Shown piece after piece: positions 1 to 64,000 of a stretch of DNA of 64,000 bases. Under the pieces are notes generated by a model, which was given only the letters and a program-made list of their open reading frames with translations, had not been told where the DNA came from and did not search any database. A program made the translations under genes and the position numbers. Each line of letters starts with the position of its first letter. Position 1 is the first letter of the stretch. Source of the stretch: a virus; IMG/VR virus record IMGVR_UViG_3300025889_017816, positions 32,001 to 96,000 of that record. One strand, written 5' to 3'.

Positions 1-182
1 TCGTATAATTTAAACTTTTGCAAACCAGAATCTAGAGTTACAATATAACAATAATTTTCAATAAAATATATTGGGTCTTTTTGACATTTTACAATTTCAC
101 TAATTTCTTCATTAGTAAATTGATGTTCGTAGCCAACAGGTTTTAAATTAGGATTGCCGTGGTATGAAGTTTCATTATTCAT
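1..182 (-). CDS. gp17: Terminase large subunit, N-terminal part (runs off window); not in ORF track
   Basis: Hand translation from ATG at 182: MNNETSYHGNPNLKPVGYEHQFTNEEISEIVKCQKDPIYFIENYCYIVTLDSGLQKFKLY; YxGNPNLK and C..DP.YFI.NY are typical of the T4-like gp17 N-terminus; overlaps gp16 stop. Confidence 0.93.
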   Translation of the reverse strand, partial: MNNETSYHGNPNLKPVGYEHQFTNEEISEIVKCQKDPIYFIENYCYIVTLDSGLQKFKLY

Positions 183-579
183 TTTCTATAATCTCAGCTT
201 CAGGTATTTCTTCCGTAGAAGTTTTTAATGCCTTCAAAAGATCATGTGTGGAACCAACAAAAAGATTATTTTGTGTTTGTATATTCTTTGGTTGGTCTTG
301 TTCTAATTCTTTCTTTTTCTTTTGTACATCTAACAAATCTTTTGCTACATCTGAAACTGTTTTGATTAATTGACCAGCAACTTCATATGCTCTAGGATGA
401 TCACTGTTTTTAGCAATATGTAAAATACCGTCTATAGCCTCACTACCTTTATCAATCAAGATATGTAAGGTTTCTCTAGCATGAGCAGCATCATCTTCAA
501 TTTGCTTCTTTTCAAACTTTTCAACGGTTTGATTTTCAGTTGCAGTCACATTAAATTTTTCATCTAATTCTTCAAACAT
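175..579 (-). CDS. gp16: Terminase small subunit
   Basis: HPRAYEVAGQLIK and NNLFVGST motifs; between gp15 and gp17. Confidence 0.93.
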   Translation of the reverse strand: MFEELDEKFNVTATENQTVEKFEKKQIEDDAAHARETLHILIDKGSEAIDGILHIAKNSDHPRAYEVAGQLIKTVSDVAKDLLDVQKKKKELEQDQPKNIQTQNNLFVGSTHDLLKALKTSTEEIPEAEIIENE

Positions 580-581
580 AA

Positions 582-1379
582 TTAATCTTCACTTGTGAAT
601 ATTTGATCAAAATCCTGTATATATGAATAGTTATCTGTTGGCAAGGCTGTAGATGGTGATAGATTAGTGGTAATTCTTGTACCAACTGTAGTATCGGGTG
701 TAGATGTTGCTGTTAATGTAGGGTCATCATATATATTCTGAATAGTTTTCTTAATGAGACCTGCATCACGAACATAACCATAGAAGTTTAATTTAACAGT
801 AAAGTCTAGGTTCCATATCACACTCAATCTTTTGTCAAAAGCTCCTTCCCACTCATCTTCATAAGAAACATTTTCTAATACAATTTGTAAATCGGTTTTA
901 ACACCTAAAGAAGGAATTTCATTAACTGTTACATTGAAATCAGGATTAAAATAAGGTAGAATTTGTTCTACGATTTGTAATCCGTCTTCTTGATTTTTTG
1001 CATATGCACTCAAACTTATTCCCATGTTATAAGGCGTTGACACAAAGGAATATACCACTCCGTTGTTGGTAGTGTCTAACGAACGAACAGTTTGGGTAAT
1101 AGCTAATTTTCTTGCTGGGTCATATCTAAAATCAGTAATCTCGAAACCCATTCTTGGTAAAGTTATTTGATAGGTTGCACGACCTGTTTCTAAATTAGGA
1201 GCTTCACGAATACGGTCAATAAATTTTTGCTTTGGCGCATAACTCAAAGGAACCAGAATACTTTGCACAATTTCATCACTAGAATTAGTTCTTCTTATTT
1301 GGATATTATTAAACAATGTTCCAAATGCAATAATAGCTTTTCTAATATGCTGATGATAGAAATGTTGATTCTTAAACAT
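582..1379 (-). CDS. gp15: Tail sheath stabilizer / tail terminator
   Basis: FYHQHIRKAIIAFGTLFNNI, VPLSYAPKQKF, LPRMGFE, QIVEQILPYF; T4 synteny. Confidence 0.95.
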   Translation of the reverse strand: MFKNQHFYHQHIRKAIIAFGTLFNNIQIRRTNSSDEIVQSILVPLSYAPKQKFIDRIREAPNLETGRATYQITLPRMGFEITDFRYDPARKLAITQTVRSLDTTNNGVVYSFVSTPYNMGISLSAYAKNQEDGLQIVEQILPYFNPDFNVTVNEIPSLGVKTDLQIVLENVSYEDEWEGAFDKRLSVIWNLDFTVKLNFYGYVRDAGLIKKTIQNIYDDPTLTATSTPDTTVGTRITTNLSPSTALPTDNYSYIQDFDQIFTSED

Positions 1380-2119
1380 TAGTATTCACCGAATGGGTTT
1401 ATTTCTGTGAAATCAAGAATATCCAAACCTTCAGATTCAAAGTCTGCATTGTCAGAGAAAGGTGTTTGAGTTCTTGTATTGTATTTTTCTAGAATAATTG
1501 CTCCTGAAGTTTGATTCAGTAACAAGTCTCCTGTTTCTAACAATACTTGATATTCAAACATATCCATACTCAAGTCGTCTACAGTATCATCAATAGCAGT
1601 AACACCAGTATCCATAATTTCTGAGCTGTACTGATAAAGCTCACATTGCATAGAATAGATATGGAATTTTCCTAATTGATAAAAAGGATCAAGATGCTGA
1701 ACAAATTTAATCTCAAACATACTATTAGTTTTAGGGAAATAAATTAAATCTCCCTCAGCAGGTCTAGATGCAATTTGTAAGACAGGAGTTCCGAAAGCAC
1801 CAACAACATCTTCCCAGCGACGTTTACTTACAACAAAGGTGGCTTGATCGGTAACACTAATACCAAACTTAGTAAATAATTCTCCGTCACCTTCCCATCC
1901 CTGAATATTGGTTAAAAACATTTCTAAGGGATATGCATTATCAAACTGGGATAATACATCCTCTCCAAGAATTTCATCCTGATCAACGGAAGTTCTTGGG
2001 AGATAATAAACATCATGACCATAGATCTTGATGCTCTCTATGATAAGATCTTCAAGTAATCTTTGTTCAGAAGTAGTTCCAGAAGTACTTCCACTTTGGA
2101 AATAAAAATTGGTAGCCAT
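1379..2119 (-). CDS. gp14: Neck protein (head closure)
   Basis: EQRLLEDLIIESIKIYGHDVYYLPR, RPAEGDLIYFP, PFYQLGK, C-terminal DFTEINPFG. Confidence 0.95.
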   Translation of the reverse strand: MATNFYFQSGSTSGTTSEQRLLEDLIIESIKIYGHDVYYLPRTSVDQDEILGEDVLSQFDNAYPLEMFLTNIQGWEGDGELFTKFGISVTDQATFVVSKRRWEDVVGAFGTPVLQIASRPAEGDLIYFPKTNSMFEIKFVQHLDPFYQLGKFHIYSMQCELYQYSSEIMDTGVTAIDDTVDDLSMDMFEYQVLLETGDLLLNQTSGAIILEKYNTRTQTPFSDNADFESEGLDILDFTEINPFGEY

Positions 2120-2120
2120 T

Positions 2121-3089
2121 TTAACCTACCATAAAATCAACGGGAAGCTCGTATCTTAATTGCATTTCCTGTTCGATTTGTGATATTTCTTCATTTGCCT
2201 CATCAAATATTTTTTGACCGTTCATTGTAATTCCCCCAGGGAGTTGCATACCTTCAAATTTCTTAAGGTTGATTCCCCATTGGCGTTTGATAAGAGCAGT
2301 AGAATATCTTTTTAAGAATATATCATCATATATCTCGGTCCATGTTGCGGGATCAAGAACTTTGTAAACTTCAAATATGATGTAATCTCCTGGCTTGAAT
2401 GTTTCTTGCCAATGTACATCTAGATATATTCTGTTTTGTTTTCTGTTGAATCTAATATTTCTATTACCTGCAAACATATCATCTAATAATTGTAGATGCA
2501 TTTTTACCTGATTATAATAGGTTACATCACTAGATAATAAGTTATACATATCGTTCAAACGGAACTGATATACAACGTCGAAAATATTAGTGCCTGCATG
2601 GCTACTACCAATAGTTCCTAATGGAAATGCACGGATAACACCTGTTACAGAATCAGCAACTTCAAAATAACGATCATCCCAATTTTTTTGTACATATGCA
2701 GATGATGCTGCTAGTGTAGCAGTTGTAGCAGATTGGTCTCCGGTAATGGTTTCTCCGTTGGAGAAAGTCCCAGAAACACCTTTTAGTAATAATTTATTTG
2801 ACCCGCTTATTTCATAAACCTTTGCTGTAGCTTCAGAAGTTCCACCTGTGATAGTTTCACCCACAGTAAAATTTGCGGCAACTAAAGTAGCTAAGCTAAC
2901 ATAGGAAGCCTCTATTTGCTCAGAGACATAAACACGCTCAACACCATCAAAATGATATTCTTGCCAAAACTCTAAGGCATCGTCAATTCTATCGCTTACT
3001 TGGTCATCATCAACGTTAATTTCTATAACTGGATGCCCTAAACGACGAAGACAGTAATCTACTAATTCAGTACGGGTTGTAACAGCCAT
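2121..3089 (-). CDS. gp13: Neck protein (head-tail adaptor) with an internal insertion
   Basis: YCLRRLGHPVIEINV, IKRQWGINLKKFEGMQLPGGITMNG; start taken at ATG 3089 behind GAGG. Confidence 0.93.
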   Translation of the reverse strand: MAVTTRTELVDYCLRRLGHPVIEINVDDDQVSDRIDDALEFWQEYHFDGVERVYVSEQIEASYVSLATLVAANFTVGETITGGTSEATAKVYEISGSNKLLLKGVSGTFSNGETITGDQSATTATLAASSAYVQKNWDDRYFEVADSVTGVIRAFPLGTIGSSHAGTNIFDVVYQFRLNDMYNLLSSDVTYYNQVKMHLQLLDDMFAGNRNIRFNRKQNRIYLDVHWQETFKPGDYIIFEVYKVLDPATWTEIYDDIFLKRYSTALIKRQWGINLKKFEGMQLPGGITMNGQKIFDEANEEISQIEQEMQLRYELPVDFMVG

Positions 3090-3100
3090 GTTACCTCGCA

Positions 3101-3158
3101 ATAAAAAGTTAGTTGGTATTACTATTTATAATCTTTAGCAATACCAACTAACTTTTAT
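3101..3158 (-). terminator. Long inverted repeat (probable terminator) with a T4 late promoter in its loop
   Basis: Arms AAAAGTTAGTTGGTATT / AATACCAACTAACTTTT; loop contains minus-strand TATAAATA at 3123-3130. Confidence 0.65.
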
Positions 3159-3563
3159 TTAATCTACGAGTATTGGTTGTAGTGCAGCAAGTGCATTAGC
3201 TGCAATTTCTAGACTTTCTGGAAGATCATTCATAGAAAGAGAAACATTACTAACTTCTACCTCAACGTTGAGTAAGTCACGAATTTCTTGATTCAAGGCA
3301 GAAATACTATCTGGATTAATTTGAATGGTGCCTTGAACAGGATTTCCATTAGTATCTACTCCTGGTACCACGTTACCATTCTCATCTCTCACTGCATGAC
3401 GCATACGAGCTTCATCCAAGGTCTTTTGTAAAGACTCAAAAAACGGAGTTAAAGTTGTTTTAGCTGTAAGTATCTTCCACGCAGTTCGTGCTGGAAGTCT
3501 TTCATCACTAAGAAGACTAAGTCCGTTTACAACACCATAAATTTGTTCATTTGTAAGATTCAT
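3159..3563 (-). CDS. Hypothetical protein, DUF1617-like, possible fibre assembly chaperone
   Basis: 134-aa helical-looking ORF directly after a fibre gene; GGAGG RBS; family resemblance from memory only. Confidence 0.5.
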   Translation of the reverse strand: MNLTNEQIYGVVNGLSLLSDERLPARTAWKILTAKTTLTPFFESLQKTLDEARMRHAVRDENGNVVPGVDTNGNPVQGTIQINPDSISALNQEIRDLLNVEVEVSNVSLSMNDLPESLEIAANALAALQPILVD

Positions 3564-3591
3564 TTTTCCTCCATAGTTAAAATCACCTAAT

Positions 3592-3620
3592 AATATAACA
3601 TATTTTTATTATATGTCAAG
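3592..3620 (-). promoter_or_regulatory. Sigma70-type (early) promoter
   Basis: CTTGACA-N16-TATATT with TG upstream of the -10, ahead of ORF 3563. Confidence 0.65.
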
Positions 3621-3622
3621 CT

Positions 3623-6600
3623 TTATTTATCTAACATTTTTTTAAGTTCTTCAATTTGCTCTTGTTGTTCCTTGATTGCTTCGATCAATACTGGAACCAA
3701 TTTTCCATAATCTAAGGTCAAGTAATTTTCACCTGACTTAGAAACTACATTATCTTCTTCGTCTCTAACCATGTCAAATGGTGCCAATTTAACAATCTCT
3801 GGAGCTACTTTTTGTACATCTTGTGCACTTAAACCTAGTTGTAGTTCTTTGCCTTCGAAACCTAATGATTGTGCTAGTTCATTATTTGTATATCTGAAAG
3901 CCTTTAGAGATTTAACCATATCAAGTGCATTGGTTACATCCTCGACCTTTTCCTTCAATCTTTCATCAGAATAGTAGGCCGTAATTTCACTTGTTGCAAT
4001 AATTTGTCCAGTAACGTGTAATGCTTGTGCGGGAGCTGCATTACCGATACCGACCTTGCCGGTGCTGTCTACTCTGACTCTTTCTACTCCGGCTGTCGTA
4101 ATACCAAGGGTGTCAGCAGCTGGAGCGTATATACCGGTATTTGTATCACCTGTCCAACTAAAGCTAGGTGCTGTCACCGTGTCTGCTGCGTTACCCAAGA
4201 ACTTAGCAAAGTCAACTGTTCCTGAACCTGTTAAGTTGGTCATACCTGTATATGAACCACTGATACGAGCATCTGGAACAGTTCCAGAACTTAAATTACT
4301 TGCATTCAATGAAGATAATGAAGCACCAGATCCACTAAATGTACCTGCAACTAATGTATTAGTACTAGGATTATAGTTAAGACTACTATCTTCATTTAGG
4401 CGCTTGTAACCACCAGCACTATTATCAGTAAATACAATATATCGTGTTGCAGCCGTACCTTCATCGTCCTCGATATATGGTTCAACTGTGATGTTTGCAG
4501 AACCATTGAATGAGACACCATTGATAGTACGAGATGTTTGTAATGTAGTGGCTGTTGATGCGTTACCTGACAATGCTGCTGTCACAGTACCTGCACTGAA
4601 GTTTCCAGAAGCATCACGGAAAACAATTGTACTTGCTGTGTTGGCATTTGTGGCATTAGATGTTACAGTAAAAGTACCGCCTTCGGAACTTACTGAACCA
4701 CTGATACCATTGCCTGATGTTGCACCTGCTCCAACATAGTTACCTGTTGTATCTGTACCTAGTGCCACGGAGTTGGCAGCAATAGTTGCTGTTAATGTAC
4801 CGCTTGCTAAATCAGTTAAAGTAACCGAGCCTGTTAAATCACCACCTAATGTAATTGTTGGGTCTGGCTTACTTAATACGTCAGCCCATTCAATGTTGGC
4901 ATCAACTGTTCCCTTAGTACCCGAAAAAACTTCGCTTGTGTTTGTGGCATCTGGGATGAATGTGAGTTTACCTGAACTATCATCAAATCCAAAGAAACCA
5001 ACTTTAGCTGCAGTCCCATTATGCCAACGGAATTCAACACCTCGATCCTTGTTATCATCTGTACTTGGAGCAGTATCACCACCTAAAGTAATGATTGGGT
5101 CATCAAGTGTTACTGTGGTTGAATTAACAGTTGTAGTTGTGCCGTTAACGGTTAAGTTACCACTCAATGACAAATTGGCAGCATTTACAGTACCTGTAAA
5201 TGTTGGTGATGCTAATGGAGCTTTTGCATTCAATTGTGTCTGAATGTTGCTCGTAACACCATCGGTATAGTTAAGTTCTGTTACTGTAGCTGTAATGCCG
5301 TCTAATGCATTCAACTCTGATGCTGTTGCAGTTAAATCTGTGATGTCAGCAACTGTATGTGTATGACCTGTAGCAGAAATACCAGCCTCTGCAAGGGTGT
5401 TGTTTATCCAAGCACTACCATTCCACTTTAATATCTCACCAGCACTATTAGTTGTAATAGTGGTGTTACTTAATGAATCTAAAGTATGGTTATGGGAAGT
5501 AGCGGAGATACCAGCCTCTGCAAGGGTGTTGTTTATCCAAGCACTACCATTCCACTTTAGAATTTCACCAGCACTATTAGTTGTAATAGTGGTGTTACTT
5601 AATGAATCTAAAGTATGGTTATGGGAAGTACTTGACTTACCATCTAACTGAGTTTGAATGTTGCTTGTAACACCATCAGTATAGTTAAGTTCTGCTGCTG
5701 TTGCAGTTAAATCTGTGATGTCAGCAACTGTATGTGTATGACCTGTAGCAGAAATACCAGCTTCAGCTAATGTGTTGTTTATCCAAGCACTACCATTCCA
5801 CTTTAGAATTTCACCAGCACTATTAGTTGTAATAGTGGTGTTACTTAGACCATCAAGAGTATGGTTATGGGAAGTACTTGACTTGCCATCTAACTGAGTT
5901 TGAATGGCAGAAGTAACACCGTCAACATAGTTGAGTTCTGTTACTGTAGCAGTAATGCCATCTAAAGTATTAAGTTCAGTAGCAGTAGCAGTTAAATCTG
6001 TGATGTCAGCAACTGTATGTGTATGACCTGTAGCGGAGATACCAGCTTCAGCTAATGTGTTGTTTATCCAAGCAGTACCGTTCCACTTTAATATCTCACC
6101 AGCACTATTAGTTGTAATAGTGGTGTTACTTAATGAATCTAAAGTATGGTTATGGGAAGTACTTGACTTACCATCTAACTGAGTTTGAATGGCAGAAGTA
6201 ACGCCGTCGGTATAATTAAGTTCTGTTACTGTAGCTGTGATACCATCCAAAACATTGAGTTCTGAAACTGTGGCAGTTAAGTCTGTTAATGTTGTGGCTG
6301 TTGAAGCATTACCACTTAGTGCTGCTGTGATTGTGCCTGCGGCAAAATTACCGGAAGCATCACGAGCAACGATGGCTGATGCTGTATTTGCATCAGTAGC
6401 AGTTGTGGCGGAATTACTTACCTTGCCTGCTGTAGAAATTGTTGACAATTTACTGTCAGCAATTGAACCAGCTAACATTGCATTAGTTACTGTGCCTGTA
6501 TCAGTGGTATAAACACCGTTAGTTACGGTGCCAGCATTGCCTGAAACATCACCAGTTACGTCACCTGTTAAGTCACCTGTAATTGTGCCTGTAGTGGTGA

Positions 6601-7684
6601 TGTTGTTAGCACCCATATCAAGTGGCTTGTTCATTGTCCACTTGTCACCAGTAGAAGCATAGGTGAATGTAGCAGAAGCTCCGTCTACTGTAATACCTGC
6701 ACCATTAGCTGCTGCAGCATTTACAGCACCAGATGCTACTGTAATGTTGAGGTCGTCTACTGATAATGAAGTAGAATTAATGGTAGTTGTAGTACCATCT
6801 ATCTGTAAATTACCTGTAACAGTTAAATTACCACCAATTGAAGCATTACTTGTTGTTGACAAAGTACCTGTAATAGCAGTATTGTCATTAAGTGCAATAG
6901 TACCTGTACCATTTCCACTCAAGGCAAGAGTGGTGTCTGCTGTTTTAGTGGTGATGCTATCTGTTTTAATACCACTAGCAAAAGAAACAGGGTTACCTGC
7001 ACTGTTTGAAACATTAGTACCATCTTCAATTTGAAGGGTACCTTTGATTTGAATAATTCCTGAGCCTGTAGGATCTAATTTAATATCACCGGAGCCTGAA
7101 GTTTGTACAGCAACATCTTGATTGGTATCAGCAGAAATTGTGATAGTACCAGAATTATCAGATACCACCTGCTGTCCATTAACATACAAAGAACCTGGGC
7201 CGACGAATATATCGGACCATTGTTTCAAGGCTGAACCAAGTGCATATGTGTTATCTACACTAGGAACAATGTTTCCTGAAACAGTTGAGTTACCTGTAAG
7301 CGTTACACCCGCAAATGATGGTGTATCTGATGTCCCAACAGCTTGACCAATAGATACCGCACCTGACGAAATACTAACACCAGTACCTGCTGTAATATGT
7401 GCTTGCACCTCAGCTGCACTAGGTCCAGTATATGTAATGACACCTGTACTGTTATTATACGACAGTGAACCATCACCGCCTGCGTCAGTAACACTAATAT
7501 TAGTTAGAGCAATAGCAGAAGTATTAGATAAGTCTGCTCTTGCTATCTCAAAACCACCCTGTGTAGAACCATCGTGCACTACAAGGGTGTCTTTAGAGGT
7601 ATCGACGGTTACCTCACCTTCTGCACCTGTGAATGATGCATGCTGTGTTGTGGTTCCTCGTCTAAATTGAACTGCTGTAGGCAT
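3623..7684 (-). CDS. Long tail fibre protein; Mtd_N-like N-terminus, HxH repeats, C-terminal S74 intramolecular chaperone
   Basis: N-terminal QFRRGTT..H.SFTGAEGEVTVDT; Thr/Gly/Ser-rich beta repeats; C-terminal YYSDERLKE...LDYGKLVPVLIEAIKEQQEQIE. Confidence 0.88.
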   Translation of the reverse strand: MPTAVQFRRGTTTQHASFTGAEGEVTVDTSKDTLVVHDGSTQGGFEIARADLSNTSAIALTNISVTDAGGDGSLSYNNSTGVITYTGPSAAEVQAHITAGTGVSISSGAVSIGQAVGTSDTPSFAGVTLTGNSTVSGNIVPSVDNTYALGSALKQWSDIFVGPGSLYVNGQQVVSDNSGTITISADTNQDVAVQTSGSGDIKLDPTGSGIIQIKGTLQIEDGTNVSNSAGNPVSFASGIKTDSITTKTADTTLALSGNGTGTIALNDNTAITGTLSTTSNASIGGNLTVTGNLQIDGTTTTINSTSLSVDDLNITVASGAVNAAAANGAGITVDGASATFTYASTGDKWTMNKPLDMGANNITTTGTITGDLTGDVTGDVSGNAGTVTNGVYTTDTGTVTNAMLAGSIADSKLSTISTAGKVSNSATTATDANTASAIVARDASGNFAAGTITAALSGNASTATTLTDLTATVSELNVLDGITATVTELNYTDGVTSAIQTQLDGKSSTSHNHTLDSLSNTTITTNSAGEILKWNGTAWINNTLAEAGISATGHTHTVADITDLTATATELNTLDGITATVTELNYVDGVTSAIQTQLDGKSSTSHNHTLDGLSNTTITTNSAGEILKWNGSAWINNTLAEAGISATGHTHTVADITDLTATAAELNYTDGVTSNIQTQLDGKSSTSHNHTLDSLSNTTITTNSAGEILKWNGSAWINNTLAEAGISATSHNHTLDSLSNTTITTNSAGEILKWNGSAWINNTLAEAGISATGHTHTVADITDLTATASELNALDGITATVTELNYTDGVTSNIQTQLNAKAPLASPTFTGTVNAANLSLSGNLTVNGTTTTVNSTTVTLDDPIITLGGDTAPSTDDNKDRGVEFRWHNGTAAKVGFFGFDDSSGKLTFIPDATNTSEVFSGTKGTVDANIEWADVLSKPDPTITLGGDLTGSVTLTDLASGTLTATIAANSVALGTDTTGNYVGAGATSGNGISGSVSSEGGTFTVTSNATNANTASTIVFRDASGNFSAGTVTAALSGNASTATTLQTSRTINGVSFNGSANITVEPYIEDDEGTAATRYIVFTDNSAGGYKRLNEDSSLNYNPSTNTLVAGTFSGSGASLSSLNASNLSSGTVPDARISGSYTGMTNLTGSGTVDFAKFLGNAADTVTAPSFSWTGDTNTGIYAPAADTLGITTAGVERVRVDSTGKVGIGNAAPAQALHVTGQIIATSEITAYYSDERLKEKVEDVTNALDMVKSLKAFRYTNNELAQSLGFEGKELQLGLSAQDVQKVAPEIVKLAPFDMVRDEEDNVVSKSGENYLTLDYGKLVPVLIEAIKEQQEQIEELKKMLDK
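5230..6290 (-). repeat. Internal tandem repeats of fibre 3623-7684
   Basis: Four near-identical copies of HNHTLDSLSNTTITTNSAGEILKWNGSAWINNTLAEAGISAT with HTHTVADITDLTATA and TELNYTDGVTS.IQTQL blocks; near-identical at DNA level. Confidence 0.9.
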
Positions 7685-7723
7685 AAGTTAATCTCCAGGA
7701 CTCTTATATTGTAAATTAGTTGG

Positions 7724-7948
7724 TTAGTAAGTTCCACCATCAATTGTGTCAACCTGCGAACCAGGTATGGTTGCAGACGCACTTAAATTATTTAGATCAG
7801 CTCTACAAAGTTCAAAACCACCTTGTGTAGATCCATCATGTACTACTGCTGTTTTTTTTGTTGTGTTTACTGTAATTTCAGCTTCTGCACCAGTAAATGA
7901 TGCATGCTGTGTTGTAGTGCCACGTCTAAATCTAATTCTAGTTGACAT
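7724..7948 (-). CDS. Small fibre-associated protein (stand-alone Mtd_N-like domain)
   Basis: FRRGTTTQHASFTGAE.E.TV.T.K.T.VVHDGSTQGGFE is nearly identical to the N-terminus of 3623-7684; ends IDGGTY. Confidence 0.8.
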   Translation of the reverse strand: MSTRIRFRRGTTTQHASFTGAEAEITVNTTKKTAVVHDGSTQGGFELCRADLNNLSASATIPGSQVDTIDGGTY

Positions 7949-7951
7949 TTA

Positions 7952-8305
7952 TTATAAGCTCCCGTAATCTATATTGTTACCGGATCCTACGCTATCAGCG
8001 ATAGAACCATAATCCTGATCTGAATTATAAGTCATTCTAACAATGGCTGTATTGCTTTCAGATGAAGTATCTATGGTGAATAGCCCACTAGAAGTATCTG
8101 CAAATTTTAAAATATCTACCGTTGCTGTACTATCGGTATCTGTAACCACCATTCCGCCTTGTATTGCTTTAATAGCATCAGAAGAATCTCTAATATAGAT
8201 TTTTTTATCTGCAGTATTAACAGCAATTTCACCTACAGCAATATCTGCTGTGGTGGGGGCGCTACTGCCAGTTTCACTTCTTTTAGGTTTAATTACAAGT
8301 GCCAT
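7952..8305 (-). CDS. Small fibre-associated virion protein
   Basis: N-terminal KRS....APT...GEIAVN.ADKKIY motif shared with 8418-10280; ends IDYGSL. Confidence 0.7.
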   Translation of the reverse strand: MALVIKPKRSETGSSAPTTADIAVGEIAVNTADKKIYIRDSSDAIKAIQGGMVVTDTDSTATVDILKFADTSSGLFTIDTSSESNTAIVRMTYNSDQDYGSIADSVGSGNNIDYGSL

Positions 8306-8368
8306 TGATTTTATTCCCGAGTTAGTTGTTTTTATAGTTACAATGACATATTTGTTTTATACAACCCA

Positions 8369-8395
8369 GGAAGTCGGGCCACTGACCCGACTTCC
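8369..8395. terminator. GC-rich intergenic stem-loop (terminator or mRNA-stabilising hairpin)
   Basis: GGAAGTCGGG-N7-CCCGACTTCC perfect 10-bp stem; no strong U-tract. Confidence 0.5.
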
Positions 8396-8417
8396 GTGGT
8401 TATAATTACTTCACATA

Positions 8418-10280
8418 TTAATATGTACCACCATCCACTACGTTGGTCCAAGCAGGTGTACCTGAGTTTGAATACAGGAAGTATCCACTAGTACCTGCTG
8501 CTGTTACTTGAACAGCACTTGTACCATTACCATAAAGAATACCATTACTGGTGAAAGTTGTAGCACCTGTACCACCATCACCTACTGCAATTGCTGATGA
8601 TAGTGAAGATACTGTACCGCCAGTAACGTTACCCTCAAGGTTTGCTACTATTGTTGCTACAGCATAGCCTGTACCAGCAACGTTAACTGTTGTGGTTGGG
8701 GCAGCTTGTAGATCTTTGAACAAACGGAACTTGCCGTCTGATGCATCACGGAAAAGACCGGCATATAGATCCAATGAACCTGATGTGTCATATAAACCAT
8801 AGAAACCAATATCGACAGCATCGGTTGAGTTATTATCGTTACCTAAGATAATTAGAGGATCTGTTACACTTAAGGTTGATGAGTTAACTGTAGTGGTTGT
8901 ACCTGAAACAGTCAAGTTACCAGCAACAGTTACGTTAGCACCTGAAAGTGTGATTGCGGTTGTGCCGCCACTTGATTTAATGTCGTTACCACCGACTGTC
9001 AAGTCACCGACCAATACTACGTCATCGGTTAATGCGACTGTAACTGCTGCACCTTCACCTGAACCACTAACTGCAATTTGATTTGATGTACCAGCTACGG
9101 TTGCTACATAATCACCTGTTGTATCTGTGCCAAGTGCAACTGAATTGGCAGCAATTGTTGCTGTCAAAGTTGCATTTGCTGAACCATCAATTGATACGCT
9201 ACCTGAAAGGTCACCACCAAGTGTGATTGTGCGTGCTGTTGCCCATGCTGATGCGGTTGTAGCATTACCACTTAGTGCTGCTGTGATTGTACCAGCGGCA
9301 AAGTTACCTGAACCGTCACGAGCAACAACCTTTGAAGCTGTGTTAAGTGCTGTGGCGTCAACTGCCAATGTGATAGCTGCACCCTCAGAACCACCATCAC
9401 CACCGGTCATGTATGAGCCGTTTGTGATACTTGCAACATAGTTGCCTGTTGTGTCTGTACCAAGTGCTACTGAGTTTGCTTGAATGGTTGCTGTTCCGTC
9501 CTCAGCAATTAGAACATCACCTGAAACTGCTGCATAAACATAATCAGCAACATCTTCTGCTGTGATTTTTCTGTTTGCTGTTGCTGATGCATCATAAACA
9601 AGGAACAAGTCAGCATCTGCAAGAGCAGTTAATGCTGTACCGCCGTTAATGTTTACTAAGGTGTCTGTAACTGAGTTAAGACTAACTGCACCTGAAGAAA
9701 CAGAGAAATCTGTTGAATTGAATGATGCAACACCCTTGTTTGATGTTGTTGCATCTTCGCCTGAAACTGTTACTGTGTTGTCTGTAATGGCAATGTCAAT
9801 ACCTTCACCACCAGTAAAGGTCATTGTTTGGCCAGTACTGAAAGTATCAGAACCTGTATCGCCTGCAATTGTGAAACTTGATGAAGCTGGTGATGCAAAT
9901 GATAGTACACCTGAACCATTGGTGGTTAGGATTTGACCACTTGTACCATCAGCTCCTGGTAGAGTAAATGCTACATTTGCTGTAACAGTTGCTGGGGCCT
10001 TAAGTGTTACACTTGCTGAACCATCAGCATCTGCCAAAACAACTGCTGCACCATTGGTGCCATCTTTAGGATCTAAGAAAGCATCAACTGTATCGGTGTA
10101 GTATTTACCACCAACTTTTTGAATAACAGCAGCAGAACCAGAATCTACAGATTCGATATAAAGAACGGCACTGGCACCGTCATTGGATGCATCTTCTGCG
10201 TACGCTAGCTCGCCTTCAACCAAATCTGAAGTTGTTGGTGCTGAAGAACCAGAAGAACGTTTAATTTGAATTACGGTCAT
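8418..10280 (-). CDS. Tail fibre / virion fibre protein
   Basis: IQIKRS...EGELAY N-terminus, [14 protein letters not shown] repeats, [14 protein letters not shown] motif shared with the other fibres; ends VDGGTY. Confidence 0.82.
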
Positions 10281-10337
10281 CGGAATTTCCTTGTTTTTAG
10301 GTTTATGATTGCTTTTTCCTGCGTTGCTTTAATAATA

Positions 10338-10550
10338 TTAAAAAGTTCCGCCATCTATATTAGATACACCAGCCACAGCTTGCGGTACCCATTTTTCTAA
10401 TACCGAATCATAAACCAAAGTATAACCATTTTCTAAACCGCCTGAGGCGTCAATATTTTTCAATTCTTCCACATTCAAATTATCCAGTTGAACTCTTTTT
10501 ATAGAAGTATTTATTCTATTTGGTGTTCCCACCTTTACTTGAATAGCCAT
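10338..10550 (-). CDS. Small fibre-associated protein
   Basis: 70 aa with L.Y....KW motif, ends IDGGTF; coupled to the upstream gene. Confidence 0.65.
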   Translation of the reverse strand: MAIQVKVGTPNRINTSIKRVQLDNLNVEELKNIDASGGLENGYTLVYDSVLEKWVPQAVAGVSNIDGGTF

Positions 10551-10882
10551 TATCGCGTTACCTGAGGTGTTACGGTGATTATTCCTTCTACTATTCTGGT
10601 TACAACTCCTGCTGTGTCTTCCATTTCTACATCATAAACATATCTACCTGCTTTTAACTCACCTGTTTGTGTAGCCGTCAAAGAAATATCTATCACTCCT
10701 GACGTAGGTGTTGCTGAAACTGCGGTAAATGATGTATAAGATGATGAAGCATAAGATTTACGCATTTGACCTCGTAAAAGATAACTAGTCAAATTCAAAG
10801 CATCTCCTTCCGCATCTGTCACGGTGACTGATGTTGAAAAAGTAGCTCCTTGATCAATAACTAGATTTTGTATATATGCCAT
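10550..10882 (-). CDS. Virion structural protein (BppU-like Ig fold)
   Basis: NLVIDQGATF, GQMRKSY, LKAGRYVYDVE, RIVEGIITVTP; family common in T4-like phages. Confidence 0.75.
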   Translation of the reverse strand: MAYIQNLVIDQGATFSTSVTVTDAEGDALNLTSYLLRGQMRKSYASSSYTSFTAVSATPTSGVIDISLTATQTGELKAGRYVYDVEMEDTAGVVTRIVEGIITVTPQVTR

Positions 10883-10922
10883 AAAAATCCAATTAGTATG
10901 AGGTTAATATACAGTTATCAAT

Positions 10923-10930
10923 TATTTATA
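10923..10930 (-). promoter_or_regulatory. T4-type late promoter TATAAATA
   Basis: Exact consensus in the intergenic region upstream of 10882. Confidence 0.7.
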
Positions 10931-10948
10931 ATGGTTTTATTTTTTACG

Positions 10949-12049
10949 TCAATGATTTTCATTGTAATGTTCCTTTAACCATTCCCAATTTTCACTATTT
11001 CTTAGAGCTTTAGGGTTATTTATATTTTCTAGAGCAAACTTATTTCCTTCTCTAGCTCCCTTCAAAACCCAATCAGAATTTTCGCCTTCAGCAAAAGCTA
11101 ACCAACGATCCAACCACATATCACTATCTGATTGTAAGGTTAATTTAACTACCTCACGAAATGCTGTTCTCCAAGCCTCATATGGAGATGTAGCAAATGT
11201 AGCTTCACTAACAGTTCTAGGAACAGTTACAGTTTTGCTATATTGTGTGAAATCCAATCCAAAGTTTTCAGGAGTACTTAAAACAAGATCACTATTATAA
11301 CAAACAATACCCATGTGCCCATAACTCAAACGATTACTCATGTTCTTGGCATGAAAAATAATATGAGAATCAGGATGCAATTCAACAGGATATTCAAATA
11401 CAGAAACATCCGTGACATAATTTTTTGCAGTTACTACAAAGAATTGTTTTGCACCATTACTTAGGTCAACACAACGATGGAACATTTTTCTTCTTCCATT
11501 AATTCCGTCTATTCTTATTACATTAGGATTTAATTTAACTAAATGTTCCCAATTTTCCTCTGCATTACTTTCACCATTACTAACAAAAAACACAGGCGCT
11601 AAATCTTTCTTTGCTGGTCTTCTTGCTTTGAGTGTGTGAAGTGCAATAATTGGATCTATTTCTATAATGATTTTATCAGGCCATTCCCAAGGATCTTCAC
11701 TTATCTTTTTTGCTTTTGCAATAGACTTTTTATCTCCTGCCCAACCAGCAACATGAATATGTTCGATATCTTTCTTAACCACAAAAATTACTGGTCCTGA
11801 AATATGTTGCCAGGATATACCGTTTTCACAAAGATATAATTTTTCTTCTGAATTAGGAGCATCAATTATATCAACATAATCAAAAGGAGTTAATTCTTTA
11901 TCACCTGCCTGGACCCATCCTTTGGCATCTTTAACGGTTTCTATAAAATCTGTGAACCACCCAAGACTACGAACCCAATGCTTTGTTTCAATAATCCAGT
12001 GCTTTTCGAACAAATCGCTATGTGCTAACCAAGTTTCATTATTTAACAT
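10949..12049 (-). CDS. Glycosyltransferase-like protein (degenerate GT-A C-terminal domain)
   Basis: FFVSNGESNAEENW, N.LSYGH, FATSPYEAWRTAFRE resemble phage GT-like proteins; TAKN where DxD is expected. Confidence 0.5.
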   Translation of the reverse strand: MLNNETWLAHSDLFEKHWIIETKHWVRSLGWFTDFIETVKDAKGWVQAGDKELTPFDYVDIIDAPNSEEKLYLCENGISWQHISGPVIFVVKKDIEHIHVAGWAGDKKSIAKAKKISEDPWEWPDKIIIEIDPIIALHTLKARRPAKKDLAPVFFVSNGESNAEENWEHLVKLNPNVIRIDGINGRRKMFHRCVDLSNGAKQFFVVTAKNYVTDVSVFEYPVELHPDSHIIFHAKNMSNRLSYGHMGIVCYNSDLVLSTPENFGLDFTQYSKTVTVPRTVSEATFATSPYEAWRTAFREVVKLTLQSDSDMWLDRWLAFAEGENSDWVLKGAREGNKFALENINNPKALRNSENWEWLKEHYNENH

Positions 12050-12764
12050 TTTTCACCTTTTTAATTTTAGCTTTTTTAACTTCAGAATTTTTCTTTCGTT
12101 CTATTATTCTTTCTTCATTTGCATGAATACTAGGACCGAAAGCCCATTGCCCAACGTGTCTTATTTGACGACTCAAGTTCATATCAACTAAAACTTTATA
12201 TCCTGCATTTTGTAATTTCTTTTGAAAATAAAAATCCTCACCATGCCATTCATTGTCTCTGTATTCAAATTCAAAGAAAGGAGGTTCAATGTTTTTCATG
12301 ATTTCTGTTTTCATCATTACACACCCCATTCCAATACCTTCAACTTCCTCTAATTCTTCTTGGGATTCTAGAGGAACCCATTCTTGCCAATTACCCCTTT
12401 CTGTGTATGCAACAGTCTGTAATGGAATAGAACGCTTCATATAATTACCACAAACAATAGGAACATTATGAGCCATTAATCTCATTGCTGTGGTGCTAGG
12501 AAACATCATATCAGAATCAAGCCATAAACAATAATCTGATTTCATGTTTAATGCTTGTTTTGCTAATCTTTCACGTTGTGCAAGAAGGATAGTGCTTTGA
12601 TCATATATCACATGAACATCTATCCCAGCCATGGCTGTGGTTTTAACTAATTCTACCAATGAAGAAGTAAACAGACTGTAAACATATTCTTTACAAGGAA
12701 TTAGTATTGCAAGTTTTGTTGGTTTGCTTTTCCATATACTTAAATCAAAAATGTTTTTACTCAT
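12039..12764 (-). CDS. GT-A (family 2-like) glycosyltransferase
   Basis: LWLDSDM DxD motif, GIGMGCVM, GEDFYF, RHVG. Confidence 0.78.
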   Translation of the reverse strand: MSKNIFDLSIWKSKPTKLAILIPCKEYVYSLFTSSLVELVKTTAMAGIDVHVIYDQSTILLAQRERLAKQALNMKSDYCLWLDSDMMFPSTTAMRLMAHNVPIVCGNYMKRSIPLQTVAYTERGNWQEWVPLESQEELEEVEGIGMGCVMMKTEIMKNIEPPFFEFEYRDNEWHGEDFYFQKKLQNAGYKVLVDMNLSRQIRHVGQWAFGPSIHANEERIIERKKNSEVKKAKIKKVKNVK

Positions 12765-13210
12765 ACCCCAGCAACTCCTTCTGCTAGTGCAGAAGCCTGG
12801 GTAGTTACATCTCTGATAAGAGCCACTATTTCATGAACACGTTTTACTATTAACTGATAATCAGCTAAAGGAAATTGAGTTATAATATTTAAAGTATCAA
12901 TACTATAACGATCAAAAATTAAAACTTCTAAAGCTGCTTGTCTTGCATATTTTTCTATAGCAATCATTCTAGAAGTTTGTGGTTCACTTGTAAGAATATT
13001 AATTAAATGTTCTTCATCATGCTCTTCTAGAATACTTTCTAAGAAAGCTTGACGTTCGGGCCATTCTTCATTTTCTCTGAGATATTTCAATTCATAAAGA
13101 AGTTCGGCGAGGGCCTTTTTATCATATCCAATAGAAACCCATCGAACATATTTTTCTTCATAGTCCGATGGGTTAGCATTAATATGCGAAATTAAATTAT
13201 CAAGATCCAT
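12761..13210 (-). CDS. Hypothetical helical protein, first gene of the glycosyltransferase cassette
   Basis: 149-aa ORF, GAGGTG RBS, 4-bp overlap with the GT2 gene. Confidence 0.75.
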   Translation of the reverse strand: MDLDNLISHINANPSDYEEKYVRWVSIGYDKKALAELLYELKYLRENEEWPERQAFLESILEEHDEEHLINILTSEPQTSRMIAIEKYARQAALEVLIFDRYSIDTLNIITQFPLADYQLIVKRVHEIVALIRDVTTQASALAEGVAGV

Positions 13211-13238
13211 AAATCACCTCAAAAAATAAATGTAAAAT

Positions 13239-13267
13239 AATATAACTAAAAAAATTATAATGTCAAG
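13239..13267 (-). promoter_or_regulatory. Sigma70-type (early) promoter
   Basis: CTTGACA-N16-TATATT upstream of ORF 13210. Confidence 0.65.
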
Positions 13268-13269
13268 TA

Positions 13270-13446
13270 TTAATATGTATTAGGAGTTGTTCTACCACCA
13301 AAATCGGCTGAAAGAGTAATTGAACCGGACGATATACCAATTTGTGCTCCTAGATTCCCTCTTAGTGTTACTGCACCAGAAAGACCATATGCGTTGCGCA
13401 CTCGACCCATTACAATTTCTGATCCGGTGGCTGGTATTAACCCCAT
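13270..13446 (-). CDS. 58-aa Gly/Ser-rich protein, probable fibre-tip protein; not in ORF track
   Basis: Hand translation MGLIPATGSEIVMGRVRNAYGLSGAVTLRGNLGAQIGISSGSITLSADFGGRTTPNTY*; AGGAG RBS; follows the S74 fibre. Confidence 0.8.
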   Translation of the reverse strand: MGLIPATGSEIVMGRVRNAYGLSGAVTLRGNLGAQIGISSGSITLSADFGGRTTPNTY

Positions 13447-13483
13447 GTTACACTCCTAAAAATGAATCTTTTAATGTTGGCAC

Positions 13484-16468
13484 TTATTGGCACTTACAAT
13501 TGGTTTTTACTGCATCTAATTCTATTTTCAATTCTTTGATTGCTTCGATCAATAGTGGAACAATCTTTTCATAACGAACTGCTTTGAAGCCGTCTTCACG
13601 ATCAGCAACAACTTCAGGGAGAACTGCTTCAATTTCTTGTGCGATAACACCAACATCATGTTTGCGCACAAAATAATCATCCTCACCGCCACGAGAATCC
13701 ATATGCTCTTGTGTCCAATCAAACTCTACACCATTTATACTATTTAGTTTTTTCATAGCGTCTGAAATAACAACAACATTTTCCTTTAAGCGTGAATCAG
13801 AAGCATAGTATGCGGTGATTTCATTGGTGGCTCTAATTTCACCTGCTGTTCCTGAACCTGCTGTACCAACACCCAAACTATTGAATTGAACGTTAGATGA
13901 TGTAGCGACTGCCTGACCAATAGAGAATGTAACAGCTCCTGTTGCTCCTGAAACACTTACACCTGTTCCTGCTACAGCACTTGTTACACCAGAGTTACTA
14001 ATTGTGGTGCCAGAAATACTTAAGCCAGTACCTGCTGTACCCCAAGCAGTTGCGCCAGCACTATCGTCCCAGAAAAGAATTCTATCAGCATTTGGGTCAA
14101 CCAAATTTTGTATTCCAAGATGTGATAGTGAGAAAGTAGTACCACCTAAAGAAATACCAGTTCCAGCAGAATAAGTTGTGTTTGTATCAGTAGAGGCAAT
14201 TGTAATTGTATCAGTGGTTGCGTTTGTTGTGATAGTGATATTTGAACCAGCTGCTAATGTAAGTGTATCATTATTGGAATCTGCAACTACGGTTGATTGA
14301 CCTGATACTGCAACGTTCTTGAAAATGTTCTGACTACTACCTAAGTCTGAATTACTAATTGTGGTGCCAGAAATACTTAAGCCAGTACCTGCTGTACCCC
14401 AAGCAGTTGCTCCAGCACTATCGTCCCAGAAAAGGATTCTGTCAGCATTTGGATCAACCAAATTCTGTATCCCAAGATGTGATAGTGATATTGTATGAGC
14501 AATACCTTCACCTGATGAAGCACCTGTTGTTGCTATGCCAGTGCCTGCAGCAATTGTACCTACATAGTTGCCTGTTGTGTCAGTTCCTAATGCTACTGAA
14601 TTGGCAGCAACAGTTGTTGCAACAGTTATTGTACCACTTGCTAGGTCGGTCAAAGTTGTATTTGCACTACCAGTTACATCACCTGTTAGTGTGACAGTAA
14701 CAACTGGGTCTGGCTTACTTAATACGTCAGCCCATTCAATGTTGGCATCAACTGTTCCTTTAGTGCCTGAGAACACTTCACTTGTGTTTGTGGCATCAGG
14801 AATAAAGGTCATCTTGCCTGTGCTATCATCAAATCCAAAGAAACCAACCTTAGCGGCAACACCATTGTGCCAACGGAATTCAACACCACGGTCCTTGTTA
14901 TCATCCGAACCAGGAGCAGTATCACCACCTAGTGTGAAAATAGGATCATCTATAGTAACGGTTGTAGAATTTACTGTTGTAGTTGTTCCGCTTACAGTTA
15001 GGTCTCCTGTAACACTAAGAGCACCACTTACAGTTAATGTAGCACCATCAAATGTTAAGTTAGATTCACCTGTGATGGTGTTACCATCAGTAAATGTAGC
15101 AATTTGATTGTTTGTGTTAGTTCCTGTGTAATCAACTAATGAAGAACCCCAAACTCGGGAATCAATTTCGTCGGTTACGAGAGTAGAACCATTATAAACA
15201 ACTACTGTGTTGTCTGTACCAGCAGCAATATTAGCTGGGTTAATTGTAGCTGCATTAATTGTTAAGGTATCAGCACCTGCATCACCCAAAGTAGTATTGC
15301 CTGTAACAGTAAGAGCACCTGTGACTGCTAAAGTAGAACCATCAAATGTTAGGTTAGATTCACCATTGATGGTATTAGTATCGGTAAATGTAGCTAATTG
15401 ATTATTGGATGCAGTTCCTGTGTAATCAACTAATGAAGAACCCCAAACTCGGGAATCAATTTCGTCGGTTACAAGAGTTGAACCATTATAAACAACAACT
15501 GTGTTATCAGTTCCTGCGGCTATATTAACTGGGTTAATTGTAGCTGCATTAATTGTTAAGGTATCTCCGCTGGCATTACCTATAGTAGTATTACCATTAG
15601 ATGCTAAATCACCTGCAACAGTTACGTTAGCACCTGAAAGTGTGATTGCTGTTGCTGTTGATGATTTAATATCATTACCTGTTACAGTCAAATCACCTGC
15701 TACTGCAACATTACCTGTTGTGGTAGATAATGTTAGTGCTGTAGTGGCATCAGAGGCTTTAATGTCGTTTCCACCTACAGTCAAATCACCTTCGGTTCTA
15801 ACATTAGCTCCAGTTAATGTTAAAGCAGCAGTTGGTGTTGCACCTGATTTAATCTGTAGTTCATTGCTTGATTGGGTTAGACTACCATATGTAACTCCCC
15901 CGTCTTTCAATACTACGTCAGCTCCACCAGCATCAAGAGTAATATCATTGTCGGCGTCAATTAAGAAAGTTGCGCCTGAACTATTAATAGTATCAATGTT
16001 ATTGACAATTGCATTTGAGCTAACTAAAACAACTGTACCATCAGCATCTATCATAGTAACTGTTCTATCAGCAGTTGGATCTACAACCGTAAGTTGTGTT
16101 TCGAATCCATCCTCAGTAGAACCTTCAAAAAACAAACCACTGGTTATAACAGCAGCATCAAGTGTTTTGTTAGTTAAAGTTTCTGTACCAGTTAAGGTTG
16201 CTAAAGTAAGAGTTGTTCCGTTATAAAATTTAAGAGCACCATTATTGTTCCATATGTCGCCTGAAACAGGAGCAGAAGGATCGGCAGATCCTGCTGTAGC
16301 ACGAATACTGGCAGTTGAAGTACCACTCGCAACTAGGGTTAATTTACCCGTCATTGCTGTGGTTCCATCTTTTTCAACCTTATCGGTATTCAAATTACTG
16401 AAGTTGTTATCAACCTCAGTATTTGTTAATGGAGTTCCTTTGGTATTTCTTAGAGTTAACGTTGACAT
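13484..16468 (-). CDS. Tail fibre protein with C-terminal S74 chaperone
   Basis: TLTLRNTKGTPLTNTEVDNNF N-terminus; internal duplications; ASDSRLKENV...DVGVIAQEIE.VLPE...VRYEKIVPLLIEAIKEL. Confidence 0.88.
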   Translation of the reverse strand: MSTLTLRNTKGTPLTNTEVDNNFSNLNTDKVEKDGTTAMTGKLTLVASGTSTASIRATAGSADPSAPVSGDIWNNNGALKFYNGTTLTLATLTGTETLTNKTLDAAVITSGLFFEGSTEDGFETQLTVVDPTADRTVTMIDADGTVVLVSSNAIVNNIDTINSSGATFLIDADNDITLDAGGADVVLKDGGVTYGSLTQSSNELQIKSGATPTAALTLTGANVRTEGDLTVGGNDIKASDATTALTLSTTTGNVAVAGDLTVTGNDIKSSTATAITLSGANVTVAGDLASNGNTTIGNASGDTLTINAATINPVNIAAGTDNTVVVYNGSTLVTDEIDSRVWGSSLVDYTGTASNNQLATFTDTNTINGESNLTFDGSTLAVTGALTVTGNTTLGDAGADTLTINAATINPANIAAGTDNTVVVYNGSTLVTDEIDSRVWGSSLVDYTGTNTNNQIATFTDGNTITGESNLTFDGATLTVSGALSVTGDLTVSGTTTTVNSTTVTIDDPIFTLGGDTAPGSDDNKDRGVEFRWHNGVAAKVGFFGFDDSTGKMTFIPDATNTSEVFSGTKGTVDANIEWADVLSKPDPVVTVTLTGDVTGSANTTLTDLASGTITVATTVAANSVALGTDTTGNYVGTIAAGTGIATTGASSGEGIAHTISLSHLGIQNLVDPNADRILFWDDSAGATAWGTAGTGLSISGTTISNSDLGSSQNIFKNVAVSGQSTVVADSNNDTLTLAAGSNITITTNATTDTITIASTDTNTTYSAGTGISLGGTTFSLSHLGIQNLVDPNADRILFWDDSAGATAWGTAGTGLSISGTTISNSGVTSAVAGTGVSVSGATGAVTFSIGQAVATSSNVQFNSLGVGTAGSGTAGEIRATNEITAYYASDSRLKENVVVISDAMKKLNSINGVEFDWTQEHMDSRGGEDDYFVRKHDVGVIAQEIEAVLPEVVADREDGFKAVRYEKIVPLLIEAIKELKIELDAVKTNCKCQ
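13990..14490 (-). repeat. Duplicated module in fibre 13484-16468
   Basis: SLSHLGIQNLVDPNADRILFWDDSAGATAWGTAGTGLSISGTTISNS occurs twice. Confidence 0.9.
15040..15565 (-). repeat. Tandem duplicated module in fibre 13484-16468
   Basis: DTLTINAATINP.NIAAGTDNTVVVYNGSTLVTDEIDSRVWGSSLVDYTGT...GESNLTFDG occurs twice. Confidence 0.9.
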
Positions 16469-16470
16469 TT

Positions 16471-16671
16471 CTATCCTCTATTTTGTATTATATGTTGGAG
16501 CATTTGTTTTATTTCCAAGAGTTCGTTTCTTACATTATTTATATCATTTTCTAAATTAGAAATTTTATTAGAATGATTTCTTTGTTTTTTATATGCTTCT
16601 AAACCATCAATATCAGAATTTATTATAGCTGTGCTATGATCATCCCTAATATACTTATGTTCTTTTTCCAT
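16471..16671 (-). CDS. Small coiled-coil protein typical of T4-like structural regions
   Basis: RD..S.AIIN.D...Y...R followed by a heptad pattern ending EIKQML. Confidence 0.75.
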   Translation of the reverse strand: MEKEHKYIRDDHSTAIINSDIDGLEAYKKQRNHSNKISNLENDINNVRNELLEIKQMLQHIIQNRG

Positions 16672-16672
16672 T

Positions 16673-18970
16673 TTATGCCATCAACGCTAAGGCTCTTAGA
16701 GCATAAATTGTTGGTTTTATATAGGTATCAGAACTTAACATCACGATTTTAATTTGGAAAGTTCCGAATTGGGTATAGGCATTACCACTTACATCTTCAT
16801 ATTCAAAAACACCACTAGAATTTATACCACCAATTTGTGTGTTTTCATCATGACCGTTCTTGGATAATTTATATACAAATTCACCAGCACCTAAAGTATT
16901 TTTATTAATTGTTTTATTCATTAAAGTCCAATATCTAGGATCACGGTCACCACGTGCTTGTAATTTCACATAAACACGAACATCGGTTTTTTCAGGCATA
17001 TCAGCATCTAAGAAAACAATTATATCATCAGATTCTTGTCCTGAAGGTAATTGTACGGTCTTAGTATGATATTTTGCATTACCATCAATATCAGATGCTT
17101 CATAATCTACTGTACAAATTTCGTTAGTTGCATCTACAGTTAGTGCTGCATTTCTTGTTAACGTCAAACTAGTTGCACTTTCAATACTCTTAACAACACC
17201 AATAACCTTACCTGCTGTATCTCTTAAAGCTGATCCTACAGATACCTGGTCAATAAATGCTGTACTTGTTCCAGTAACAGTTGCTGAACCAGTTCCTGCT
17301 GCCAATGTACCAGCCAATGTTTTACGAATATTTCTAATATCATAAGCATATGTGAGGACAGCTGCTTTTTCCAAATCAACTACAGGACTTATTGTAGACT
17401 TATTGGTTGATAAAGAAAGTTGAAATAGATTTTTTCCTGTTCCGCTAGAAGCAGAAAAAACACCTTTTTCACTACCAATTTCTACCATACCTCTTTTTCC
17501 AAATGTTTTATAGGTTGAAGGAAGAGTTCCTGCAACATTTCTTAATTTATGAGCAAAAACAATATTTGTATCATTAAAATCTAGATGTCCTATAGCATTA
17601 TGTAGTAGATGAAAATTTCTACCTGACATTGATGTGCCATATGAATATGGATTATTAACTAATACTGTTGCTGTTTTTGTATATACACCACTAACCGCAC
17701 CTGCTTCAATCTCATCATTTTCCACGAAACTTCCACTTGTGACTAATACCTGTGCAACATCCTCAAATGTATCATAAGCTATAACTTCACCTGTACCTGT
17801 ACGGGTTGTGTTATTAATAAAATCACCAACTTGTAAAGATGCGCTTTCATTAGCTATTTGAAGATAATCAATATCTTTATTTTCTAATACCAAAGTACCT
17901 GAACTTGGTGAGAAATTTGCATTGTAAACAGTAAATTTAATATCTTTTGTATCAGAAGGTGTCCAATTAATACTATTGGATGAAAGATATAAACGGCCTG
18001 CTGAAGGTTGTTTATCAATTACTTCATTAGTTCCTAGTTTATTTTGCCCCAATTCTGCGGTCCATACTTCATAACTTGTGTTACCACCTGCAGGTAAAAG
18101 AACCATTGCATATTCTTCGTTGTTCTTAAGATGAACAGGTGATGTGAAAATAAACTTGGTTGGTGCTGAAGCATCAGTTGAAACATTAACATCTTTAGGA
18201 AACAAAGTAACTGTACTTAGAGGAATAATATTTTGTGATGGATTTCCATTAACAGTTTCTCTTAATTGTAAAGTTATTGGTACATTGCCATCGGTTGGTC
18301 TAGATTTAAAATAAACATCAATTTTCGTAACGAAAATTCCTTCAAGTTCACCAGACACAAAGAATGTTTGTGCAATAGGATCTTTAAAAGTTTGTCCTGA
18401 TGGATTTGTAGAAACAAATCTTTCAACGTCAATGCTTCTTGGTCTGATAATTTTAGAAAATGTTGATTTGAGTGTTCTTGTTGAACTTGTCTTAGTTCCA
18501 TCATAAGTTATGGAGGCCATACCAACAAATTCTGAAACAGCTCTACAATCTGTATCAGCATCAGGATTAGTTGAACTATTGGTTATAACAAAAGTTCTAC
18601 TACCTGTTTTAAAGGTTCTTGGGGGAATAACAAAATAAAAAGTGATAGAACCTTTGCTATCAGTCTTTAATGCTGCACCAAAAGCACCAGAACGAGTTAG
18701 CTGACAATTTGATGAAACCGCCTGCCCATCAAAATATGGATAAACTCTTGTATTTGGTTTCAAACCTTTCGCTGAAACTGTAACAACTATAGGACGAATA
18801 TAAGGAAGAGGCTCATCAGCAAGAGGTTTTCTTAGAGGAGGTGGAGCAGTAATACCTGAAGAACTAGAACCAATTGGAGTTCTGTTTTCTGCAGCTTGCC
18901 TCCCTCCAGTTATATATTCCCATTCTTCTGGATTATTACTACCTTTTCCAGTTATATCATCTCCGCGCAT
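16673..18970 (-). CDS. Virion structural protein, C-terminal half of a VrlC/DUF4815-like protein
   Basis: PYIR, GLKPNTRVYPYFDG, DPIAQTFFV, GIFVTKIDVYF, FxSPVHL, FQIKIVM, LRALAL. Confidence 0.75.
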   Translation of the reverse strand: MRGDDITGKGSNNPEEWEYITGGRQAAENRTPIGSSSSGITAPPPLRKPLADEPLPYIRPIVVTVSAKGLKPNTRVYPYFDGQAVSSNCQLTRSGAFGAALKTDSKGSITFYFVIPPRTFKTGSRTFVITNSSTNPDADTDCRAVSEFVGMASITYDGTKTSSTRTLKSTFSKIIRPRSIDVERFVSTNPSGQTFKDPIAQTFFVSGELEGIFVTKIDVYFKSRPTDGNVPITLQLRETVNGNPSQNIIPLSTVTLFPKDVNVSTDASAPTKFIFTSPVHLKNNEEYAMVLLPAGGNTSYEVWTAELGQNKLGTNEVIDKQPSAGRLYLSSNSINWTPSDTKDIKFTVYNANFSPSSGTLVLENKDIDYLQIANESASLQVGDFINNTTRTGTGEVIAYDTFEDVAQVLVTSGSFVENDEIEAGAVSGVYTKTATVLVNNPYSYGTSMSGRNFHLLHNAIGHLDFNDTNIVFAHKLRNVAGTLPSTYKTFGKRGMVEIGSEKGVFSASSGTGKNLFQLSLSTNKSTISPVVDLEKAAVLTYAYDIRNIRKTLAGTLAAGTGSATVTGTSTAFIDQVSVGSALRDTAGKVIGVVKSIESATSLTLTRNAALTVDATNEICTVDYEASDIDGNAKYHTKTVQLPSGQESDDIIVFLDADMPEKTDVRVYVKLQARGDRDPRYWTLMNKTINKNTLGAGEFVYKLSKNGHDENTQIGGINSSGVFEYEDVSGNAYTQFGTFQIKIVMLSSDTYIKPTIYALRALALMA

Positions 18971-18988
18971 TTATATTCTCCTAATATA

Positions 18989-21900
18989 TTAGATGAGGTC
19001 GTCACTTTGTTGATTGTATGTCCAGGATGTACCAGTTGTACTCATATGACTTTCCGAACCCAACGATGTACCACCAGATCCAGTCTTTGGACTGGTCTTA
19101 GGTGTTTCAACCACAGGAGCAGGCGAATCAACAGGTAACACCGGTTTTACTGCCTCTACCGGAACTACCGGTGTTGAAGTCACGGTTGTTGGTAGTGCTA
19201 TACTTTCTTTTACTATTGGTAGTTTAGGATTACTTACTGGTGTAGTTGATCTATCTATCTTAACCGCCTTAGATACAATTATTTCAGGTTCAACAGGTGT
19301 AGCCTTTGCTATCTTGATTGGTGGAGTCTTTGGTAGAAATACACGGTTAACAACTTTTTTAACTATATCTCTCTGTGCTATTTCTGCTTTATCCATCTGT
19401 TTTAATATTGGTGTATTTAAAGGCTTGGAATCATCACGGTCAACCTTTGCTGCCACTATAACCGGAGGTTCGGGTAAATCACGATGATCAAACCATATAT
19501 CTTCTGAAGGAGATAATATTATTTCACCCTCATATCCATAAATTACGGTTTCTGTAACTTTGACTGCCTCAGAAGCATATGGGTTTTCCGTATATACTGA
19601 ATGTGTGTAAGGTAGAGTTGCAATAGTTCCATTTGATACAGTAGAAATCAAATCAGGTCTAAGTGCAGTAGCTAACGTTGCTGTCGATAATCCTGCATAT
19701 GTAATTACACCAGATGAGGATGATGTTCCTCCTGAAACAGTATAACTTGTTTCAGCAAAAGTACCTGTAACTGAAGTTAGGTATAATCTAATCCATTTAT
19801 AACTGATGTTTCTTGCAATTTGTACTGCATGTTCTAATTTGCCTGTGGCAAGCGATGTTGCTTGTGTAATAGTTTCGCCTTTAGTAAACTGAGCCTCAGC
19901 AACGGGTTGTCTGATTACGATTTGCGCATCAGCAGGAGCTCTGTATATATTACTTGAGGATGAAAATTCTAGTTCTAAAGGATCTGAATCAATCTTTGCT
20001 GTTAGTACACCGTTTCCAACTGTGCAACGATTAGTACCGTTTGTGTAATCTAACTTTGTTCCTCTTTCAAACGAATCAACTAAAATACCATTTTTAAATC
20101 TTTCATTTCCTGAATCATTATAAAGAAGAGCATTAATAGTTTTTTGTTCTAAGAAAGATAGTTTGGTATATTTTTCTAAGTTTGTTAATCTTGTGTCAAT
20201 CTCACCAATATCAGACATGGTGTATCTACGTTGTTGTTCTGAGGCAGAGAATCCAGCCTTGTATGCTTTTCTTCCTATTTGCCCTGCAGCCTTAGGAGAC
20301 ATAGCAGGATATGGTGGAAGAGTAAGAATTCCCAAATCCATTGAATTTGCTGGTTGCAATGGAATTTCAGGGACAACTGCTGCTGTACCTGTAACTGATT
20401 TAAACACACCTTCTGTATCTAAAACAACACGATCTATTCTTGGGATGTTCCAAGAAATAGGTGTAGTAAATTCTTCTTCTGGATGTGGGAAGTATGTAGG
20501 GGTGAATCCAGTAAATGATTTATTAGAATTGGTGTATCCTGAAGGATTGATAGTAGATGATGTTAAAATTGTAGTTGTTACTGCTGTTGCAGCAACAGTA
20601 AATCTAAAATCAATATTATTTCTTAGATCATAAAGAACACCGTTCTGTGCTTCATATGTTGGAATCTCATACCAATAAATTTCACCTGACGCAGGATTAT
20701 CACCCTGTGTAGGTAATGGGTATGAATCTACACAAAAATATGCACCTGCGTTATGTTCAAAATGATCTACACGAACAACATATCTTCTGTATTCAGCAAA
20801 GGTTCCACGTATTACACCTAAGTTGTAGTTATCATCTTCCTGACCATTTGTAACAGTAAAATTGTTAGTTCTGTCTGTACCAGAAGTATTAATTGCTGCC
20901 CAATTCGAAGTAGAAGCACCCGCCTTAATATAATCCACTTTGAACAAATCATATAAACCTAACGAAGGTTCACTACCTTTAGGGAATGATTTTGTAGCAA
21001 GGTCCCAACTAGGATGTGCAACTGTAAAGAAATTAGTTCCTGATGCAGTAGGTGTTCCTGGAATAGTAGTATCACAAGTTACAATATATCTTGTAGTGCT
21101 ACCAGGACCACTGTTATCTGTGCTAAATGAAGCAACAGTTCCTAAATTAGTAGTTCCGTTATAAACAATATTATCTACAGGACATTCTTCAGCCGTGACC
21201 TGTGAACTACTCCATGTAGTTGCAGCAGCTGCTGTTGGGAAGGCCCAAATTAAATTAGAACCGGAATCACTAGCATCCATGTAGTTACCTTGTGTGAAGA
21301 ATTGGTAACTATTGCCTGTGCCTGTTAGATTAATTGCGGTTCCTGCTGTTGCATTAGCTGAACTTGTTGCCAATTTAATTGTATTTGAATCAACAACAAT
21401 AACATAATATGTTGTTCCATCAGTCAAACCACCTAAAACTGTACCTTCTGCAGCATAGTAAACTAAAGAATTTGTAACTGAAAATCCATGTGAAGTCCAA
21501 GCAATTGTATCATTGGTTGTAGAAACATCACCAGTAGAGATTACTTTGTGTAATAAACCCAACTTTGCAGAAGTTTGTAATCTTACAAATCTATCTTCTC
21601 TCAAAGTTTTAGTTCTAGCAACAACATCGGATCGTACTACACTAACAATAATAGTTACTGTTGCACCTGCGTCTAATGTTGTCGTTCCATAAATGTCAAC
21701 AGTTAATGATGTTGAAGTTATGCTAGTTACACCATTATTAGTTGCTGTTAAATCTACAATCTGACCTGCTGTATATACAGTAGTAGCTCCTGAAGTATGT
21801 GTAACATTGGTTTCGGTGATAACAACAATTTCAGAATTAATTGTTGCATTCATAGCAGAGTTAAAAGCAAAAGTTTCATCACCACTCAAAGTAACGGTTA

Positions 21901-23494
21901 CTCTACCATCAGTCCCTACACTTTGTCCAGCAAATACTTTTCTGTAAATAAAACTATTATCTAACGTGTCAGGTTGTAATGATTTTACATAATCATATGA
22001 TGTAGGAAAAATTAATGGAGCAAATCCTGTTTCCTTTAATTCATAATCCGTCCCCTGAACGTCAGCATGAAAATCAGGTGAACCATTGTAATAAACACCA
22101 CGAACATCACCAATAGAACCAGCAACCATTTCAATATCATACAAATATAATCTGTATTTACAGGCAGCTGCACCTGATGTTCCTGAGATATATTCTAAGT
22201 TTGCAATTCTGGCTGTTCCGATTTCTGAACCTGGAGCAGAAGCACCTGAAAAAGTAGTTGCTGTTACTGCGCCTGCTGCAGCACTTCTCAGAGAAACTAC
22301 TGATCCATCCATAGGAGGCGGACCAGCAACTTCATCAACAATTAAATAATTTCCGTATGCAGTAGAAACACGAAGATTAGTTTGTGATAAACTATCCGTT
22401 GGTTTGTCAACATCTAGATATTTTGTTGCATTTAATTCATACTCATATCCACGAACATATGCTTTTCCTGGTTCTATACCTACAGCCAACTTACCTGCAT
22501 CACCACCTTGACCAGAAGTATATACACCACCATTTTCACCATTAACTAAATGTTCACGAATATGATACTTGAAAGGCACAATTACATAATCACCTGATTC
22601 ATCATATGTTCTACGAGCAAGTGTTCTATTTAACTCTGCATATTGTGTTCTGTCATATCTGCGACTAATTTCACCTGATTGTACTTCATAAAGTATAGAG
22701 AAATTTTCAACTAATTCATTAACTCCATATGCAGCTAATGTGGTTGATAATTTAAATCTATCAGCACCTTGTGCTGTGTAATTGAAAGCACCTTGTGCAG
22801 GATCTAATAATGTTTCATCATCTTCTGAGTCAACAATAGTTTCATTTACTAAGAACCCAACTTTTTTTGTTGGTGATGAACTAAATGGTTCAAGAATAAT
22901 GGTTTGTGTGTAATGTCTGATAAAATTACCGTTTGCATAAACTACACCATCACCTACAGTAAATAAAGAACCTTTTGTGATGGGAGAAGCTGCGCTATCA
23001 GCAACCACAACAGTTATATCTGTGTCATCTTCCTGTGTTAAAGTTTCACCTGCAGCAAACGTACTTGTGGTTCCTGAATCACCCTGAGAAAGATATTGTA
23101 AGAACAAACCCTTAAATGCTGATTGTCCTAAATCATCTCTACCTGTTTTAACTTTTTTAACTAATGCTCTAACATTATCAGTTGCTCCTACTAAAACTTT
23201 CCCAACTAAAGCATTTAATGCTGCATCAGAAATTGTTGCACTTGAACTATCTAAGTCTTTAATTTTAACTACATCTACATCGAAATTTGTAGATTCAGGA
23301 CAACCTGAAATTACACTACCTTCCTTAAATATATTATCACCAAATCTTTTGATTTGATCTTGGAGGATAGTTTGTAATTGTGTTAATTCTCTAGCCTGTA
23401 CGGCATATCCTGGCTTGAAAAGAACTTTATGAAAATTCTTGTCAAGATCAAAATCGTCGTAGTAAGGATATGTATTTAAGTTTAGCTTAGCCAT
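18989..23494 (-). CDS. Large virion structural protein, N-terminal half of a VrlC/DUF4815-like protein
   Basis: NLN.YPYYDDFD..KNFHKVLFKPG.AVQARELTQLQ, ARRTYDESGDY, PGKAYVRGYE, RYTM.DI, RFKNG.LVD.F. Confidence 0.8.
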   Translation of the reverse strand: MAKLNLNTYPYYDDFDLDKNFHKVLFKPGYAVQARELTQLQTILQDQIKRFGDNIFKEGSVISGCPESTNFDVDVVKIKDLDSSSATISDAALNALVGKVLVGATDNVRALVKKVKTGRDDLGQSAFKGLFLQYLSQGDSGTTSTFAAGETLTQEDDTDITVVVADSAASPITKGSLFTVGDGVVYANGNFIRHYTQTIILEPFSSSPTKKVGFLVNETIVDSEDDETLLDPAQGAFNYTAQGADRFKLSTTLAAYGVNELVENFSILYEVQSGEISRRYDRTQYAELNRTLARRTYDESGDYVIVPFKYHIREHLVNGENGGVYTSGQGGDAGKLAVGIEPGKAYVRGYEYELNATKYLDVDKPTDSLSQTNLRVSTAYGNYLIVDEVAGPPPMDGSVVSLRSAAAGAVTATTFSGASAPGSEIGTARIANLEYISGTSGAAACKYRLYLYDIEMVAGSIGDVRGVYYNGSPDFHADVQGTDYELKETGFAPLIFPTSYDYVKSLQPDTLDNSFIYRKVFAGQSVGTDGRVTVTLSGDETFAFNSAMNATINSEIVVITETNVTHTSGATTVYTAGQIVDLTATNNGVTSITSTSLTVDIYGTTTLDAGATVTIIVSVVRSDVVARTKTLREDRFVRLQTSAKLGLLHKVISTGDVSTTNDTIAWTSHGFSVTNSLVYYAAEGTVLGGLTDGTTYYVIVVDSNTIKLATSSANATAGTAINLTGTGNSYQFFTQGNYMDASDSGSNLIWAFPTAAAATTWSSSQVTAEECPVDNIVYNGTTNLGTVASFSTDNSGPGSTTRYIVTCDTTIPGTPTASGTNFFTVAHPSWDLATKSFPKGSEPSLGLYDLFKVDYIKAGASTSNWAAINTSGTDRTNNFTVTNGQEDDNYNLGVIRGTFAEYRRYVVRVDHFEHNAGAYFCVDSYPLPTQGDNPASGEIYWYEIPTYEAQNGVLYDLRNNIDFRFTVAATAVTTTILTSSTINPSGYTNSNKSFTGFTPTYFPHPEEEFTTPISWNIPRIDRVVLDTEGVFKSVTGTAAVVPEIPLQPANSMDLGILTLPPYPAMSPKAAGQIGRKAYKAGFSASEQQRRYTMSDIGEIDTRLTNLEKYTKLSFLEQKTINALLYNDSGNERFKNGILVDSFERGTKLDYTNGTNRCTVGNGVLTAKIDSDPLELEFSSSSNIYRAPADAQIVIRQPVAEAQFTKGETITQATSLATGKLEHAVQIARNISYKWIRLYLTSVTGTFAETSYTVSGGTSSSSGVITYAGLSTATLATALRPDLISTVSNGTIATLPYTHSVYTENPYASEAVKVTETVIYGYEGEIILSPSEDIWFDHRDLPEPPVIVAAKVDRDDSKPLNTPILKQMDKAEIAQRDIVKKVVNRVFLPKTPPIKIAKATPVEPEIIVSKAVKIDRSTTPVSNPKLPIVKESIALPTTVTSTPVVPVEAVKPVLPVDSPAPVVETPKTSPKTGSGGTSLGSESHMSTTGTSWTYNQQSDDLI

Positions 23495-23499
23495 AGTAC

Positions 23500-26187
23500 C
23501 TAAAAGTTGATAAAGAATTTGAGTGTTTCAGTTTGTCCGGTTGTTCTAACTATAGGAGATATATTTGTTAAATGAATTACATCTCCAGAATTTTGTGAAA
23601 TTTCAGGGGTTGTTAATGTAGTAATTGACAACGTGGGGACACCTGTAGTTTCATTTCTTAAAATACTTGTTTGTTGTATACTATTTATCACAGGTTGCAA
23701 ATAGATTGTATTATCTTTAACATACACCACCGTGAATATACCACCTGAATCAGTAGTGATATTATCATCTAAATTATACTGCGAACCATCCGGCACGGTT
23801 ATAACGTAGCAACCATTTCCTGTGGCAGATGAAAACACAGTAGAACTATTATATCCTTTAATATTTTTAATTATTCCGTATTGTCTAAAATCATTATTTA
23901 AGAAAAAGTCACTTTGGAAATCTTCTATATTAGCTATGATAGCTACTTTTGTTGCAAACAATTCTTGAGGAACATTTGAACCATGTCCACCTTGAGGTGA
24001 AATAGTTGCCTTTGCTGTAGCACCAGTTCCTATACCTGTAAAAGATATATCTGCATAAGTGTAACCAGTACCACCATCAGTGACTTGAATGGAAGTAATA
24101 GCACCAGCTGCAACTGTTGCTACTGCTGCAGCACCAGAACCATCACCTTTAATAACCACACTAGTAGAATTACCACCAGTATTAGAATATCCAGAACCAC
24201 CAGCTGTTACTTCTATTTTATTAATTTGACCATTAACAGCCACAGCATATCCTGCCACATTTTGATTTACAATACTAGGAAGATCGGTTGTTTCTAATGT
24301 TGCTACTGCTGAAGCTCCGGTTCCTCCCCCACCATAAAAATATACAAATGCAAAACTATATCCTACACCACCCGAGGTAATCGTTAATGTATCTAAAAGT
24401 CCTGCAGGGGTAATACTTGCTGTTGCTGTTGCTCCATTACCATCACCTAATATTATAACATTAGGAGCAGAAGTATAACCCGATCCAACACCAGTTATTG
24501 TAATATCTGAAACTGTTCCATTATGATCAAATCTTGAAGAGGTACCATAAAATTTAACAGGGATATAATCGGTTGTCAAGAACTTAGTTCTGTCAGCAGA
24601 AGGCACTTCATATATTAACTGCCAGGTATACCCATCAGACAAAACTTTAGGTCCTGCGTCAGAATGTGCGGGTTTAACTGTTGATTGACCACCACTATTA
24701 TTATCTAAGCACTTATATATTCTGTAATTATCTGGATTATAAACATAAAAGTTAAGAGAAGATATGTTTGCATTATCGGCATATTCAGCATAAACCGTAC
24801 CTGAAACCCAATCTCTTCTAGTTACAATTAATGAAACATCACTTGGGTTAATTTTTTTAACACCTAAAATAGATCTTTTAGCTTCAGAATCCGTAACTCT
24901 TGTATCTGTAGGTGTAGGTGGAGATACTTCATTTGTCCAAGCTAAAGGTCTTCCTAAAAATACATGAAAATAATCATTAGGATTCAAGAAATTTGTAATA
25001 GAAAAAGTATTAATAGTTACAGTTTGATTTAAAGGACCTGTTAATGTAAAGGTACCTGGAATAACAACTTCAGAAATTGGTATTTCTGTTCCTGCATTTG
25101 CATTAGATAAACTTGTAGCTAATTGTATATTATAATTATCATTTTTAATGATAAAATAATTAGTACCGTTAGTCAATCCATTTATAGCAGTAGACCCAGT
25201 AACAGAATAAGTTATTTCATCACCTGTAACTAATGTATGATTTGGTATATGTATTTTATCATTTGCTAAATCTAATGGAAAATCATCCAATCTAACTAAT
25301 TGAAAATCATTACCAGAACCAGTAGAAGTTATATTTACTTTGGTGCCTGCAATTGCGTTAGACAATGATGTTGCTAAAGACAAAGTATTATCTGCAACAT
25401 CAATAACATAATAAGTTGTATCGTCAACCAATCCACCAGGTACTGTACCTGAATTTACATAAAAATGTACACGATCACCTGTGTTAAAACCGTGTGCATA
25501 TATTGATATTCTATCATAAGATGTGTCTATAATAGTATCAGAAAATGTTTTTGTAGTTAAAGGAACTAATAGAAAATTAGACCCAGAAGGACCTCCAGCT
25601 AAATTAATTCTTTTGCTTATATCACCAGATGTAGCTCTTGCATAACCACTACCAGTACCTGAACCAGTTGCTTCTGCTAAGGCAACAACATCTGCTTCGT
25701 CTCTTATTGCCCAATATCTTGTATTATTTGTTAAATTAGTTATGCCTGCGCTTGCTCCATTTTCCAAGTAAAGAACAACATCACCTGAGTTTAATCCATG
25801 AGCAGTAATGTCAATTTCATTATTTGGGAGATCAACTGCAGTGTCTGCAAATTTTAATGCAGTAACTTGAAAAGTTGTGGTTGAACTACCTATAGCATCA
25901 TCTAACGTAATGCTAGTTCCATTTGTAGCAGTATAAGCTGAAGAATTAACTTTCACGCCATCTAGAAATACTTCTACTCTTCCTGGTGTATAACGTAATG
26001 TTCTTCCATTAGTATCCGCACCTGAGAAAGTAACATCTCCCTCAGTGCCGTTATAGTCGAAAACATATCCGTCCAAAGTGGTGAGCGTGTTTAGCTCACC
26101 ACTTGGGACGTTAATATGGTTTACTATGTCTCTATGGAACGAACGAGCTAACTCGGTTCGGAACCTTATAGGTAGTAAAGAAGCCAT
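23500..26187 (-). CDS. gp8: Baseplate wedge subunit, extended
   Basis: FLGRP..W, R.DW.SGTVY, FYV...YRIYKCLDNN, DGYTWQ..Y, KFLT.DYIPV, ISPQGGHG, NDFRQ.GII. Confidence 0.8.
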   Translation of the reverse strand: MASLLPIRFRTELARSFHRDIVNHINVPSGELNTLTTLDGYVFDYNGTEGDVTFSGADTNGRTLRYTPGRVEVFLDGVKVNSSAYTATNGTSITLDDAIGSSTTTFQVTALKFADTAVDLPNNEIDITAHGLNSGDVVLYLENGASAGITNLTNNTRYWAIRDEADVVALAEATGSGTGSGYARATSGDISKRINLAGGPSGSNFLLVPLTTKTFSDTIIDTSYDRISIYAHGFNTGDRVHFYVNSGTVPGGLVDDTTYYVIDVADNTLSLATSLSNAIAGTKVNITSTGSGNDFQLVRLDDFPLDLANDKIHIPNHTLVTGDEITYSVTGSTAINGLTNGTNYFIIKNDNYNIQLATSLSNANAGTEIPISEVVIPGTFTLTGPLNQTVTINTFSITNFLNPNDYFHVFLGRPLAWTNEVSPPTPTDTRVTDSEAKRSILGVKKINPSDVSLIVTRRDWVSGTVYAEYADNANISSLNFYVYNPDNYRIYKCLDNNSGGQSTVKPAHSDAGPKVLSDGYTWQLIYEVPSADRTKFLTTDYIPVKFYGTSSRFDHNGTVSDITITGVGSGYTSAPNVIILGDGNGATATASITPAGLLDTLTITSGGVGYSFAFVYFYGGGGTGASAVATLETTDLPSIVNQNVAGYAVAVNGQINKIEVTAGGSGYSNTGGNSTSVVIKGDGSGAAAVATVAAGAITSIQVTDGGTGYTYADISFTGIGTGATAKATISPQGGHGSNVPQELFATKVAIIANIEDFQSDFFLNNDFRQYGIIKNIKGYNSSTVFSSATGNGCYVITVPDGSQYNLDDNITTDSGGIFTVVYVKDNTIYLQPVINSIQQTSILRNETTGVPTLSITTLTTPEISQNSGDVIHLTNISPIVRTTGQTETLKFFINF

Positions 26188-26190
26188 TTA

Positions 26191-26649
26191 TTATGCTAGT
26201 GTTACTGTCCAAGTAATAGTCATTGCGTCAGCAGCGCCTTTGTTAACAGTTGAGAAAACTGTACGGCAAAGCATTGTACCTCCTGAAGCAGCATTGAAAA
26301 TACCTGCCTCAGTTAATGCGCCTGTGCCTGTACCTGCTGGGAATGTGCAAATATATTCAATTGAATCGTCTGTACTGCTTGATGTTGCTTGGTTTGATGA
26401 TGTAAGAGATGTACGAGAAGCAGCAACAGCAGCACCTAATGCTGTATCAGTAACAGCGGCTGCAGTAGAATTTGTACCTACTTCCATGTGTGACATAACA
26501 GCTTGACCTGTACCAATCATACGCTCAGTAATGAACTGCAAACCTACATCTGTAACAACGTTAGGAACATGATGCTCTTCCTTAACATTGCCATTTTCGT
26601 CGTGAAGGACAATCTTCAAACTGCCCTTTGCTTTTAATGTGTCTTTCAT
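26191..26649 (-). CDS. Hypothetical virion/baseplate protein
   Basis: NVVT..G...I..R, TEAGIFNA.SGGTML.R, ITWTVT resemble tail-collar/fibre attachment proteins. Confidence 0.6.
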   Translation of the reverse strand: MKDTLKAKGSLKIVLHDENGNVKEEHHVPNVVTDVGLQFITERMIGTGQAVMSHMEVGTNSTAAAVTDTALGAAVAASRTSLTSSNQATSSSTDDSIEYICTFPAGTGTGALTEAGIFNAASGGTMLCRTVFSTVNKGAADAMTITWTVTLA

Positions 26650-26675
26650 TTTTGCCTCTAAAAGTTTAAGTTAAA

Positions 26676-29183
26676 TTAAAATATGTAAGTTGTTCCAACA
26701 TATTGTTCTGCGAAATACTCAGGTGAGTATGAATTATTGAATATTTCTCCACCAGCATCGGTCGCAGTGGCCGAATCAGAGAGAGATTTATTAGTATTTA
26801 TAACACTATTTTCTGATGTTGAAGCAGCATCAGAAACACTTCTACTGAAGGAAATTGCAGGTGAATCTGTTACTGAAACATCATCTTGTAGATCAGATGT
26901 TACGTCATCTTGTTGATCAAAAGTATAACTTATACCAGAATCGGTTACTGTAACTGTATCAGTAAGATTTACTGGTATAACCACTAAGGTTGATACATTT
27001 TCTGAAGTTGTTACAGTCTCAGTAAACGGTACGTTAATAGATTTAACTGGTGAATCTGTGACTGATATATCTTCTTGAAGATCTGAAGATATATCATTTT
27101 CCTGATAGAAATGTTTTTGTACATTCTCTGAAACAGGTATTGTTTCAGTTATATTTTTTGCAATATTTAATGAATCAACAGCTTCGGAAGTTGTTACAGA
27201 TTCGGTAAATGGTACGTTAATAGATTTAGCTGGAGAATCTGAAACAGTTGAATTATCACTTATAGGTGTACTAAATGATTTTGCGTCAGATTCAGAAGAT
27301 GTGACCGTATCAGACAATACCTTATCTAATTGGAATACACTATTTTCAGAAACTGCAATATCTTCCTGTAGATCAGATGTTAAGTCATCTTCCTGTGCAA
27401 ATTCATATCTAGATGATTCTGTAACCGCAACTGTTTCTGAAGAAGCAATCACATTTAAGGATTTAATTACACTTTCAGAAACCGTAATATTTTCCTGTAG
27501 ATCAGAGGTTACGTCATCTTCTTGAATGAATTGTTTTCCGACATTTTCTGATACAACAATTGATTCGGAAACATTTAGATTAAAAATCTTTACTTCAGAT
27601 TCGGAAACCGATACAGATTCCGATTTTTCTAATGATGTTGAAATAGAATCTACTTCAGAAGAAGTTACCGTTTCAAAGAACTCTCGCAAGTAAGTTAGAG
27701 TAACTTCTTCTGAATCTGTAACCGTAGCAGAATCAGAAATTGGTCTAGTTAAAGACTTAGCATCAGATTCAGAAACCGTAACTGTATCCGAGGCTTCTAA
27801 GAAAACATGATAATCAACTTCAGTAATACTGGATGTTACTGAAGGTGTTACTGAGATCTCACCTTCCAAATTCAATTCAGAAAACAACTTAAATCCAGCA
27901 GGGTGAGTGCTTTCTAAGAATGTAGTATCCCAGTCGTTTCTTTGTTTTGATGATGATACTACATAGGAATATGGTTGATAATAATCATAGTCCTGTAAAT
28001 GAATATTACTTGATAAGAATCCTTCATTATTTTTGAATTCACCAGGCGCATGATATACTAAACCAGTATTGAATGTAACAGTTGCGGATGACCCTGTAAT
28101 TCTTGGTTCAAATTCAATAGTAAATGTTTTTACAGGTTCTCCCGAATCATCACGGAAAGCAAATTTTTCACCTGTATCAATAATGGCTAATCTCTTTAAC
28201 AATCCAACGGTTGTTGCCTCAGCATAATCTCCCGTCAAAACATAATCTTCAGCAAAATATGTTGCCGAAGATCTTTTTCCTGTTTTTGTAACACGAACAA
28301 TTGCATTATTTTGTATCAAATCATAAACATATGCATCAGCGCCTGTTAGTATTTCTGTATAATCTCCAGCAAAATAAAGACCCTCAACACCTGTTTCACT
28401 AATAAAATATGAATCATCTCTAACAAAACTTGAACCTTCATCATCAACTTTAGATATAGAAACTAACTGTTTGGTTATAGAACCATATGTAACCCCTGCT
28501 TTTTCAACATAAACATGAGTATCATGGCTTCCTAATGATGTTGTTAAATTAGAATCTAAAGAAATATAATCAGGCCACGCATAGTCTGGATCTAAATCTA
28601 CTTCTAATTGATAGATGTTAGGACGAGTCCTAAAAACATCATAACATCTAGTAGTTACAGTTCTTTCAATATTTCCTGCACCTGGAATAAATTCCAAATA
28701 TCTTAATGTAATTATGGAAGCATTTAAGGCATAGATGTTGTTACTAGAAAAATTAGTATTGTTTACTTTAATAAACTTTTTTCTTCTCCAACGACCATCA
28801 GAAGCACGAAGTATATAATCACCGGGATACGTTACTGATGCTGTATCGTTGAACATGAAACGGAAAAACATTTCCGTAGAATTTTCTGAACCTTTAGATT
28901 CATAATATTGATTGATATACTTTACTAGCTTTCTCGTAGAAAGCTCAATTTGATCGGAGAATTCATTTGCAAATTGTTTTCTAAACTCAGGAATAAAAAC
29001 ATCTAATGTAGCATCAATGTCCATCCAGTCGTCAGAATTAAGAAGATAATAATGCGATTGTCCGGATTTTTCCATCCATGTGTAATAATGTTCTAGGAAG
29101 GTGACAAAATCAGGGTACTCGGCCCTTACGAAATCAGGGAGCTGCCCTGAAATTAAATGATGCAGTTTCTTCCTAATAGACAT
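26676..29183 (-). CDS. gp7: Baseplate wedge initiator-like protein with acidic Ser/Thr-rich repeat C-terminus
   Basis: QLPDFV..EY..FV.FL..YY, YESKGS, ILRASDGRW, LQD.DYYQ.YSYV, HPAGFKLF; between gp6 and gp8. Confidence 0.72.
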   Translation of the reverse strand: MSIRKKLHHLISGQLPDFVRAEYPDFVTFLEHYYTWMEKSGQSHYYLLNSDDWMDIDATLDVFIPEFRKQFANEFSDQIELSTRKLVKYINQYYESKGSENSTEMFFRFMFNDTASVTYPGDYILRASDGRWRRKKFIKVNNTNFSSNNIYALNASIITLRYLEFIPGAGNIERTVTTRCYDVFRTRPNIYQLEVDLDPDYAWPDYISLDSNLTTSLGSHDTHVYVEKAGVTYGSITKQLVSISKVDDEGSSFVRDDSYFISETGVEGLYFAGDYTEILTGADAYVYDLIQNNAIVRVTKTGKRSSATYFAEDYVLTGDYAEATTVGLLKRLAIIDTGEKFAFRDDSGEPVKTFTIEFEPRITGSSATVTFNTGLVYHAPGEFKNNEGFLSSNIHLQDYDYYQPYSYVVSSSKQRNDWDTTFLESTHPAGFKLFSELNLEGEISVTPSVTSSITEVDYHVFLEASDTVTVSESDAKSLTRPISDSATVTDSEEVTLTYLREFFETVTSSEVDSISTSLEKSESVSVSESEVKIFNLNVSESIVVSENVGKQFIQEDDVTSDLQENITVSESVIKSLNVIASSETVAVTESSRYEFAQEDDLTSDLQEDIAVSENSVFQLDKVLSDTVTSSESDAKSFSTPISDNSTVSDSPAKSINVPFTESVTTSEAVDSLNIAKNITETIPVSENVQKHFYQENDISSDLQEDISVTDSPVKSINVPFTETVTTSENVSTLVVIPVNLTDTVTVTDSGISYTFDQQDDVTSDLQDDVSVTDSPAISFSRSVSDAASTSENSVINTNKSLSDSATATDAGGEIFNNSYSPEYFAEQYVGTTYIF

Positions 29184-31066
29184 TATTCATTAAACGGAAC
29201 AGAATTAATCACCAAACCTGGTTTAATATTTGCTTCAGCAATACTCAAAGAATTATCCAATGTAACAATTGTGTTTTTTGCAGGTAATGCTGTAACAGCA
29301 AATTTTGAAATATCAGAAGCACGAACCAACCCACTGGTTATATTTTGATATAAAGGTTGAGGTCTGACATTTAAATATAACTTGTTAACGTTGCCTACAT
29401 ATCTCGTTACTTTTATTTCTTTCAAAGTAACTATTCCTGTCTCATAGTTTACGGTTCCATAAGAAGTAATTTTTTGTTTATCTTCTTTGTTTACAAAATA
29501 TAAAGTTCCAGTTCCCGTATCATCTTGAATTGCTGCATCACTAAAATCTTGTAAATATCCTGTGTATTCTACGCCATTAACTGTAGTAGTAAAAACTGAG
29601 CTTACAACAGTTTCAGGATCAATAGCAGTAAGATAATTCAATACCTGTGAGTATGCGGATGAAGCACCAGCACCTATTGATATTCTTTTCTGAAGATTCA
29701 TCTTGAACAATGAACCCACAACTGAACGATTTAAATCCTTAACTCTTTGTTGTACTCTAGAAAGAATAAAGGTTCTACTTAGTGTACCTAATTCCGTAGA
29801 AAAATAATTTTCAATTTCTGCTTTAACTAATGCTGAAAGATCTTTTGCTTTTAATGTAGTTAATTTAGGATCATAATTAACTGTACCTGTAAGACCCAAA
29901 TACAAATAATCAGGATCAACAAACTCATGTTGAATACTCATTACAGAACGTGGTCTTAATAAAGTTTCTGTAATATAATCTTTATCTGCTTCAGTTAAAA
30001 CTTGTCCGGAAACTGTATCAATAGAAATGAAAACTTTACCATAAATTGGAGGAGAATTTTCTTCGCCGCCCCAAACGGTAACTTCTCGTGCTTTTGATAA
30101 ATTTTGTTTGATGATTGTTCTATAATCATCAGAAGTTACAGCACGATTTCTATTAGCATTAAATTTAGGAGCATTGTGTCTAATGCTATCAATGGTTTCT
30201 TTTTCAGCACCATTTGCAGCTGCAGTGTTAATGGTTATTGTTGCTGCATCTTCACCATCAATATCACCTATTAACGTGAAATTTCTTGCACCATTTGCAA
30301 TAGAACCTCTGGAAACAACATAAGAAATTGTAACAATATTTCCTGCTGTTAATTTTGCACCTACATTATCATCACCAAAAACTAATTGAAATTTTCCTTC
30401 TTTGTTTTCTTCAACCCAAAATACTTTACTAGTTGAAGTAACATCAAGAATGTTAGAAGCCTTGGTCCATGTGGCTGTTGTTAAATCTGAAATACTAGTT
30501 TGAACAGACACAGAAATTGTAGATGTATCAACAGAATCATTTGGAATAACTAAAGGACCTGAAACATTGTCAGAAACAATTGTGAAAGAATTGGATAAAC
30601 GTATACCTTCAATCAAATCAATCGAAGTAAAAACAAAGTTTCCTGATTCATTTAATGTTGCTGTTTGTGATTCATTTACATTAAAGGTAAATGTTTCATC
30701 ATTAATTGTTGCAGAAAATTTATTTGAAGGTGTTATGGTTAATGTTACACCCACAGTATCAATTCTTGGTACCGTAATGTTAACGTTTGCTATTGCAGAG
30801 GTTGTTGATCTAGGTGTATAACCTAACATTTTTGCAATTGATGTTACCGAACTTCTTTTTATTGCAGTATCAATAAACATTTCATTGGCTTGAAGATTAG
30901 CCAATACTGCATTATAATGTGTATTATATGCTAAAACATCCAACAACAAACTTAATGCTGAACCGTTGAAATCATAATCTGTAAATTCATTTTGGGCAGC
31001 AAGATATGTTTTTAAGTTAGTTTTAATATCAGCAAAATCTAATTCGGTAATATTTAATTCAGCCAT
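29183..31066 (-). CDS. gp6: Baseplate wedge subunit
   Basis: ELDF.DIK.NL, DYDF.GS.LS.LLDVLAYNTHYNA, RAVT..DY, VWGGEEN.PP.YGKVFISI. Confidence 0.95.
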   Translation of the reverse strand: MAELNITELDFADIKTNLKTYLAAQNEFTDYDFNGSALSLLLDVLAYNTHYNAVLANLQANEMFIDTAIKRSSVTSIAKMLGYTPRSTTSAIANVNITVPRIDTVGVTLTITPSNKFSATINDETFTFNVNESQTATLNESGNFVFTSIDLIEGIRLSNSFTIVSDNVSGPLVIPNDSVDTSTISVSVQTSISDLTTATWTKASNILDVTSTSKVFWVEENKEGKFQLVFGDDNVGAKLTAGNIVTISYVVSRGSIANGARNFTLIGDIDGEDAATITINTAAANGAEKETIDSIRHNAPKFNANRNRAVTSDDYRTIIKQNLSKAREVTVWGGEENSPPIYGKVFISIDTVSGQVLTEADKDYITETLLRPRSVMSIQHEFVDPDYLYLGLTGTVNYDPKLTTLKAKDLSALVKAEIENYFSTELGTLSRTFILSRVQQRVKDLNRSVVGSLFKMNLQKRISIGAGASSAYSQVLNYLTAIDPETVVSSVFTTTVNGVEYTGYLQDFSDAAIQDDTGTGTLYFVNKEDKQKITSYGTVNYETGIVTLKEIKVTRYVGNVNKLYLNVRPQPLYQNITSGLVRASDISKFAVTALPAKNTIVTLDNSLSIAEANIKPGLVINSVPFNE

Positions 31067-31070
31067 TTTA

Positions 31071-31469
31071 CTACCTTAGTCTTTCTAGTGTTATTGATAA
31101 TGAACTTGTTTGACTGATCCCTAATACTTTAAAAAATATAGTAACCTCATATTCATTTTCATCATAATTAGGAATAACATCTACTCTCTGTACTGTTACC
31201 CGCGGTTCATTGTTTTCCAAAACTATTTGTATTTTTTTTGCTAAAACATTAGAAGAAATATTGTCCATAGGTTCAAACAAAACAGCGTTTAAACCAGATC
31301 CAATATCTGGGCGAAACAATCTTTCACCAAAATTAGTAAATAATAAAATTTTCATGGACTGTTTTACAGCATTAATGTCCACCTTTTTCAAAACATCTTT
31401 GGTTTCAGGATGTTTATCAAAAGAAAGATCTAGGTCTTTATATATTTTGTTGGATTTTAGAATACTCAT
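31071..31469 (-). CDS. gp25: Baseplate wedge / sheath initiator
   Basis: YKDLDLSF..HP, GERLF.P..GS, LFEP, EPRV, LERLR. Confidence 0.95.
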   Translation of the reverse strand: MSILKSNKIYKDLDLSFDKHPETKDVLKKVDINAVKQSMKILLFTNFGERLFRPDIGSGLNAVLFEPMDNISSNVLAKKIQIVLENNEPRVTVQRVDVIPNYDENEYEVTIFFKVLGISQTSSLSITLERLR

Positions 31470-31478
31470 TTTTACTTT

Positions 31479-31486
31479 TATTTATA
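31479..31486 (-). promoter_or_regulatory. T4-type late promoter TATAAATA
   Basis: Exact consensus between gp5 and gp25. Confidence 0.65.
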
Positions 31487-31490
31487 TGAA

Positions 31491-33347
31491 TTATACTGAG
31501 ATGCCTACTGAACCTGCCAATTGTAAAAGAACCCCTATTCCTTGTGGATGTGGTTTATGATCTAAGTAAGTAATCATGTTTCTTCTCGGACCATCACGGT
31601 TAAAAGATAAATGAATCCAAGGAGTTCCACCTCTTTGATATTCTAATAACATTTGATCAAAATTAACATTATCTCTTATCCATTTTGCAATTTCAAAATA
31701 TTGACTATTGGTTGCGCCTCGGAATTGTATATCAGCAGCCTGTCCCTTTAGGTGTTGGGAAGTTAAAGATCCTCCTTCAGGAACATCCGTTCTGAACCCA
31801 GATGTTATTATCATATTAGGATATTTTGCTTTTATCGGATCAAGCACCTGTGTTGCCAATCCTCTTAGATTGCAAGCAATTTCTCTTTTAGATAAAGTAC
31901 CTTGCGCCCTCAATCTCCTGTTTGGATCACTACAACAAATTGCTTTATATGTTAAATCTTCAATTTTAAAAAATGTAGAAATTTGATATGTTTCGGGTAT
32001 TTCCTGTATATTATTTATCTCACCACATCCTGGAATAGATGTTGGTAATTCTGCTGGTTGAGTTCCATCTGAATCTTGTACCGTAACTGCTGAATTAAGT
32101 GTTTCCTGAGAAATAACTCCGTCTGCTACGGCGCTAGCCAATTCTCTTGCAATAATTTCTGCATTAACTGAAAAATCTTCACCCAAAAGATCTAAACGAA
32201 AAATTAATTGTTCCAATCTTGAAGGAACCAACAAATCAGAAAAACTAGGTAATTGTGGAGATTTAGAAGACACAGAATCATTCATTAAAAAAATTGCACC
32301 TGGAGTAGAAGGTGCAAAAGATTTGACTACATACTTTAATCCAACTGTTTTAGTAATCAAACTTTTAATATCAGTTTTTAATCCAAATAAAAATTGATTT
32401 GCTCTAGAAAATAATTTCATGTCATCAGAAGAAAATATTTCCATTTCTTTTTTAGAATGAAGCTCCATATTATCACCTGAGGTAATACTTACTTTACCTG
32501 CAACTTTCATTTCATAATCACCGTGAACATGATGAGTTAAATCACCATCAACAGTTAAGTTACAATCATTCTTAACGTATATGTTATTATTTCCTTCAAT
32601 AGTTATGTTAGCATTTCCCTTTATTAAAACATTATTATGTCTAAGAGAAATTTCATAGTTATCACCTGTAATTTTTTCTATTTTTGTTCCATTTACATCA
32701 ATATCAAAATAGGTTCCTGATTTATGATATAAAGATATTCTTTCATTGCTAGGTGTATCATCTATTTCGATTACATGGCCTGATTCAGATTGATAAACAT
32801 GGTTAAATGGATAAGAAGCATTGTAATGTGATAATGGTTGATCCCAGGTTTTACCATCCGATGTTTGAATATTAGTTTGTCTGTTATCGTCTTTAATTTT
32901 TACAACAGTATTTGCTATATCTTGATTTCTTGCTAATTTATTTGTGTCTGGCTCACTCAAATATTCTGCTTTAGGATAAACTTTGTTTGGATCTTGAAAT
33001 CCGTAATTGGAGTTATTCCTTAAGGCGTTTACATATGTCTCACCAGGAACACCACCTAAAGTTCCAATCATTATAGGTTCTTGACAATCTTCACCATCAC
33101 GAAAAAAACCTAAAACCCATGTGCCTTCAACGGGACCTATAGGAGCATTACCTATACCTGACATGGCAGCTGAGGTAATAGGCTGTAGAGGAAAAGCCCA
33201 AGGCAAGTCTTCGGTTGGTAATAAGGATTTATTAGAAGTGTGATATCCCACTACTCTAACCTTACAACGGCCGAGATACATAGGGTCAAAGCGATCTTCT
33301 ACTACACCTACCCACCAATGAAAATTATTTCCGTATAAGTTTTCCAT
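31491..33347 (-). CDS. gp5: Baseplate hub spike protein with C-terminal M15-family Zn peptidase
   Basis: WW.GVVEDR.DP..LGR.KVR..GYH OB-fold, YPFNHV..SESGH..E.DDTP..ER, beta-helix repeats, then ITSGFR...SQH..GQAAD...WIH. Confidence 0.9.
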   Translation of the reverse strand: MENLYGNNFHWWVGVVEDRFDPMYLGRCKVRVVGYHTSNKSLLPTEDLPWAFPLQPITSAAMSGIGNAPIGPVEGTWVLGFFRDGEDCQEPIMIGTLGGVPGETYVNALRNNSNYGFQDPNKVYPKAEYLSEPDTNKLARNQDIANTVVKIKDDNRQTNIQTSDGKTWDQPLSHYNASYPFNHVYQSESGHVIEIDDTPSNERISLYHKSGTYFDIDVNGTKIEKITGDNYEISLRHNNVLIKGNANITIEGNNNIYVKNDCNLTVDGDLTHHVHGDYEMKVAGKVSITSGDNMELHSKKEMEIFSSDDMKLFSRANQFLFGLKTDIKSLITKTVGLKYVVKSFAPSTPGAIFLMNDSVSSKSPQLPSFSDLLVPSRLEQLIFRLDLLGEDFSVNAEIIARELASAVADGVISQETLNSAVTVQDSDGTQPAELPTSIPGCGEINNIQEIPETYQISTFFKIEDLTYKAICCSDPNRRLRAQGTLSKREIACNLRGLATQVLDPIKAKYPNMIITSGFRTDVPEGGSLTSQHLKGQAADIQFRGATNSQYFEIAKWIRDNVNFDQMLLEYQRGGTPWIHLSFNRDGPRRNMITYLDHKPHPQGIGVLLQLAGSVGISV

Positions 33348-33349
33348 AA

Positions 33350-34585
33350 TTATTTAATAGGCTCCGAGAAAGATTCTTTTATACACTCTAAAATCATGTT
33401 GTGTGTATCAAATGTGAATTCATGTCTAATATTAGTAATTAAATATTTTCCTGTAAGATATGGATCAAAAACATCATCCGAGGGAGTTTCTTCAGACAAA
33501 TATATACTCTTCGGTATAGAAATACCTATCATTTGCCCCACTTCTATATCAGTTTTACCGAAAACTTCTATTGTTAATTTCAAATTACTATATTGATATA
33601 GAATATGGTTTCTTTGCATTACCCAATTATCATAGGAAAAATTTCTTTGATCGTTAAACAAATTATAATGATTTGTTCTAACGTGTAAATGACTTTCTGG
33701 ATTTCTTAGCAAATTAGGTGATAACATTGAATATTCTTCAGAATGTTCATGAGCATTATAATATTCTACACCATCAAATATAAATTCACGATATTCTTTT
33801 GTAGCAACATCATGTGTAACAAGTTTACTAGCAAGATAACCATAATCTTGCGCGTCCATAATATTCAAATAATCAACAGCGTTTATTTTTTTAATAAATT
33901 TATAACGTTGTTCCAAGGATAATTCTGCTGAGCGCGCCGTTTCAAAATACAAATAGGACTCATACAAATTATCCTTTCCTTCTCTTATCAAATCGTCTAT
34001 GCTGTTAAGATAAAAGTTTTTATTTGTTTCATAAAACAAAACACCTGGTGTGCTTTGATAACTACGATTTGTAACCCAATTAATACATTTCAAAGGACTC
34101 CAAAACGGAGACACAAAACTCAAACTAGTATTGTGATCTTCGTATATTATTAACTGTTTTTCAAGAGATATTTCATTAAAAATATCCTTAACAATATCAT
34201 CAGTCTTACCTGAAAATTTTTTAGATAAACGTATAGAATTATCTAAAAACCCTTCCTGTGACATAAAGTGTAGTACATAGGCCTGTGTGGTTCTTGCAAT
34301 AACTCTTTCATCTACACTAGTTATATGAAAGGTACCTTCTATGGTTTGTCTGAATCCAGGAGTTTTATATCTTATTCTTAAAAGTTCTGTGCCTGTTATA
34401 CCAAACTGAGTTATCATACTAGCACTATCACTAAAAACAGCATATCCTGTTATTACGTTACTGAAAAGATCTTCATGTAATACTACATTAACGATGTGTG
34501 CTTTAACATCGTATTCAATTTCGTCTTTTAGTAAAGTTATTTCTTCAGGTATAACATTACCCGCATTAAAAATTTCATTTTCCAT
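33350..34585 (-). CDS. Baseplate hub protein (gp27-like)
   Basis: EDLF...TG, P.WSP..CI.W, FYET, GKYLI..IRH; between gp53 and gp5. Confidence 0.65.
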   Translation of the reverse strand: MENEIFNAGNVIPEEITLLKDEIEYDVKAHIVNVVLHEDLFSNVITGYAVFSDSASMITQFGITGTELLRIRYKTPGFRQTIEGTFHITSVDERVIARTTQAYVLHFMSQEGFLDNSIRLSKKFSGKTDDIVKDIFNEISLEKQLIIYEDHNTSLSFVSPFWSPLKCINWVTNRSYQSTPGVLFYETNKNFYLNSIDDLIREGKDNLYESYLYFETARSAELSLEQRYKFIKKINAVDYLNIMDAQDYGYLASKLVTHDVATKEYREFIFDGVEYYNAHEHSEEYSMLSPNLLRNPESHLHVRTNHYNLFNDQRNFSYDNWVMQRNHILYQYSNLKLTIEVFGKTDIEVGQMIGISIPKSIYLSEETPSDDVFDPYLTGKYLITNIRHEFTFDTHNMILECIKESFSEPIK

Positions 34586-35274
34586 TATATAATTAATCTA
34601 TTAAAGGTGGAGACGAAAAGACCTACTTGATTAGGTTGTAGGATTTTTATTGCGCGTTTATCATCATTTAATTTAATCTCATGTTCATAATTGGTAACAC
34701 TAGTTGCTCCTAAATAATCACTATCCACAATATAACCATCCGAACTTACATAGTGATGTACAACTGCGCTAGGATCAGTCACACTTGATATTGCAATCCC
34801 AGAAATATTCTTGGTTACATTTGTGAGTGTGTTTGAGTTGGTTAATATCGGTTTTTTAAATTGTGATCTTAAATTCAATGTAGTGCCTGATATAGAACTA
34901 ACAATAAAATGATAATTATTGTTACTTTTGATTTCATCATTTTTTGCAAACTGTGATCCATCTGTAACCGTCATTGTGAAATCGTAGTTTAAATAAACTA
35001 AATCAACTACACTTTGGTTGGAAATTGGCCATTCATTCCTAGGATCTGTAATATCATTCACCATCAATATAACCCAATAATTTTCAGGTGTCCCATAAAA
35101 TCTTTGACTAACAAGTTCAGGAGTCTCACCATCTTTAATTAGGTAATCATCCAAGTTCACAACACCATCCCTGAATTTTTTAGAAATTGTGACTCTTCTT
35201 AAAAAATCTTTAATTATAATATTTTTTTTATTGTTAGTAGTTATTATACTAGGAAAATTCTTGAAGTATGACAT
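34585..35274 (-). CDS. gp53: Baseplate wedge subunit (LysM-like)
   Basis: MSYFKNFP, Y.IKDGETPE.VS..FYG...YWVILM.N.I.DP..EWP, VTNYE.E...ND.KR.IKIL. Confidence 0.92.
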   Translation of the reverse strand: MSYFKNFPSIITTNNKKNIIIKDFLRRVTISKKFRDGVVNLDDYLIKDGETPELVSQRFYGTPENYWVILMVNDITDPRNEWPISNQSVVDLVYLNYDFTMTVTDGSQFAKNDEIKSNNNYHFIVSSISGTTLNLRSQFKKPILTNSNTLTNVTKNISGIAISSVTDPSAVVHHYVSSDGYIVDSDYLGATSVTNYEHEIKLNDDKRAIKILQPNQVGLFVSTFNRLII

Positions 35275-36413
35275 TAATATCCTTCCTCAATTCTGTTTCT
35301 TGTTAGTAGTTCTATTTCAGTGAAACTTAAGGTCATATTAATTTCTGTTGGCATACCGTTTGTATCCTTAAAGGTCACAAAATCTTGACCTCCATATTTT
35401 ACTTCCATATCAGTCAAGTAACAATTTCCTATTTGGAATAAATGTTTATTACGTTGATCCTTGTGCCAATATTCAATTTTAAATTCTCCCGGATATCCTA
35501 AAATAAAATTCTCTTGTTTCAGTGTGGGGTGCATATATAGTTTGAAGGTTTTTATGATATCCAAAACCTGAATCATTTCATCGTAGTCCTTTGGTAAGAA
35601 AACATAACTAAAGTTAAATTTTCTGAATCCAACATTTTTGAATATTTGTGCTGTGAATGGGTTAGGGGCAATACCCGCAGAAGATGAAACTAATCCAGTT
35701 ATATTACCTATACCCTGAAATGCTCTTGGGTTTTGTCTTAAAATCAAATTACCCATTGCACCACCTGCCTGTTCTAATGCGGCCTTTGCGCCCTCTAGAG
35801 CTCCTGTTACACCTCCCCCATCCGCAGCGCCGCTTATAGCATCCAATGCTCCACTAAGTCCTCCCAATGGACCTATATCGGATGTATCATAATCAGCTTT
35901 ATAACTTGAACTGGGAACATCTTTAACATATAAAGCAATTGCTTTATTTAATACTACACGATCTTGATCACTACCTACTGGAAGAATTTTCTTAGCAATT
36001 CCTAGACCAGCGCCGGCGCCGGCTAACGCTCCAGCCGTTCCAAAGCCTCGGGTGACTCTGCGGCCGGCCCCAAAAGTTCTCGCTAAACTTCTACCAACAC
36101 CACCTAAGATTTGTGCACTACCAACTACAGCAAGTCCCCTAGCAAGATTTTCTAGGGCGTCCCCTTCTATTTTATCCGGACGATTTGAGTTACTAATATC
36201 TGTAGTAATTTTTCTAGACGTTGGATTATTAACAACTTCAGCAGCACCAACATCCGAACGTCTAGAAGTTATATAAAACATTACCCAATGCGGATATTCT
36301 TGGGTTTCACCATCCCCGACTTTTAATGGATATCTAGATACAGTGAACTCGTTTGTAGTATTATCAAGAGAAGCCTGATTTATTAGATTTTCTTGGCTAG
36401 TTGGATCCAGCAT
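35274..36413 (-). CDS. gp48: Baseplate tail tube cap
   Basis: RYP, NP....IF....FR.F.F.Y.F.PK...E...V..IIK.FK, P.EI.MTLSF.EIELLTR. Confidence 0.85.
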   Translation of the reverse strand: MLDPTSQENLINQASLDNTTNEFTVSRYPLKVGDGETQEYPHWVMFYITSRRSDVGAAEVVNNPTSRKITTDISNSNRPDKIEGDALENLARGLAVVGSAQILGGVGRSLARTFGAGRRVTRGFGTAGALAGAGAGLGIAKKILPVGSDQDRVVLNKAIALYVKDVPSSSYKADYDTSDIGPLGGLSGALDAISGAADGGGVTGALEGAKAALEQAGGAMGNLILRQNPRAFQGIGNITGLVSSSAGIAPNPFTAQIFKNVGFRKFNFSYVFLPKDYDEMIQVLDIIKTFKLYMHPTLKQENFILGYPGEFKIEYWHKDQRNKHLFQIGNCYLTDMEVKYGGQDFVTFKDTNGMPTEINMTLSFTEIELLTRNRIEEGY

Positions 36414-36456
36414 AAATACTCTCGCTATATTAAGGTAACCTATAGGATTATTTATA
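36411..36456. promoter_or_regulatory. Face-to-face late promoters for the divergent gp48 and gp4 genes
   Basis: + strand CATAAATA at 36411-36418 and - strand TATAAATA at 36449-36456. Confidence 0.6.
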
Positions 36457-36917
36457 TGACTTATGCAAAGGATACTTACAAAGGATACTTTGTTCCATTA
36501 AATCCGCAAAAATATGTGGGTGACCCAGGTAATATTATATATCGTAGCAGTTATGAACTAAAATTCATGAAGTGGTGTGATAATAATAAATCTGTTATAA
36601 AATGGGCTAGTGAAGAATTGGCTGTCCCATATATTAGTCCTATAGATAGGAAATATCACAGATATTTCATAGACTTCTTGATAGAAGTTCAGGACCGAGA
36701 AGGAAAAATTAAAAAATATATGGTAGAAGTAAAGCCTTACAAATATACTCAACCACCTGTCCCACAAGCAAGAAAAACAAAAAGATTTATCTCCGAAGTA
36801 AAACAATGGGGAGTTAATCAAGCCAAGTGGGAAGCAGCATCAACATATGCTTCTAAACAGGGATGGCAATTCATTATCATCACCGAGAAAGAATTAGGAT
36901 TAGGAAAAACACTATAA
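36456..36917 (+). CDS. gp4: Head completion nuclease
   Basis: YKG.F.P.NP.KY.GD...I.YRSS.E, W.SEE..VPY.SP.D...HRYF.DF, EVKP, NQAKW.AA; start at ATG 36456. Confidence 0.93.
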   Translation: MTYAKDTYKGYFVPLNPQKYVGDPGNIIYRSSYELKFMKWCDNNKSVIKWASEELAVPYISPIDRKYHRYFIDFLIEVQDREGKIKKYMVEVKPYKYTQPPVPQARKTKRFISEVKQWGVNQAKWEAASTYASKQGWQFIIITEKELGLGKTL

Positions 36918-36920
36918 ATA
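36913..36920 (+). promoter_or_regulatory. T4-type late promoter TATAAATA for the gp2 operon
   Basis: Exact consensus overlapping the gp4 stop codon. Confidence 0.7.
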
Positions 36921-36997
36921 GTAGAGTATTTTATTAATCCCCGACATAGTGAATTTATCATCGTGTCAATATCTTGTCAAGTATCAATTGAACCAAA

Positions 36998-37570
36998 ATG
37001 CCATCAATCAAACCTTTAGATCAGCTCAGAAAGTTAGAAACACCTGATAAATCATTCAGGTGGTATTTGAACACGATCAGAAAAGTTGGTTTAGCTAGTT
37101 ATTCGGCTAATAGGGCAATGAAAACTGATATTGGCGAATTTACTGCGGATGTTGAAATAGGAAATATGTATCTGTTTTTATATGACCCTAAAAATAAAGA
37201 AACATTGCCATATTATGATGCTGCTCCTTTAGTTGTTGCATTCCGAACAACCCTAGATGGGTTCTATGGACTGAACCTGCATTACTTACCACCAATGATG
37301 CGAATGAGATTGTTTGGTAATATGATAGATGCATCAGTTGATAAGCTAGATGAGGGTTCTAAAATTATGTTGAAATGGAGTGTTTTGAAAAACATATCTA
37401 GATTTCCAGGAAGTAATGTGTGTGTTAAAAAATACTTGTACTCACAGGTATCTTCTAGATTATTAAAAATTAATCCAAAAGACTGGAGAATAGCTTGTAT
37501 GTTGCCTATACAAGTATTCGAAAAACGATCCGATAACTTTGTATATCAAGATTCTAGGAGTAAAATGTAA
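36998..37570 (+). CDS. gp2: DNA end protector protein
   Basis: MY.F.YDPK.K.TLPYYD..PLV, GF.GLNLHYLPP..R, C.KKYL. Confidence 0.93.
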   Translation: MPSIKPLDQLRKLETPDKSFRWYLNTIRKVGLASYSANRAMKTDIGEFTADVEIGNMYLFLYDPKNKETLPYYDAAPLVVAFRTTLDGFYGLNLHYLPPMMRMRLFGNMIDASVDKLDEGSKIMLKWSVLKNISRFPGSNVCVKKYLYSQVSSRLLKINPKDWRIACMLPIQVFEKRSDNFVYQDSRSKM

Positions 37571-38502
37571 TGCAAGAGGTAATGTCAACCCAGGGCCTCA
37601 CCGTCACGGTTCCACCTTCAATACCAACATTAGAAGAGTTTGTTTCTCTCCTCAAAACAAGAAATCTTCAAAGACAAGAAAGATTTTTTGCTTCCTTTTC
37701 CTATTTTAGTGGAGAAGTCGATGACCTAACACTATTATGTTATAGTGCAAGTTTGCCTGGTAAAAATATCAATAACCGCACCATAAGAATAAATGGTTTG
37801 GATGAAAGAAGAGCATCCACAGCAGATTATACAGGAAATTCTATTACATTATCTTTTTTAGTAGATCCACAGTTTTCTCCTAGAAATTATTTTGAAAAAT
37901 GGATGAAAGCCTGTGTGGGTGAAGTAACAACTGGGAGAGAAGTTGGTTTTTATTCGGATTATGCAAAAGAAATAAAACTTTATGCTCTCATGCCAGCTGG
38001 TATACCTGGAGAAAAACTCCTTAATCTTAGCCCTACTATTGCTGATAGAGTAGATTTTGGTAACCAATTAACTTCAAATCAAGGATTAGGAGCAGCCATA
38101 AATAAATTGTTTGCCAAAGGATCACAAAAAGTTGATAGTGCTTTTGCAAGAGCAAAGGCAGGTACTATAGGGCGTTTAGATATTGCATCTAATCCAATAT
38201 ATGAAGCATTCCGTCAAATAGAAGACATAACATATACTATAGAATTAAAAGAATGTTGGCCAACAAGACTGAATTCAATCAATATGAATTATGAAAATTC
38301 AGGAGTAACAAGAATGGATGTAGAATTTACATTTAAATATTGGGTTTCTAGTGTCGATGTTGCCCCTGAGGATTTAGCCGATAAAGCCAACAACAAGATG
38401 AATGAATTCTTAAACGGATTTAAGAAAAAAATACCGGGAGGTTCACTTGATACTTTTGGGGTGAATTTAAAAAATAAAATTACTAATGTTTTTAATCGTT
38501 AA
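37570..38502 (+). CDS. gp54: Tail tube initiator (gp54/gp19-like)
   Basis: LLC.SASLPG, FE.WM, Y.DY, L.E.WP, V.F.FKYW; synteny between gp2 and gp26. Confidence 0.65.
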   Translation: MQEVMSTQGLTVTVPPSIPTLEEFVSLLKTRNLQRQERFFASFSYFSGEVDDLTLLCYSASLPGKNINNRTIRINGLDERRASTADYTGNSITLSFLVDPQFSPRNYFEKWMKACVGEVTTGREVGFYSDYAKEIKLYALMPAGIPGEKLLNLSPTIADRVDFGNQLTSNQGLGAAINKLFAKGSQKVDSAFARAKAGTIGRLDIASNPIYEAFRQIEDITYTIELKECWPTRLNSINMNYENSGVTRMDVEFTFKYWVSSVDVAPEDLADKANNKMNEFLNGFKKKIPGGSLDTFGVNLKNKITNVFNR

Positions 38503-38518
38503 TAAAAAAGGAGGGTAA

Positions 38519-39223
38519 ATGATACCTTCAGTGACCGTGCCTACATATAAAATGATTTTGCCTGTAAGTAAAGATGAATTTGAATTTAGACCATTTTTAG
38601 TTAAAGAAGAAAAAATTTTATTGATGGCGAAAGAAACAGAAAATGTAAAAGAAGCTTTTTTGGCACTAAACGAAGTAATTAATAAATGCACATTTGAAAA
38701 AATGAAATCATCTAATTATTCTGTTGCTGATACTGAATATGCTTTTTTACAAATAAGAGGAAAATCCATAGGAGAAACTTTGGATCTAAATTTAATTTGT
38801 CCTAATAAAGAATGTAAAAAAAGCACTATAACTACAGTTCATGTTGAGGATTTTGTTTTAGATCGTGAAATTGATAACCAACATAATACTATAAGTGTAG
38901 GAGGTATTAAGGTTATTATGAAATATCCTGCTTTGGAACAAGTAGGAGAAATTATTGATAATTTCACAGAAGACACAGTTATTTCTATAATAGCAAAATC
39001 CATAGACAGTATGTACAATGATGAAGAAAAAATTGTTATTGATGAATCTAATATTGAGGATGTTATTGAATTTATTAACAACCTAACAATACAAGATTTT
39101 TCAAAGTTCAAAGAATTTTTTAATAATGTTCCTAAGTTAAGAAAAAAAATTACTCTTGATTGTAACCACTGTGGAGAACAAAATAGTTTTGAAGTGGATG
39201 GGATAACATCTTTTTTCGTTTAA
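38519..39223 (+). CDS. gp26: Baseplate hub assembly protein
   Basis: P.Y...LP, FRPFLVKEEKILLMA.E, D.EY.FLQIR.KS.GE, MKYP, FF...PKL, two Cys pairs, ends GITSFFV. Confidence 0.92.
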   Translation: MIPSVTVPTYKMILPVSKDEFEFRPFLVKEEKILLMAKETENVKEAFLALNEVINKCTFEKMKSSNYSVADTEYAFLQIRGKSIGETLDLNLICPNKECKKSTITTVHVEDFVLDREIDNQHNTISVGGIKVIMKYPALEQVGEIIDNFTEDTVISIIAKSIDSMYNDEEKIVIDESNIEDVIEFINNLTIQDFSKFKEFFNNVPKLRKKITLDCNHCGEQNSFEVDGITSFFV

Positions 39224-39402
39224 CTCTTTCTCATGATAGTTTGGAAAATTTTTACAAAACAAATTTTTTAATGATGAAGGTTCATGGTTATTCTCTCACA
39301 GAATTAGAGAACATGATTCCATGGGAAAGAGAAGTCTTTATAGCTTTATTATTGGAATACATAGAAAAACAAAATCAAAAAAACAAAAATGAGGATTTTT
39401 GA
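39217..39402 (+). CDS. gp51: Baseplate hub assembly catalyst; not in ORF track; probably made as a -1 frameshift extension of gp26
   Basis: Hand translation RLTLSHDSLENFYKTNFLMMKVHGYSLTELENMIPWEREVFIALLLEYIEKQNQKNKNEDF*; YSLTE.ENMIPWER is the short gp51 signature; first possible starts are TTG 39241 and ATG 39271. Confidence 0.85.
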   Translation, partial: RLTLSHDSLENFYKTNFLMMKVHGYSLTELENMIPWEREVFIALLLEYIEKQNQKNKNEDF

Positions 39403-40574
39403 TGGACAGCGAACGCCTAGACATTGCTGAAGATATAGCCGAATCTATAGTAAGACTTGTTCTTGCGAGCGAAGATAAAGAAGCATCTTATGATTTAAAA
39501 GAATCTTTAGATCAACTTCCGAAATCTGCTCCACGGTTAGAACAAACATCTAATGCCTTTGAAGAGGCCAAAGAAAAGGGACTTACTGATAAACAAATTT
39601 TAGCTGGTTTTGGTGGCAAGAAAGCCAAAGAAATGATGTTATCAGGAAATTCAGGGGGTTCTGAGGACAGTGACATTTCCGAAGCCTCAGGTGAAGGTGG
39701 AGATTCTCCTATGGAACTAATTGTAGAAGCTGTTACAGGTATCAATGAAAATACAGCAGCCATATTAGCAGGATTAGAATCTGGTGATTTTGGTGGAGGT
39801 GAAGACGAAGGTCTTTTAGAAAACCTCAGTGACAAGTTTGGTGGAATGTTCGCTGGGTTAGGTCGCACCCTGACTGGTGCAATCAGAAGTATAGGTAGTG
39901 GAATTGCTCGCCTGGGTGGTGGAGCGGTCAGTATGGCTGGCCGAGGAGTCAGTATGGCTGGCCGAGGAGCACTTTCTATGATGCCTTCAGGTATGGCTGC
40001 CACAATGGGAGCTTCCGTGGCCGGTTCGTCTGCTCTTGCTATCGGTGGTACGGTCTTAGGTGGTCTGGCTGCTGGAATGGCTATAGGTGACCAATTTAAT
40101 ACTTCTGTAGAAGAAGGCGGGTCGGGTAATCTTCGTGACTGGTGGAGGAATAGTAGATTATTGGGATTGAGAAAGCAATCAATTGCAGAAAGAGAAAGTG
40201 AAGAACAAATCAATGCTAGCGGCGATGCTGCAGCGCGTGCAAGAGGATACAGTAGTTTTGCAGAAATGCAGGCGGCGAATGATGCGAGACGAGCTGCCCA
40301 GAGTCAAAACCAAGAAATGTTAGGTGAAGTTATTAATACCCCACGGATTAATACATCTGAGTCTTTACGAGAAGAAACTGAATATATGGCTGAAGGGCAC
40401 AGAATTGCTTCGACTGAGGAACTAGCAGCTGGTCTTGGTCTTAATTATGCTCCAAACAATACTACAAATATTGTAAATAATGCTGGATCATCTCAAACAG
40501 CAACCATACAAACAAGAGACACACACAACAGTTATAGAAGATATCAGGATAAAAGACAAAACAGAGTTTATTAA
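39402..40574 (+). CDS. Baseplate hub / tape-measure-like protein (gp29 position)
   Basis: Follows gp26/gp51; Gly/Ala/Met-rich core with a hydrophobic segment; Asn/Thr-rich C-terminus; TGATG coupling. Confidence 0.6.
   Translation: MDSERLDIAEDIAESIVRLVLASEDKEASYDLKESLDQLPKSAPRLEQTSNAFEEAKEKGLTDKQILAGFGGKKAKEMMLSGNSGGSEDSDISEASGEGGDSPMELIVEAVTGINENTAAILAGLESGDFGGGEDEGLLENLSDKFGGMFAGLGRTLTGAIRSIGSGIARLGGGAVSMAGRGVSMAGRGALSMMPSGMAATMGASVAGSSALAIGGTVLGGLAAGMAIGDQFNTSVEEGGSGNLRDWWRNSRLLGLRKQSIAERESEEQINASGDAAARARGYSSFAEMQAANDARRAAQSQNQEMLGEVINTPRINTSESLREETEYMAEGHRIASTEELAAGLGLNYAPNNTTNIVNNAGSSQTATIQTRDTHNSYRRYQDKRQNRVY
39927..39968 (+). repeat. Perfect 21-bp tandem duplication (VSMAGRG x2)
   Basis: GTCAGTATGGCTGGCCGAGGA repeated twice. 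Confidence 0.9.
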
Positions 40575-40579
40575 ACTGA

Positions 40580-40614
40580 AAAAGAGGGGGGCTTAAAGGC
40601 CCCCCTCTTTTTTT
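40580..40614. terminator. Bidirectional rho-independent terminator between convergent genes
   Basis: AAAAAGAGGGGGC-TTAAAG-GCCCCCCTCTTTTTTT. Confidence 0.88.
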
Positions 40615-41497
40615 AATCTTCAGCTAACTTAGCAAAATAGCTAAGAGTATCATCCTCGTCTTCATCCTCCATTGGAGAAGGAGCACTCCTAATAACAGGA
40701 GCTTCCTCTGAAATCTCAGAGATTTGATCTGCTGTCATAGCAGAGACAGGATTACCCTTTAAAACCATTTCGAGCTTTCTCTTAAGCTCATCATAACTCT
40801 TGAAATTCTTTTCGTCTAAGAATTCCTGTAAAGAGTGTTGCTGATTCCAAATAACTTCAATATCTGAATCGGAATCTGCAATTGCAGAAGGCGAATCAAA
40901 CTCGGACTTGTCGTAGTTGCGATAACCCTCAACATTACGAATCTTCAGCTTGAAGTCTGCACCAGCCCAGAAGTCAAAAGGATTAATAGGATCTTCATCC
41001 TCAAACTGTGGGTGCATTACGTCCTTGATCTTATCAAAGATTTTCTTACCAAACTTGTATAGGAAAACCTTCCCATCATTCTCAGGATTAGCTGAATCCT
41101 TAACTACGAGAATGTTAGAGATATGACTTAGACGGCGCTTCTGCTTACGAGCAATTTCCTTATTGCTCTCAACACCTGAATTCCAAAGCTCATTGTTAAG
41201 CTCAGAAACAGGATCGGGTTGATTAATAGTGGTCAAGCTGTTCTCAATATACCAGCGACCTGTGGGACCCTGAAACCCATGATCCCAAACACGAACCCAT
41301 GGAATCTCCTCACCCTTTGGCGGAGGAAGAAAGCGGATCACAGCATAGCCGTTGCCTGCCTTATCAACTGTAGGCTTCCAAAAGCGATCATCACCACGTG
41401 GCTTTGATGATGGATTAGAAATCTTCTCAACCTCTTTCATGAGGTTTTCGAAGTTGCCACGGCTACTGCGTAAATCTGATAAACTTGAAAATGACAT
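40613..41497 (-). CDS. gp32: Single-stranded DNA-binding protein
   Basis: DDRFWKP.VDKAGNGYAVIRFLP, WYIENSLTT, GKVFLYKFGKKIFDKI, YRNYDKSEF, ends LSYFAKLAED; start ATG 41497 behind AAGGAG. Confidence 0.97.
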   Translation of the reverse strand: MSFSSLSDLRSSRGNFENLMKEVEKISNPSSKPRGDDRFWKPTVDKAGNGYAVIRFLPPPKGEEIPWVRVWDHGFQGPTGRWYIENSLTTINQPDPVSELNNELWNSGVESNKEIARKQKRRLSHISNILVVKDSANPENDGKVFLYKFGKKIFDKIKDVMHPQFEDEDPINPFDFWAGADFKLKIRNVEGYRNYDKSEFDSPSAIADSDSDIEVIWNQQHSLQEFLDEKNFKSYDELKRKLEMVLKGNPVSAMTADQISEISEEAPVIRSAPSPMEDEDEDDTLSYFAKLAED

Positions 41498-41550
41498 TGT
41501 ATTTCTCCTTGTATAGCGTTGTATGTTGTTGTATAGCATTTTTCATAATA

Positions 41551-41730
41551 TTATTCATCATCCTGGTCTGTGTAATCCAAGTCTAATGAATCTTCATCAA
41601 AATCATCATATTCTTCATCAAGATAATCGTAGACTCTACCTTTGTGTTTTTTAAACAAATCCTTATTGTTTCTTTTACTTTGGTGTCTTCTTTCTTGATA
41701 TTCTTCTTCTTCCCAATAATTGTTACTCAT
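41551..41730 (-). CDS. 59-aa basic-then-acidic hypothetical protein; not in ORF track
   Basis: Hand translation MSNNYWEEEEYQERRHQSKRNNKDLFKKHKGRVYDYLDEEYDDFDEDSLDLDYTDQDDE*; overlaps the gp59 stop and fills the gap. Confidence 0.75.
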   Translation of the reverse strand: MSNNYWEEEEYQERRHQSKRNNKDLFKKHKGRVYDYLDEEYDDFDEDSLDLDYTDQDDE

Positions 41731-42313
41731 TATAAACCTTTTTTGTAATCATTTGGTATTTATCTTTCTCAACTGTTAAGAACGGTGAATATTTTTTGAT
41801 TTTAATAGAAACTTCTGCCCATACTGGATCAAGAAATAATTTCTTGTCCAAGTATAATCTAAATTTATATAATTTATTTAGAATTACAAGAGTTTCTAAA
41901 GAAACAATTTTACCATAATATAGTTTTAAAATAGGTGGATGGGTGTTTTCAACTTCCCAAAGTTCTGATAAAACAGGATAATGTTCCTGAATCCTCTGAA
42001 GTTCGGATTCATATGTGTATGCCATACTTTGTATTCTTTTTTGCCATTCCAAATATGTGTTCGCACCACCATCATCAAATAAACCACCCCATGTATCACC
42101 TGTAATAAAATTTGCAACAAAATATTCCACAAATGCATCTTGTGAATTATACTTGGATTTTATTTTATTTAAATAAATTCCAAACTCTTTTTTAACACCT
42201 TGTTTTGGTTTTTTAGGGATTCTTCCTTTTCTTATATCAAAATTATCTGAATCCTGTGTGAAATGTAATCTTAAAGCAGTATAAACCTGATATAAAGATT
42301 CTACATTGCTCAT
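41723..42313 (-). CDS. gp59: Loader of replicative helicase
   Basis: Y..Y.AL.LHF, FVANF, Y..W.KR..S..Y, HPPILK.Y....VSLETLVIL, KYSPFL. Confidence 0.88.
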   Translation of the reverse strand: MSNVESLYQVYTALRLHFTQDSDNFDIRKGRIPKKPKQGVKKEFGIYLNKIKSKYNSQDAFVEYFVANFITGDTWGGLFDDGGANTYLEWQKRIQSMAYTYESELQRIQEHYPVLSELWEVENTHPPILKLYYGKIVSLETLVILNKLYKFRLYLDKKLFLDPVWAEVSIKIKKYSPFLTVEKDKYQMITKKVYNE

Positions 42314-42603
42314 GGCAACTTAGGTGTTTTGTTTTTCTTTAATAAGTTCATTTCTTCAGCTTCAGCTCTAATTTTTTCTTTCAGAGATGAAGTTATAAAA
42401 CTAGAAACAGCTTGAGGTTCAATATCATTCTCCTCACAATATTCTAGTAACATTTCAAAATAGCCCAAACGCCTCAGAACAGCCTGTTCTTCAATATACA
42501 TTGAAAAATCTATAGCATTATTAAATTCACCTTTGGTAATAATATATTCCAAAGTTACAATCTCAACTGGTTGAGGTTTTGGTAATTCAAATTCATCCAT
42601 CAT
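42310..42603 (-). CDS. gp33: Late transcription coactivator
   Basis: FS..IE, YCEENDIEP..V...I..SLKEKI.AEA...N.L.....KLP. Confidence 0.9.
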   Translation of the reverse strand: MMDEFELPKPQPVEIVTLEYIITKGEFNNAIDFSMYIEEQAVLRRLGYFEMLLEYCEENDIEPQAVSSFITSSLKEKIRAEAEEMNLLKKNKTPKLP

Positions 42604-43109
42604 GCACCATCCGCTAATTCATAAAAAATGTGATTTCCTATTTGTTCAATTTGTTTTGCATAAGGCCATTTTGGATTTACATATGATGCATGAAAAAATA
42701 AAGCATCTTTTAAAATATCCAATTCTAAATTATCATTTAGAAATTTTTCTGCCAAAATATAAGTTTCATTGAAAAGATGTGGTTCAAATCTTGTTCTTGC
42801 TCCACAAGTCCAAGAAAACTGACACCCTACATCATTTCTTTGAAAAACAACCTCACAAATAGAATTAGGATATTGTTTATTTCTAACTCTATTCATAGTA
42901 ACTGTAGCAACTGCTAATTTTCCTTCATAAGGTTCATTCAATGACTCAAAGAAAATATTTTGAGCCAAACAATTTATTTCTGAACCTTCAAATTCAGATT
43001 TTTCAACAATTACCTCAACTACAGGAGGTAAAGTATTTGGAATATTAGTTGGAAAAACTATTAATACTAAAGACGATAGTACCAAAGTTATAATAATATA
43101 TCTCATCAT
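42600..43109 (-). CDS. Cell wall hydrolase, SleB / Hydrolase_2 family
   Basis: CLAQNIFFES..E...GK.AVA.V.MNRV....YPNSICEVVFQ, CQFSW, FHA.YV.P.W, IGNHIFY; N-terminal TM; start 43109 behind GGGAGG. Confidence 0.9.
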   Translation of the reverse strand: MMRYIIITLVLSSLVLIVFPTNIPNTLPPVVEVIVEKSEFEGSEINCLAQNIFFESLNEPYEGKLAVATVTMNRVRNKQYPNSICEVVFQRNDVGCQFSWTCGARTRFEPHLFNETYILAEKFLNDNLELDILKDALFFHASYVNPKWPYAKQIEQIGNHIFYELADGA

Positions 43110-43130
43110 AAGTACCTCCCTTATTGATGT

Positions 43131-43160
43131 AATATAATACATTACAATTGGTTTGTCAAG
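43131..43160 (-). promoter_or_regulatory. Sigma70-type promoter
   Basis: CTTGACA-N17-TATATT. Confidence 0.7.
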
Positions 43161-43812
43161 GTTTAAGTTCGAAAAGGTCCCGGTAGTATAAAAGACCTTC
43201 TACAAAATCATCCCTTTTGCCTTGAAAAGTTTGGACAAACCCATCTTCGACTACGATAATAATTGTTAAACGATTGATAGGTATATTGGTTCTTTCTTCG
43301 AACATTATTGCATATGCTGAGGCTTGCATAAAATAATGCAAAATGTGTTCTTTATCTTTTTCTCTTCTGGCAGTTTTAAAATCTATGATAGATAATTTAC
43401 CATCATATTCAGCTATACAATCTACACGTCCTGCTAATCGTAAATGATCAGAATATAACGGCGCCTCAAGGGACCTTATATTATTTATTCTATCAAGTTC
43501 CGGGAGTATGACAGAAAACATCTCCTTTTCCATTAGAGATATGTTTTCTAACTCCTCATTATTGAGGTAATTTTCAATAATGTTATGTATCCTTGTTCCT
43601 CTGTTGGCTGCCTGTTTAGATATTTTATTTGCTTCTTCCTCACCAACACGTTTGCGCCATTCTTGTATACCTTGTTTAGTATGTTCAGATAACACCGTGG
43701 TGACGGAAGGGTAGGATTTACCTTCAGGAGTTTGGTAAACCCTACCCTTCTCGGTCGTGTAAGCAGTCAAATCCTGTAACTCAACAGGAACATGATTAAA
43801 TTTTTTCATCAC
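43156..43812 (-). CDS. PD-(D/E)XK exonuclease (exonuclease V / Cas4-like fold)
   Basis: YPSVTTVL, WRKRVG.EEA, RGT..H, LAGRVDCIAEYDG.LS.IDFKT, Q..AYA.M..E. Confidence 0.88.
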   Translation of the reverse strand: MMKKFNHVPVELQDLTAYTTEKGRVYQTPEGKSYPSVTTVLSEHTKQGIQEWRKRVGEEEANKISKQAANRGTRIHNIIENYLNNEELENISLMEKEMFSVILPELDRINNIRSLEAPLYSDHLRLAGRVDCIAEYDGKLSIIDFKTARREKDKEHILHYFMQASAYAIMFEERTNIPINRLTIIIVVEDGFVQTFQGKRDDFVEGLLYYRDLFELKP

Positions 43813-43838
43813 ACCTCAACTTGTTTAATCATACTATT

Positions 43839-43868
43839 AATGTAATAATAATTTATTGTTATGTCAAG
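43839..43868 (-). promoter_or_regulatory. Sigma70-type promoter
   Basis: CTTGACA-N17-TACATT. Confidence 0.65.
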
Positions 43869-44610
43869 ATGCCATTAACACCATATCGTCGTAGGCCAAT
43901 CTTGCTAAAATATATTCTTTAACAAGGTTGCTTCTAACAATATCGGTGATTTCAAATTCTAGCATTTTGAATGTTGACATATGTTTTGTTATACTTATAA
44001 ACTTATTTAACCCAGACATATCCTGTTTTCTATAAAGATCTGTTTGCCTAAAATCTCCACAAAATATAATTTTAGAATGTTTGCCAATACGGGTCATGAT
44101 ACTATTAATTTCCATATCGTTCATGTTTTGACATTCATCAACAATAACAATGGAATTATCCATTGTTAATCCTCTTACATACGATGTTGTCATGAATTCA
44201 ATTACTCCTTGTTCCATTAATTTCATGTATGCAATTTTTCCAAATCTAGGAATTAAATCTGAACAAATATCCTGATATGGTCGAGAATATATTTCAGTTT
44301 TTTCTTTTTCGTTTCCTGGCAAAAATCCTATGTCTCTGGATGGAACTGCTGATCTTACTATAACAATTTTTTCGAACTCTGAGGTTTCCTTTAAAACCTC
44401 ATTTAATGCATTGTACAATGCGATATATGTCTTACCTGTTCCTGCTACGCCATGCAATAATATAGCTTCAGTACCCTTGTTGTAAAGTTTATAGAATTTG
44501 TCTTGGTTAATTGTTAATGGTTTGATTGGTTTTAAATCTCCTTTGATAATTAAATTAGGGTTTCTACCATTAGAATTTTTAACACTTTGGCGATTTTTTT
44601 TACGGGACAT
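43864..44610 (-). CDS. phoH: PhoH-family ATPase
   Basis: G.AGTGKT Walker A, R.IGFLPG...EK, RG.T, IVDECQN, GD..Q.DL, DIVRS.LVK; start taken at ATG 44610. Confidence 0.95.
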   Translation of the reverse strand: MSRKKNRQSVKNSNGRNPNLIIKGDLKPIKPLTINQDKFYKLYNKGTEAILLHGVAGTGKTYIALYNALNEVLKETSEFEKIVIVRSAVPSRDIGFLPGNEKEKTEIYSRPYQDICSDLIPRFGKIAYMKLMEQGVIEFMTTSYVRGLTMDNSIVIVDECQNMNDMEINSIMTRIGKHSKIIFCGDFRQTDLYRKQDMSGLNKFISITKHMSTFKMLEFEITDIVRSNLVKEYILARLAYDDMVLMAS

Positions 44611-44631
44611 TTTAGACTCGCTAGTTAGGGT

Positions 44632-44670
44632 AAAAAAATAACTCCCCCAGTGCTTAAGCACCAAGGGAGT
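44632..44670 (-). terminator. Rho-independent terminator after FmdB
   Basis: ACTCCCTTGGTGC-TTAA-GCACTGGGGGAGT followed by TATTTTTTT on the minus strand. Confidence 0.78.
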
Positions 44671-44693
44671 ATGTTTAAGTTATTTCGTACTTT

Positions 44694-44960
44694 TTAAAAG
44701 TCGAAACTGCTGTTGCTAAGTGTGTTGCCTCTGTTATTTGATTCAATTTTTTGCATCACCTCTTTGAAGCCCCCATCGGGTCTTCTGATTCCTAGTCTTA
44801 CCGGGTCTCCTAAAGCAGGAGCGGAAAATATAACCTTCTTGACCTGAACCTCACCACAATTAGGACATGGTTCCTCCTCGGGTTGTTTCATGTTAGGAAT
44901 GCTCAATATCTTTTCAAAATAATGTTCACATTTGTCACACTTGTATTCATAGTTAGGCAT
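44694..44960 (-). CDS. FmdB-family zinc-ribbon protein
   Basis: MPNYEYKC..C...FE, CP.CG, DPVRLG...PD.GF.EV. Confidence 0.88.
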   Translation of the reverse strand: MPNYEYKCDKCEHYFEKILSIPNMKQPEEEPCPNCGEVQVKKVIFSAPALGDPVRLGIRRPDGGFKEVMQKIESNNRGNTLSNSSFDF

Positions 44961-44992
44961 ATTTTTATTTATCTCATCGGGTTTTTTACGGT

Positions 44993-46285
44993 TCACTTAA
45001 TCTTCTTGGAAGAATCTGCTTCGGTTTTATCCTCACGAATTTCAAGGAAAACAGGGAGGAACAAACTCTCAGTATCAGAATTCTTGTCCTTGATTCTTGC
45101 ATTATATTTAACTGCAACAATCTTACCTACAGTATTATCTACTGTGTATTTATCACGCTGTTCATCCGTAAATCCACTACCAACATTAACACGAATTTTC
45201 TTGTCAGCAGATTCAAGAACGAGAGCACCTAACTTACCAACATTCTTACCTGTACCTTCTTGCCAATCAACACAAAGCAAATCACAATCTAACTCACCCT
45301 TAAACTTAATTTGATGAGTAGCACGCTTGTCTTCCCATGGACTATTGATATTTTTTAGGATGATACCTTCCTCACCCTTGTTAAAATATTCCTGAAACAG
45401 TGTGTTAGCCTGATCTTCAGATACTACCTCATGATTTTCAATGATGGAAATTCTATGAACAGCCTTGTTTGGATCAACACCTAGCAACTTAGAAAATCTT
45501 TGTACATAAGGTGTGTTACAAACACCAACCTTGAAATCTTGTAGAGGAATAATGTCCCAAATAGTAGCATAAACCATATTTGCTTCCTTGAGAGAGATAG
45601 TTCCCTTTACTGCCTTATTAAGGATACCATTACCCTTTTGTCGGTTCATAATAGAACCATCTACTTCCTTAACAATAAGCTCTCCATCAAACACACAATT
45701 TTCTGTCCCTGCATATGCAAGAAAAGCCTGATTTAATACATCATGAAGCTCTATGCTTTTTCCGTTTCTTGACTTTAATTCAATTTTCCCATTTTCTACA
45801 ATAGCATTGAAACGCATCCCATCTAACTTTAGTTGAACATATGCGGGATATTCCATTCTAGCCATTAACTTCTCGCTGTATCCAGAAGCTAACATAACAG
45901 GGTAGGTTGGGATAAGATTAGGAAAAATTTTGTTAACAGTTGCGGTAGAAACACCACACTTCAAATCCTTAGAAATAATCCTGGTAACAATGTCTGCATC
46001 TTCAGGATGAATATTTTCAAGAATCCAAGTAAGTCGGTCAATGGCAGCATTACCTGTGATTTTTCTTGTATAAATTTCTTCCAGATGAAAAAACACATCG
46101 TCCCAATTTAGATTAAAGGACTTGTTTTCGTATGCTGGGATCTTTCTTATGTAAAACTGAGTATAAGGATCCAGAGCAAGAAACATTACCTTCTGTAAGG
46201 TTTCATTCATGAAATTAGACCGAAGAATATCCTCCTTGTCTAATCTAGAAGAAGTTGATTCTAATGCCTTGAAAATATGATACAT
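44993..46285 (-). CDS. gp30: ATP-dependent DNA ligase
   Basis: KLDGMR active-site motif, FDGEL, EGIILK, VGSGF, SLFLPVF...R.DK. Confidence 0.95.
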   Translation of the reverse strand: MYHIFKALESTSSRLDKEDILRSNFMNETLQKVMFLALDPYTQFYIRKIPAYENKSFNLNWDDVFFHLEEIYTRKITGNAAIDRLTWILENIHPEDADIVTRIISKDLKCGVSTATVNKIFPNLIPTYPVMLASGYSEKLMARMEYPAYVQLKLDGMRFNAIVENGKIELKSRNGKSIELHDVLNQAFLAYAGTENCVFDGELIVKEVDGSIMNRQKGNGILNKAVKGTISLKEANMVYATIWDIIPLQDFKVGVCNTPYVQRFSKLLGVDPNKAVHRISIIENHEVVSEDQANTLFQEYFNKGEEGIILKNINSPWEDKRATHQIKFKGELDCDLLCVDWQEGTGKNVGKLGALVLESADKKIRVNVGSGFTDEQRDKYTVDNTVGKIVAVKYNARIKDKNSDTESLFLPVFLEIREDKTEADSSKKIK

Positions 46286-46317
46286 ATATTTCTCCTTGAA
46301 GAATCCATTTCTACTTA

Positions 46318-46347
46318 AATATAATACTTCAGGAGTGTTTTGTCAAG
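46318..46347 (-). promoter_or_regulatory. Sigma70-type promoter for the ligase operon
   Basis: CTTGACA-N17-TATATT, then AAGGAG RBS. Confidence 0.72.
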
Positions 46348-46349
46348 TG

Positions 46350-47822
46350 CTATAAAACCAAAATATCGTAAACATTACTAAATTCTGTGGCATCCTCTAT
46401 GGTATTAACCATTGGTTTTCCACGAATATTTAAACTGGTATTTAAAATCATTGGACAACCAGTTTCCTGTTCCCATAATTTCAAGAATTTATTAAACCCT
46501 GGAGAATCATATTCTGAAACAGTTTGGACTCTAGAGCTTCCATCATGATGTATGATGGCTGGGAATTCATCTGGTTTTTTACATTGCATTGTGTATTGCA
46601 TATATGGACTTTCAGAGGTACACATATGAAAATAATTTGATGCTTCTTTTTTAAGGATGGCGGGAGCAAAAGGTCTGAATTTTTGTCTACGTTTAATTTC
46701 GTTTACTTTATCTTTTATTTCAGGACCTCTAGGATCAGCCAGTAAACTTCTGTGACCTAAAGCTCTTGGTCCAAACTCTGCTCTACCATTAGCAATACCA
46801 ACAATTTTATGTTTTTTTAAAGCATCTACTAATTGTTCGGCTGGATACTTACCTTTAATATCATGTCCTAAAAATGCATTATTAAAAAGCATAGATTGTT
46901 TTCTTTGAGCAGCAACCGCACCCAAACTGTTACCTGCATCACCTGGGTTAGGCATGATCCACACATTTTTGAAATAAGTATGTGCAATAGAATTAGCTAC
47001 ACAATTTAATGCACATCCACCCGCAAGAACTAAATTATCCGATGGTACTAATTCTTTGGCTTTGTGCAACAAATCATGAAAATATAATTCATAAACAAAT
47101 TGTGTGGCTGCTGCAATATCATACTTATCTTGTTCAGAAGATAGTTCGCGCCTCCACCATTTACAACCACGATGAAGGTTTTCCTTTAACTTAAGATCAT
47201 GTTTTGTATCAAAGAAGTCTTCCAATATTATTGGAGCATACTTGGATGCGTCTCCATATGCAGCCATACCCATCAAAATATATTCTTCTTCGTTTGGTTT
47301 TAATCCAACACGTTGGGTCATTGCAGAATACCACAATCCTAAACTATGGGGATATTTAACACTAAATTTCTTGTGTAATTTTTTATTTTTTCCTTCCCAT
47401 ATTGTTGTGGTATCAAATTCACCTATGGCATCAATCACTAAAATGGCAGCATCAGGAAACAAAGAAGTATAATAACCACCTGCTGCATGACTTTCGTGGT
47501 GATTACCGAACGTTAAATATTTTGGGTCAATATTATATTTCAGTAAATAATCTCTAAAATTATTTTCTTTCCCTAACCACCCTTGACCTGACATGAATTG
47601 TCGGAATGTTTTTGTAAATGGATTTTCATACCATACTACTTCATCTGGTTTGCCAAAATACAAAGCATCTGAAATTAAATCATGGTGTAAATGAGCATCA
47701 TTCTTTTTTCTTGAATAACGTTCACTTTGTGCGGCAAAAAGTATGGTGTTGTGTTTATCCACAACCGTGATTGCTGCATCATGGCTATTTGCTGATATTC
47801 CCCAACTAATCATATTATTCAT
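46350..47822 (-). CDS. Carbamoyltransferase (NodU/CmcH/TobZ family)
   Basis: HDAA, ERYSR.K.D, HH.SHAA, GGCALN, EFGPRALG.RS, FRPFAP, LNTSLN. Confidence 0.93.
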   Translation of the reverse strand: MNNMISWGISANSHDAAITVVDKHNTILFAAQSERYSRKKNDAHLHHDLISDALYFGKPDEVVWYENPFTKTFRQFMSGQGWLGKENNFRDYLLKYNIDPKYLTFGNHHESHAAGGYYTSLFPDAAILVIDAIGEFDTTTIWEGKNKKLHKKFSVKYPHSLGLWYSAMTQRVGLKPNEEEYILMGMAAYGDASKYAPIILEDFFDTKHDLKLKENLHRGCKWWRRELSSEQDKYDIAAATQFVYELYFHDLLHKAKELVPSDNLVLAGGCALNCVANSIAHTYFKNVWIMPNPGDAGNSLGAVAAQRKQSMLFNNAFLGHDIKGKYPAEQLVDALKKHKIVGIANGRAEFGPRALGHRSLLADPRGPEIKDKVNEIKRRQKFRPFAPAILKKEASNYFHMCTSESPYMQYTMQCKKPDEFPAIIHHDGSSRVQTVSEYDSPGFNKFLKLWEQETGCPMILNTSLNIRGKPMVNTIEDATEFSNVYDILVL

Positions 47823-47823
47823 A

Positions 47824-48687
47824 TTATAACATTTTTTCTATTTTAGGTAAGATATGCTGCTCTAAAAAATTTTTATGTGCTTCGGGGCCTGGATGAACAG
47901 TATCTAATAATTTATAATTGTTTTTTTCTGTGAATTCCAATAAAGGTTCCATTACCCAATTATCAAAATTGATACAATCATAAAGAGGTTTTAAAAAATT
48001 ATATTTTTTATAACAAATATCTTTCTTGATTTTTTTAAAGTGAAAATCATAATCAGGATAATAGAAAAAATCTATAGCCATCATATTCAACATTTTGATG
48101 TTATTTTTTTCACAAAAATATTGTAGTAATAAAATATTATTAAATGTTTCTAACAATTCACTTCCGGAAGAGTGGTAGGTATCGTACCAAGGTTTAACAA
48201 ATTTATCAATTTCTGGGTACCAACCGAATTCATATGTACCACCAGGACTTCCTACAGCCCAAAATTCATTAATATTTGTTGTTTCTTCTTTTGAAAAGGA
48301 CTTTAAGGCGACATGATGATAGGTTCGGTTTGGAAAGGGAAAAATATCTAAAAATATAGGATTTAAAACTGGTAATGGTTCTCTTTTTAATAAGATTGGA
48401 TCATAAACATATAAATCTGAACCATACATTTCTTCCCTGTCTATTAAAAATAATTTTCTAGGAGGATAGGTCCAAAGAACAGCTAGAAAAATTTCATTGG
48501 AGTTATATCCTTTTTCAAATGCTGTTTGAATACCATGTATTGAACTTCTGGTAATCCATTCATTTCCATATGAAGGCATAGCAAGATTGTGTATAGGAAC
48601 CATCAAATGCTCAGCCAATCTATTATTCCAATCAGGGTGCTCGGATGAAAAGCTATCACCACTTGTTATTAGTATTTTAATTTCCAT
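47824..48687 (-). CDS. SGNH/GDSL-like protein (putative acyltransferase/esterase)
   Basis: N-terminal GDSFS, NLA....GN, C-terminal D..HP...AH. Confidence 0.6.
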   Translation of the reverse strand: MEIKILITSGDSFSSEHPDWNNRLAEHLMVPIHNLAMPSYGNEWITRSSIHGIQTAFEKGYNSNEIFLAVLWTYPPRKLFLIDREEMYGSDLYVYDPILLKREPLPVLNPIFLDIFPFPNRTYHHVALKSFSKEETTNINEFWAVGSPGGTYEFGWYPEIDKFVKPWYDTYHSSGSELLETFNNILLLQYFCEKNNIKMLNMMAIDFFYYPDYDFHFKKIKKDICYKKYNFLKPLYDCINFDNWVMEPLLEFTEKNNYKLLDTVHPGPEAHKNFLEQHILPKIEKML

Positions 48688-49472
48688 TATAACTGTTCTT
48701 TAATTTTTAAATAATGGTTAAACAAATATTCTGCAACCAATGAATGTCCAAAATCATTATAATGGCTGAGATCTAGTTCTCCGGTAATACTGTCATAACC
48801 TAGCATAATATTTTGCCAAGATTCTTCAGAATGTATGTGCTCATCTTCCATGTTCTTGTCTGTGTACATTAAAGTCGAACATTTATTACCTATTATCTGC
48901 TCGGCCATTTTTTCCCAAATATTGATTGCTCTATGCCAATATATTAGCAGTTTTATATTGTTCAACTGGCATATTGATTCTATTAAGGTATGATAAACTT
49001 GCCATTTATGTAGGAAGAAAAGTTCGTTTTCTGCGGTTACGGATTCTAATGCGCTTATATATTTTGACATCATTACTTGTTGAAAATCATTAGGGTTGAC
49101 ATTTTTATATGCTGGTAACCCAATCTTGAAATTGTAATACACATAATCTCCTAAATTGGATTCGCGTATTAATGGTAAATCCCCAGGAACGGCGGGGCCA
49201 TGATCTTTTCGTCGTTGTTCTACATCATTTAAAAGAGTCGGAACCTCTTGGCGAGTAGGTTCTGGCCATTGTATAATGACAAGATCACCGGAGACTAGTT
49301 TTCCGTTTGTAATAGCATCAACAACTTCTTTAATAACACGATCATTAGATCCGCAACCCTGTGCTAAATGCAAATAGTTATACCCTAATTTTTCCGCAAG
49401 GACTACACCGTAAGGTCGTAGGACCTTACAATAATCTGAAAAACTACAACCACCTACTGCTAAAGTTGGCAT
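48687..49472 (-). CDS. SGNH-like protein
   Basis: GGCSFS, LA..CGSN.R, IQW....R, D.SH.N..GH. Confidence 0.6.
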   Translation of the reverse strand: MPTLAVGGCSFSDYCKVLRPYGVVLAEKLGYNYLHLAQGCGSNDRVIKEVVDAITNGKLVSGDLVIIQWPEPTRQEVPTLLNDVEQRRKDHGPAVPGDLPLIRESNLGDYVYYNFKIGLPAYKNVNPNDFQQVMMSKYISALESVTAENELFFLHKWQVYHTLIESICQLNNIKLLIYWHRAINIWEKMAEQIIGNKCSTLMYTDKNMEDEHIHSEESWQNIMLGYDSITGELDLSHYNDFGHSLVAEYLFNHYLKIKEQL

Positions 49473-50737
49473 TATTTCCCCTCATAAAAAATTCTATACT
49501 TCTTTTTAAAAATTTGATTTACTGTATTTTTTAAATTTATAAAACTATCCTTCAAATGATCATTATTATAAAAATGTTTCATGTTATGTTCTAAAATAGG
49601 TATATTTTTTAATATAATTTGATTTTTTTGTCTTCTTGATAAAGAAATCCATTTTTCCAATGATTGGTGAGCGCAAAAGAATCTTTCCTTATCATTTTCA
49701 ATATCATCATAACTTTGATCTATACCATAAAAATCCGTTTCATATCCTAAAGTTTGTAAAAATTTTAAAACTCCTTTTTGTCCTAATAATATAAACGGAT
49801 GTCCAGCAACTATAGGTTTAAAAACTTTTTCAGTTATAAACAATCCAGGGTCAAAAAAATTTGTTTCAGTTACGAAAGTTAATAAACTACTTTTATATAT
49901 ATCGTGATTAAATCTGGCTGTTTCATCCAAATATTCAATTTTTTGCGACCAATCACCGTCCACAAATATCGGCAAATTCTCCATCAAAATATCGGTAAAA
50001 TATTTATGATTAATATCAAAATAATTTTCTACCAGCTCTTTCGGGGTCATTGTTTTATTAATATCACATAAACCACTAACCACATTATTTTCAACTAAGT
50101 TTTTATCTATTAAATAAAACAAATGGAAAAACCGTTGTAATCTTCCGGTTCGGTTTAAACTATTAAAAGATTTTGCTTCCAAATCCCTTATTGCTTTTAA
50201 TACCAGCGGATTTTTAGGTATCTTGTTTTCAAAATAAAAAAATCCTGCGAGACCATAACAATGAGCAATTCTTGGGGTTACCTTCTTTTTTATACACCAA
50301 TTTTCATATTCATGATTAAATAATTTATCACCATTGAAAATTAAAACACTAAATGGAGGCAATTCATGCATTTTCATAAAATCATGAATTTTCTGAAACC
50401 CATTAGCTTTTTCATAATTTAAAGATTTTCCTTCTTCCGTATTATCTATCACTAATATTATTTGTTCCTGTTTTAAGGCCTTGATTGTTCTTTCTGGTAT
50501 ATGATTGAGTATATTTTCAGTATGAGGTGTCGCTCCCAGCCAAGTATCTGCATGTTCTCTAACTTTAATAAAATAAATTCCTTTTTCAGGATAAGGTACT
50601 AATCTGCTACGAGACTCCTTAACAACAAAACCTGCCCGCCGTGCTTCTCCGATACTATGTAAAGAATAATCAAAAACTTCTTTTTCCAAATGACTTAAAT
50701 TTCCTAAGTTTTTGTCATCATAATATGCTACAATCAT
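49472..50737 (-). CDS. GT10-like glycosyltransferase-family protein (ET...TEK motif)
   Basis: F.SLNR..R..R, VTET, ITEKVFKPI...HPFILLG, L..LGY.T, D.SYD.I. Confidence 0.55.
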   Translation of the reverse strand: MIVAYYDDKNLGNLSHLEKEVFDYSLHSIGEARRAGFVVKESRSRLVPYPEKGIYFIKVREHADTWLGATPHTENILNHIPERTIKALKQEQIILVIDNTEEGKSLNYEKANGFQKIHDFMKMHELPPFSVLIFNGDKLFNHEYENWCIKKKVTPRIAHCYGLAGFFYFENKIPKNPLVLKAIRDLEAKSFNSLNRTGRLQRFFHLFYLIDKNLVENNVVSGLCDINKTMTPKELVENYFDINHKYFTDILMENLPIFVDGDWSQKIEYLDETARFNHDIYKSSLLTFVTETNFFDPGLFITEKVFKPIVAGHPFILLGQKGVLKFLQTLGYETDFYGIDQSYDDIENDKERFFCAHQSLEKWISLSRRQKNQIILKNIPILEHNMKHFYNNDHLKDSFINLKNTVNQIFKKKYRIFYEGK

Positions 50738-51786
50738 TGGTAATCACCATAAGTATCATTTCGTATAGTGTCCAATGTAACACAATGTGGACCGCCACTC
50801 AAGGTTCTACAGTGTCTCAATCTAATAGGTAACACATCAAAACCGCTAGATTCTAATTGTTTTATGAGCGGTGTTTGTCTTTCTTCTACAGCAACTAAAG
50901 TTTCAGATAAACTTAAAACATTCATGCCTATCCACGGACTTGCTGCTGCCCAGTGTTCTTCATAAGGGGTTTCTATAGGGTCAACACTCCAAATTTTTTC
51001 CCAATTTTTAAAATATGAAGGTAAATTATTTTCGTTTATTCTTTTAGGATTTAATAAAACTTTACCTGGAGCTAAAGGCAAAATAGTAGTATCAACATGA
51101 ATAAAAGCATATATGTTTTCTAAAAGATGAACCTTATATTTTTCACCTAGAAATCTTTGTAGCCATTTTGCTCCTAGTATATTACCTGAATTTGATACTA
51201 AATAAAAAATGTCTTTTCCACACTTAATTACATTTGCAGCATCAAAAGCAATTTCATAATTTGTTAAGGTAGGTTTACTTAAATCTGTTCGGTCATATAA
51301 CTTATTATCTAATTGCGGTTTTGGGGCAGATATCCAATTACTACCCGCATCAAAATATTTCTGAAATAAACTTCTATAAGCAAACGTTTCGAAGTATCTT
51401 GATCTAAGTGGCATAGGTGTTTCAATAATAGTATCACCTATAATTAATACACTATCTCTTGGACAATAAAGATAATAGCCATCAGAAGTCCAATTTGGTG
51501 TTGAAAAAGTATCTGCACAATTTTTAATTTCAGGTCTATAAACAATAATACCTAGATTTTCCAATTGTGTTTGAAAAACATTCAAATCTTCTATGGTCTC
51601 TTCTATGATTTTAGAATCATAATAACCGCTGGGTAAATTATCGGTTTTTTCATAGTTTGCATAATCCACGCAATGCATATCATGTTTTTTAATTGTAGGG
51701 ATATGAGCAAATTCTGCTCTACCTAAAATTATTTCTTTTAAATCGCCCCATTCTGTGTGACAATTAATTTTGTTTAGTGTTTCCAT
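50734..51786 (-). CDS. Amidinotransferase (AGAT / StrB1 family)
   Basis: EW..LKEII.G, YCPRD, RSRYFE, FDAAN, H.DTT, GG.HCVTLD (Asp/His/Cys triad); start ATG 51786. Confidence 0.92.
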   Translation of the reverse strand: METLNKINCHTEWGDLKEIILGRAEFAHIPTIKKHDMHCVDYANYEKTDNLPSGYYDSKIIEETIEDLNVFQTQLENLGIIVYRPEIKNCADTFSTPNWTSDGYYLYCPRDSVLIIGDTIIETPMPLRSRYFETFAYRSLFQKYFDAGSNWISAPKPQLDNKLYDRTDLSKPTLTNYEIAFDAANVIKCGKDIFYLVSNSGNILGAKWLQRFLGEKYKVHLLENIYAFIHVDTTILPLAPGKVLLNPKRINENNLPSYFKNWEKIWSVDPIETPYEEHWAAASPWIGMNVLSLSETLVAVEERQTPLIKQLESSGFDVLPIRLRHCRTLSGGPHCVTLDTIRNDTYGDYQ

Positions 51787-51787
51787 T

Positions 51788-52975
51788 TTAAAATTTCCAC
51801 GGCGTATGTCTGAAATCTGTGATTTCAAAAAATCTATTATAATTGTGCTCTACTATATCTTTTATATTTAATTGCCATTCATGCCATTGCTCTTCAGACA
51901 GATTACATAATCTTTCTATTTCGTCTACAATAGCAGCTAATCTTTTTTTAGGGTCAACAATCGTGTCATAATTCTCATTAATAAAGGGATGGAAGGTTTT
52001 ATATCCTCTATCTCTTAATGCAGATAACATAAAAGCAGAACCAACCAAAATAAATGGATGTTTAACTGATATAGGTTTATAGGTTTTTTCTGTAAAAAAT
52101 TTATGTGATTTATATTCACCATAAGTCCCCATAAAACCGGATTCGTGTGGATAAAAAATTGTTTCAGTTACAACGGAAAAATAACTATTTTCAAAATACT
52201 CCAAATCTTTTGGTGTCATATCAACAGGATTATTTCTGAATTCTGAAACTCCACCCTCTAACCGTAGAGGTAACATATTTTCATTTTCTTTTATTGTATT
52301 GAATACTTTTTCCTCGTAAAAGGGATGTTGGAGTGAATCACCATAGTTATCTAACCACCTTTTAACCCAATTAATATTTGGGGCGTAGCCTGCCCCCGCC
52401 ATCGAATAAAAAGATTGATTTAATAAATTTTTATTTATAACCTTAGATAACAATTCCATTCTATGTAATCTTTCTACCTTATTAAAACATAGAAATTTTT
52501 TTTCTCTTTTTCCAATAAGATAAGAATCAGTTTTAATTTTTGTGCCTTGATAATCTCTAGCAATTTTTTCAAAAACATAATAGGATATTATATTAATTCT
52601 CTCTCTGTAATTTAAACTATTGCAAAATTGATCATAACTTTTAGGACCGTCTAAAGTTCCAGTTGTTAAAAAAATATTTGATGCATCAATGTCTGTATTT
52701 TCTATAACATTATGAATTTTTTTTATGAGAGATATATGTACGGCTTCCATTGAATTAAAAAATATTATTTTTTTATTTTCCTTTAAAACGGCTAGAATAA
52801 TTTCTTTCAATTCTTCATCGGTAAATCTATTAATTTTGTCAGCATAAGCGATAATAATGAAAAAATCATTTTGAAGTTCGCTCAATTCCTTATAAATCAA
52901 AACTAGCAGAAGGAAATAGGTATCTGATTCCTCCTGTAAAAAAGTATATTTTTGATTTATTTCCTGTAGGTTCAT
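51788..52975 (-). CDS. GT10-like glycosyltransferase-family protein
   Basis: KFLCFN...R.HR, YFSVVTET, FTEKTYKPI..KHPFI, LR.RGYKTF...I.E.YD. Confidence 0.55.
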   Translation of the reverse strand: MNLQEINQKYTFLQEESDTYFLLLVLIYKELSELQNDFFIIIAYADKINRFTDEELKEIILAVLKENKKIIFFNSMEAVHISLIKKIHNVIENTDIDASNIFLTTGTLDGPKSYDQFCNSLNYRERINIISYYVFEKIARDYQGTKIKTDSYLIGKREKKFLCFNKVERLHRMELLSKVINKNLLNQSFYSMAGAGYAPNINWVKRWLDNYGDSLQHPFYEEKVFNTIKENENMLPLRLEGGVSEFRNNPVDMTPKDLEYFENSYFSVVTETIFYPHESGFMGTYGEYKSHKFFTEKTYKPISVKHPFILVGSAFMLSALRDRGYKTFHPFINENYDTIVDPKKRLAAIVDEIERLCNLSEEQWHEWQLNIKDIVEHNYNRFFEITDFRHTPWKF

Positions 52976-54201
52976 CTTGTATTGCCATATTGGATAACGA
53001 TAGATTCAGAAATATCTTCTGTTTTTAAATATCTCCAAATATCTATAATAATACTTCCTGGAAGTATATTACAATAAAAATGTTGTTTATCACTACCAAT
53101 TAAATGGCTATGACTATAGGTTGTTGGAGCATGATGAGCAAGAAGAATAACACCATGAGCTTCATTTATCACATCATTAGTAAGAGGGTCAATATATATT
53201 ACCTCATGTCCTTGCTGTTCCACATAATGACCAATTAATAAACTGTAACTGCCTTCTGTGTATGCAACACCTGGCTTATATGCCTTACCATGAATATAAA
53301 TTTTCATATTATTTTTATTGGCTAGGTCAACCATCTTTTCTGCCACACGTTTGGCTTGTAGTTCTCTACTATCCATGATGGCGCCAAATAAATCATAACC
53401 TAAATTTAATTTTTGTGATAACCAACGTAAAGCAATGTTATCACGAGGATGGCAAGCACCTGCATCTCCCATACCCGCTTTCATATAGGCCGGCCCCATG
53501 ATCCGTCGGTCGCTTTCTGCCAAAGCTTTTGTCACCACATCCACATTGATGTTTCCAGATGCTTCTGCTACATCCTGTATCATGTTGACTAATCCAATTT
53601 TAGCAGAGATGAAAGTATTATAAAAAATCTTGATGCATTCTGCTTCATCCCAAGTACCTATGACATATCTTGGGTCATTTTGCATAATAGTTTTATAAAA
53701 ATTTGTTAAAATTTTTGCATCACCTGTAGTGGTTCCATCTTCAGTTCCTATAATAACCATTTCAGGATTAATCATGTCCCAGTTTACAGATCCCATTGCA
53801 ATTAGATATGGGTTGTAAATGAATCTATAATTAGATGTGTGTTTGATAAATTCTCTGCGAGTGGTTCCTGGAAGAACAGTACTAATAAGAACTATTAGTT
53901 GATCTTTAGTGCAATGATTATTCAATTCCTTTAATATATCAATAACTATTGAATAATCAAAATCTTTCGGCTCTAAATGTGCTGTCGGTATTTCACCACC
54001 ATAAGAAGAATCATGAGGTGTTGGGACAGCAATAAAAATTAATTCTCTGTTTTGTACCGCTTCTTTTATAGAAGACAAAACAGAGAATTCTGCTATACCA
54101 TGATCTTCAATATCATATCCTACTACATCATAGCCAGCATTTTTCATTTCGTTTGCACACGGTGCTCCTAATTTACCGCAACCAATCATTGCAACCTTCA
54201 T
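52972..54201 (-). CDS. UDP-glucose/GDP-mannose dehydrogenase family
   Basis: GCGKLG Rossmann motif, FIAVPTP, STV.PGT, YNP, E.IK...N, G.AGACHPRD catalytic Cys. Confidence 0.93.
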   Translation of the reverse strand: MKVAMIGCGKLGAPCANEMKNAGYDVVGYDIEDHGIAEFSVLSSIKEAVQNRELIFIAVPTPHDSSYGGEIPTAHLEPKDFDYSIVIDILKELNNHCTKDQLIVLISTVLPGTTRREFIKHTSNYRFIYNPYLIAMGSVNWDMINPEMVIIGTEDGTTTGDAKILTNFYKTIMQNDPRYVIGTWDEAECIKIFYNTFISAKIGLVNMIQDVAEASGNINVDVVTKALAESDRRIMGPAYMKAGMGDAGACHPRDNIALRWLSQKLNLGYDLFGAIMDSRELQAKRVAEKMVDLANKNNMKIYIHGKAYKPGVAYTEGSYSLLIGHYVEQQGHEVIYIDPLTNDVINEAHGVILLAHHAPTTYSHSHLIGSDKQHFYCNILPGSIIIDIWRYLKTEDISESIVIQYGNTR

Positions 54202-54213
54202 TGATTTAATCTC

Positions 54214-56265
54214 CTAGAAAATGCAATCATCGAAATTGTAATTTTTGTATCTAGCCAAACAACCTAATTGGTCAATAAATGGATTTGTAAGAAATAAAGA
54301 CGAAGCTAAATGTATTTCCTTAGGTAACTCCATATCCTTAGATAATTCCAAACACCTATTATAATTATAATTTATTTTTTCTTCCAAAGATTTATACACA
54401 TCATTTAAATTAGTCAAATTAGAAATTTTAATCATTTCTTGAGCAAACATTTCAGTTTTTATATTTAGATCTTCAATATTATCAAAACTATAATCTATAA
54501 TTTCATCATACAGTTCAAAACCAAGCTCTCTCAAATATTGGTTTATGCCGACATAACCAAGAACTGCGAAAGGTTTTTTAAAAATTAAAGGCTTTATTGT
54601 TTTTTCTGTTATGAATATAACATTGCTCGTGCTTTCCGTAACAAAATCAAAAAATACATCATTATATTCTTTTGGTATTACATAGGATCCCCTATGGGAA
54701 GCCATATTATCTAAATCAATAATTGTTTTTTTGTCAAAATATTCAAAATCAAATTGCATATTTTTTACAAAACCATTTATATCTGCCCAACTAACAACTC
54801 CTTTGTCAAAAAGATTATATTTAGCAATTTTATCAATTAAAAAACATCTATGAATATGTGGGTTATTATTTAAACATATAAAAGGTATGGATATATGTTT
54901 GTTTTCTATAGGTGGCAAAGTTTTTAAAATAGGAGTTGAATATCTAAAATAAAATTTCGGCCAATATTCTACATTTACATTATTGATATTTAAATCTTCT
55001 ATATAATTTTTTATTAGTCCTGACTCTTTACATCCTAAAACAAAGGTTACTTTTATATCATACTGGTTGACTATATTTACAAAATCCTTAGTTGCCCATG
55101 GCTGCCATTCAATTTCTCCCAAAATAATAATTCTTTTGGGTTTTTTATTTTTTATTTCTTCAACTATTTCCTCATAATTTATTTCCGCATAATGAAAATA
55201 TAATTTTTCTGGTCTATAAGTTTTTTGGAAATAAAATTTTTCTTCGTTATCCTCAAAATTATTGAAAATGCCCGCTAAACCTTCATCTCCGGGTAGAGGA
55301 AATTCTTTGTGAGGAAAAGTTTTAAAATACTCTTTTATGTGACTAGGTACTGATTTAGATGATCTTGCAAAATTTTTTGCTAAATTATAATTAAATTCTA
55401 TTTTTTCTTTTATTTTTTCATATAGCCCTTCTAAATCTTCGGAAAAAATTATAGCATGAACATTTTTTAAATACAACTCTATTCTTTTTTCTATATCTTC
55501 TTCATCATCAAAAGAATAATCAAATATTTCATCATATAGTAGAAATCCTAATTCTTGTAGTTTTTTATGTATATTTACAGCTCCTAAAATTAAAAAAGGT
55601 CGTTTACATAAAAGAGGAGTTGCAGTTTTTTCTGAAATAATTGGAACTATTTCATCAGTCTCAGCTACCAAATGCAAAAATCCTTGGAAAAACTTTTCAT
55701 TAAATGAATAGCTTGTTCTATTTTGCAAATATTCATCATCAATATGCAATTTACCACCGTTATAATATTTCCACTTGTATACTTTACTGTAGTTATTTTC
55801 ATCATGAAAAGTAACCAAACCTTTATCTAAAAAACTTTCCTTTTGTAATTCATCTAATAACATACATCTATGTTTTTTTCCTCTACCTATAAAACATAAA
55901 AATGGGTGGGTAAATTTTATATTTGTATGTGATGAGTTTTCATAAAAAATATTTCTTACTGCTTTCATTTGCATATCAGTTTTTACAAAATAAAAAGTTG
56001 GCCATATCTGACATTTAAACAAATCCTCCCTAACACCTAATTCAATTATTCGGTTTTCTAACCATTTTTGATCTAGTGTGCAGGTACTCACAATTATTTC
56101 AATATTATTTTTATTAATATATTCAACCTCTTTTTTGCCGATTATTATATCATACTCATCAAAGTGTAAAAAATATATTTTTTGTGAATTAGATTCCAAT
56201 ATATATTGTTCTATTATTGTTGAATCTGGTTGGTAAGCATAAACAGCTATAGTTTTGTTATCCAT
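54214..56265 (-). CDS. Tandem double-domain GT10-like protein
   Basis: Two copies of PF.C......HR..L.D / (T/S)EKT..PL..K.PF / LGF.LYDEI.DYSFD. Confidence 0.55.
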   Translation of the reverse strand: MDNKTIAVYAYQPDSTIIEQYILESNSQKIYFLHFDEYDIIIGKKEVEYINKNNIEIIVSTCTLDQKWLENRIIELGVREDLFKCQIWPTFYFVKTDMQMKAVRNIFYENSSHTNIKFTHPFLCFIGRGKKHRCMLLDELQKESFLDKGLVTFHDENNYSKVYKWKYYNGGKLHIDDEYLQNRTSYSFNEKFFQGFLHLVAETDEIVPIISEKTATPLLCKRPFLILGAVNIHKKLQELGFLLYDEIFDYSFDDEEDIEKRIELYLKNVHAIIFSEDLEGLYEKIKEKIEFNYNLAKNFARSSKSVPSHIKEYFKTFPHKEFPLPGDEGLAGIFNNFEDNEEKFYFQKTYRPEKLYFHYAEINYEEIVEEIKNKKPKRIIILGEIEWQPWATKDFVNIVNQYDIKVTFVLGCKESGLIKNYIEDLNINNVNVEYWPKFYFRYSTPILKTLPPIENKHISIPFICLNNNPHIHRCFLIDKIAKYNLFDKGVVSWADINGFVKNMQFDFEYFDKKTIIDLDNMASHRGSYVIPKEYNDVFFDFVTESTSNVIFITEKTIKPLIFKKPFAVLGYVGINQYLRELGFELYDEIIDYSFDNIEDLNIKTEMFAQEMIKISNLTNLNDVYKSLEEKINYNYNRCLELSKDMELPKEIHLASSLFLTNPFIDQLGCLARYKNYNFDDCIF

Positions 56266-58166
56266 GATTTTCCAAAATTTCTTCTTCTGTAAAAAAATAT
56301 TTGCTCACAAAATCTATCTAAAGACACGGTTTTATCTTCAGGAAAATCAAATTCATAGGTAGTTGGAACATCTAATTCTGATATATCTTGCATATATCCT
56401 AAGAAATCATAATTAAAAGTTTTTGTTAAAGGATAATTAGTAATTTTTTTATGATCAATTATATAATATTTTTGAAATTCTAATAATTCATCAAGCAAAT
56501 TATCATCCAATGAATATTTTGATTTAACAAAGTTTTTTATTATATCAAAGAAATGTTCATACTTATCTTCAAAATGCATTTTAATAATTGTGCTATGGAT
56601 TAAATTCCAACCATGTATTTCAACTTTTGAAATTGGTTCATGAGCTATTTCTCCGTTGACTGTCCAAATATTGTAATGATGTCGAACAGAATTCATTTCT
56701 TTTTTCAACCAATCATCCTGATGAATATATTCAAAAAGGTTTTCATAAAATTCTGAATAATCTACATTTTTTGCTTTATATAGATATCTACTAATAAAAC
56801 TTGTTAAGCCATTGATATGAAAGGTATTTAAAAACCAAGAAAAAACTTGAGCATCTAACATTTTTTCCCTAGGCATATCCTTTGTTGCTGTAACAACTTC
56901 AATAGATTCTCTTACTTCTCTCTCATTATATGTGCCAACAATATAGTCATAAACCTCAGCACTTTCAATATTGTGTTCTGCTCGTTGTGTTAAATTCATT
57001 TCAGCATTTTCTAATAACTGTGCTTGGTAAACAGTAATACCTGTGTGATTATTTGCTCTAAAAAGTTTATAAAAATTCTCTTTCCATGATTCTAGAGTTT
57101 CTTCTGGCAACCCAAGGATTAATTCTGTATACAAAGGCACTCCTTCTTTTTCACACATTTCAAAAACTTCTTCAATTTTATTCATGCCAAGGTTTTTTCT
57201 TCTTACTGCTGAAAGAACATCTTCATGAAGACTTTGAACACTCAAATTTAAACCAATTTTTGCGCCGCCACCGTCAATAAGTTTTTTTGCAATTTGAATA
57301 ACGGATTTTTTTTGATTTTTAGCCCATGCCAATGTGTAACTTCTTGGATTATTATAGGTTTGTTGAACTTCTATAAGTTTATCAGCAATTCTTGCATCTC
57401 TTTCTTCAAAGATACCGAAATTTGCATCAGTAAAACTAACGAAATCAAAACCATGTTGGCCGGTCCATTCTAATTCATCATAAACTCTTTGTTCATCAAA
57501 AAGTTTTACTTTTGCATAAGTTAAACTACCCCAGTCGCAAAATGTACATTGATATGGACACCCACGATTAGTTTCTATAGTCATGTTCCATCTAACATCA
57601 TCATTTTGCGCAATTAAATCATCAAATAATCCAGACAAATATGGGCTAGGTATAGTATCTAGTTCGCTAATTCTATCAGCGATTCCTGTGGTTATTGCCT
57701 TACCATTTTCGTTTATTACAAGGCCTCTTATTTTATAAAAATCTTCAGGGGAAGATGCTTCAAGAACCTTTTTAAATGTTATCTCACCTTCTCTGATAAC
57801 AGCTAAATCTATAAAGGAAAATCTTTCAAAAATATCTTTTTTTTCAATTGGTGGTTCAGGACCACCAAATATTATTAACATATTTGGGTTAACTTTTTTT
57901 AATTCTTTGGCTAATTTGTAGTTATAATTTCTATTCCAAATATAAGTACTGAAACCAACTATATCATGATTTTTTAATCTCTCCACTACCTCATCAATTT
58001 CCTCTCTTCTCCAAATAAATTCACCTAATTCATATTTTTCACGGATATTATCAAATTGATTAACATATGACCAAATAATACCTGCACTATATGGTAGGTA
58101 ATAAGCATTGAACTCTTTAGGTCCTTGGTTGAAATTTGGATTCACAAAACTTATAATTTTTTTCAT
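56247..58166 (-). CDS. B12-binding radical SAM enzyme
   Basis: GFS.YIWN, GGP, EGE, PSPYL.G, ETNRGCPYQCTFCDW (CxxxCxxC), DANFG, ELILGLP.ET. Confidence 0.92.
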   Translation of the reverse strand: MKKIISFVNPNFNQGPKEFNAYYLPYSAGIIWSYVNQFDNIREKYELGEFIWRREEIDEVVERLKNHDIVGFSTYIWNRNYNYKLAKELKKVNPNMLIIFGGPEPPIEKKDIFERFSFIDLAVIREGEITFKKVLEASSPEDFYKIRGLVINENGKAITTGIADRISELDTIPSPYLSGLFDDLIAQNDDVRWNMTIETNRGCPYQCTFCDWGSLTYAKVKLFDEQRVYDELEWTGQHGFDFVSFTDANFGIFEERDARIADKLIEVQQTYNNPRSYTLAWAKNQKKSVIQIAKKLIDGGGAKIGLNLSVQSLHEDVLSAVRRKNLGMNKIEEVFEMCEKEGVPLYTELILGLPEETLESWKENFYKLFRANNHTGITVYQAQLLENAEMNLTQRAEHNIESAEVYDYIVGTYNEREVRESIEVVTATKDMPREKMLDAQVFSWFLNTFHINGLTSFISRYLYKAKNVDYSEFYENLFEYIHQDDWLKKEMNSVRHHYNIWTVNGEIAHEPISKVEIHGWNLIHSTIIKMHFEDKYEHFFDIIKNFVKSKYSLDDNLLDELLEFQKYYIIDHKKITNYPLTKTFNYDFLGYMQDISELDVPTTYEFDFPEDKTVSLDRFCEQIFFYRRRNFGKSWITKL

Positions 58167-58169
58167 ATT

Positions 58170-59267
58170 TTAATCCTCAATAAATTTATAAAAAGCTTCT
58201 TTCCTTTTTTCATCCACACTATCAATCATATTTTTCATATTTAAATAATTTTTATGTGCTCGTTCTGAAAAATTATTTATTAATACAGAATAATCTTCAA
58301 CATTTTTATCTAAAAGGTAATTATATACTCTTTCAATTTCATTCCCAATCAATTTTATTCTTACATAAGGATCATGCTCTTTATCATAAGAATGATCAAT
58401 AAAATCATCAAAAATATCAAACCCCAAACTTCTAAGATATTCAGCATATCCTTCGGGTGCTACAAAAATAGGAACTTGGTGACAAAAAAATGCCTTGCTG
58501 GTTTTTTCTGTGAAGAAATGTCTATTCCAAGATTCACATATAGGTAAAAGTGTACCTTCAGGAGAAATTACAGGTGAATAATCATACCCAGATTCCATTA
58601 CCACATTTATTAGAGCAGACACCCAAATCGAAAGATGTTTATGTGAATCATCATAATGTTCTAGGATATTTATTTTCCCAAAAGGAGTTAATGGGAATAT
58701 TTTTCTCACATCTTCAGGTAATAAAGAAAGGTAATTTTCTAACATTCCTTCTTGTTCTAATGCTGCACCGCAGGTTATTATTGTTTTATCAGATAAATGC
58801 AGGTTCCTTTTAATTAATTCATAAGTCATCAAAACCCTAAAAGGTCTAGCAATTCTTGCTAATGAGATCAAGATTTTATCTTTTTTAACTACTGTTTCAG
58901 GATAAAAACCGGAAGTGCCAACAACACCAACATTTACCATAGAAAGATGATGCCATTTTCTAGATAAGGGATTAATAAGAGCTCCACAATCTACAAATAA
59001 CATATCTTTTTCTTCTATACCTAAATTTTGTAATATTCTAGATATTTCAAACCAATATGAAGAAAAAAATGCTTCAGTACAAATATGAATAATAATTTTA
59101 TCCATATCTTTAATAGTTTCTTTGTTTTCTTCAATTAATTTTAATACCCGGTCATATGCACTACCTTCTTGAATTATAAAAATTTTTTTATTTATATCTG
59201 AAATTGGATATTCCCAATCCCTGCTGAAAAAACCAATAGAAACGTCACAATGATGATTATGTATCAT
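58170..59267 (-). CDS. GT10-like glycosyltransferase-family protein
   Basis: L.R..RP.R, INVVMES, FTEKTSK.F...Q.PI, LR.LGFD.FDD.IDHSYD. Confidence 0.5.
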   Translation of the reverse strand: MIHNHHCDVSIGFFSRDWEYPISDINKKIFIIQEGSAYDRVLKLIEENKETIKDMDKIIIHICTEAFFSSYWFEISRILQNLGIEEKDMLFVDCGALINPLSRKWHHLSMVNVGVVGTSGFYPETVVKKDKILISLARIARPFRVLMTYELIKRNLHLSDKTIITCGAALEQEGMLENYLSLLPEDVRKIFPLTPFGKINILEHYDDSHKHLSIWVSALINVVMESGYDYSPVISPEGTLLPICESWNRHFFTEKTSKAFFCHQVPIFVAPEGYAEYLRSLGFDIFDDFIDHSYDKEHDPYVRIKLIGNEIERVYNYLLDKNVEDYSVLINNFSERAHKNYLNMKNMIDSVDEKRKEAFYKFIED

Positions 59268-60066
59268 AATTATTATTTTTTATAAAAGTATACAGGCAAT
59301 TTGCAATAACTTTATAACCTTCTATGGTAGGATGAATACAATTTGCCAAATAGGTTAATGGCCATGGTAATTCTGTATAAGTACCAAAATGTTCATCATG
59401 GTTACAAAAACCATCTAAATCAGATAAAAGATTTATAAAATTTTTATATTGGTCATGTTTATGGTAGTAATTATCCCATTTAATTAAATTTGTGTATTTT
59501 TCTCCAATGTGATTTTTCAAATATCCAGGCAAAAAATATGGATCATATGCATTTGCAAATATGAATTTGAAATTATATCTTTCTGCAAAAGTTTGAGCTT
59601 CCAGTACCGCAGCTAAAAATTCCATACACATCATTGCAGGGCAAAAAATTTCGGTTCTATATGCATCCCACCAAGGCTTTGGTGGGTCGTGAGGTTGCGG
59701 CCAAGCCGTCCAAAACTTATAGTGTTGATCTGGGCGATCATTAAATGTGTCCCATCTCTCTAATCCTGGACACATTAAAATAATTATTCCGCTATCATTT
59801 TCCCAATCCACCTCGTCGGTTAAATAAAGTTGTTTTACAGCGGCCGTGTTGCCTATCCCTCTAACTCCTAAATTCACAGGAGTGTAATCGGTTAGATGAT
59901 CTCTACACAAAACATTAATCCAACTATTTTCGTGTTCATATCCTCTCAGATGTTCATCAGGAACCCCGCGCAAGTTTACACGACCATTGTATTGTTTCCA
60001 TATTTCTTCCGGATATCCACCTTCACCTTGAGCCCAACTACATCCCAACCCAACTATTTTTTTCAT
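59257..60066 (-). CDS. SGNH-like protein
   Basis: GCSWAQG, SW...L, NLG..G.GN, C-terminal HPT..GY..IA. Confidence 0.6.
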   Translation of the reverse strand: MKKIVGLGCSWAQGEGGYPEEIWKQYNGRVNLRGVPDEHLRGYEHENSWINVLCRDHLTDYTPVNLGVRGIGNTAAVKQLYLTDEVDWENDSGIIILMCPGLERWDTFNDRPDQHYKFWTAWPQPHDPPKPWWDAYRTEIFCPAMMCMEFLAAVLEAQTFAERYNFKFIFANAYDPYFLPGYLKNHIGEKYTNLIKWDNYYHKHDQYKNFINLLSDLDGFCNHDEHFGTYTELPWPLTYLANCIHPTIEGYKVIANCLYTFIKNNNYDT

Positions 60067-61376
60067 AGGAATTTACTCCAAAATGTTTTACTTAAATTTT
60101 TATCACGATAAACTTCTACCAATCTCTGGTAGTTATAATCTACAATCTCTAAGGTTTCTTCAAAAAATTTTTTCTTTGTTTCTAAATCCCATAGATTTAT
60201 TTCTTTACATATTTCACCTACTCTAATATATCGGTCATAATCATTTTGAATATCATCATAATCTTCAGGGAACCAATTTGAAAATGTTTTATAACCATGG
60301 TTTCTAAAATATCTCAAAACTCCTGGTGTGCTTAAAATCATAAAAGGTTTTTTATAATAAATTGGTTTATATGATTTTTCTGAAATTTGTTGGACAGCTC
60401 CGTTACCTTGTGTTTCAGTAACCAAACAAACCAAAGATGCTTCATACCAGGAGCGCAATTTCCTCATTGTATCTTGTACCATATCACCATAACTAGTATC
60501 AATGTCTACACGCAATGGTAACCTATTTTGTATGTTATTTAAATCTTCTTCAGTAAGTCCTATTCTTTGAGCAAATGTTCTATTAACCACATCCTTCCAT
60601 ACTTGTCCTGTACTATCCGGATGTTCTGCAGGCATACTAAAAAAACTATCTTTGAGTAAATCATTTTTGTAAAAATACATAAGAAGATTAATTCTGTGTT
60701 CTCTGTATCTTCTATTCAAACAAATAAATGTGGTTTTTATATTTTTAAAATCTTTATTTCCAATATAGTTGGATTGTGGCCCCTGAAAATTTCTAGAAAG
60801 ATGCCATTCATTGCTGTCCCAAAAAGTTATATTCATTCTTTGATCTATTGGGATGTTTTCATTATTACACCATTCCGTATATAATTCATTCCCGTTTGGG
60901 GCGCCGGACTGATAAAAAACTTTTGGTAAAGGTATATGATGTTCAGAAAAATATTTGTGCATTGTTTTATACAAATATGGATAAATTTCTGCCTCAACTG
61001 AATATTCTAACAACAAATAACCATTACCGGACCTTATTCCGTGTTTTATATGGCCAGGTGTATTACTAAGTTCAAACAACCCAGGAGAATGATCATAAAT
61101 GAAATAACCTGGAAAAGGTTTTTCATGATGTAGTTCAAAGGGATAAACAAAAGTATCTTCCGGTTTAATTTCTGATGATGGAATTAATTCAAAAACATCT
61201 TTCATAGTAGAAAAAAAATTTGAGTTTATTCCACTAGATCTCCATTTTTTTGATAATCTATTTGAGTGTTGTACCTCTTCGAGAACCGAAGATAATTGGT
61301 ATATGTTCGGTGTTTCTAGATTTGGTATTGGTCCGGTCGGACCAAACCAATCGTATACTATTTTAATTTTCTTCAT
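60063..61376 (-). CDS. GT10-like glycosyltransferase-family protein
   Basis: FICLNRR...HR, LVTET, ISEKSYKPI..KKPFMI, GYKTF.....E.YD.I. Confidence 0.55.
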   Translation of the reverse strand: MKKIKIVYDWFGPTGPIPNLETPNIYQLSSVLEEVQHSNRLSKKWRSSGINSNFFSTMKDVFELIPSSEIKPEDTFVYPFELHHEKPFPGYFIYDHSPGLFELSNTPGHIKHGIRSGNGYLLLEYSVEAEIYPYLYKTMHKYFSEHHIPLPKVFYQSGAPNGNELYTEWCNNENIPIDQRMNITFWDSNEWHLSRNFQGPQSNYIGNKDFKNIKTTFICLNRRYREHRINLLMYFYKNDLLKDSFFSMPAEHPDSTGQVWKDVVNRTFAQRIGLTEEDLNNIQNRLPLRVDIDTSYGDMVQDTMRKLRSWYEASLVCLVTETQGNGAVQQISEKSYKPIYYKKPFMILSTPGVLRYFRNHGYKTFSNWFPEDYDDIQNDYDRYIRVGEICKEINLWDLETKKKFFEETLEIVDYNYQRLVEVYRDKNLSKTFWSKFL

Positions 61377-62262
61377 TAGTAATTACCGTTATAATCCTAT
61401 TTGCTGCAGTTTGATGTCCTCTCCAACTTGGGTGTATTCCATCTACTCCTGCATGGATATGATACCAATCACAATGACCTTGTTGAAAATTTAAAATAAA
61501 AGGCTCAACAATTAAATGTGTTCTAAAAATTTCAAAATCATATTTCGGCCACATATCATCTAAAATAAAATTATAAACCTTAATATTAAGTGCTTGTAAA
61601 AATAAATTTACTTGATTGTAATATTGTACAAAGGAATTACTCCAAGTTTCTTGTACAACTGCACTTCTTAGAAAATTTTCCTGATATACATTCACTGCTT
61701 CGTCCCAAAGGTTTGTGGGGGTATTTGTTGGTAATAAATGTAATGCAGTACCTTCGTTATTGATACAATCAATTACCTTGGTTTGTCTTGACGGTTCTGG
61801 CCATACTATAAGGATTCTTTCTGGTTTTGGTCTATTTTGCATAAACCATCCGAAAATATTTAGACTTACATATTCTGGAGATCCACCACCTTTAGATATG
61901 TTCACAACATTTCTATTAAAATGTTCTTGATAATAATGATCCCAACGTTCCTTTAATCGCACACCAATGCCTTCTGGCACAGAACACCCTATTGCTAAAT
62001 CATAAGGACCTTTATTGATAATATCAAATTCATGAGTTCTATAACCATAGCTATTGAAAAAATAGAAATCATCTTCCAGATTTCTATATGGCCATTCTTC
62101 CTCTGAAACATTTTTAGGTATAATAACACTATCTACAAAATTATAATATAGATTTTCGTCCCACGTTCCTAAAAATTTTCTAGGTCCCAGGTGATTGTAA
62201 CCTTCCACATATTTTAATATGTCTCTATATAAATGATTTGGTTTAAAAGTCAAATTACGCAT
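61363..62262 (-). CDS. SGNH-like protein
   Basis: FNSYGYR..EF, GCS..EG.G, NIS..G.S, WP...R, DG.HP...H. Confidence 0.6.
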   Translation of the reverse strand: MRNLTFKPNHLYRDILKYVEGYNHLGPRKFLGTWDENLYYNFVDSVIIPKNVSEEEWPYRNLEDDFYFFNSYGYRTHEFDIINKGPYDLAIGCSVPEGIGVRLKERWDHYYQEHFNRNVVNISKGGGSPEYVSLNIFGWFMQNRPKPERILIVWPEPSRQTKVIDCINNEGTALHLLPTNTPTNLWDEAVNVYQENFLRSAVVQETWSNSFVQYYNQVNLFLQALNIKVYNFILDDMWPKYDFEIFRTHLIVEPFILNFQQGHCDWYHIHAGVDGIHPSWRGHQTAANRIITVITNEEN

Positions 62263-63227
62263 TATTTTCTCTTAGGTATAATGATATCAGTTCCACAAAC
62301 GCAATGATATTTATCACAAATTATACTTTTTGGTTTTACCTGTTCAACATCAGTTAAAATGTGACCAACCACACCAGAAACACCACAACTAGCCATGGTT
62401 ATTAATCCTGCGGGGTTAATAAAAACTGAATCTCCGATATCACATTCCCAACCTGTAAAAAAATTCTGACGGGCAATGATAATTTCATTACTGTTTATAA
62501 ATTTGTCTGTACCGTCTGACCATTTACCATAGGAAACAGCAACACTATCTTTAAATGGTTTGTTGGGGGCAAACTTAACTTCCAGATCTTGGTGATTTTC
62601 TATCCATTCATTTTTAGCAGAATCTTTATATTCCCATGGCTTTGCAAAAGCAGACATTTCATCAAACAAAGGTGTCCATTCAATATAATAACCAGGCAAT
62701 TCTCTCTTTAACATTTCACCATATTCTACAACTTCCCAAAATTTTTCATCATGTAATAAAAGTTTATTACAAAAGTAATTTATTTTATCGCATAAAAATA
62801 AACTATTTTTAAAATATCTTTCTTTGTTTACCCCTTCAATATGAAAACTAGCTACAATGTCATCAAAGAGCTGGTAATGAGATTTCCACCAAGATGTAGC
62901 TCTACTTAAATTAGTATTAATAGCTATTGTATTATTTGGTGTATTTTCTTTGAAAAACTCTACTACAGGAATTAAATTTTTCCAAATCGTTGGTTCTCCA
63001 CCACTCAAATATAACTTGAAAGCGTTATAACCATTTTCCTTGTAGATGTTAATTATTTTTTCTAGTTGACGAAGATATATATCCGTGTTATCATCATTTT
63101 TATGATTACCATTCCAATTACCTGGATTACAATAACTACAACTATAGTTACAATTATCGCTAACCTGCCAAGTAATGGCTAGATATTTTTCTTTAGGGTA
63201 TATTTCTTCTATTCTTGATTGGACCAT
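62262..63227 (-). CDS. Radical SAM protein with C-terminal Cys-rich (SPASM/twitch-like) domain
   Basis: CNYSCSYC, SGGEPT, NTNLS, SFH.E, N.F.GW.C, C....C.CG.D. Confidence 0.9.
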   Translation of the reverse strand: MVQSRIEEIYPKEKYLAITWQVSDNCNYSCSYCNPGNWNGNHKNDDNTDIYLRQLEKIINIYKENGYNAFKLYLSGGEPTIWKNLIPVVEFFKENTPNNTIAINTNLSRATSWWKSHYQLFDDIVASFHIEGVNKERYFKNSLFLCDKINYFCNKLLLHDEKFWEVVEYGEMLKRELPGYYIEWTPLFDEMSAFAKPWEYKDSAKNEWIENHQDLEVKFAPNKPFKDSVAVSYGKWSDGTDKFINSNEIIIARQNFFTGWECDIGDSVFINPAGLITMASCGVSGVVGHILTDVEQVKPKSIICDKYHCVCGTDIIIPKRK

Positions 63228-64000
63228 AAGTATAATTCTTTAAATTGAGGAATAGCTTCAAAAATATTTTCATTTCTTAATTCATCATAAGTTGCATTTA
63301 GTTTAAAAAATTCTTGGACTCCACCTTTATTGGATTTTACATGATCCAATGCTCCTATAATAGGTAATAATTTATCTATATAAGGATGAGATTCAGGAAA
63401 TTTAGTCCTCATATCATGATGGTGTTGTCTCCACATTTGCTGTACGTTCTTTGCTATATGTAGAGGTAAAATATCTATAGATTGATACCAAGGATAAGTT
63501 AGAATATTCAATCTCATACTATTTTCTGAAAAATCTATTATTTCATTTTTAATTAACCATTCATGTAATTTTGGGAAATCAAAAATGTTGTATAAAGATA
63601 TAGTAGGTGTTATACCAAATTTAACATGGGGGACTTCTTTTTTTAATTCGTTAATGTTTTTAACAATTTGCTCCCAATTTGCACCATGTCGAAGAAATTG
63701 TATGACATCTCCCATTGCATCTAAACTGGCCCATATTTGAACGTTTTTAAATTTTTTCCAATAATCTATAGCATTTTTATCTTTATATCTTAAGGTCAAA
63801 AAATTTGTCGTATATGTTAATTCCACATCTGTGTGATGATTTTCCAACCAATAATCTAAAATATCATAATGCTCTTTGGTTATCAAAGATTCTCCGCCAG
63901 CAAAATATACCTCTTCCACATCAAGAAGATAAGGCTCCAATTTATTTAAAAGATTATTTTTTTCATTATTAGAAACTACAATTTTTTTCATGTTAAAAAA
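63209..64000 (-). CDS. Radical SAM protein, C-terminal part (N-terminus beyond window)
   Basis: YFAGGE.L....H, Y.TN, ASLD.......R....W; frame is open to the window edge, CxxxCxxC not visible. Confidence 0.75.
   Translation of the reverse strand, partial: FFNMKKIVVSNNEKNNLLNKLEPYLLDVEEVYFAGGESLITKEHYDILDYWLENHHTDVELTYTTNFLTLRYKDKNAIDYWKKFKNVQIWASLDAMGDVIQFLRHGANWEQIVKNINELKKEVPHVKFGITPTISLYNIFDFPKLHEWLIKNEIIDFSENSMRLNILTYPWYQSIDILPLHIAKNVQQMWRQHHHDMRTKFPESHPYIDKLLPIIGALDHVKSNKGGVQEFFKLNATYDELRNENIFEAIPQFKELYLWSNQE

Follow-up and report, generated by a model that had tools for sequence, protein, structure and literature searches.

A gene block of a marine T4-like phage with a probable role in building and tailoring a glycan

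Genes of the block and their setting

The window analysed here is a stretch of 64,000 nucleotides from the viral record IMGVR_UViG_3300025889_017816 (positions 32,001 to 96,000). Positions 46350-64000 of the window hold 14 complete open reading frames and a fifteenth that the window end truncates; all 15 are encoded on the minus strand. The ORF listing gives junctions of -41 to +12 nt in this part, in agreement with a preliminary description that had reported 15 abutting or overlapping same-strand genes. The region had also been described as more AT-rich than the structural module, which is true but modest, the GC content being 0.304 (30.4%) at 46350-64000 versus 0.356 (35.6%) at window positions 1-46349 and 0.368 in the contig without the block. 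The cluster does continue past the window, as had been proposed. In the 119,474-bp contig, the full block comprises 19 genes (g01 to g19) over 23.7 kb, extends to window coordinate 70093 and has a coding fraction of 99.5%; coordinates beyond the window are window-equivalent, calculated as the L001 coordinate plus 62000. The window part encodes one carbamoyltransferase, one amidinotransferase, one NDP-sugar dehydrogenase, three radical SAM enzymes, four SGNH-like proteins and five proteins that we call TEK. Outside it, the block gains two N-terminal-twitch radical SAM genes, one methyltransferase-like gene and one further B12 radical SAM gene. The original count of three radical SAM enzymes, one of them B12-binding, thus holds within the window, whereas the full block has six, two of them B12-dependent.

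The carrier of the block is a marine T4-like phage whose nearest cultured relatives by gp6 are pelagimyophages (36% to HTVC008M). The block is positioned beyond gp32, gp59, PhoH and ligase, and g19 is followed by IMPDH/GMP-reductase-like, DsbA-like and UvdE genes. Two features precede the block: a PF01521 Fe-S carrier gene, at a distance of 4.4 kb, and a sigma-70-type promoter-like site (TTGACA-17-TATATT, a consensus match only), at window-equivalent position 72380. The sequence TATAAATA is absent from the intergenic gaps of the block, and the contig as a whole shows no enrichment of it (16 copies found versus about 24 expected). Read as consensus matches only, the promoter-like site and the missing TATAAATA would suit early expression over expression for virion assembly. 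None of the block proteins reaches a transmembrane-like hydrophobic score, and only 3 of 1167 ORFs in related loci have at least three transmembrane-like segments; the best reading is that the pathway is cytoplasmic.

The last gene of the block, g01 (46350..47822, 490 aa), encodes an O-carbamoyltransferase of the NodU/CmcH/TobZ type with both Pfam domains (Carbam_trans_C, 183.1 bits; Carbam_trans_N, 142.5 bits), and the closest solved chains are NovN (9s2t, E 4.9e-48), GdmN and TobZ. It is found at 26 of the 78 related viral loci, which were fetched as the best TEK matches and many of which are cut by contig ends, so that this and all the co-occurrence counts below are biased. The product of g05 (50734..51828, 364 aa) is an L-arginine:X amidinotransferase of the StrB1/AGAT family. 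A phmmer search of the PDB matched its residues 21-363 to StrB1 (1bwd, E 2.9e-100), followed by SxtG (1.4e-68), HsvA (6e-59) and AGAT (7.5e-55), and the CPRD, HVD and GGxHC segments align. The Pfam match is weak (ADI, 17.7 bits), and phrog_25854 is matched at E 1.7e-39. Homologues occur in cyanophage S-SCSM2R (39%), in Campylobacter phages CP220/CPt10 (32% and 25% identity) and at 16 of the 78 loci. In the contig neither a sugar nucleotidyltransferase nor an aminotransferase gene was noticed, and a search for DegT and epimerase homologues found none, so that the amine for g05 has no evident source there. The NDP-sugar 6-dehydrogenase-like protein g07 (52972..54201, 409 aa) carries the Pfam N-terminal (UDPG_MGDP_dh_N, 77.3 bits) and central (60.7 bits) domains above cut-off, with the C-terminal domain at 21.1 bits against a cut-off of 30 and TIGR03026 at 173 bits against 189.8. 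Relatives of g07 are present at 51 of the 78 loci and in some cases are fused to a TEK domain. These matches bear out the three enzyme assignments made in the preliminary description.

The cobalamin-dependent radical SAM C-methyltransferase-like protein g09 (56247..58166, 639 aa) matches the Pfam B12-binding (45 bits) and Radical_SAM (46.1 bits) domains, and scores 248.6 bits with the NCBIfam KedN5 family (cut-off 700). Its solved relatives are TokK (7kdx, E 3.6e-81) and CysS (9n1b, 2.6e-52), with a weak match to AprD4, and it is found at 32 of the 78 loci. The radical SAM enzyme g14 (62262..63227, 321 aa; 26 of 78 loci) has a CxxxCxxC motif at residues 26-33, Pfam matches to Radical_SAM (34.5 bits) and Fer4_12 (23.6 bits), and partial matches to N_Twi_rSAM, viperin and MoaA models, each below cut-off. 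Cut by the window end at 63209..64000, g15 in full spans 63209-64495 (428 aa) and matches N_Twi_rSAM (NF033640) with 377.9 bits against a cut-off of 170. The same model identifies g16 (64470-65726, 377.5 bits) and g17 (65723-67108, 323.1 bits), and N-twitch radical SAM genes occur at 45 of the 78 loci. The block then continues with the methyltransferase-like g18 (67098-67778) and with g19 (67874-70093), which has B12-binding and radical SAM domains. The family mix also recalls aminoglycoside tailoring (StrB1, TobZ, B12 radical SAM methylases).

TEK and SGNH-like proteins

Five paralogues had previously been labelled GT10-like. The paralogy and a predicted GT-B glycosyltransferase fold stand, but the GT10 label is not established. 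An AlphaFold2 model of g06 (51788..52975, 395 aa) has a pLDDT of 90.2 and a pTM of 0.90. In a Foldseek search of this model against the PDB, all four matches at E<=1e-3 were GT-B trehalose-6-P synthases, and with VIA-align 50 of 50 among the matches listed were GT-B-fold proteins. The other members are connected to g06 and to one another by blastp: g04 (49472..50737, 421 aa) matches g06 (E 2e-16), g12, g08 and g10; g10 (58170..59267, 365 aa) matches g06 (E 3e-8), g08 and g04; g12 (60063..61376, 437 aa) matches g06 (E 7e-23), g04 and g08. In the tandem double protein g08 (54214..56265, 683 aa), two separate stretches (about 110-300 and 438-650), taken as two GT-B-like units, match every other TEK paralogue. 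The resemblance lies chiefly in the C-terminal half, which would fit a shared donor type and different acceptors.

No model in Pfam, NCBIfam or PHROG covers the TEK family, and g04 itself matches no Pfam family. Yet the family comprises 13,205 representative clusters; 507 metagenome homologues of g06 include none with a Pfam name, and tblastn found no homologue of g06 in 50,697 GenBank phage records. The proteins are mostly acidic (pI 5.4-7.7). Only one convincingly cellular homologue was found, on a 213-kb Caulobacteraceae contig, where its neighbours are GDP-mannose dehydratase, NDP-sugar epimerases, GT4, GT61, GT2 and a sugar C-methyltransferase. As for GT10, there is no Pfam match, and hhalign against an annotated phage GT10 gave a probability of 26% with the FSxxxE..FTEK motif alone aligned. 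Compared with GT10 alpha-1,3-fucosyltransferases, TEK proteins carry some 14 additional residues between the motif halves, and in the structure search GT10 enzymes rank level with many other GT-B families.

The four SGNH-like calls made earlier hold, through a fold search for g11 and family profiles for g02, g03 and g13. The g11 model (59257..60066, 269 aa; pLDDT 92.3) gave 23 Foldseek matches in the PDB at E<=1e-3, and among the matches listed all are SGNH/GDSL esterases or acyltransferases (9otv, ChoE, TesA, acetyl-xylan esterases, PatB). S10 and H245 are invariant, and position 242 is Asn instead of the usual Asp. On profile comparison, g02 and g03 are evidently homologous to the g11 family (A2). 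The profile of g02 (A5; 47824..48687, 287 aa, GDS at residues 10-12, DxxH near the C-terminus) aligns with A2 at 97.3% probability (E 2.6e-11), and that of g03 (A4; 48687..49472, 261 aa, GCS motif, DxxH) at 96.4% (E 1.1e-9, 216 columns). Without a match in Pfam, PHROG or NCBIfam, g02 has Atlas structural neighbours that include a DUF6071/'SGNH hydrolase-type esterase' cluster (TM 0.69/0.79), and blastp clustering places its family at 44 of the 78 loci. G8, C9, S10, H237 and H243 are invariant in g03. The weakest call is g13 (61363..62262, 299 aa; invariant S94, G126, D274, H277). Its profile (A6) against the PDB gave 14 matches at E<=10, all SGNH/GDSL esterases (best 7c2a, E 0.002); hhalign with the g11 family reached 17%, and the Atlas results are leads only.

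Related loci and mosaic variation

The module recurs in hundreds of uncultured phage contigs. The gene-neighbourhood survey that had been suggested, carried out over the 78 loci, shows NDP-sugar epimerase/dehydratase genes (NAD-epimerase/dehydratase, 24 loci) and DegT-type aminotransferase genes (14 loci) accompanying it. In a genome scan 13 loci were found, and the carrier bins tested (G007, G010 and G009) hold T4-type capsid or further module genes; essentially only viruses carry the module. The earlier concern that the block might be host DNA joined by misassembly is answered by an independent contig, L005, whose DNA matches at 97.5% identity from g01 to gp59, a stretch that includes the block junction to DNA ligase. 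The block is phage DNA and no misassembly.

The same contig reveals how the block varies. L005 is 86.9% identical over g07-g06, has no nucleotide match to g02-g05 and nearly none to g08-g13, apart from one 257-bp piece (66.5%) within g12. The places of g02-g05 and g08-g13 are taken by different genes, of TEK-like, SGNH-like, methyltransferase-like and PP-loop type. A near-identical relative has thus evidently exchanged transferase and esterase genes, like bacterial O-antigen loci. A GT-A-like family lies inside the module at 24 of the 78 loci, and its homologue here is located between tail-fibre genes (10949-12049), adjoined by an Anp1-like gene; only two GT-A-like genes are present among the tail fibres here.

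Proposed pathway, alternatives and known systems

From the folds, families, intact motifs, conserved gene set and transferase swapping between close relatives, we infer a pathway whose substrates, step order and acceptor are all proposed. It is probable that the block serves in building and tailoring a glycan of some kind. More tentatively, we favour a cytoplasmic pathway that converts unusual activated sugars into a strain-variable, heavily decorated oligosaccharide. To judge from the enzyme families, g07 would oxidise an NDP-hexose to an NDP-uronic acid, and the four radical SAM enzymes that are not B12-dependent (g14-g17, of which three have an N-terminal twitch Fe-S domain) would rework sugar carbons. 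The TokK/CysS-like B12 radical SAM enzymes g09 and g19 would methylate unactivated carbons, and g18 might add a further methyl group. The nearby Fe-S carrier gene may supply the six radical SAM enzymes. An amidino group would be transferred by g05 from arginine to a primary amine, yielding a guanidino group, and g01 would carbamoylate a hydroxyl. The six GT-B units in the five TEK proteins would attach residues successively, and the four SGNH enzymes would attach or remove O-acyl groups. Our leading guess for the acceptor, itself tentative, is a phage virion protein; the tail-fibre homologue of the module's GT-A-like family is counted as a possible link to it.

The same chemistry could act on the host envelope, with soluble transferases extending or redecorating lipid-linked intermediates at the inner membrane face, and an altered cell surface during a long infection would then block other phages or grazers. 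We regard this as rather unlikely. Many of the GT-B structural matches use lipid-linked acceptors (e.g. WaaG, PglA, WbnH, PimA), early-type promoter-like sites lie upstream, and the mosaic variation is like that of O-antigen loci. In the available text of PMC7029224, the pelagimyophage authors favour this role for glycosyltransferases in such phages and describe radical SAM cassettes in a variable island; that text, however, puts most such genes in the tail-fibre island, outside which the block lies. A flippase, polymerase, ligase and polyprenyl-phosphate transferase are all absent, membrane segments are lacking from the block proteins and scarce in related loci, and the module is essentially virus-confined.

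It is improbable that the product is a small molecule, such as a soluble aminoglycoside-like pseudo-oligosaccharide, not attached to any macromolecule. Among characterised proteins, the closest relatives come from natural-product pathways (StrB1 of streptomycin, NovN, GdmN and TobZ, together with TokK, CysS, the weak AprD4 match and the KedN5 family), and the amidinotransferase, radical SAM and aminotransferase genes of S-SCSM2R are 'antibiotic synthesis genes' in the words of its authors (PMC12801897, available part). Yet genes for a cyclitol synthase, an exporter or self-resistance were not seen, a small molecule would hardly call for as many as six GT-B units and four SGNH proteins, and transferase exchange between near-identical phages is more typical of surface glycans.

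The virion, the host surface and DNA had all been named as possible targets, and DNA is now disfavoured. That the TEK proteins glycosylate phage DNA, with the other enzymes decorating the DNA-bound sugars as a shield against host nucleases, is very doubtful, as known base-handle enzymes are missing from three complete module-bearing genomes. DNA transferases also differ among T-even relatives, which counts for this reading, and the block lies among ligase, gp32, gp59 and UvdE genes behind early-type promoter-like sites. Multi-sugar phage DNA glycans made by GT-B enzymes are documented in the accessible text of bioRxiv 10.1101/2023.12.21.572611. Against it, C5-DNA methyltransferase and TGT/DpdA were each found in none of the five genomes G000-G004 (three complete with terminal repeats), with controls detected in both searches; the 0 of 5 for Tet/JBP carries no weight, since no control was detected in that search. 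Each of the large genomes G001-G005 has a single ThyA with canonical PFNI(A/M)SYALL and PCH motifs and none has ThyX, while the fragment G000 has neither. The mostly acidic nature of the TEK proteins also argues against a DNA acceptor. Maturation of a ribosomal peptide by the radical SAM array, with the sugars secondary, is highly improbable. Matches to SPASM/twitch and B12 maturase models (ApyD, rSAM_ocin_1, StsB), weak and all far below cut-offs, speak for it; against it, a non-systematic look turned up neither a short ORF resembling a precursor nor a RiPP recognition element, the constant partners are the sugar dehydrogenase and GT-B proteins, and the best B12 match is TokK, no peptide methylase.

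Among known systems, the T4-like Campylobacter myoviruses CP220/CPt10 carry a radical SAM and amidinotransferase module that its authors, in the available text, describe as interchangeable, probably non-essential and different between two close phages (Timms et al. 2010, PMC2853527). The likeness lies in a single cluster that groups five radical SAM genes with a homologue of g05 and genes resembling nucleotide-sugar transferases; in contrast to the block, CP220/CPt10 lack TEK proteins, high-score N-terminal-twitch arrays, B12 enzymes, a carbamoyltransferase and the SGNH set, their transferases are GT-A-like and a PAP2 phosphatase is included. Sugar and 'cell-wall' gene clusters are described for the T4-like cyanophage S-SCSM2R and, by citation in the same paper, for P-SSM2 and S-SCSM1 (PMC12801897, in part). 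S-SCSM2R has the g05 homologue (39%) beside glycosyltransferases, radical SAM and a short DegT-like gene with DNA ligase nearby, and a second cluster with UDP-glucose dehydrogenase, NAD-synthase-like, GT10, GT11, GT1 and GT2 genes, but its g05-homologue cluster has one radical SAM gene versus six here, with many 2OG oxygenases instead. The variable island of pelagimyophages, according to the available part of PMC7029224, holds genes for glycosyltransferases and UDP-glucose dehydrogenase as well as radical SAM cassettes, and closely related genomes differ in these; their host recognition cluster lies between VrlC and gp14 among tail fibres, whereas the block here is elsewhere. No sequence similarity to the T4 alpha-/beta-glucosyltransferases and phage DNA glycan pathways is detectable, and the three complete module-bearing genomes yielded no enzyme that installs a base handle. 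Bacterial O-antigen and capsule loci have a replaceable centre of transferase and acyl-modifying genes between conserved precursor genes. The block differs in its viral carrier and in lacking Wzx, Wzy, a ligase and an initiating transferase, but its transferase and SGNH genes are likewise replaced between close phages.

Extent, setting and phage origin of the gene block

The minus-strand run of sugar genes that begins at window position 46350 (the block; genes g01, the last, to g19) lies on a single viral contig of 119,474 bp, estimated to be 67% complete and without end repeats, of which the window is 32001-96000. From window 46350 to the window end, an ORF listing gives 15 minus-strand ORFs, 14 of them complete and one truncated, with abutting or overlapping junctions of -41 to +12 nt. 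This agrees with the 15 genes counted in a preliminary description, whose division of them into one carbamoyltransferase, one amidinotransferase, one NDP-sugar dehydrogenase, three radical SAM enzymes, four SGNH-like and five GT10-like proteins was also right, subject to the refinements made below. It had called the genes more AT-rich than the structural genes, and the GC content of 46350-64000 is indeed 0.304, lower than in window 1-46349 (0.356) and in the contig minus the block (0.368). The cluster was also said to pass the window end; in the parent contig L001 (window-equivalent coordinate = L001 + 62000) it reaches window-equivalent 70093, so that the whole block comprises 19 genes and spans 23.7 kb, of which 99.5% is coding; it has a single 95-nt gap.

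Downstream of the block are genes for DNA ligase, PhoH, a PD-(D/E)XK nuclease, a cell-wall hydrolase, gp59 and gp32; upstream are IMPDH/GMP-reductase-like, T4 DsbA-like, UvdE, kinase/cytidylyltransferase-like, PurA-like and Fe-S A-type carrier genes. The remaining window is a T4-type structural module (gp5, gp6, baseplate wedge, tail fibres, neck protein and gp15). Between its baseplate and tail-fibre genes, window 16673-23494 (minus strand) encodes proteins of 765 and 1501 aa that match phrog_358 and phrog_877, neither of which has a known function. The cultured phages nearest by gp6 are the Methylophilales phages Melnitz (39%) and Pelagibacter phage HTVC008M (36%). Misassembled host DNA, an alternative named in the preliminary description, is rejected because L005, the contig of a near-identical relative in another record, repeats the g01-to-ligase junction (97.5% nucleotide identity over 6.8 kb from g01 through gp59), phage genes lie on either side of the block, and five of five large module-bearing contigs, as well as both Haliscomenobacter contigs described below, carry the capsid gene Gp23. 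A giant-virus check with the NCLDV capsid family gave 0/5, but its control gave no signal either and the check is uninformative.

Among the upstream genes, the short PurA-like gene (L001:11434-12477, 347 aa) reaches 185 bits with PurA chains as against 60-65 bits with PurZ chains, so that PurZ, the enzyme of 2-aminoadenine DNA, is rejected as its identity. Together with the IMPDH/GMP-reductase-family gene (L001:8090-9148, 216.9 bits), it looks like an auxiliary purine-nucleotide gene. The Fe-S cluster A-type carrier gene (L001:12493-12813, window-equivalent 74493-74813, minus strand; 106 aa; PF01521, 69.9 bits) lies 4.4 kb upstream of the block with its six radical SAM enzymes and has homologues in three of 78 related viral loci.

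A TTGACA-17-TATATT promoter-like site stands ahead of the block, and consensus matches of the same kind are repeated in the upstream intergenic regions. These minus-strand sites, often with an upstream TG, fall in intergenic gaps at L001 10380, 12876, 17489 and 17912 and at window 46346; an additional copy lies within g16, at L001 3101. By consensus matching, the late motif TATAAATA does not occur in the block gaps and is not enriched in the contig. Just past the small ORF that follows the DNA ligase gene, a strong terminator-like hairpin of 13 pairs, 7 of them G-C, with a T run after it, occupies window 44670-44641 (minus strand), and it could end a long transcription unit that includes the block.

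Enzyme families encoded by the block

g01 contains a Kae1-like N domain (142.5 bits, Pfam cut-off 24) and a YrdC-like C domain (183.1 bits, cut-off 27), the two-domain architecture by which it is predicted to belong to the NodU/CmcH O-carbamoyltransferases. It does not reach the cut-off of the NodU equivalog (139 against 1000 bits), and its nearest solved structures are NovN, GdmN and TobZ, O-carbamoyltransferases acting on natural-product hydroxyls. g05 matches StrB1 (1bwd; arginine:inosamine-phosphate amidinotransferase) over residues 21-363 with an E-value of 2.9e-100, followed in the match list by SxtG, HsvA and glycine amidinotransferase; its Pfam match is weak (ADI, 17.7 bits). The StrB1 alignment retains the segments CPRD, HVD and GGxHC, in which the Asp, His and Cys of the catalytic triad lie. 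Homology over nearly the full length and the retained triad make g05 a predicted StrB1/AGAT amidinotransferase of pentein fold. A source for its amine substrate was not found among the genes of this contig. In g07, the N and central dehydrogenase domains score above cut-off, the C-terminal domain has 21.1 bits against a cut-off of 30, and TIGR03026 is matched at 173 bits, just under its cut-off of 189.8. With two of three domains over cut-off, g07 is a probable NDP-sugar dehydrogenase of the UDP-glucose/GDP-mannose dehydrogenase type. A GxxxCxPRD segment, read by eye, holds a Cys that we take to be catalytic.

All six radical SAM proteins of the block retain CxxxCxxC. g09 has B12-binding and Radical_SAM Pfam domains over cut-off and is closest to TokK (E 3.6e-81), with CysS also matched, so that it is assigned from its sequence to the cobalamin-dependent radical SAM methyltransferases of TokK/CysS/KedN5 type; its 248.6 bits to the KedN5 subfamily do not reach the cut-off of 700. 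g19, with both domains over cut-off, is a second B12-binding radical SAM enzyme, and two such enzymes would imply a host that supplies cobalamin. In g15, g16 and g17 the SPASM/twitch Fe-S domain is placed N-terminal to the radical SAM core, and these proteins score 377.9, 377.5 and 323.1 bits end to end with N_Twi_rSAM (NF033640, cut-off 170). Frameshifted rSAM-SPASM genes are rejected as the cause of this SPASM-first order, since the domain order equals that of the curated model over its full length. The shorter radical SAM protein g14 (44.8 bits) is a non-member. A sequence search of g16 against the PDB gave nothing usable, and a literature search found no paper on the N-terminal-twitch family. 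g18 and its relatives resemble class I methyltransferases weakly (3dtn, E 0.027).

The paralogous TEK family, g04, g06, g08 (a tandem double), g10 and g12, has no Pfam (E<=0.01), PHROG or NCBIfam match, and its profile found no usable match among PDB sequences. A model of g06 built from 35 aligned relatives has a pLDDT of 90.2. Foldseek against the PDB gave four matches at E<=1e-3, all trehalose-6-phosphate synthases, with GT-B enzymes in the rest of the list, and VIA-align against 48,161 chains returned GT-B-fold proteins only among the 50 matches listed. The model thus predicts two Rossmann-like domains with a cleft, and the GT-B restriction of its matches places TEK in the GT-B fold glycosyltransferase superfamily. 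E77, R172, E271, E296, K297 and D337 are among the residues that do not vary in the family. As to the earlier label "GT10-like", the GT-B fold is borne out by the g06 model, but membership of the GT10 fucosyltransferases is not: Pfam has no match, and when the TEK family alignment was compared by hhalign with an annotated phage GT10, the probability was 26% (E 7e-4). The stretch aligned was FSxxxE..FTEK, the motif on which the GT10 label rests; the donor-binding motif of GT10 enzymes is ...FEN...YxTEK. The same comparison with an annotated GT11 gave nothing. Against 1.84 billion representatives, the TEK profile matched 13,205 proteins at E<=1e-3, of which 10,468 reach E<=1e-10, tandem and fused forms included; tblastn found no homologue among 50,697 GenBank phage records. 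One BFVD match, A0A4P6VPA8 (a TEK-fold relative, E 4.8e-16), is filed as metagenomic 'Mimivirus LCMiAC02'; the other strong matches are uncultured tailed phages.

Three of the four proteins described as SGNH-like are well placed. The g11 model (pLDDT 92.3) had 23 Foldseek matches at E<=1e-3, those listed being all SGNH/GDSL esterases or acyltransferases, and the family alignments of g02 and g03 align to the g11 family at 97.3% and 96.4% probability in hhalign; an SGNH fold is accordingly modeled for g11 and predicted for g02 and g03 by alignment to it. Family alignments were needed for this, as single-sequence hhalign of g02, g03 and g13 to the g11 family was not significant. g13 is the weakest of the four calls: all 14 matches of its profile in the PDB are SGNH/GDSL proteins, the best at E 0.002, and its hhalign probability to the g11 family is 17%. 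The block I Ser and block V His are invariant in all four family alignments. DxxH was read in the g02 and g03 sequences and is invariant in the g13 family (D274, H277); g11 has NxxH. No signal peptide or membrane segment was seen in g02, g03, g11 or g13, either by eye or by hydropathy.

Recurrence and exchange of the module

The neighborhood survey in viral metagenomes proposed in the preliminary description shows that the module recurs. When IMG/VR was scanned with a pattern from the TEK alignment, at least 542 relatives came up among at least 598 stretches, and the best 80 of these at least 542 correspond to 78 distinct loci. By tblastn of the block proteins, g07 is present in 51 of the 78, g16 in 45, g09 in 32, g19 in 31, g01 and g14 in 26 each, g05 in 16 and g11 in 11; these counts are not natural frequencies, since the loci were picked by TEK similarity and many end at contig ends. 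Clustering of 1167 ORFs from the same loci adds a g02-like SGNH family (44 loci), an NAD-epimerase/dehydratase (24), a short DegT-type aminotransferase (14) and two DxD-containing GT-A-like families (24 and 16). The module has as its core the unnamed GT-B family, the NDP-sugar dehydrogenase and arrays of N-terminal-twitch radical SAM genes, with carbamoyl, amidino, B12-methyl and acyl steps as options. The carriers examined are T4-like phages: the five largest carrier contigs, which measure 200-365 kb and of which three have terminal repeats, all encode a T4-type major capsid protein (Gp23). A megablast of the block against GenBank phages gave no match.

A scan of 185,579 species genomes found 13 loci, and four of the bins holding them were examined. 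In the Haliscomenobacter bin, 12 N_Twi_rSAM genes form two arrays; its two contigs (183 and 148 kb) each carry a T4-type capsid gene and a full module with five tandem N-terminal-twitch radical SAM genes. Since Gp23 is on both, they are phage contigs binned with a bacterium. Gp23 genes are also present in the Flavobacteriales bin. The Pelagibacterales bin has one N_Twi_rSAM gene above cut-off and no Gp23 match. On a 213-kb Caulobacteraceae contig, which looks like the one cellular case, a lone TEK homologue stands amid genes for GDP-mannose dehydratase, epimerase/reductases, GT4, GT61, GT2 and a sugar C-methyltransferase. The GDP-mannose 4,6-dehydratase and epimerase/reductases beside it are contextual evidence that bears on GDP-fucose as a possible donor.

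The comparison with L005 reveals how unevenly the block is shared between near-identical phages. Amino-acid identity is 97.5% for g01, 94.4% for g07 and 92.7% for the partial g14, falls to 70.9% for g06, and is 42% and 33% for g12 and g13. In place of g02-g05, L005 has SGNH-like, TEK-like, methyltransferase-like and PP-loop (NAD-synthase-like) genes, and in place of g08-g11 two shorter TEK-like genes. Bacterial O-antigen loci likewise keep conserved precursor and end genes around a replaced centre of transferases and esterases, and by this analogy the swap pattern hints at diversifying selection on what the block's product looks like structurally. The methyltransferase-like and PP-loop (SGGxDS) genes at L005:8843-10254 occupy the place of the amidinotransferase, and in cyanophage S-SCSM2R an NAD-synthase-annotated gene lies beside UDP-glucose dehydrogenase; the two together hint at uronic-acid amidation as an alternative decoration.

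Proposed product and acceptor, and known systems

From the families and folds described here we infer the substrates, the order of steps and the acceptor. The boldest reading, which we regard as tentative and somewhat against the odds, is that many uncultured T4-like phages carry a virus-specific, radical-SAM-driven glycan code, a decorated oligosaccharide on virion proteins that is reshuffled between near-identical phages. This oligosaccharide would bear guanidino, carbamoyl, C-methyl and O-acyl groups; it would be assembled wholly in the cytoplasm by the unnamed GT-B family and attached to virion proteins. Its structure, reshuffled like those of bacterial O-antigens, would decide host recognition or escape from defence, and the N-terminal-twitch radical SAM enzymes would catalyze a sugar reaction not yet described.

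That a virion protein may be the acceptor is favored by two genes amid the tail-fibre genes. The GT-A-like gene at window 10949-12049 (minus strand), between tail-fibre genes, is a member of the DxD-containing family that 24 of the 78 loci have within the module, and it is adjoined by an Anp1-like, also GT-A-like, gene at 12039-12764 (minus strand; Pfam Anp1, 28.9 bits against a cut-off of 28.8). In mycobacteriophages, phage-encoded transferases are reported to glycosylate the virion, in work cited by PMC12619734. A soluble small molecule would account for the fact that the nearest characterized enzymes are natural-product enzymes; a glycan is the better fit for six GT-B units, four esterase-like proteins and swapping of the O-antigen kind.

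For a glycan placed on the host envelope, the phage would have to borrow host machinery, since no membrane protein accompanies the module. No block protein has a membrane-like segment, and neither a Wzx/Wzy- nor an ABC-type locus (initiating transferase, flippase, polymerase, exporter) is apparent; a crude hydropathy scan of the 78 loci, which have 1167 ORFs of 100 aa or more, gave only 3 with three or more hydrophobic segments. DNA hypermodification, which the preliminary description had also entertained, is disfavored because the handle enzymes searched for with working controls were not found in the genomes examined, ThyA is canonical and the TEK proteins are not basic. In five module-bearing viral genomes (G000-G004, three complete), no base-handle enzyme of phage DNA hypermodification was found (hydroxymethylase, C5-methyltransferase with 5mYOX, DpdA/TGT), C5-DNA methyltransferase and TGT/DpdA each scoring 0/5 with working controls. 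G001-G005 have one ThyA each, with canonical thymidylate-synthase motifs and at least 22 kb from the module, and no ThyX; the contig studied here encodes a dCMP deaminase and no ThyA or ThyX within its 67%. The control of a Tet/JBP search gave no signal, so that search is uninformative.

If the proposed oligosaccharide is displayed on virions or on host cells, it would matter for host range and marine phage competition. Naming the TEK family would annotate thousands of 'hypothetical' viral proteins, and the block enzymes are candidates for new sugar chemistry.

A literature search of main texts found no paper on this module. Clusters of its general kind are known: radical SAM and amidinotransferase modules in Campylobacter phages (PMC2853527), sugar clusters in cyanomyoviruses (PMC12801897), and glycosyltransferase and radical SAM cassettes in pelagimyophages (PMC7029224), none with a known product. 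Sugar clusters with radical SAM enzymes have been noted in T4-like phages since 2010. What is new here is a defined module at scale, with an unnamed GT-B family, N-terminal-twitch radical SAM arrays, two predicted B12 methylases, a DUF6071-related SGNH set and gene swap between near-identical phages, and the block offers this recurrent module in a form that can be put to the test.
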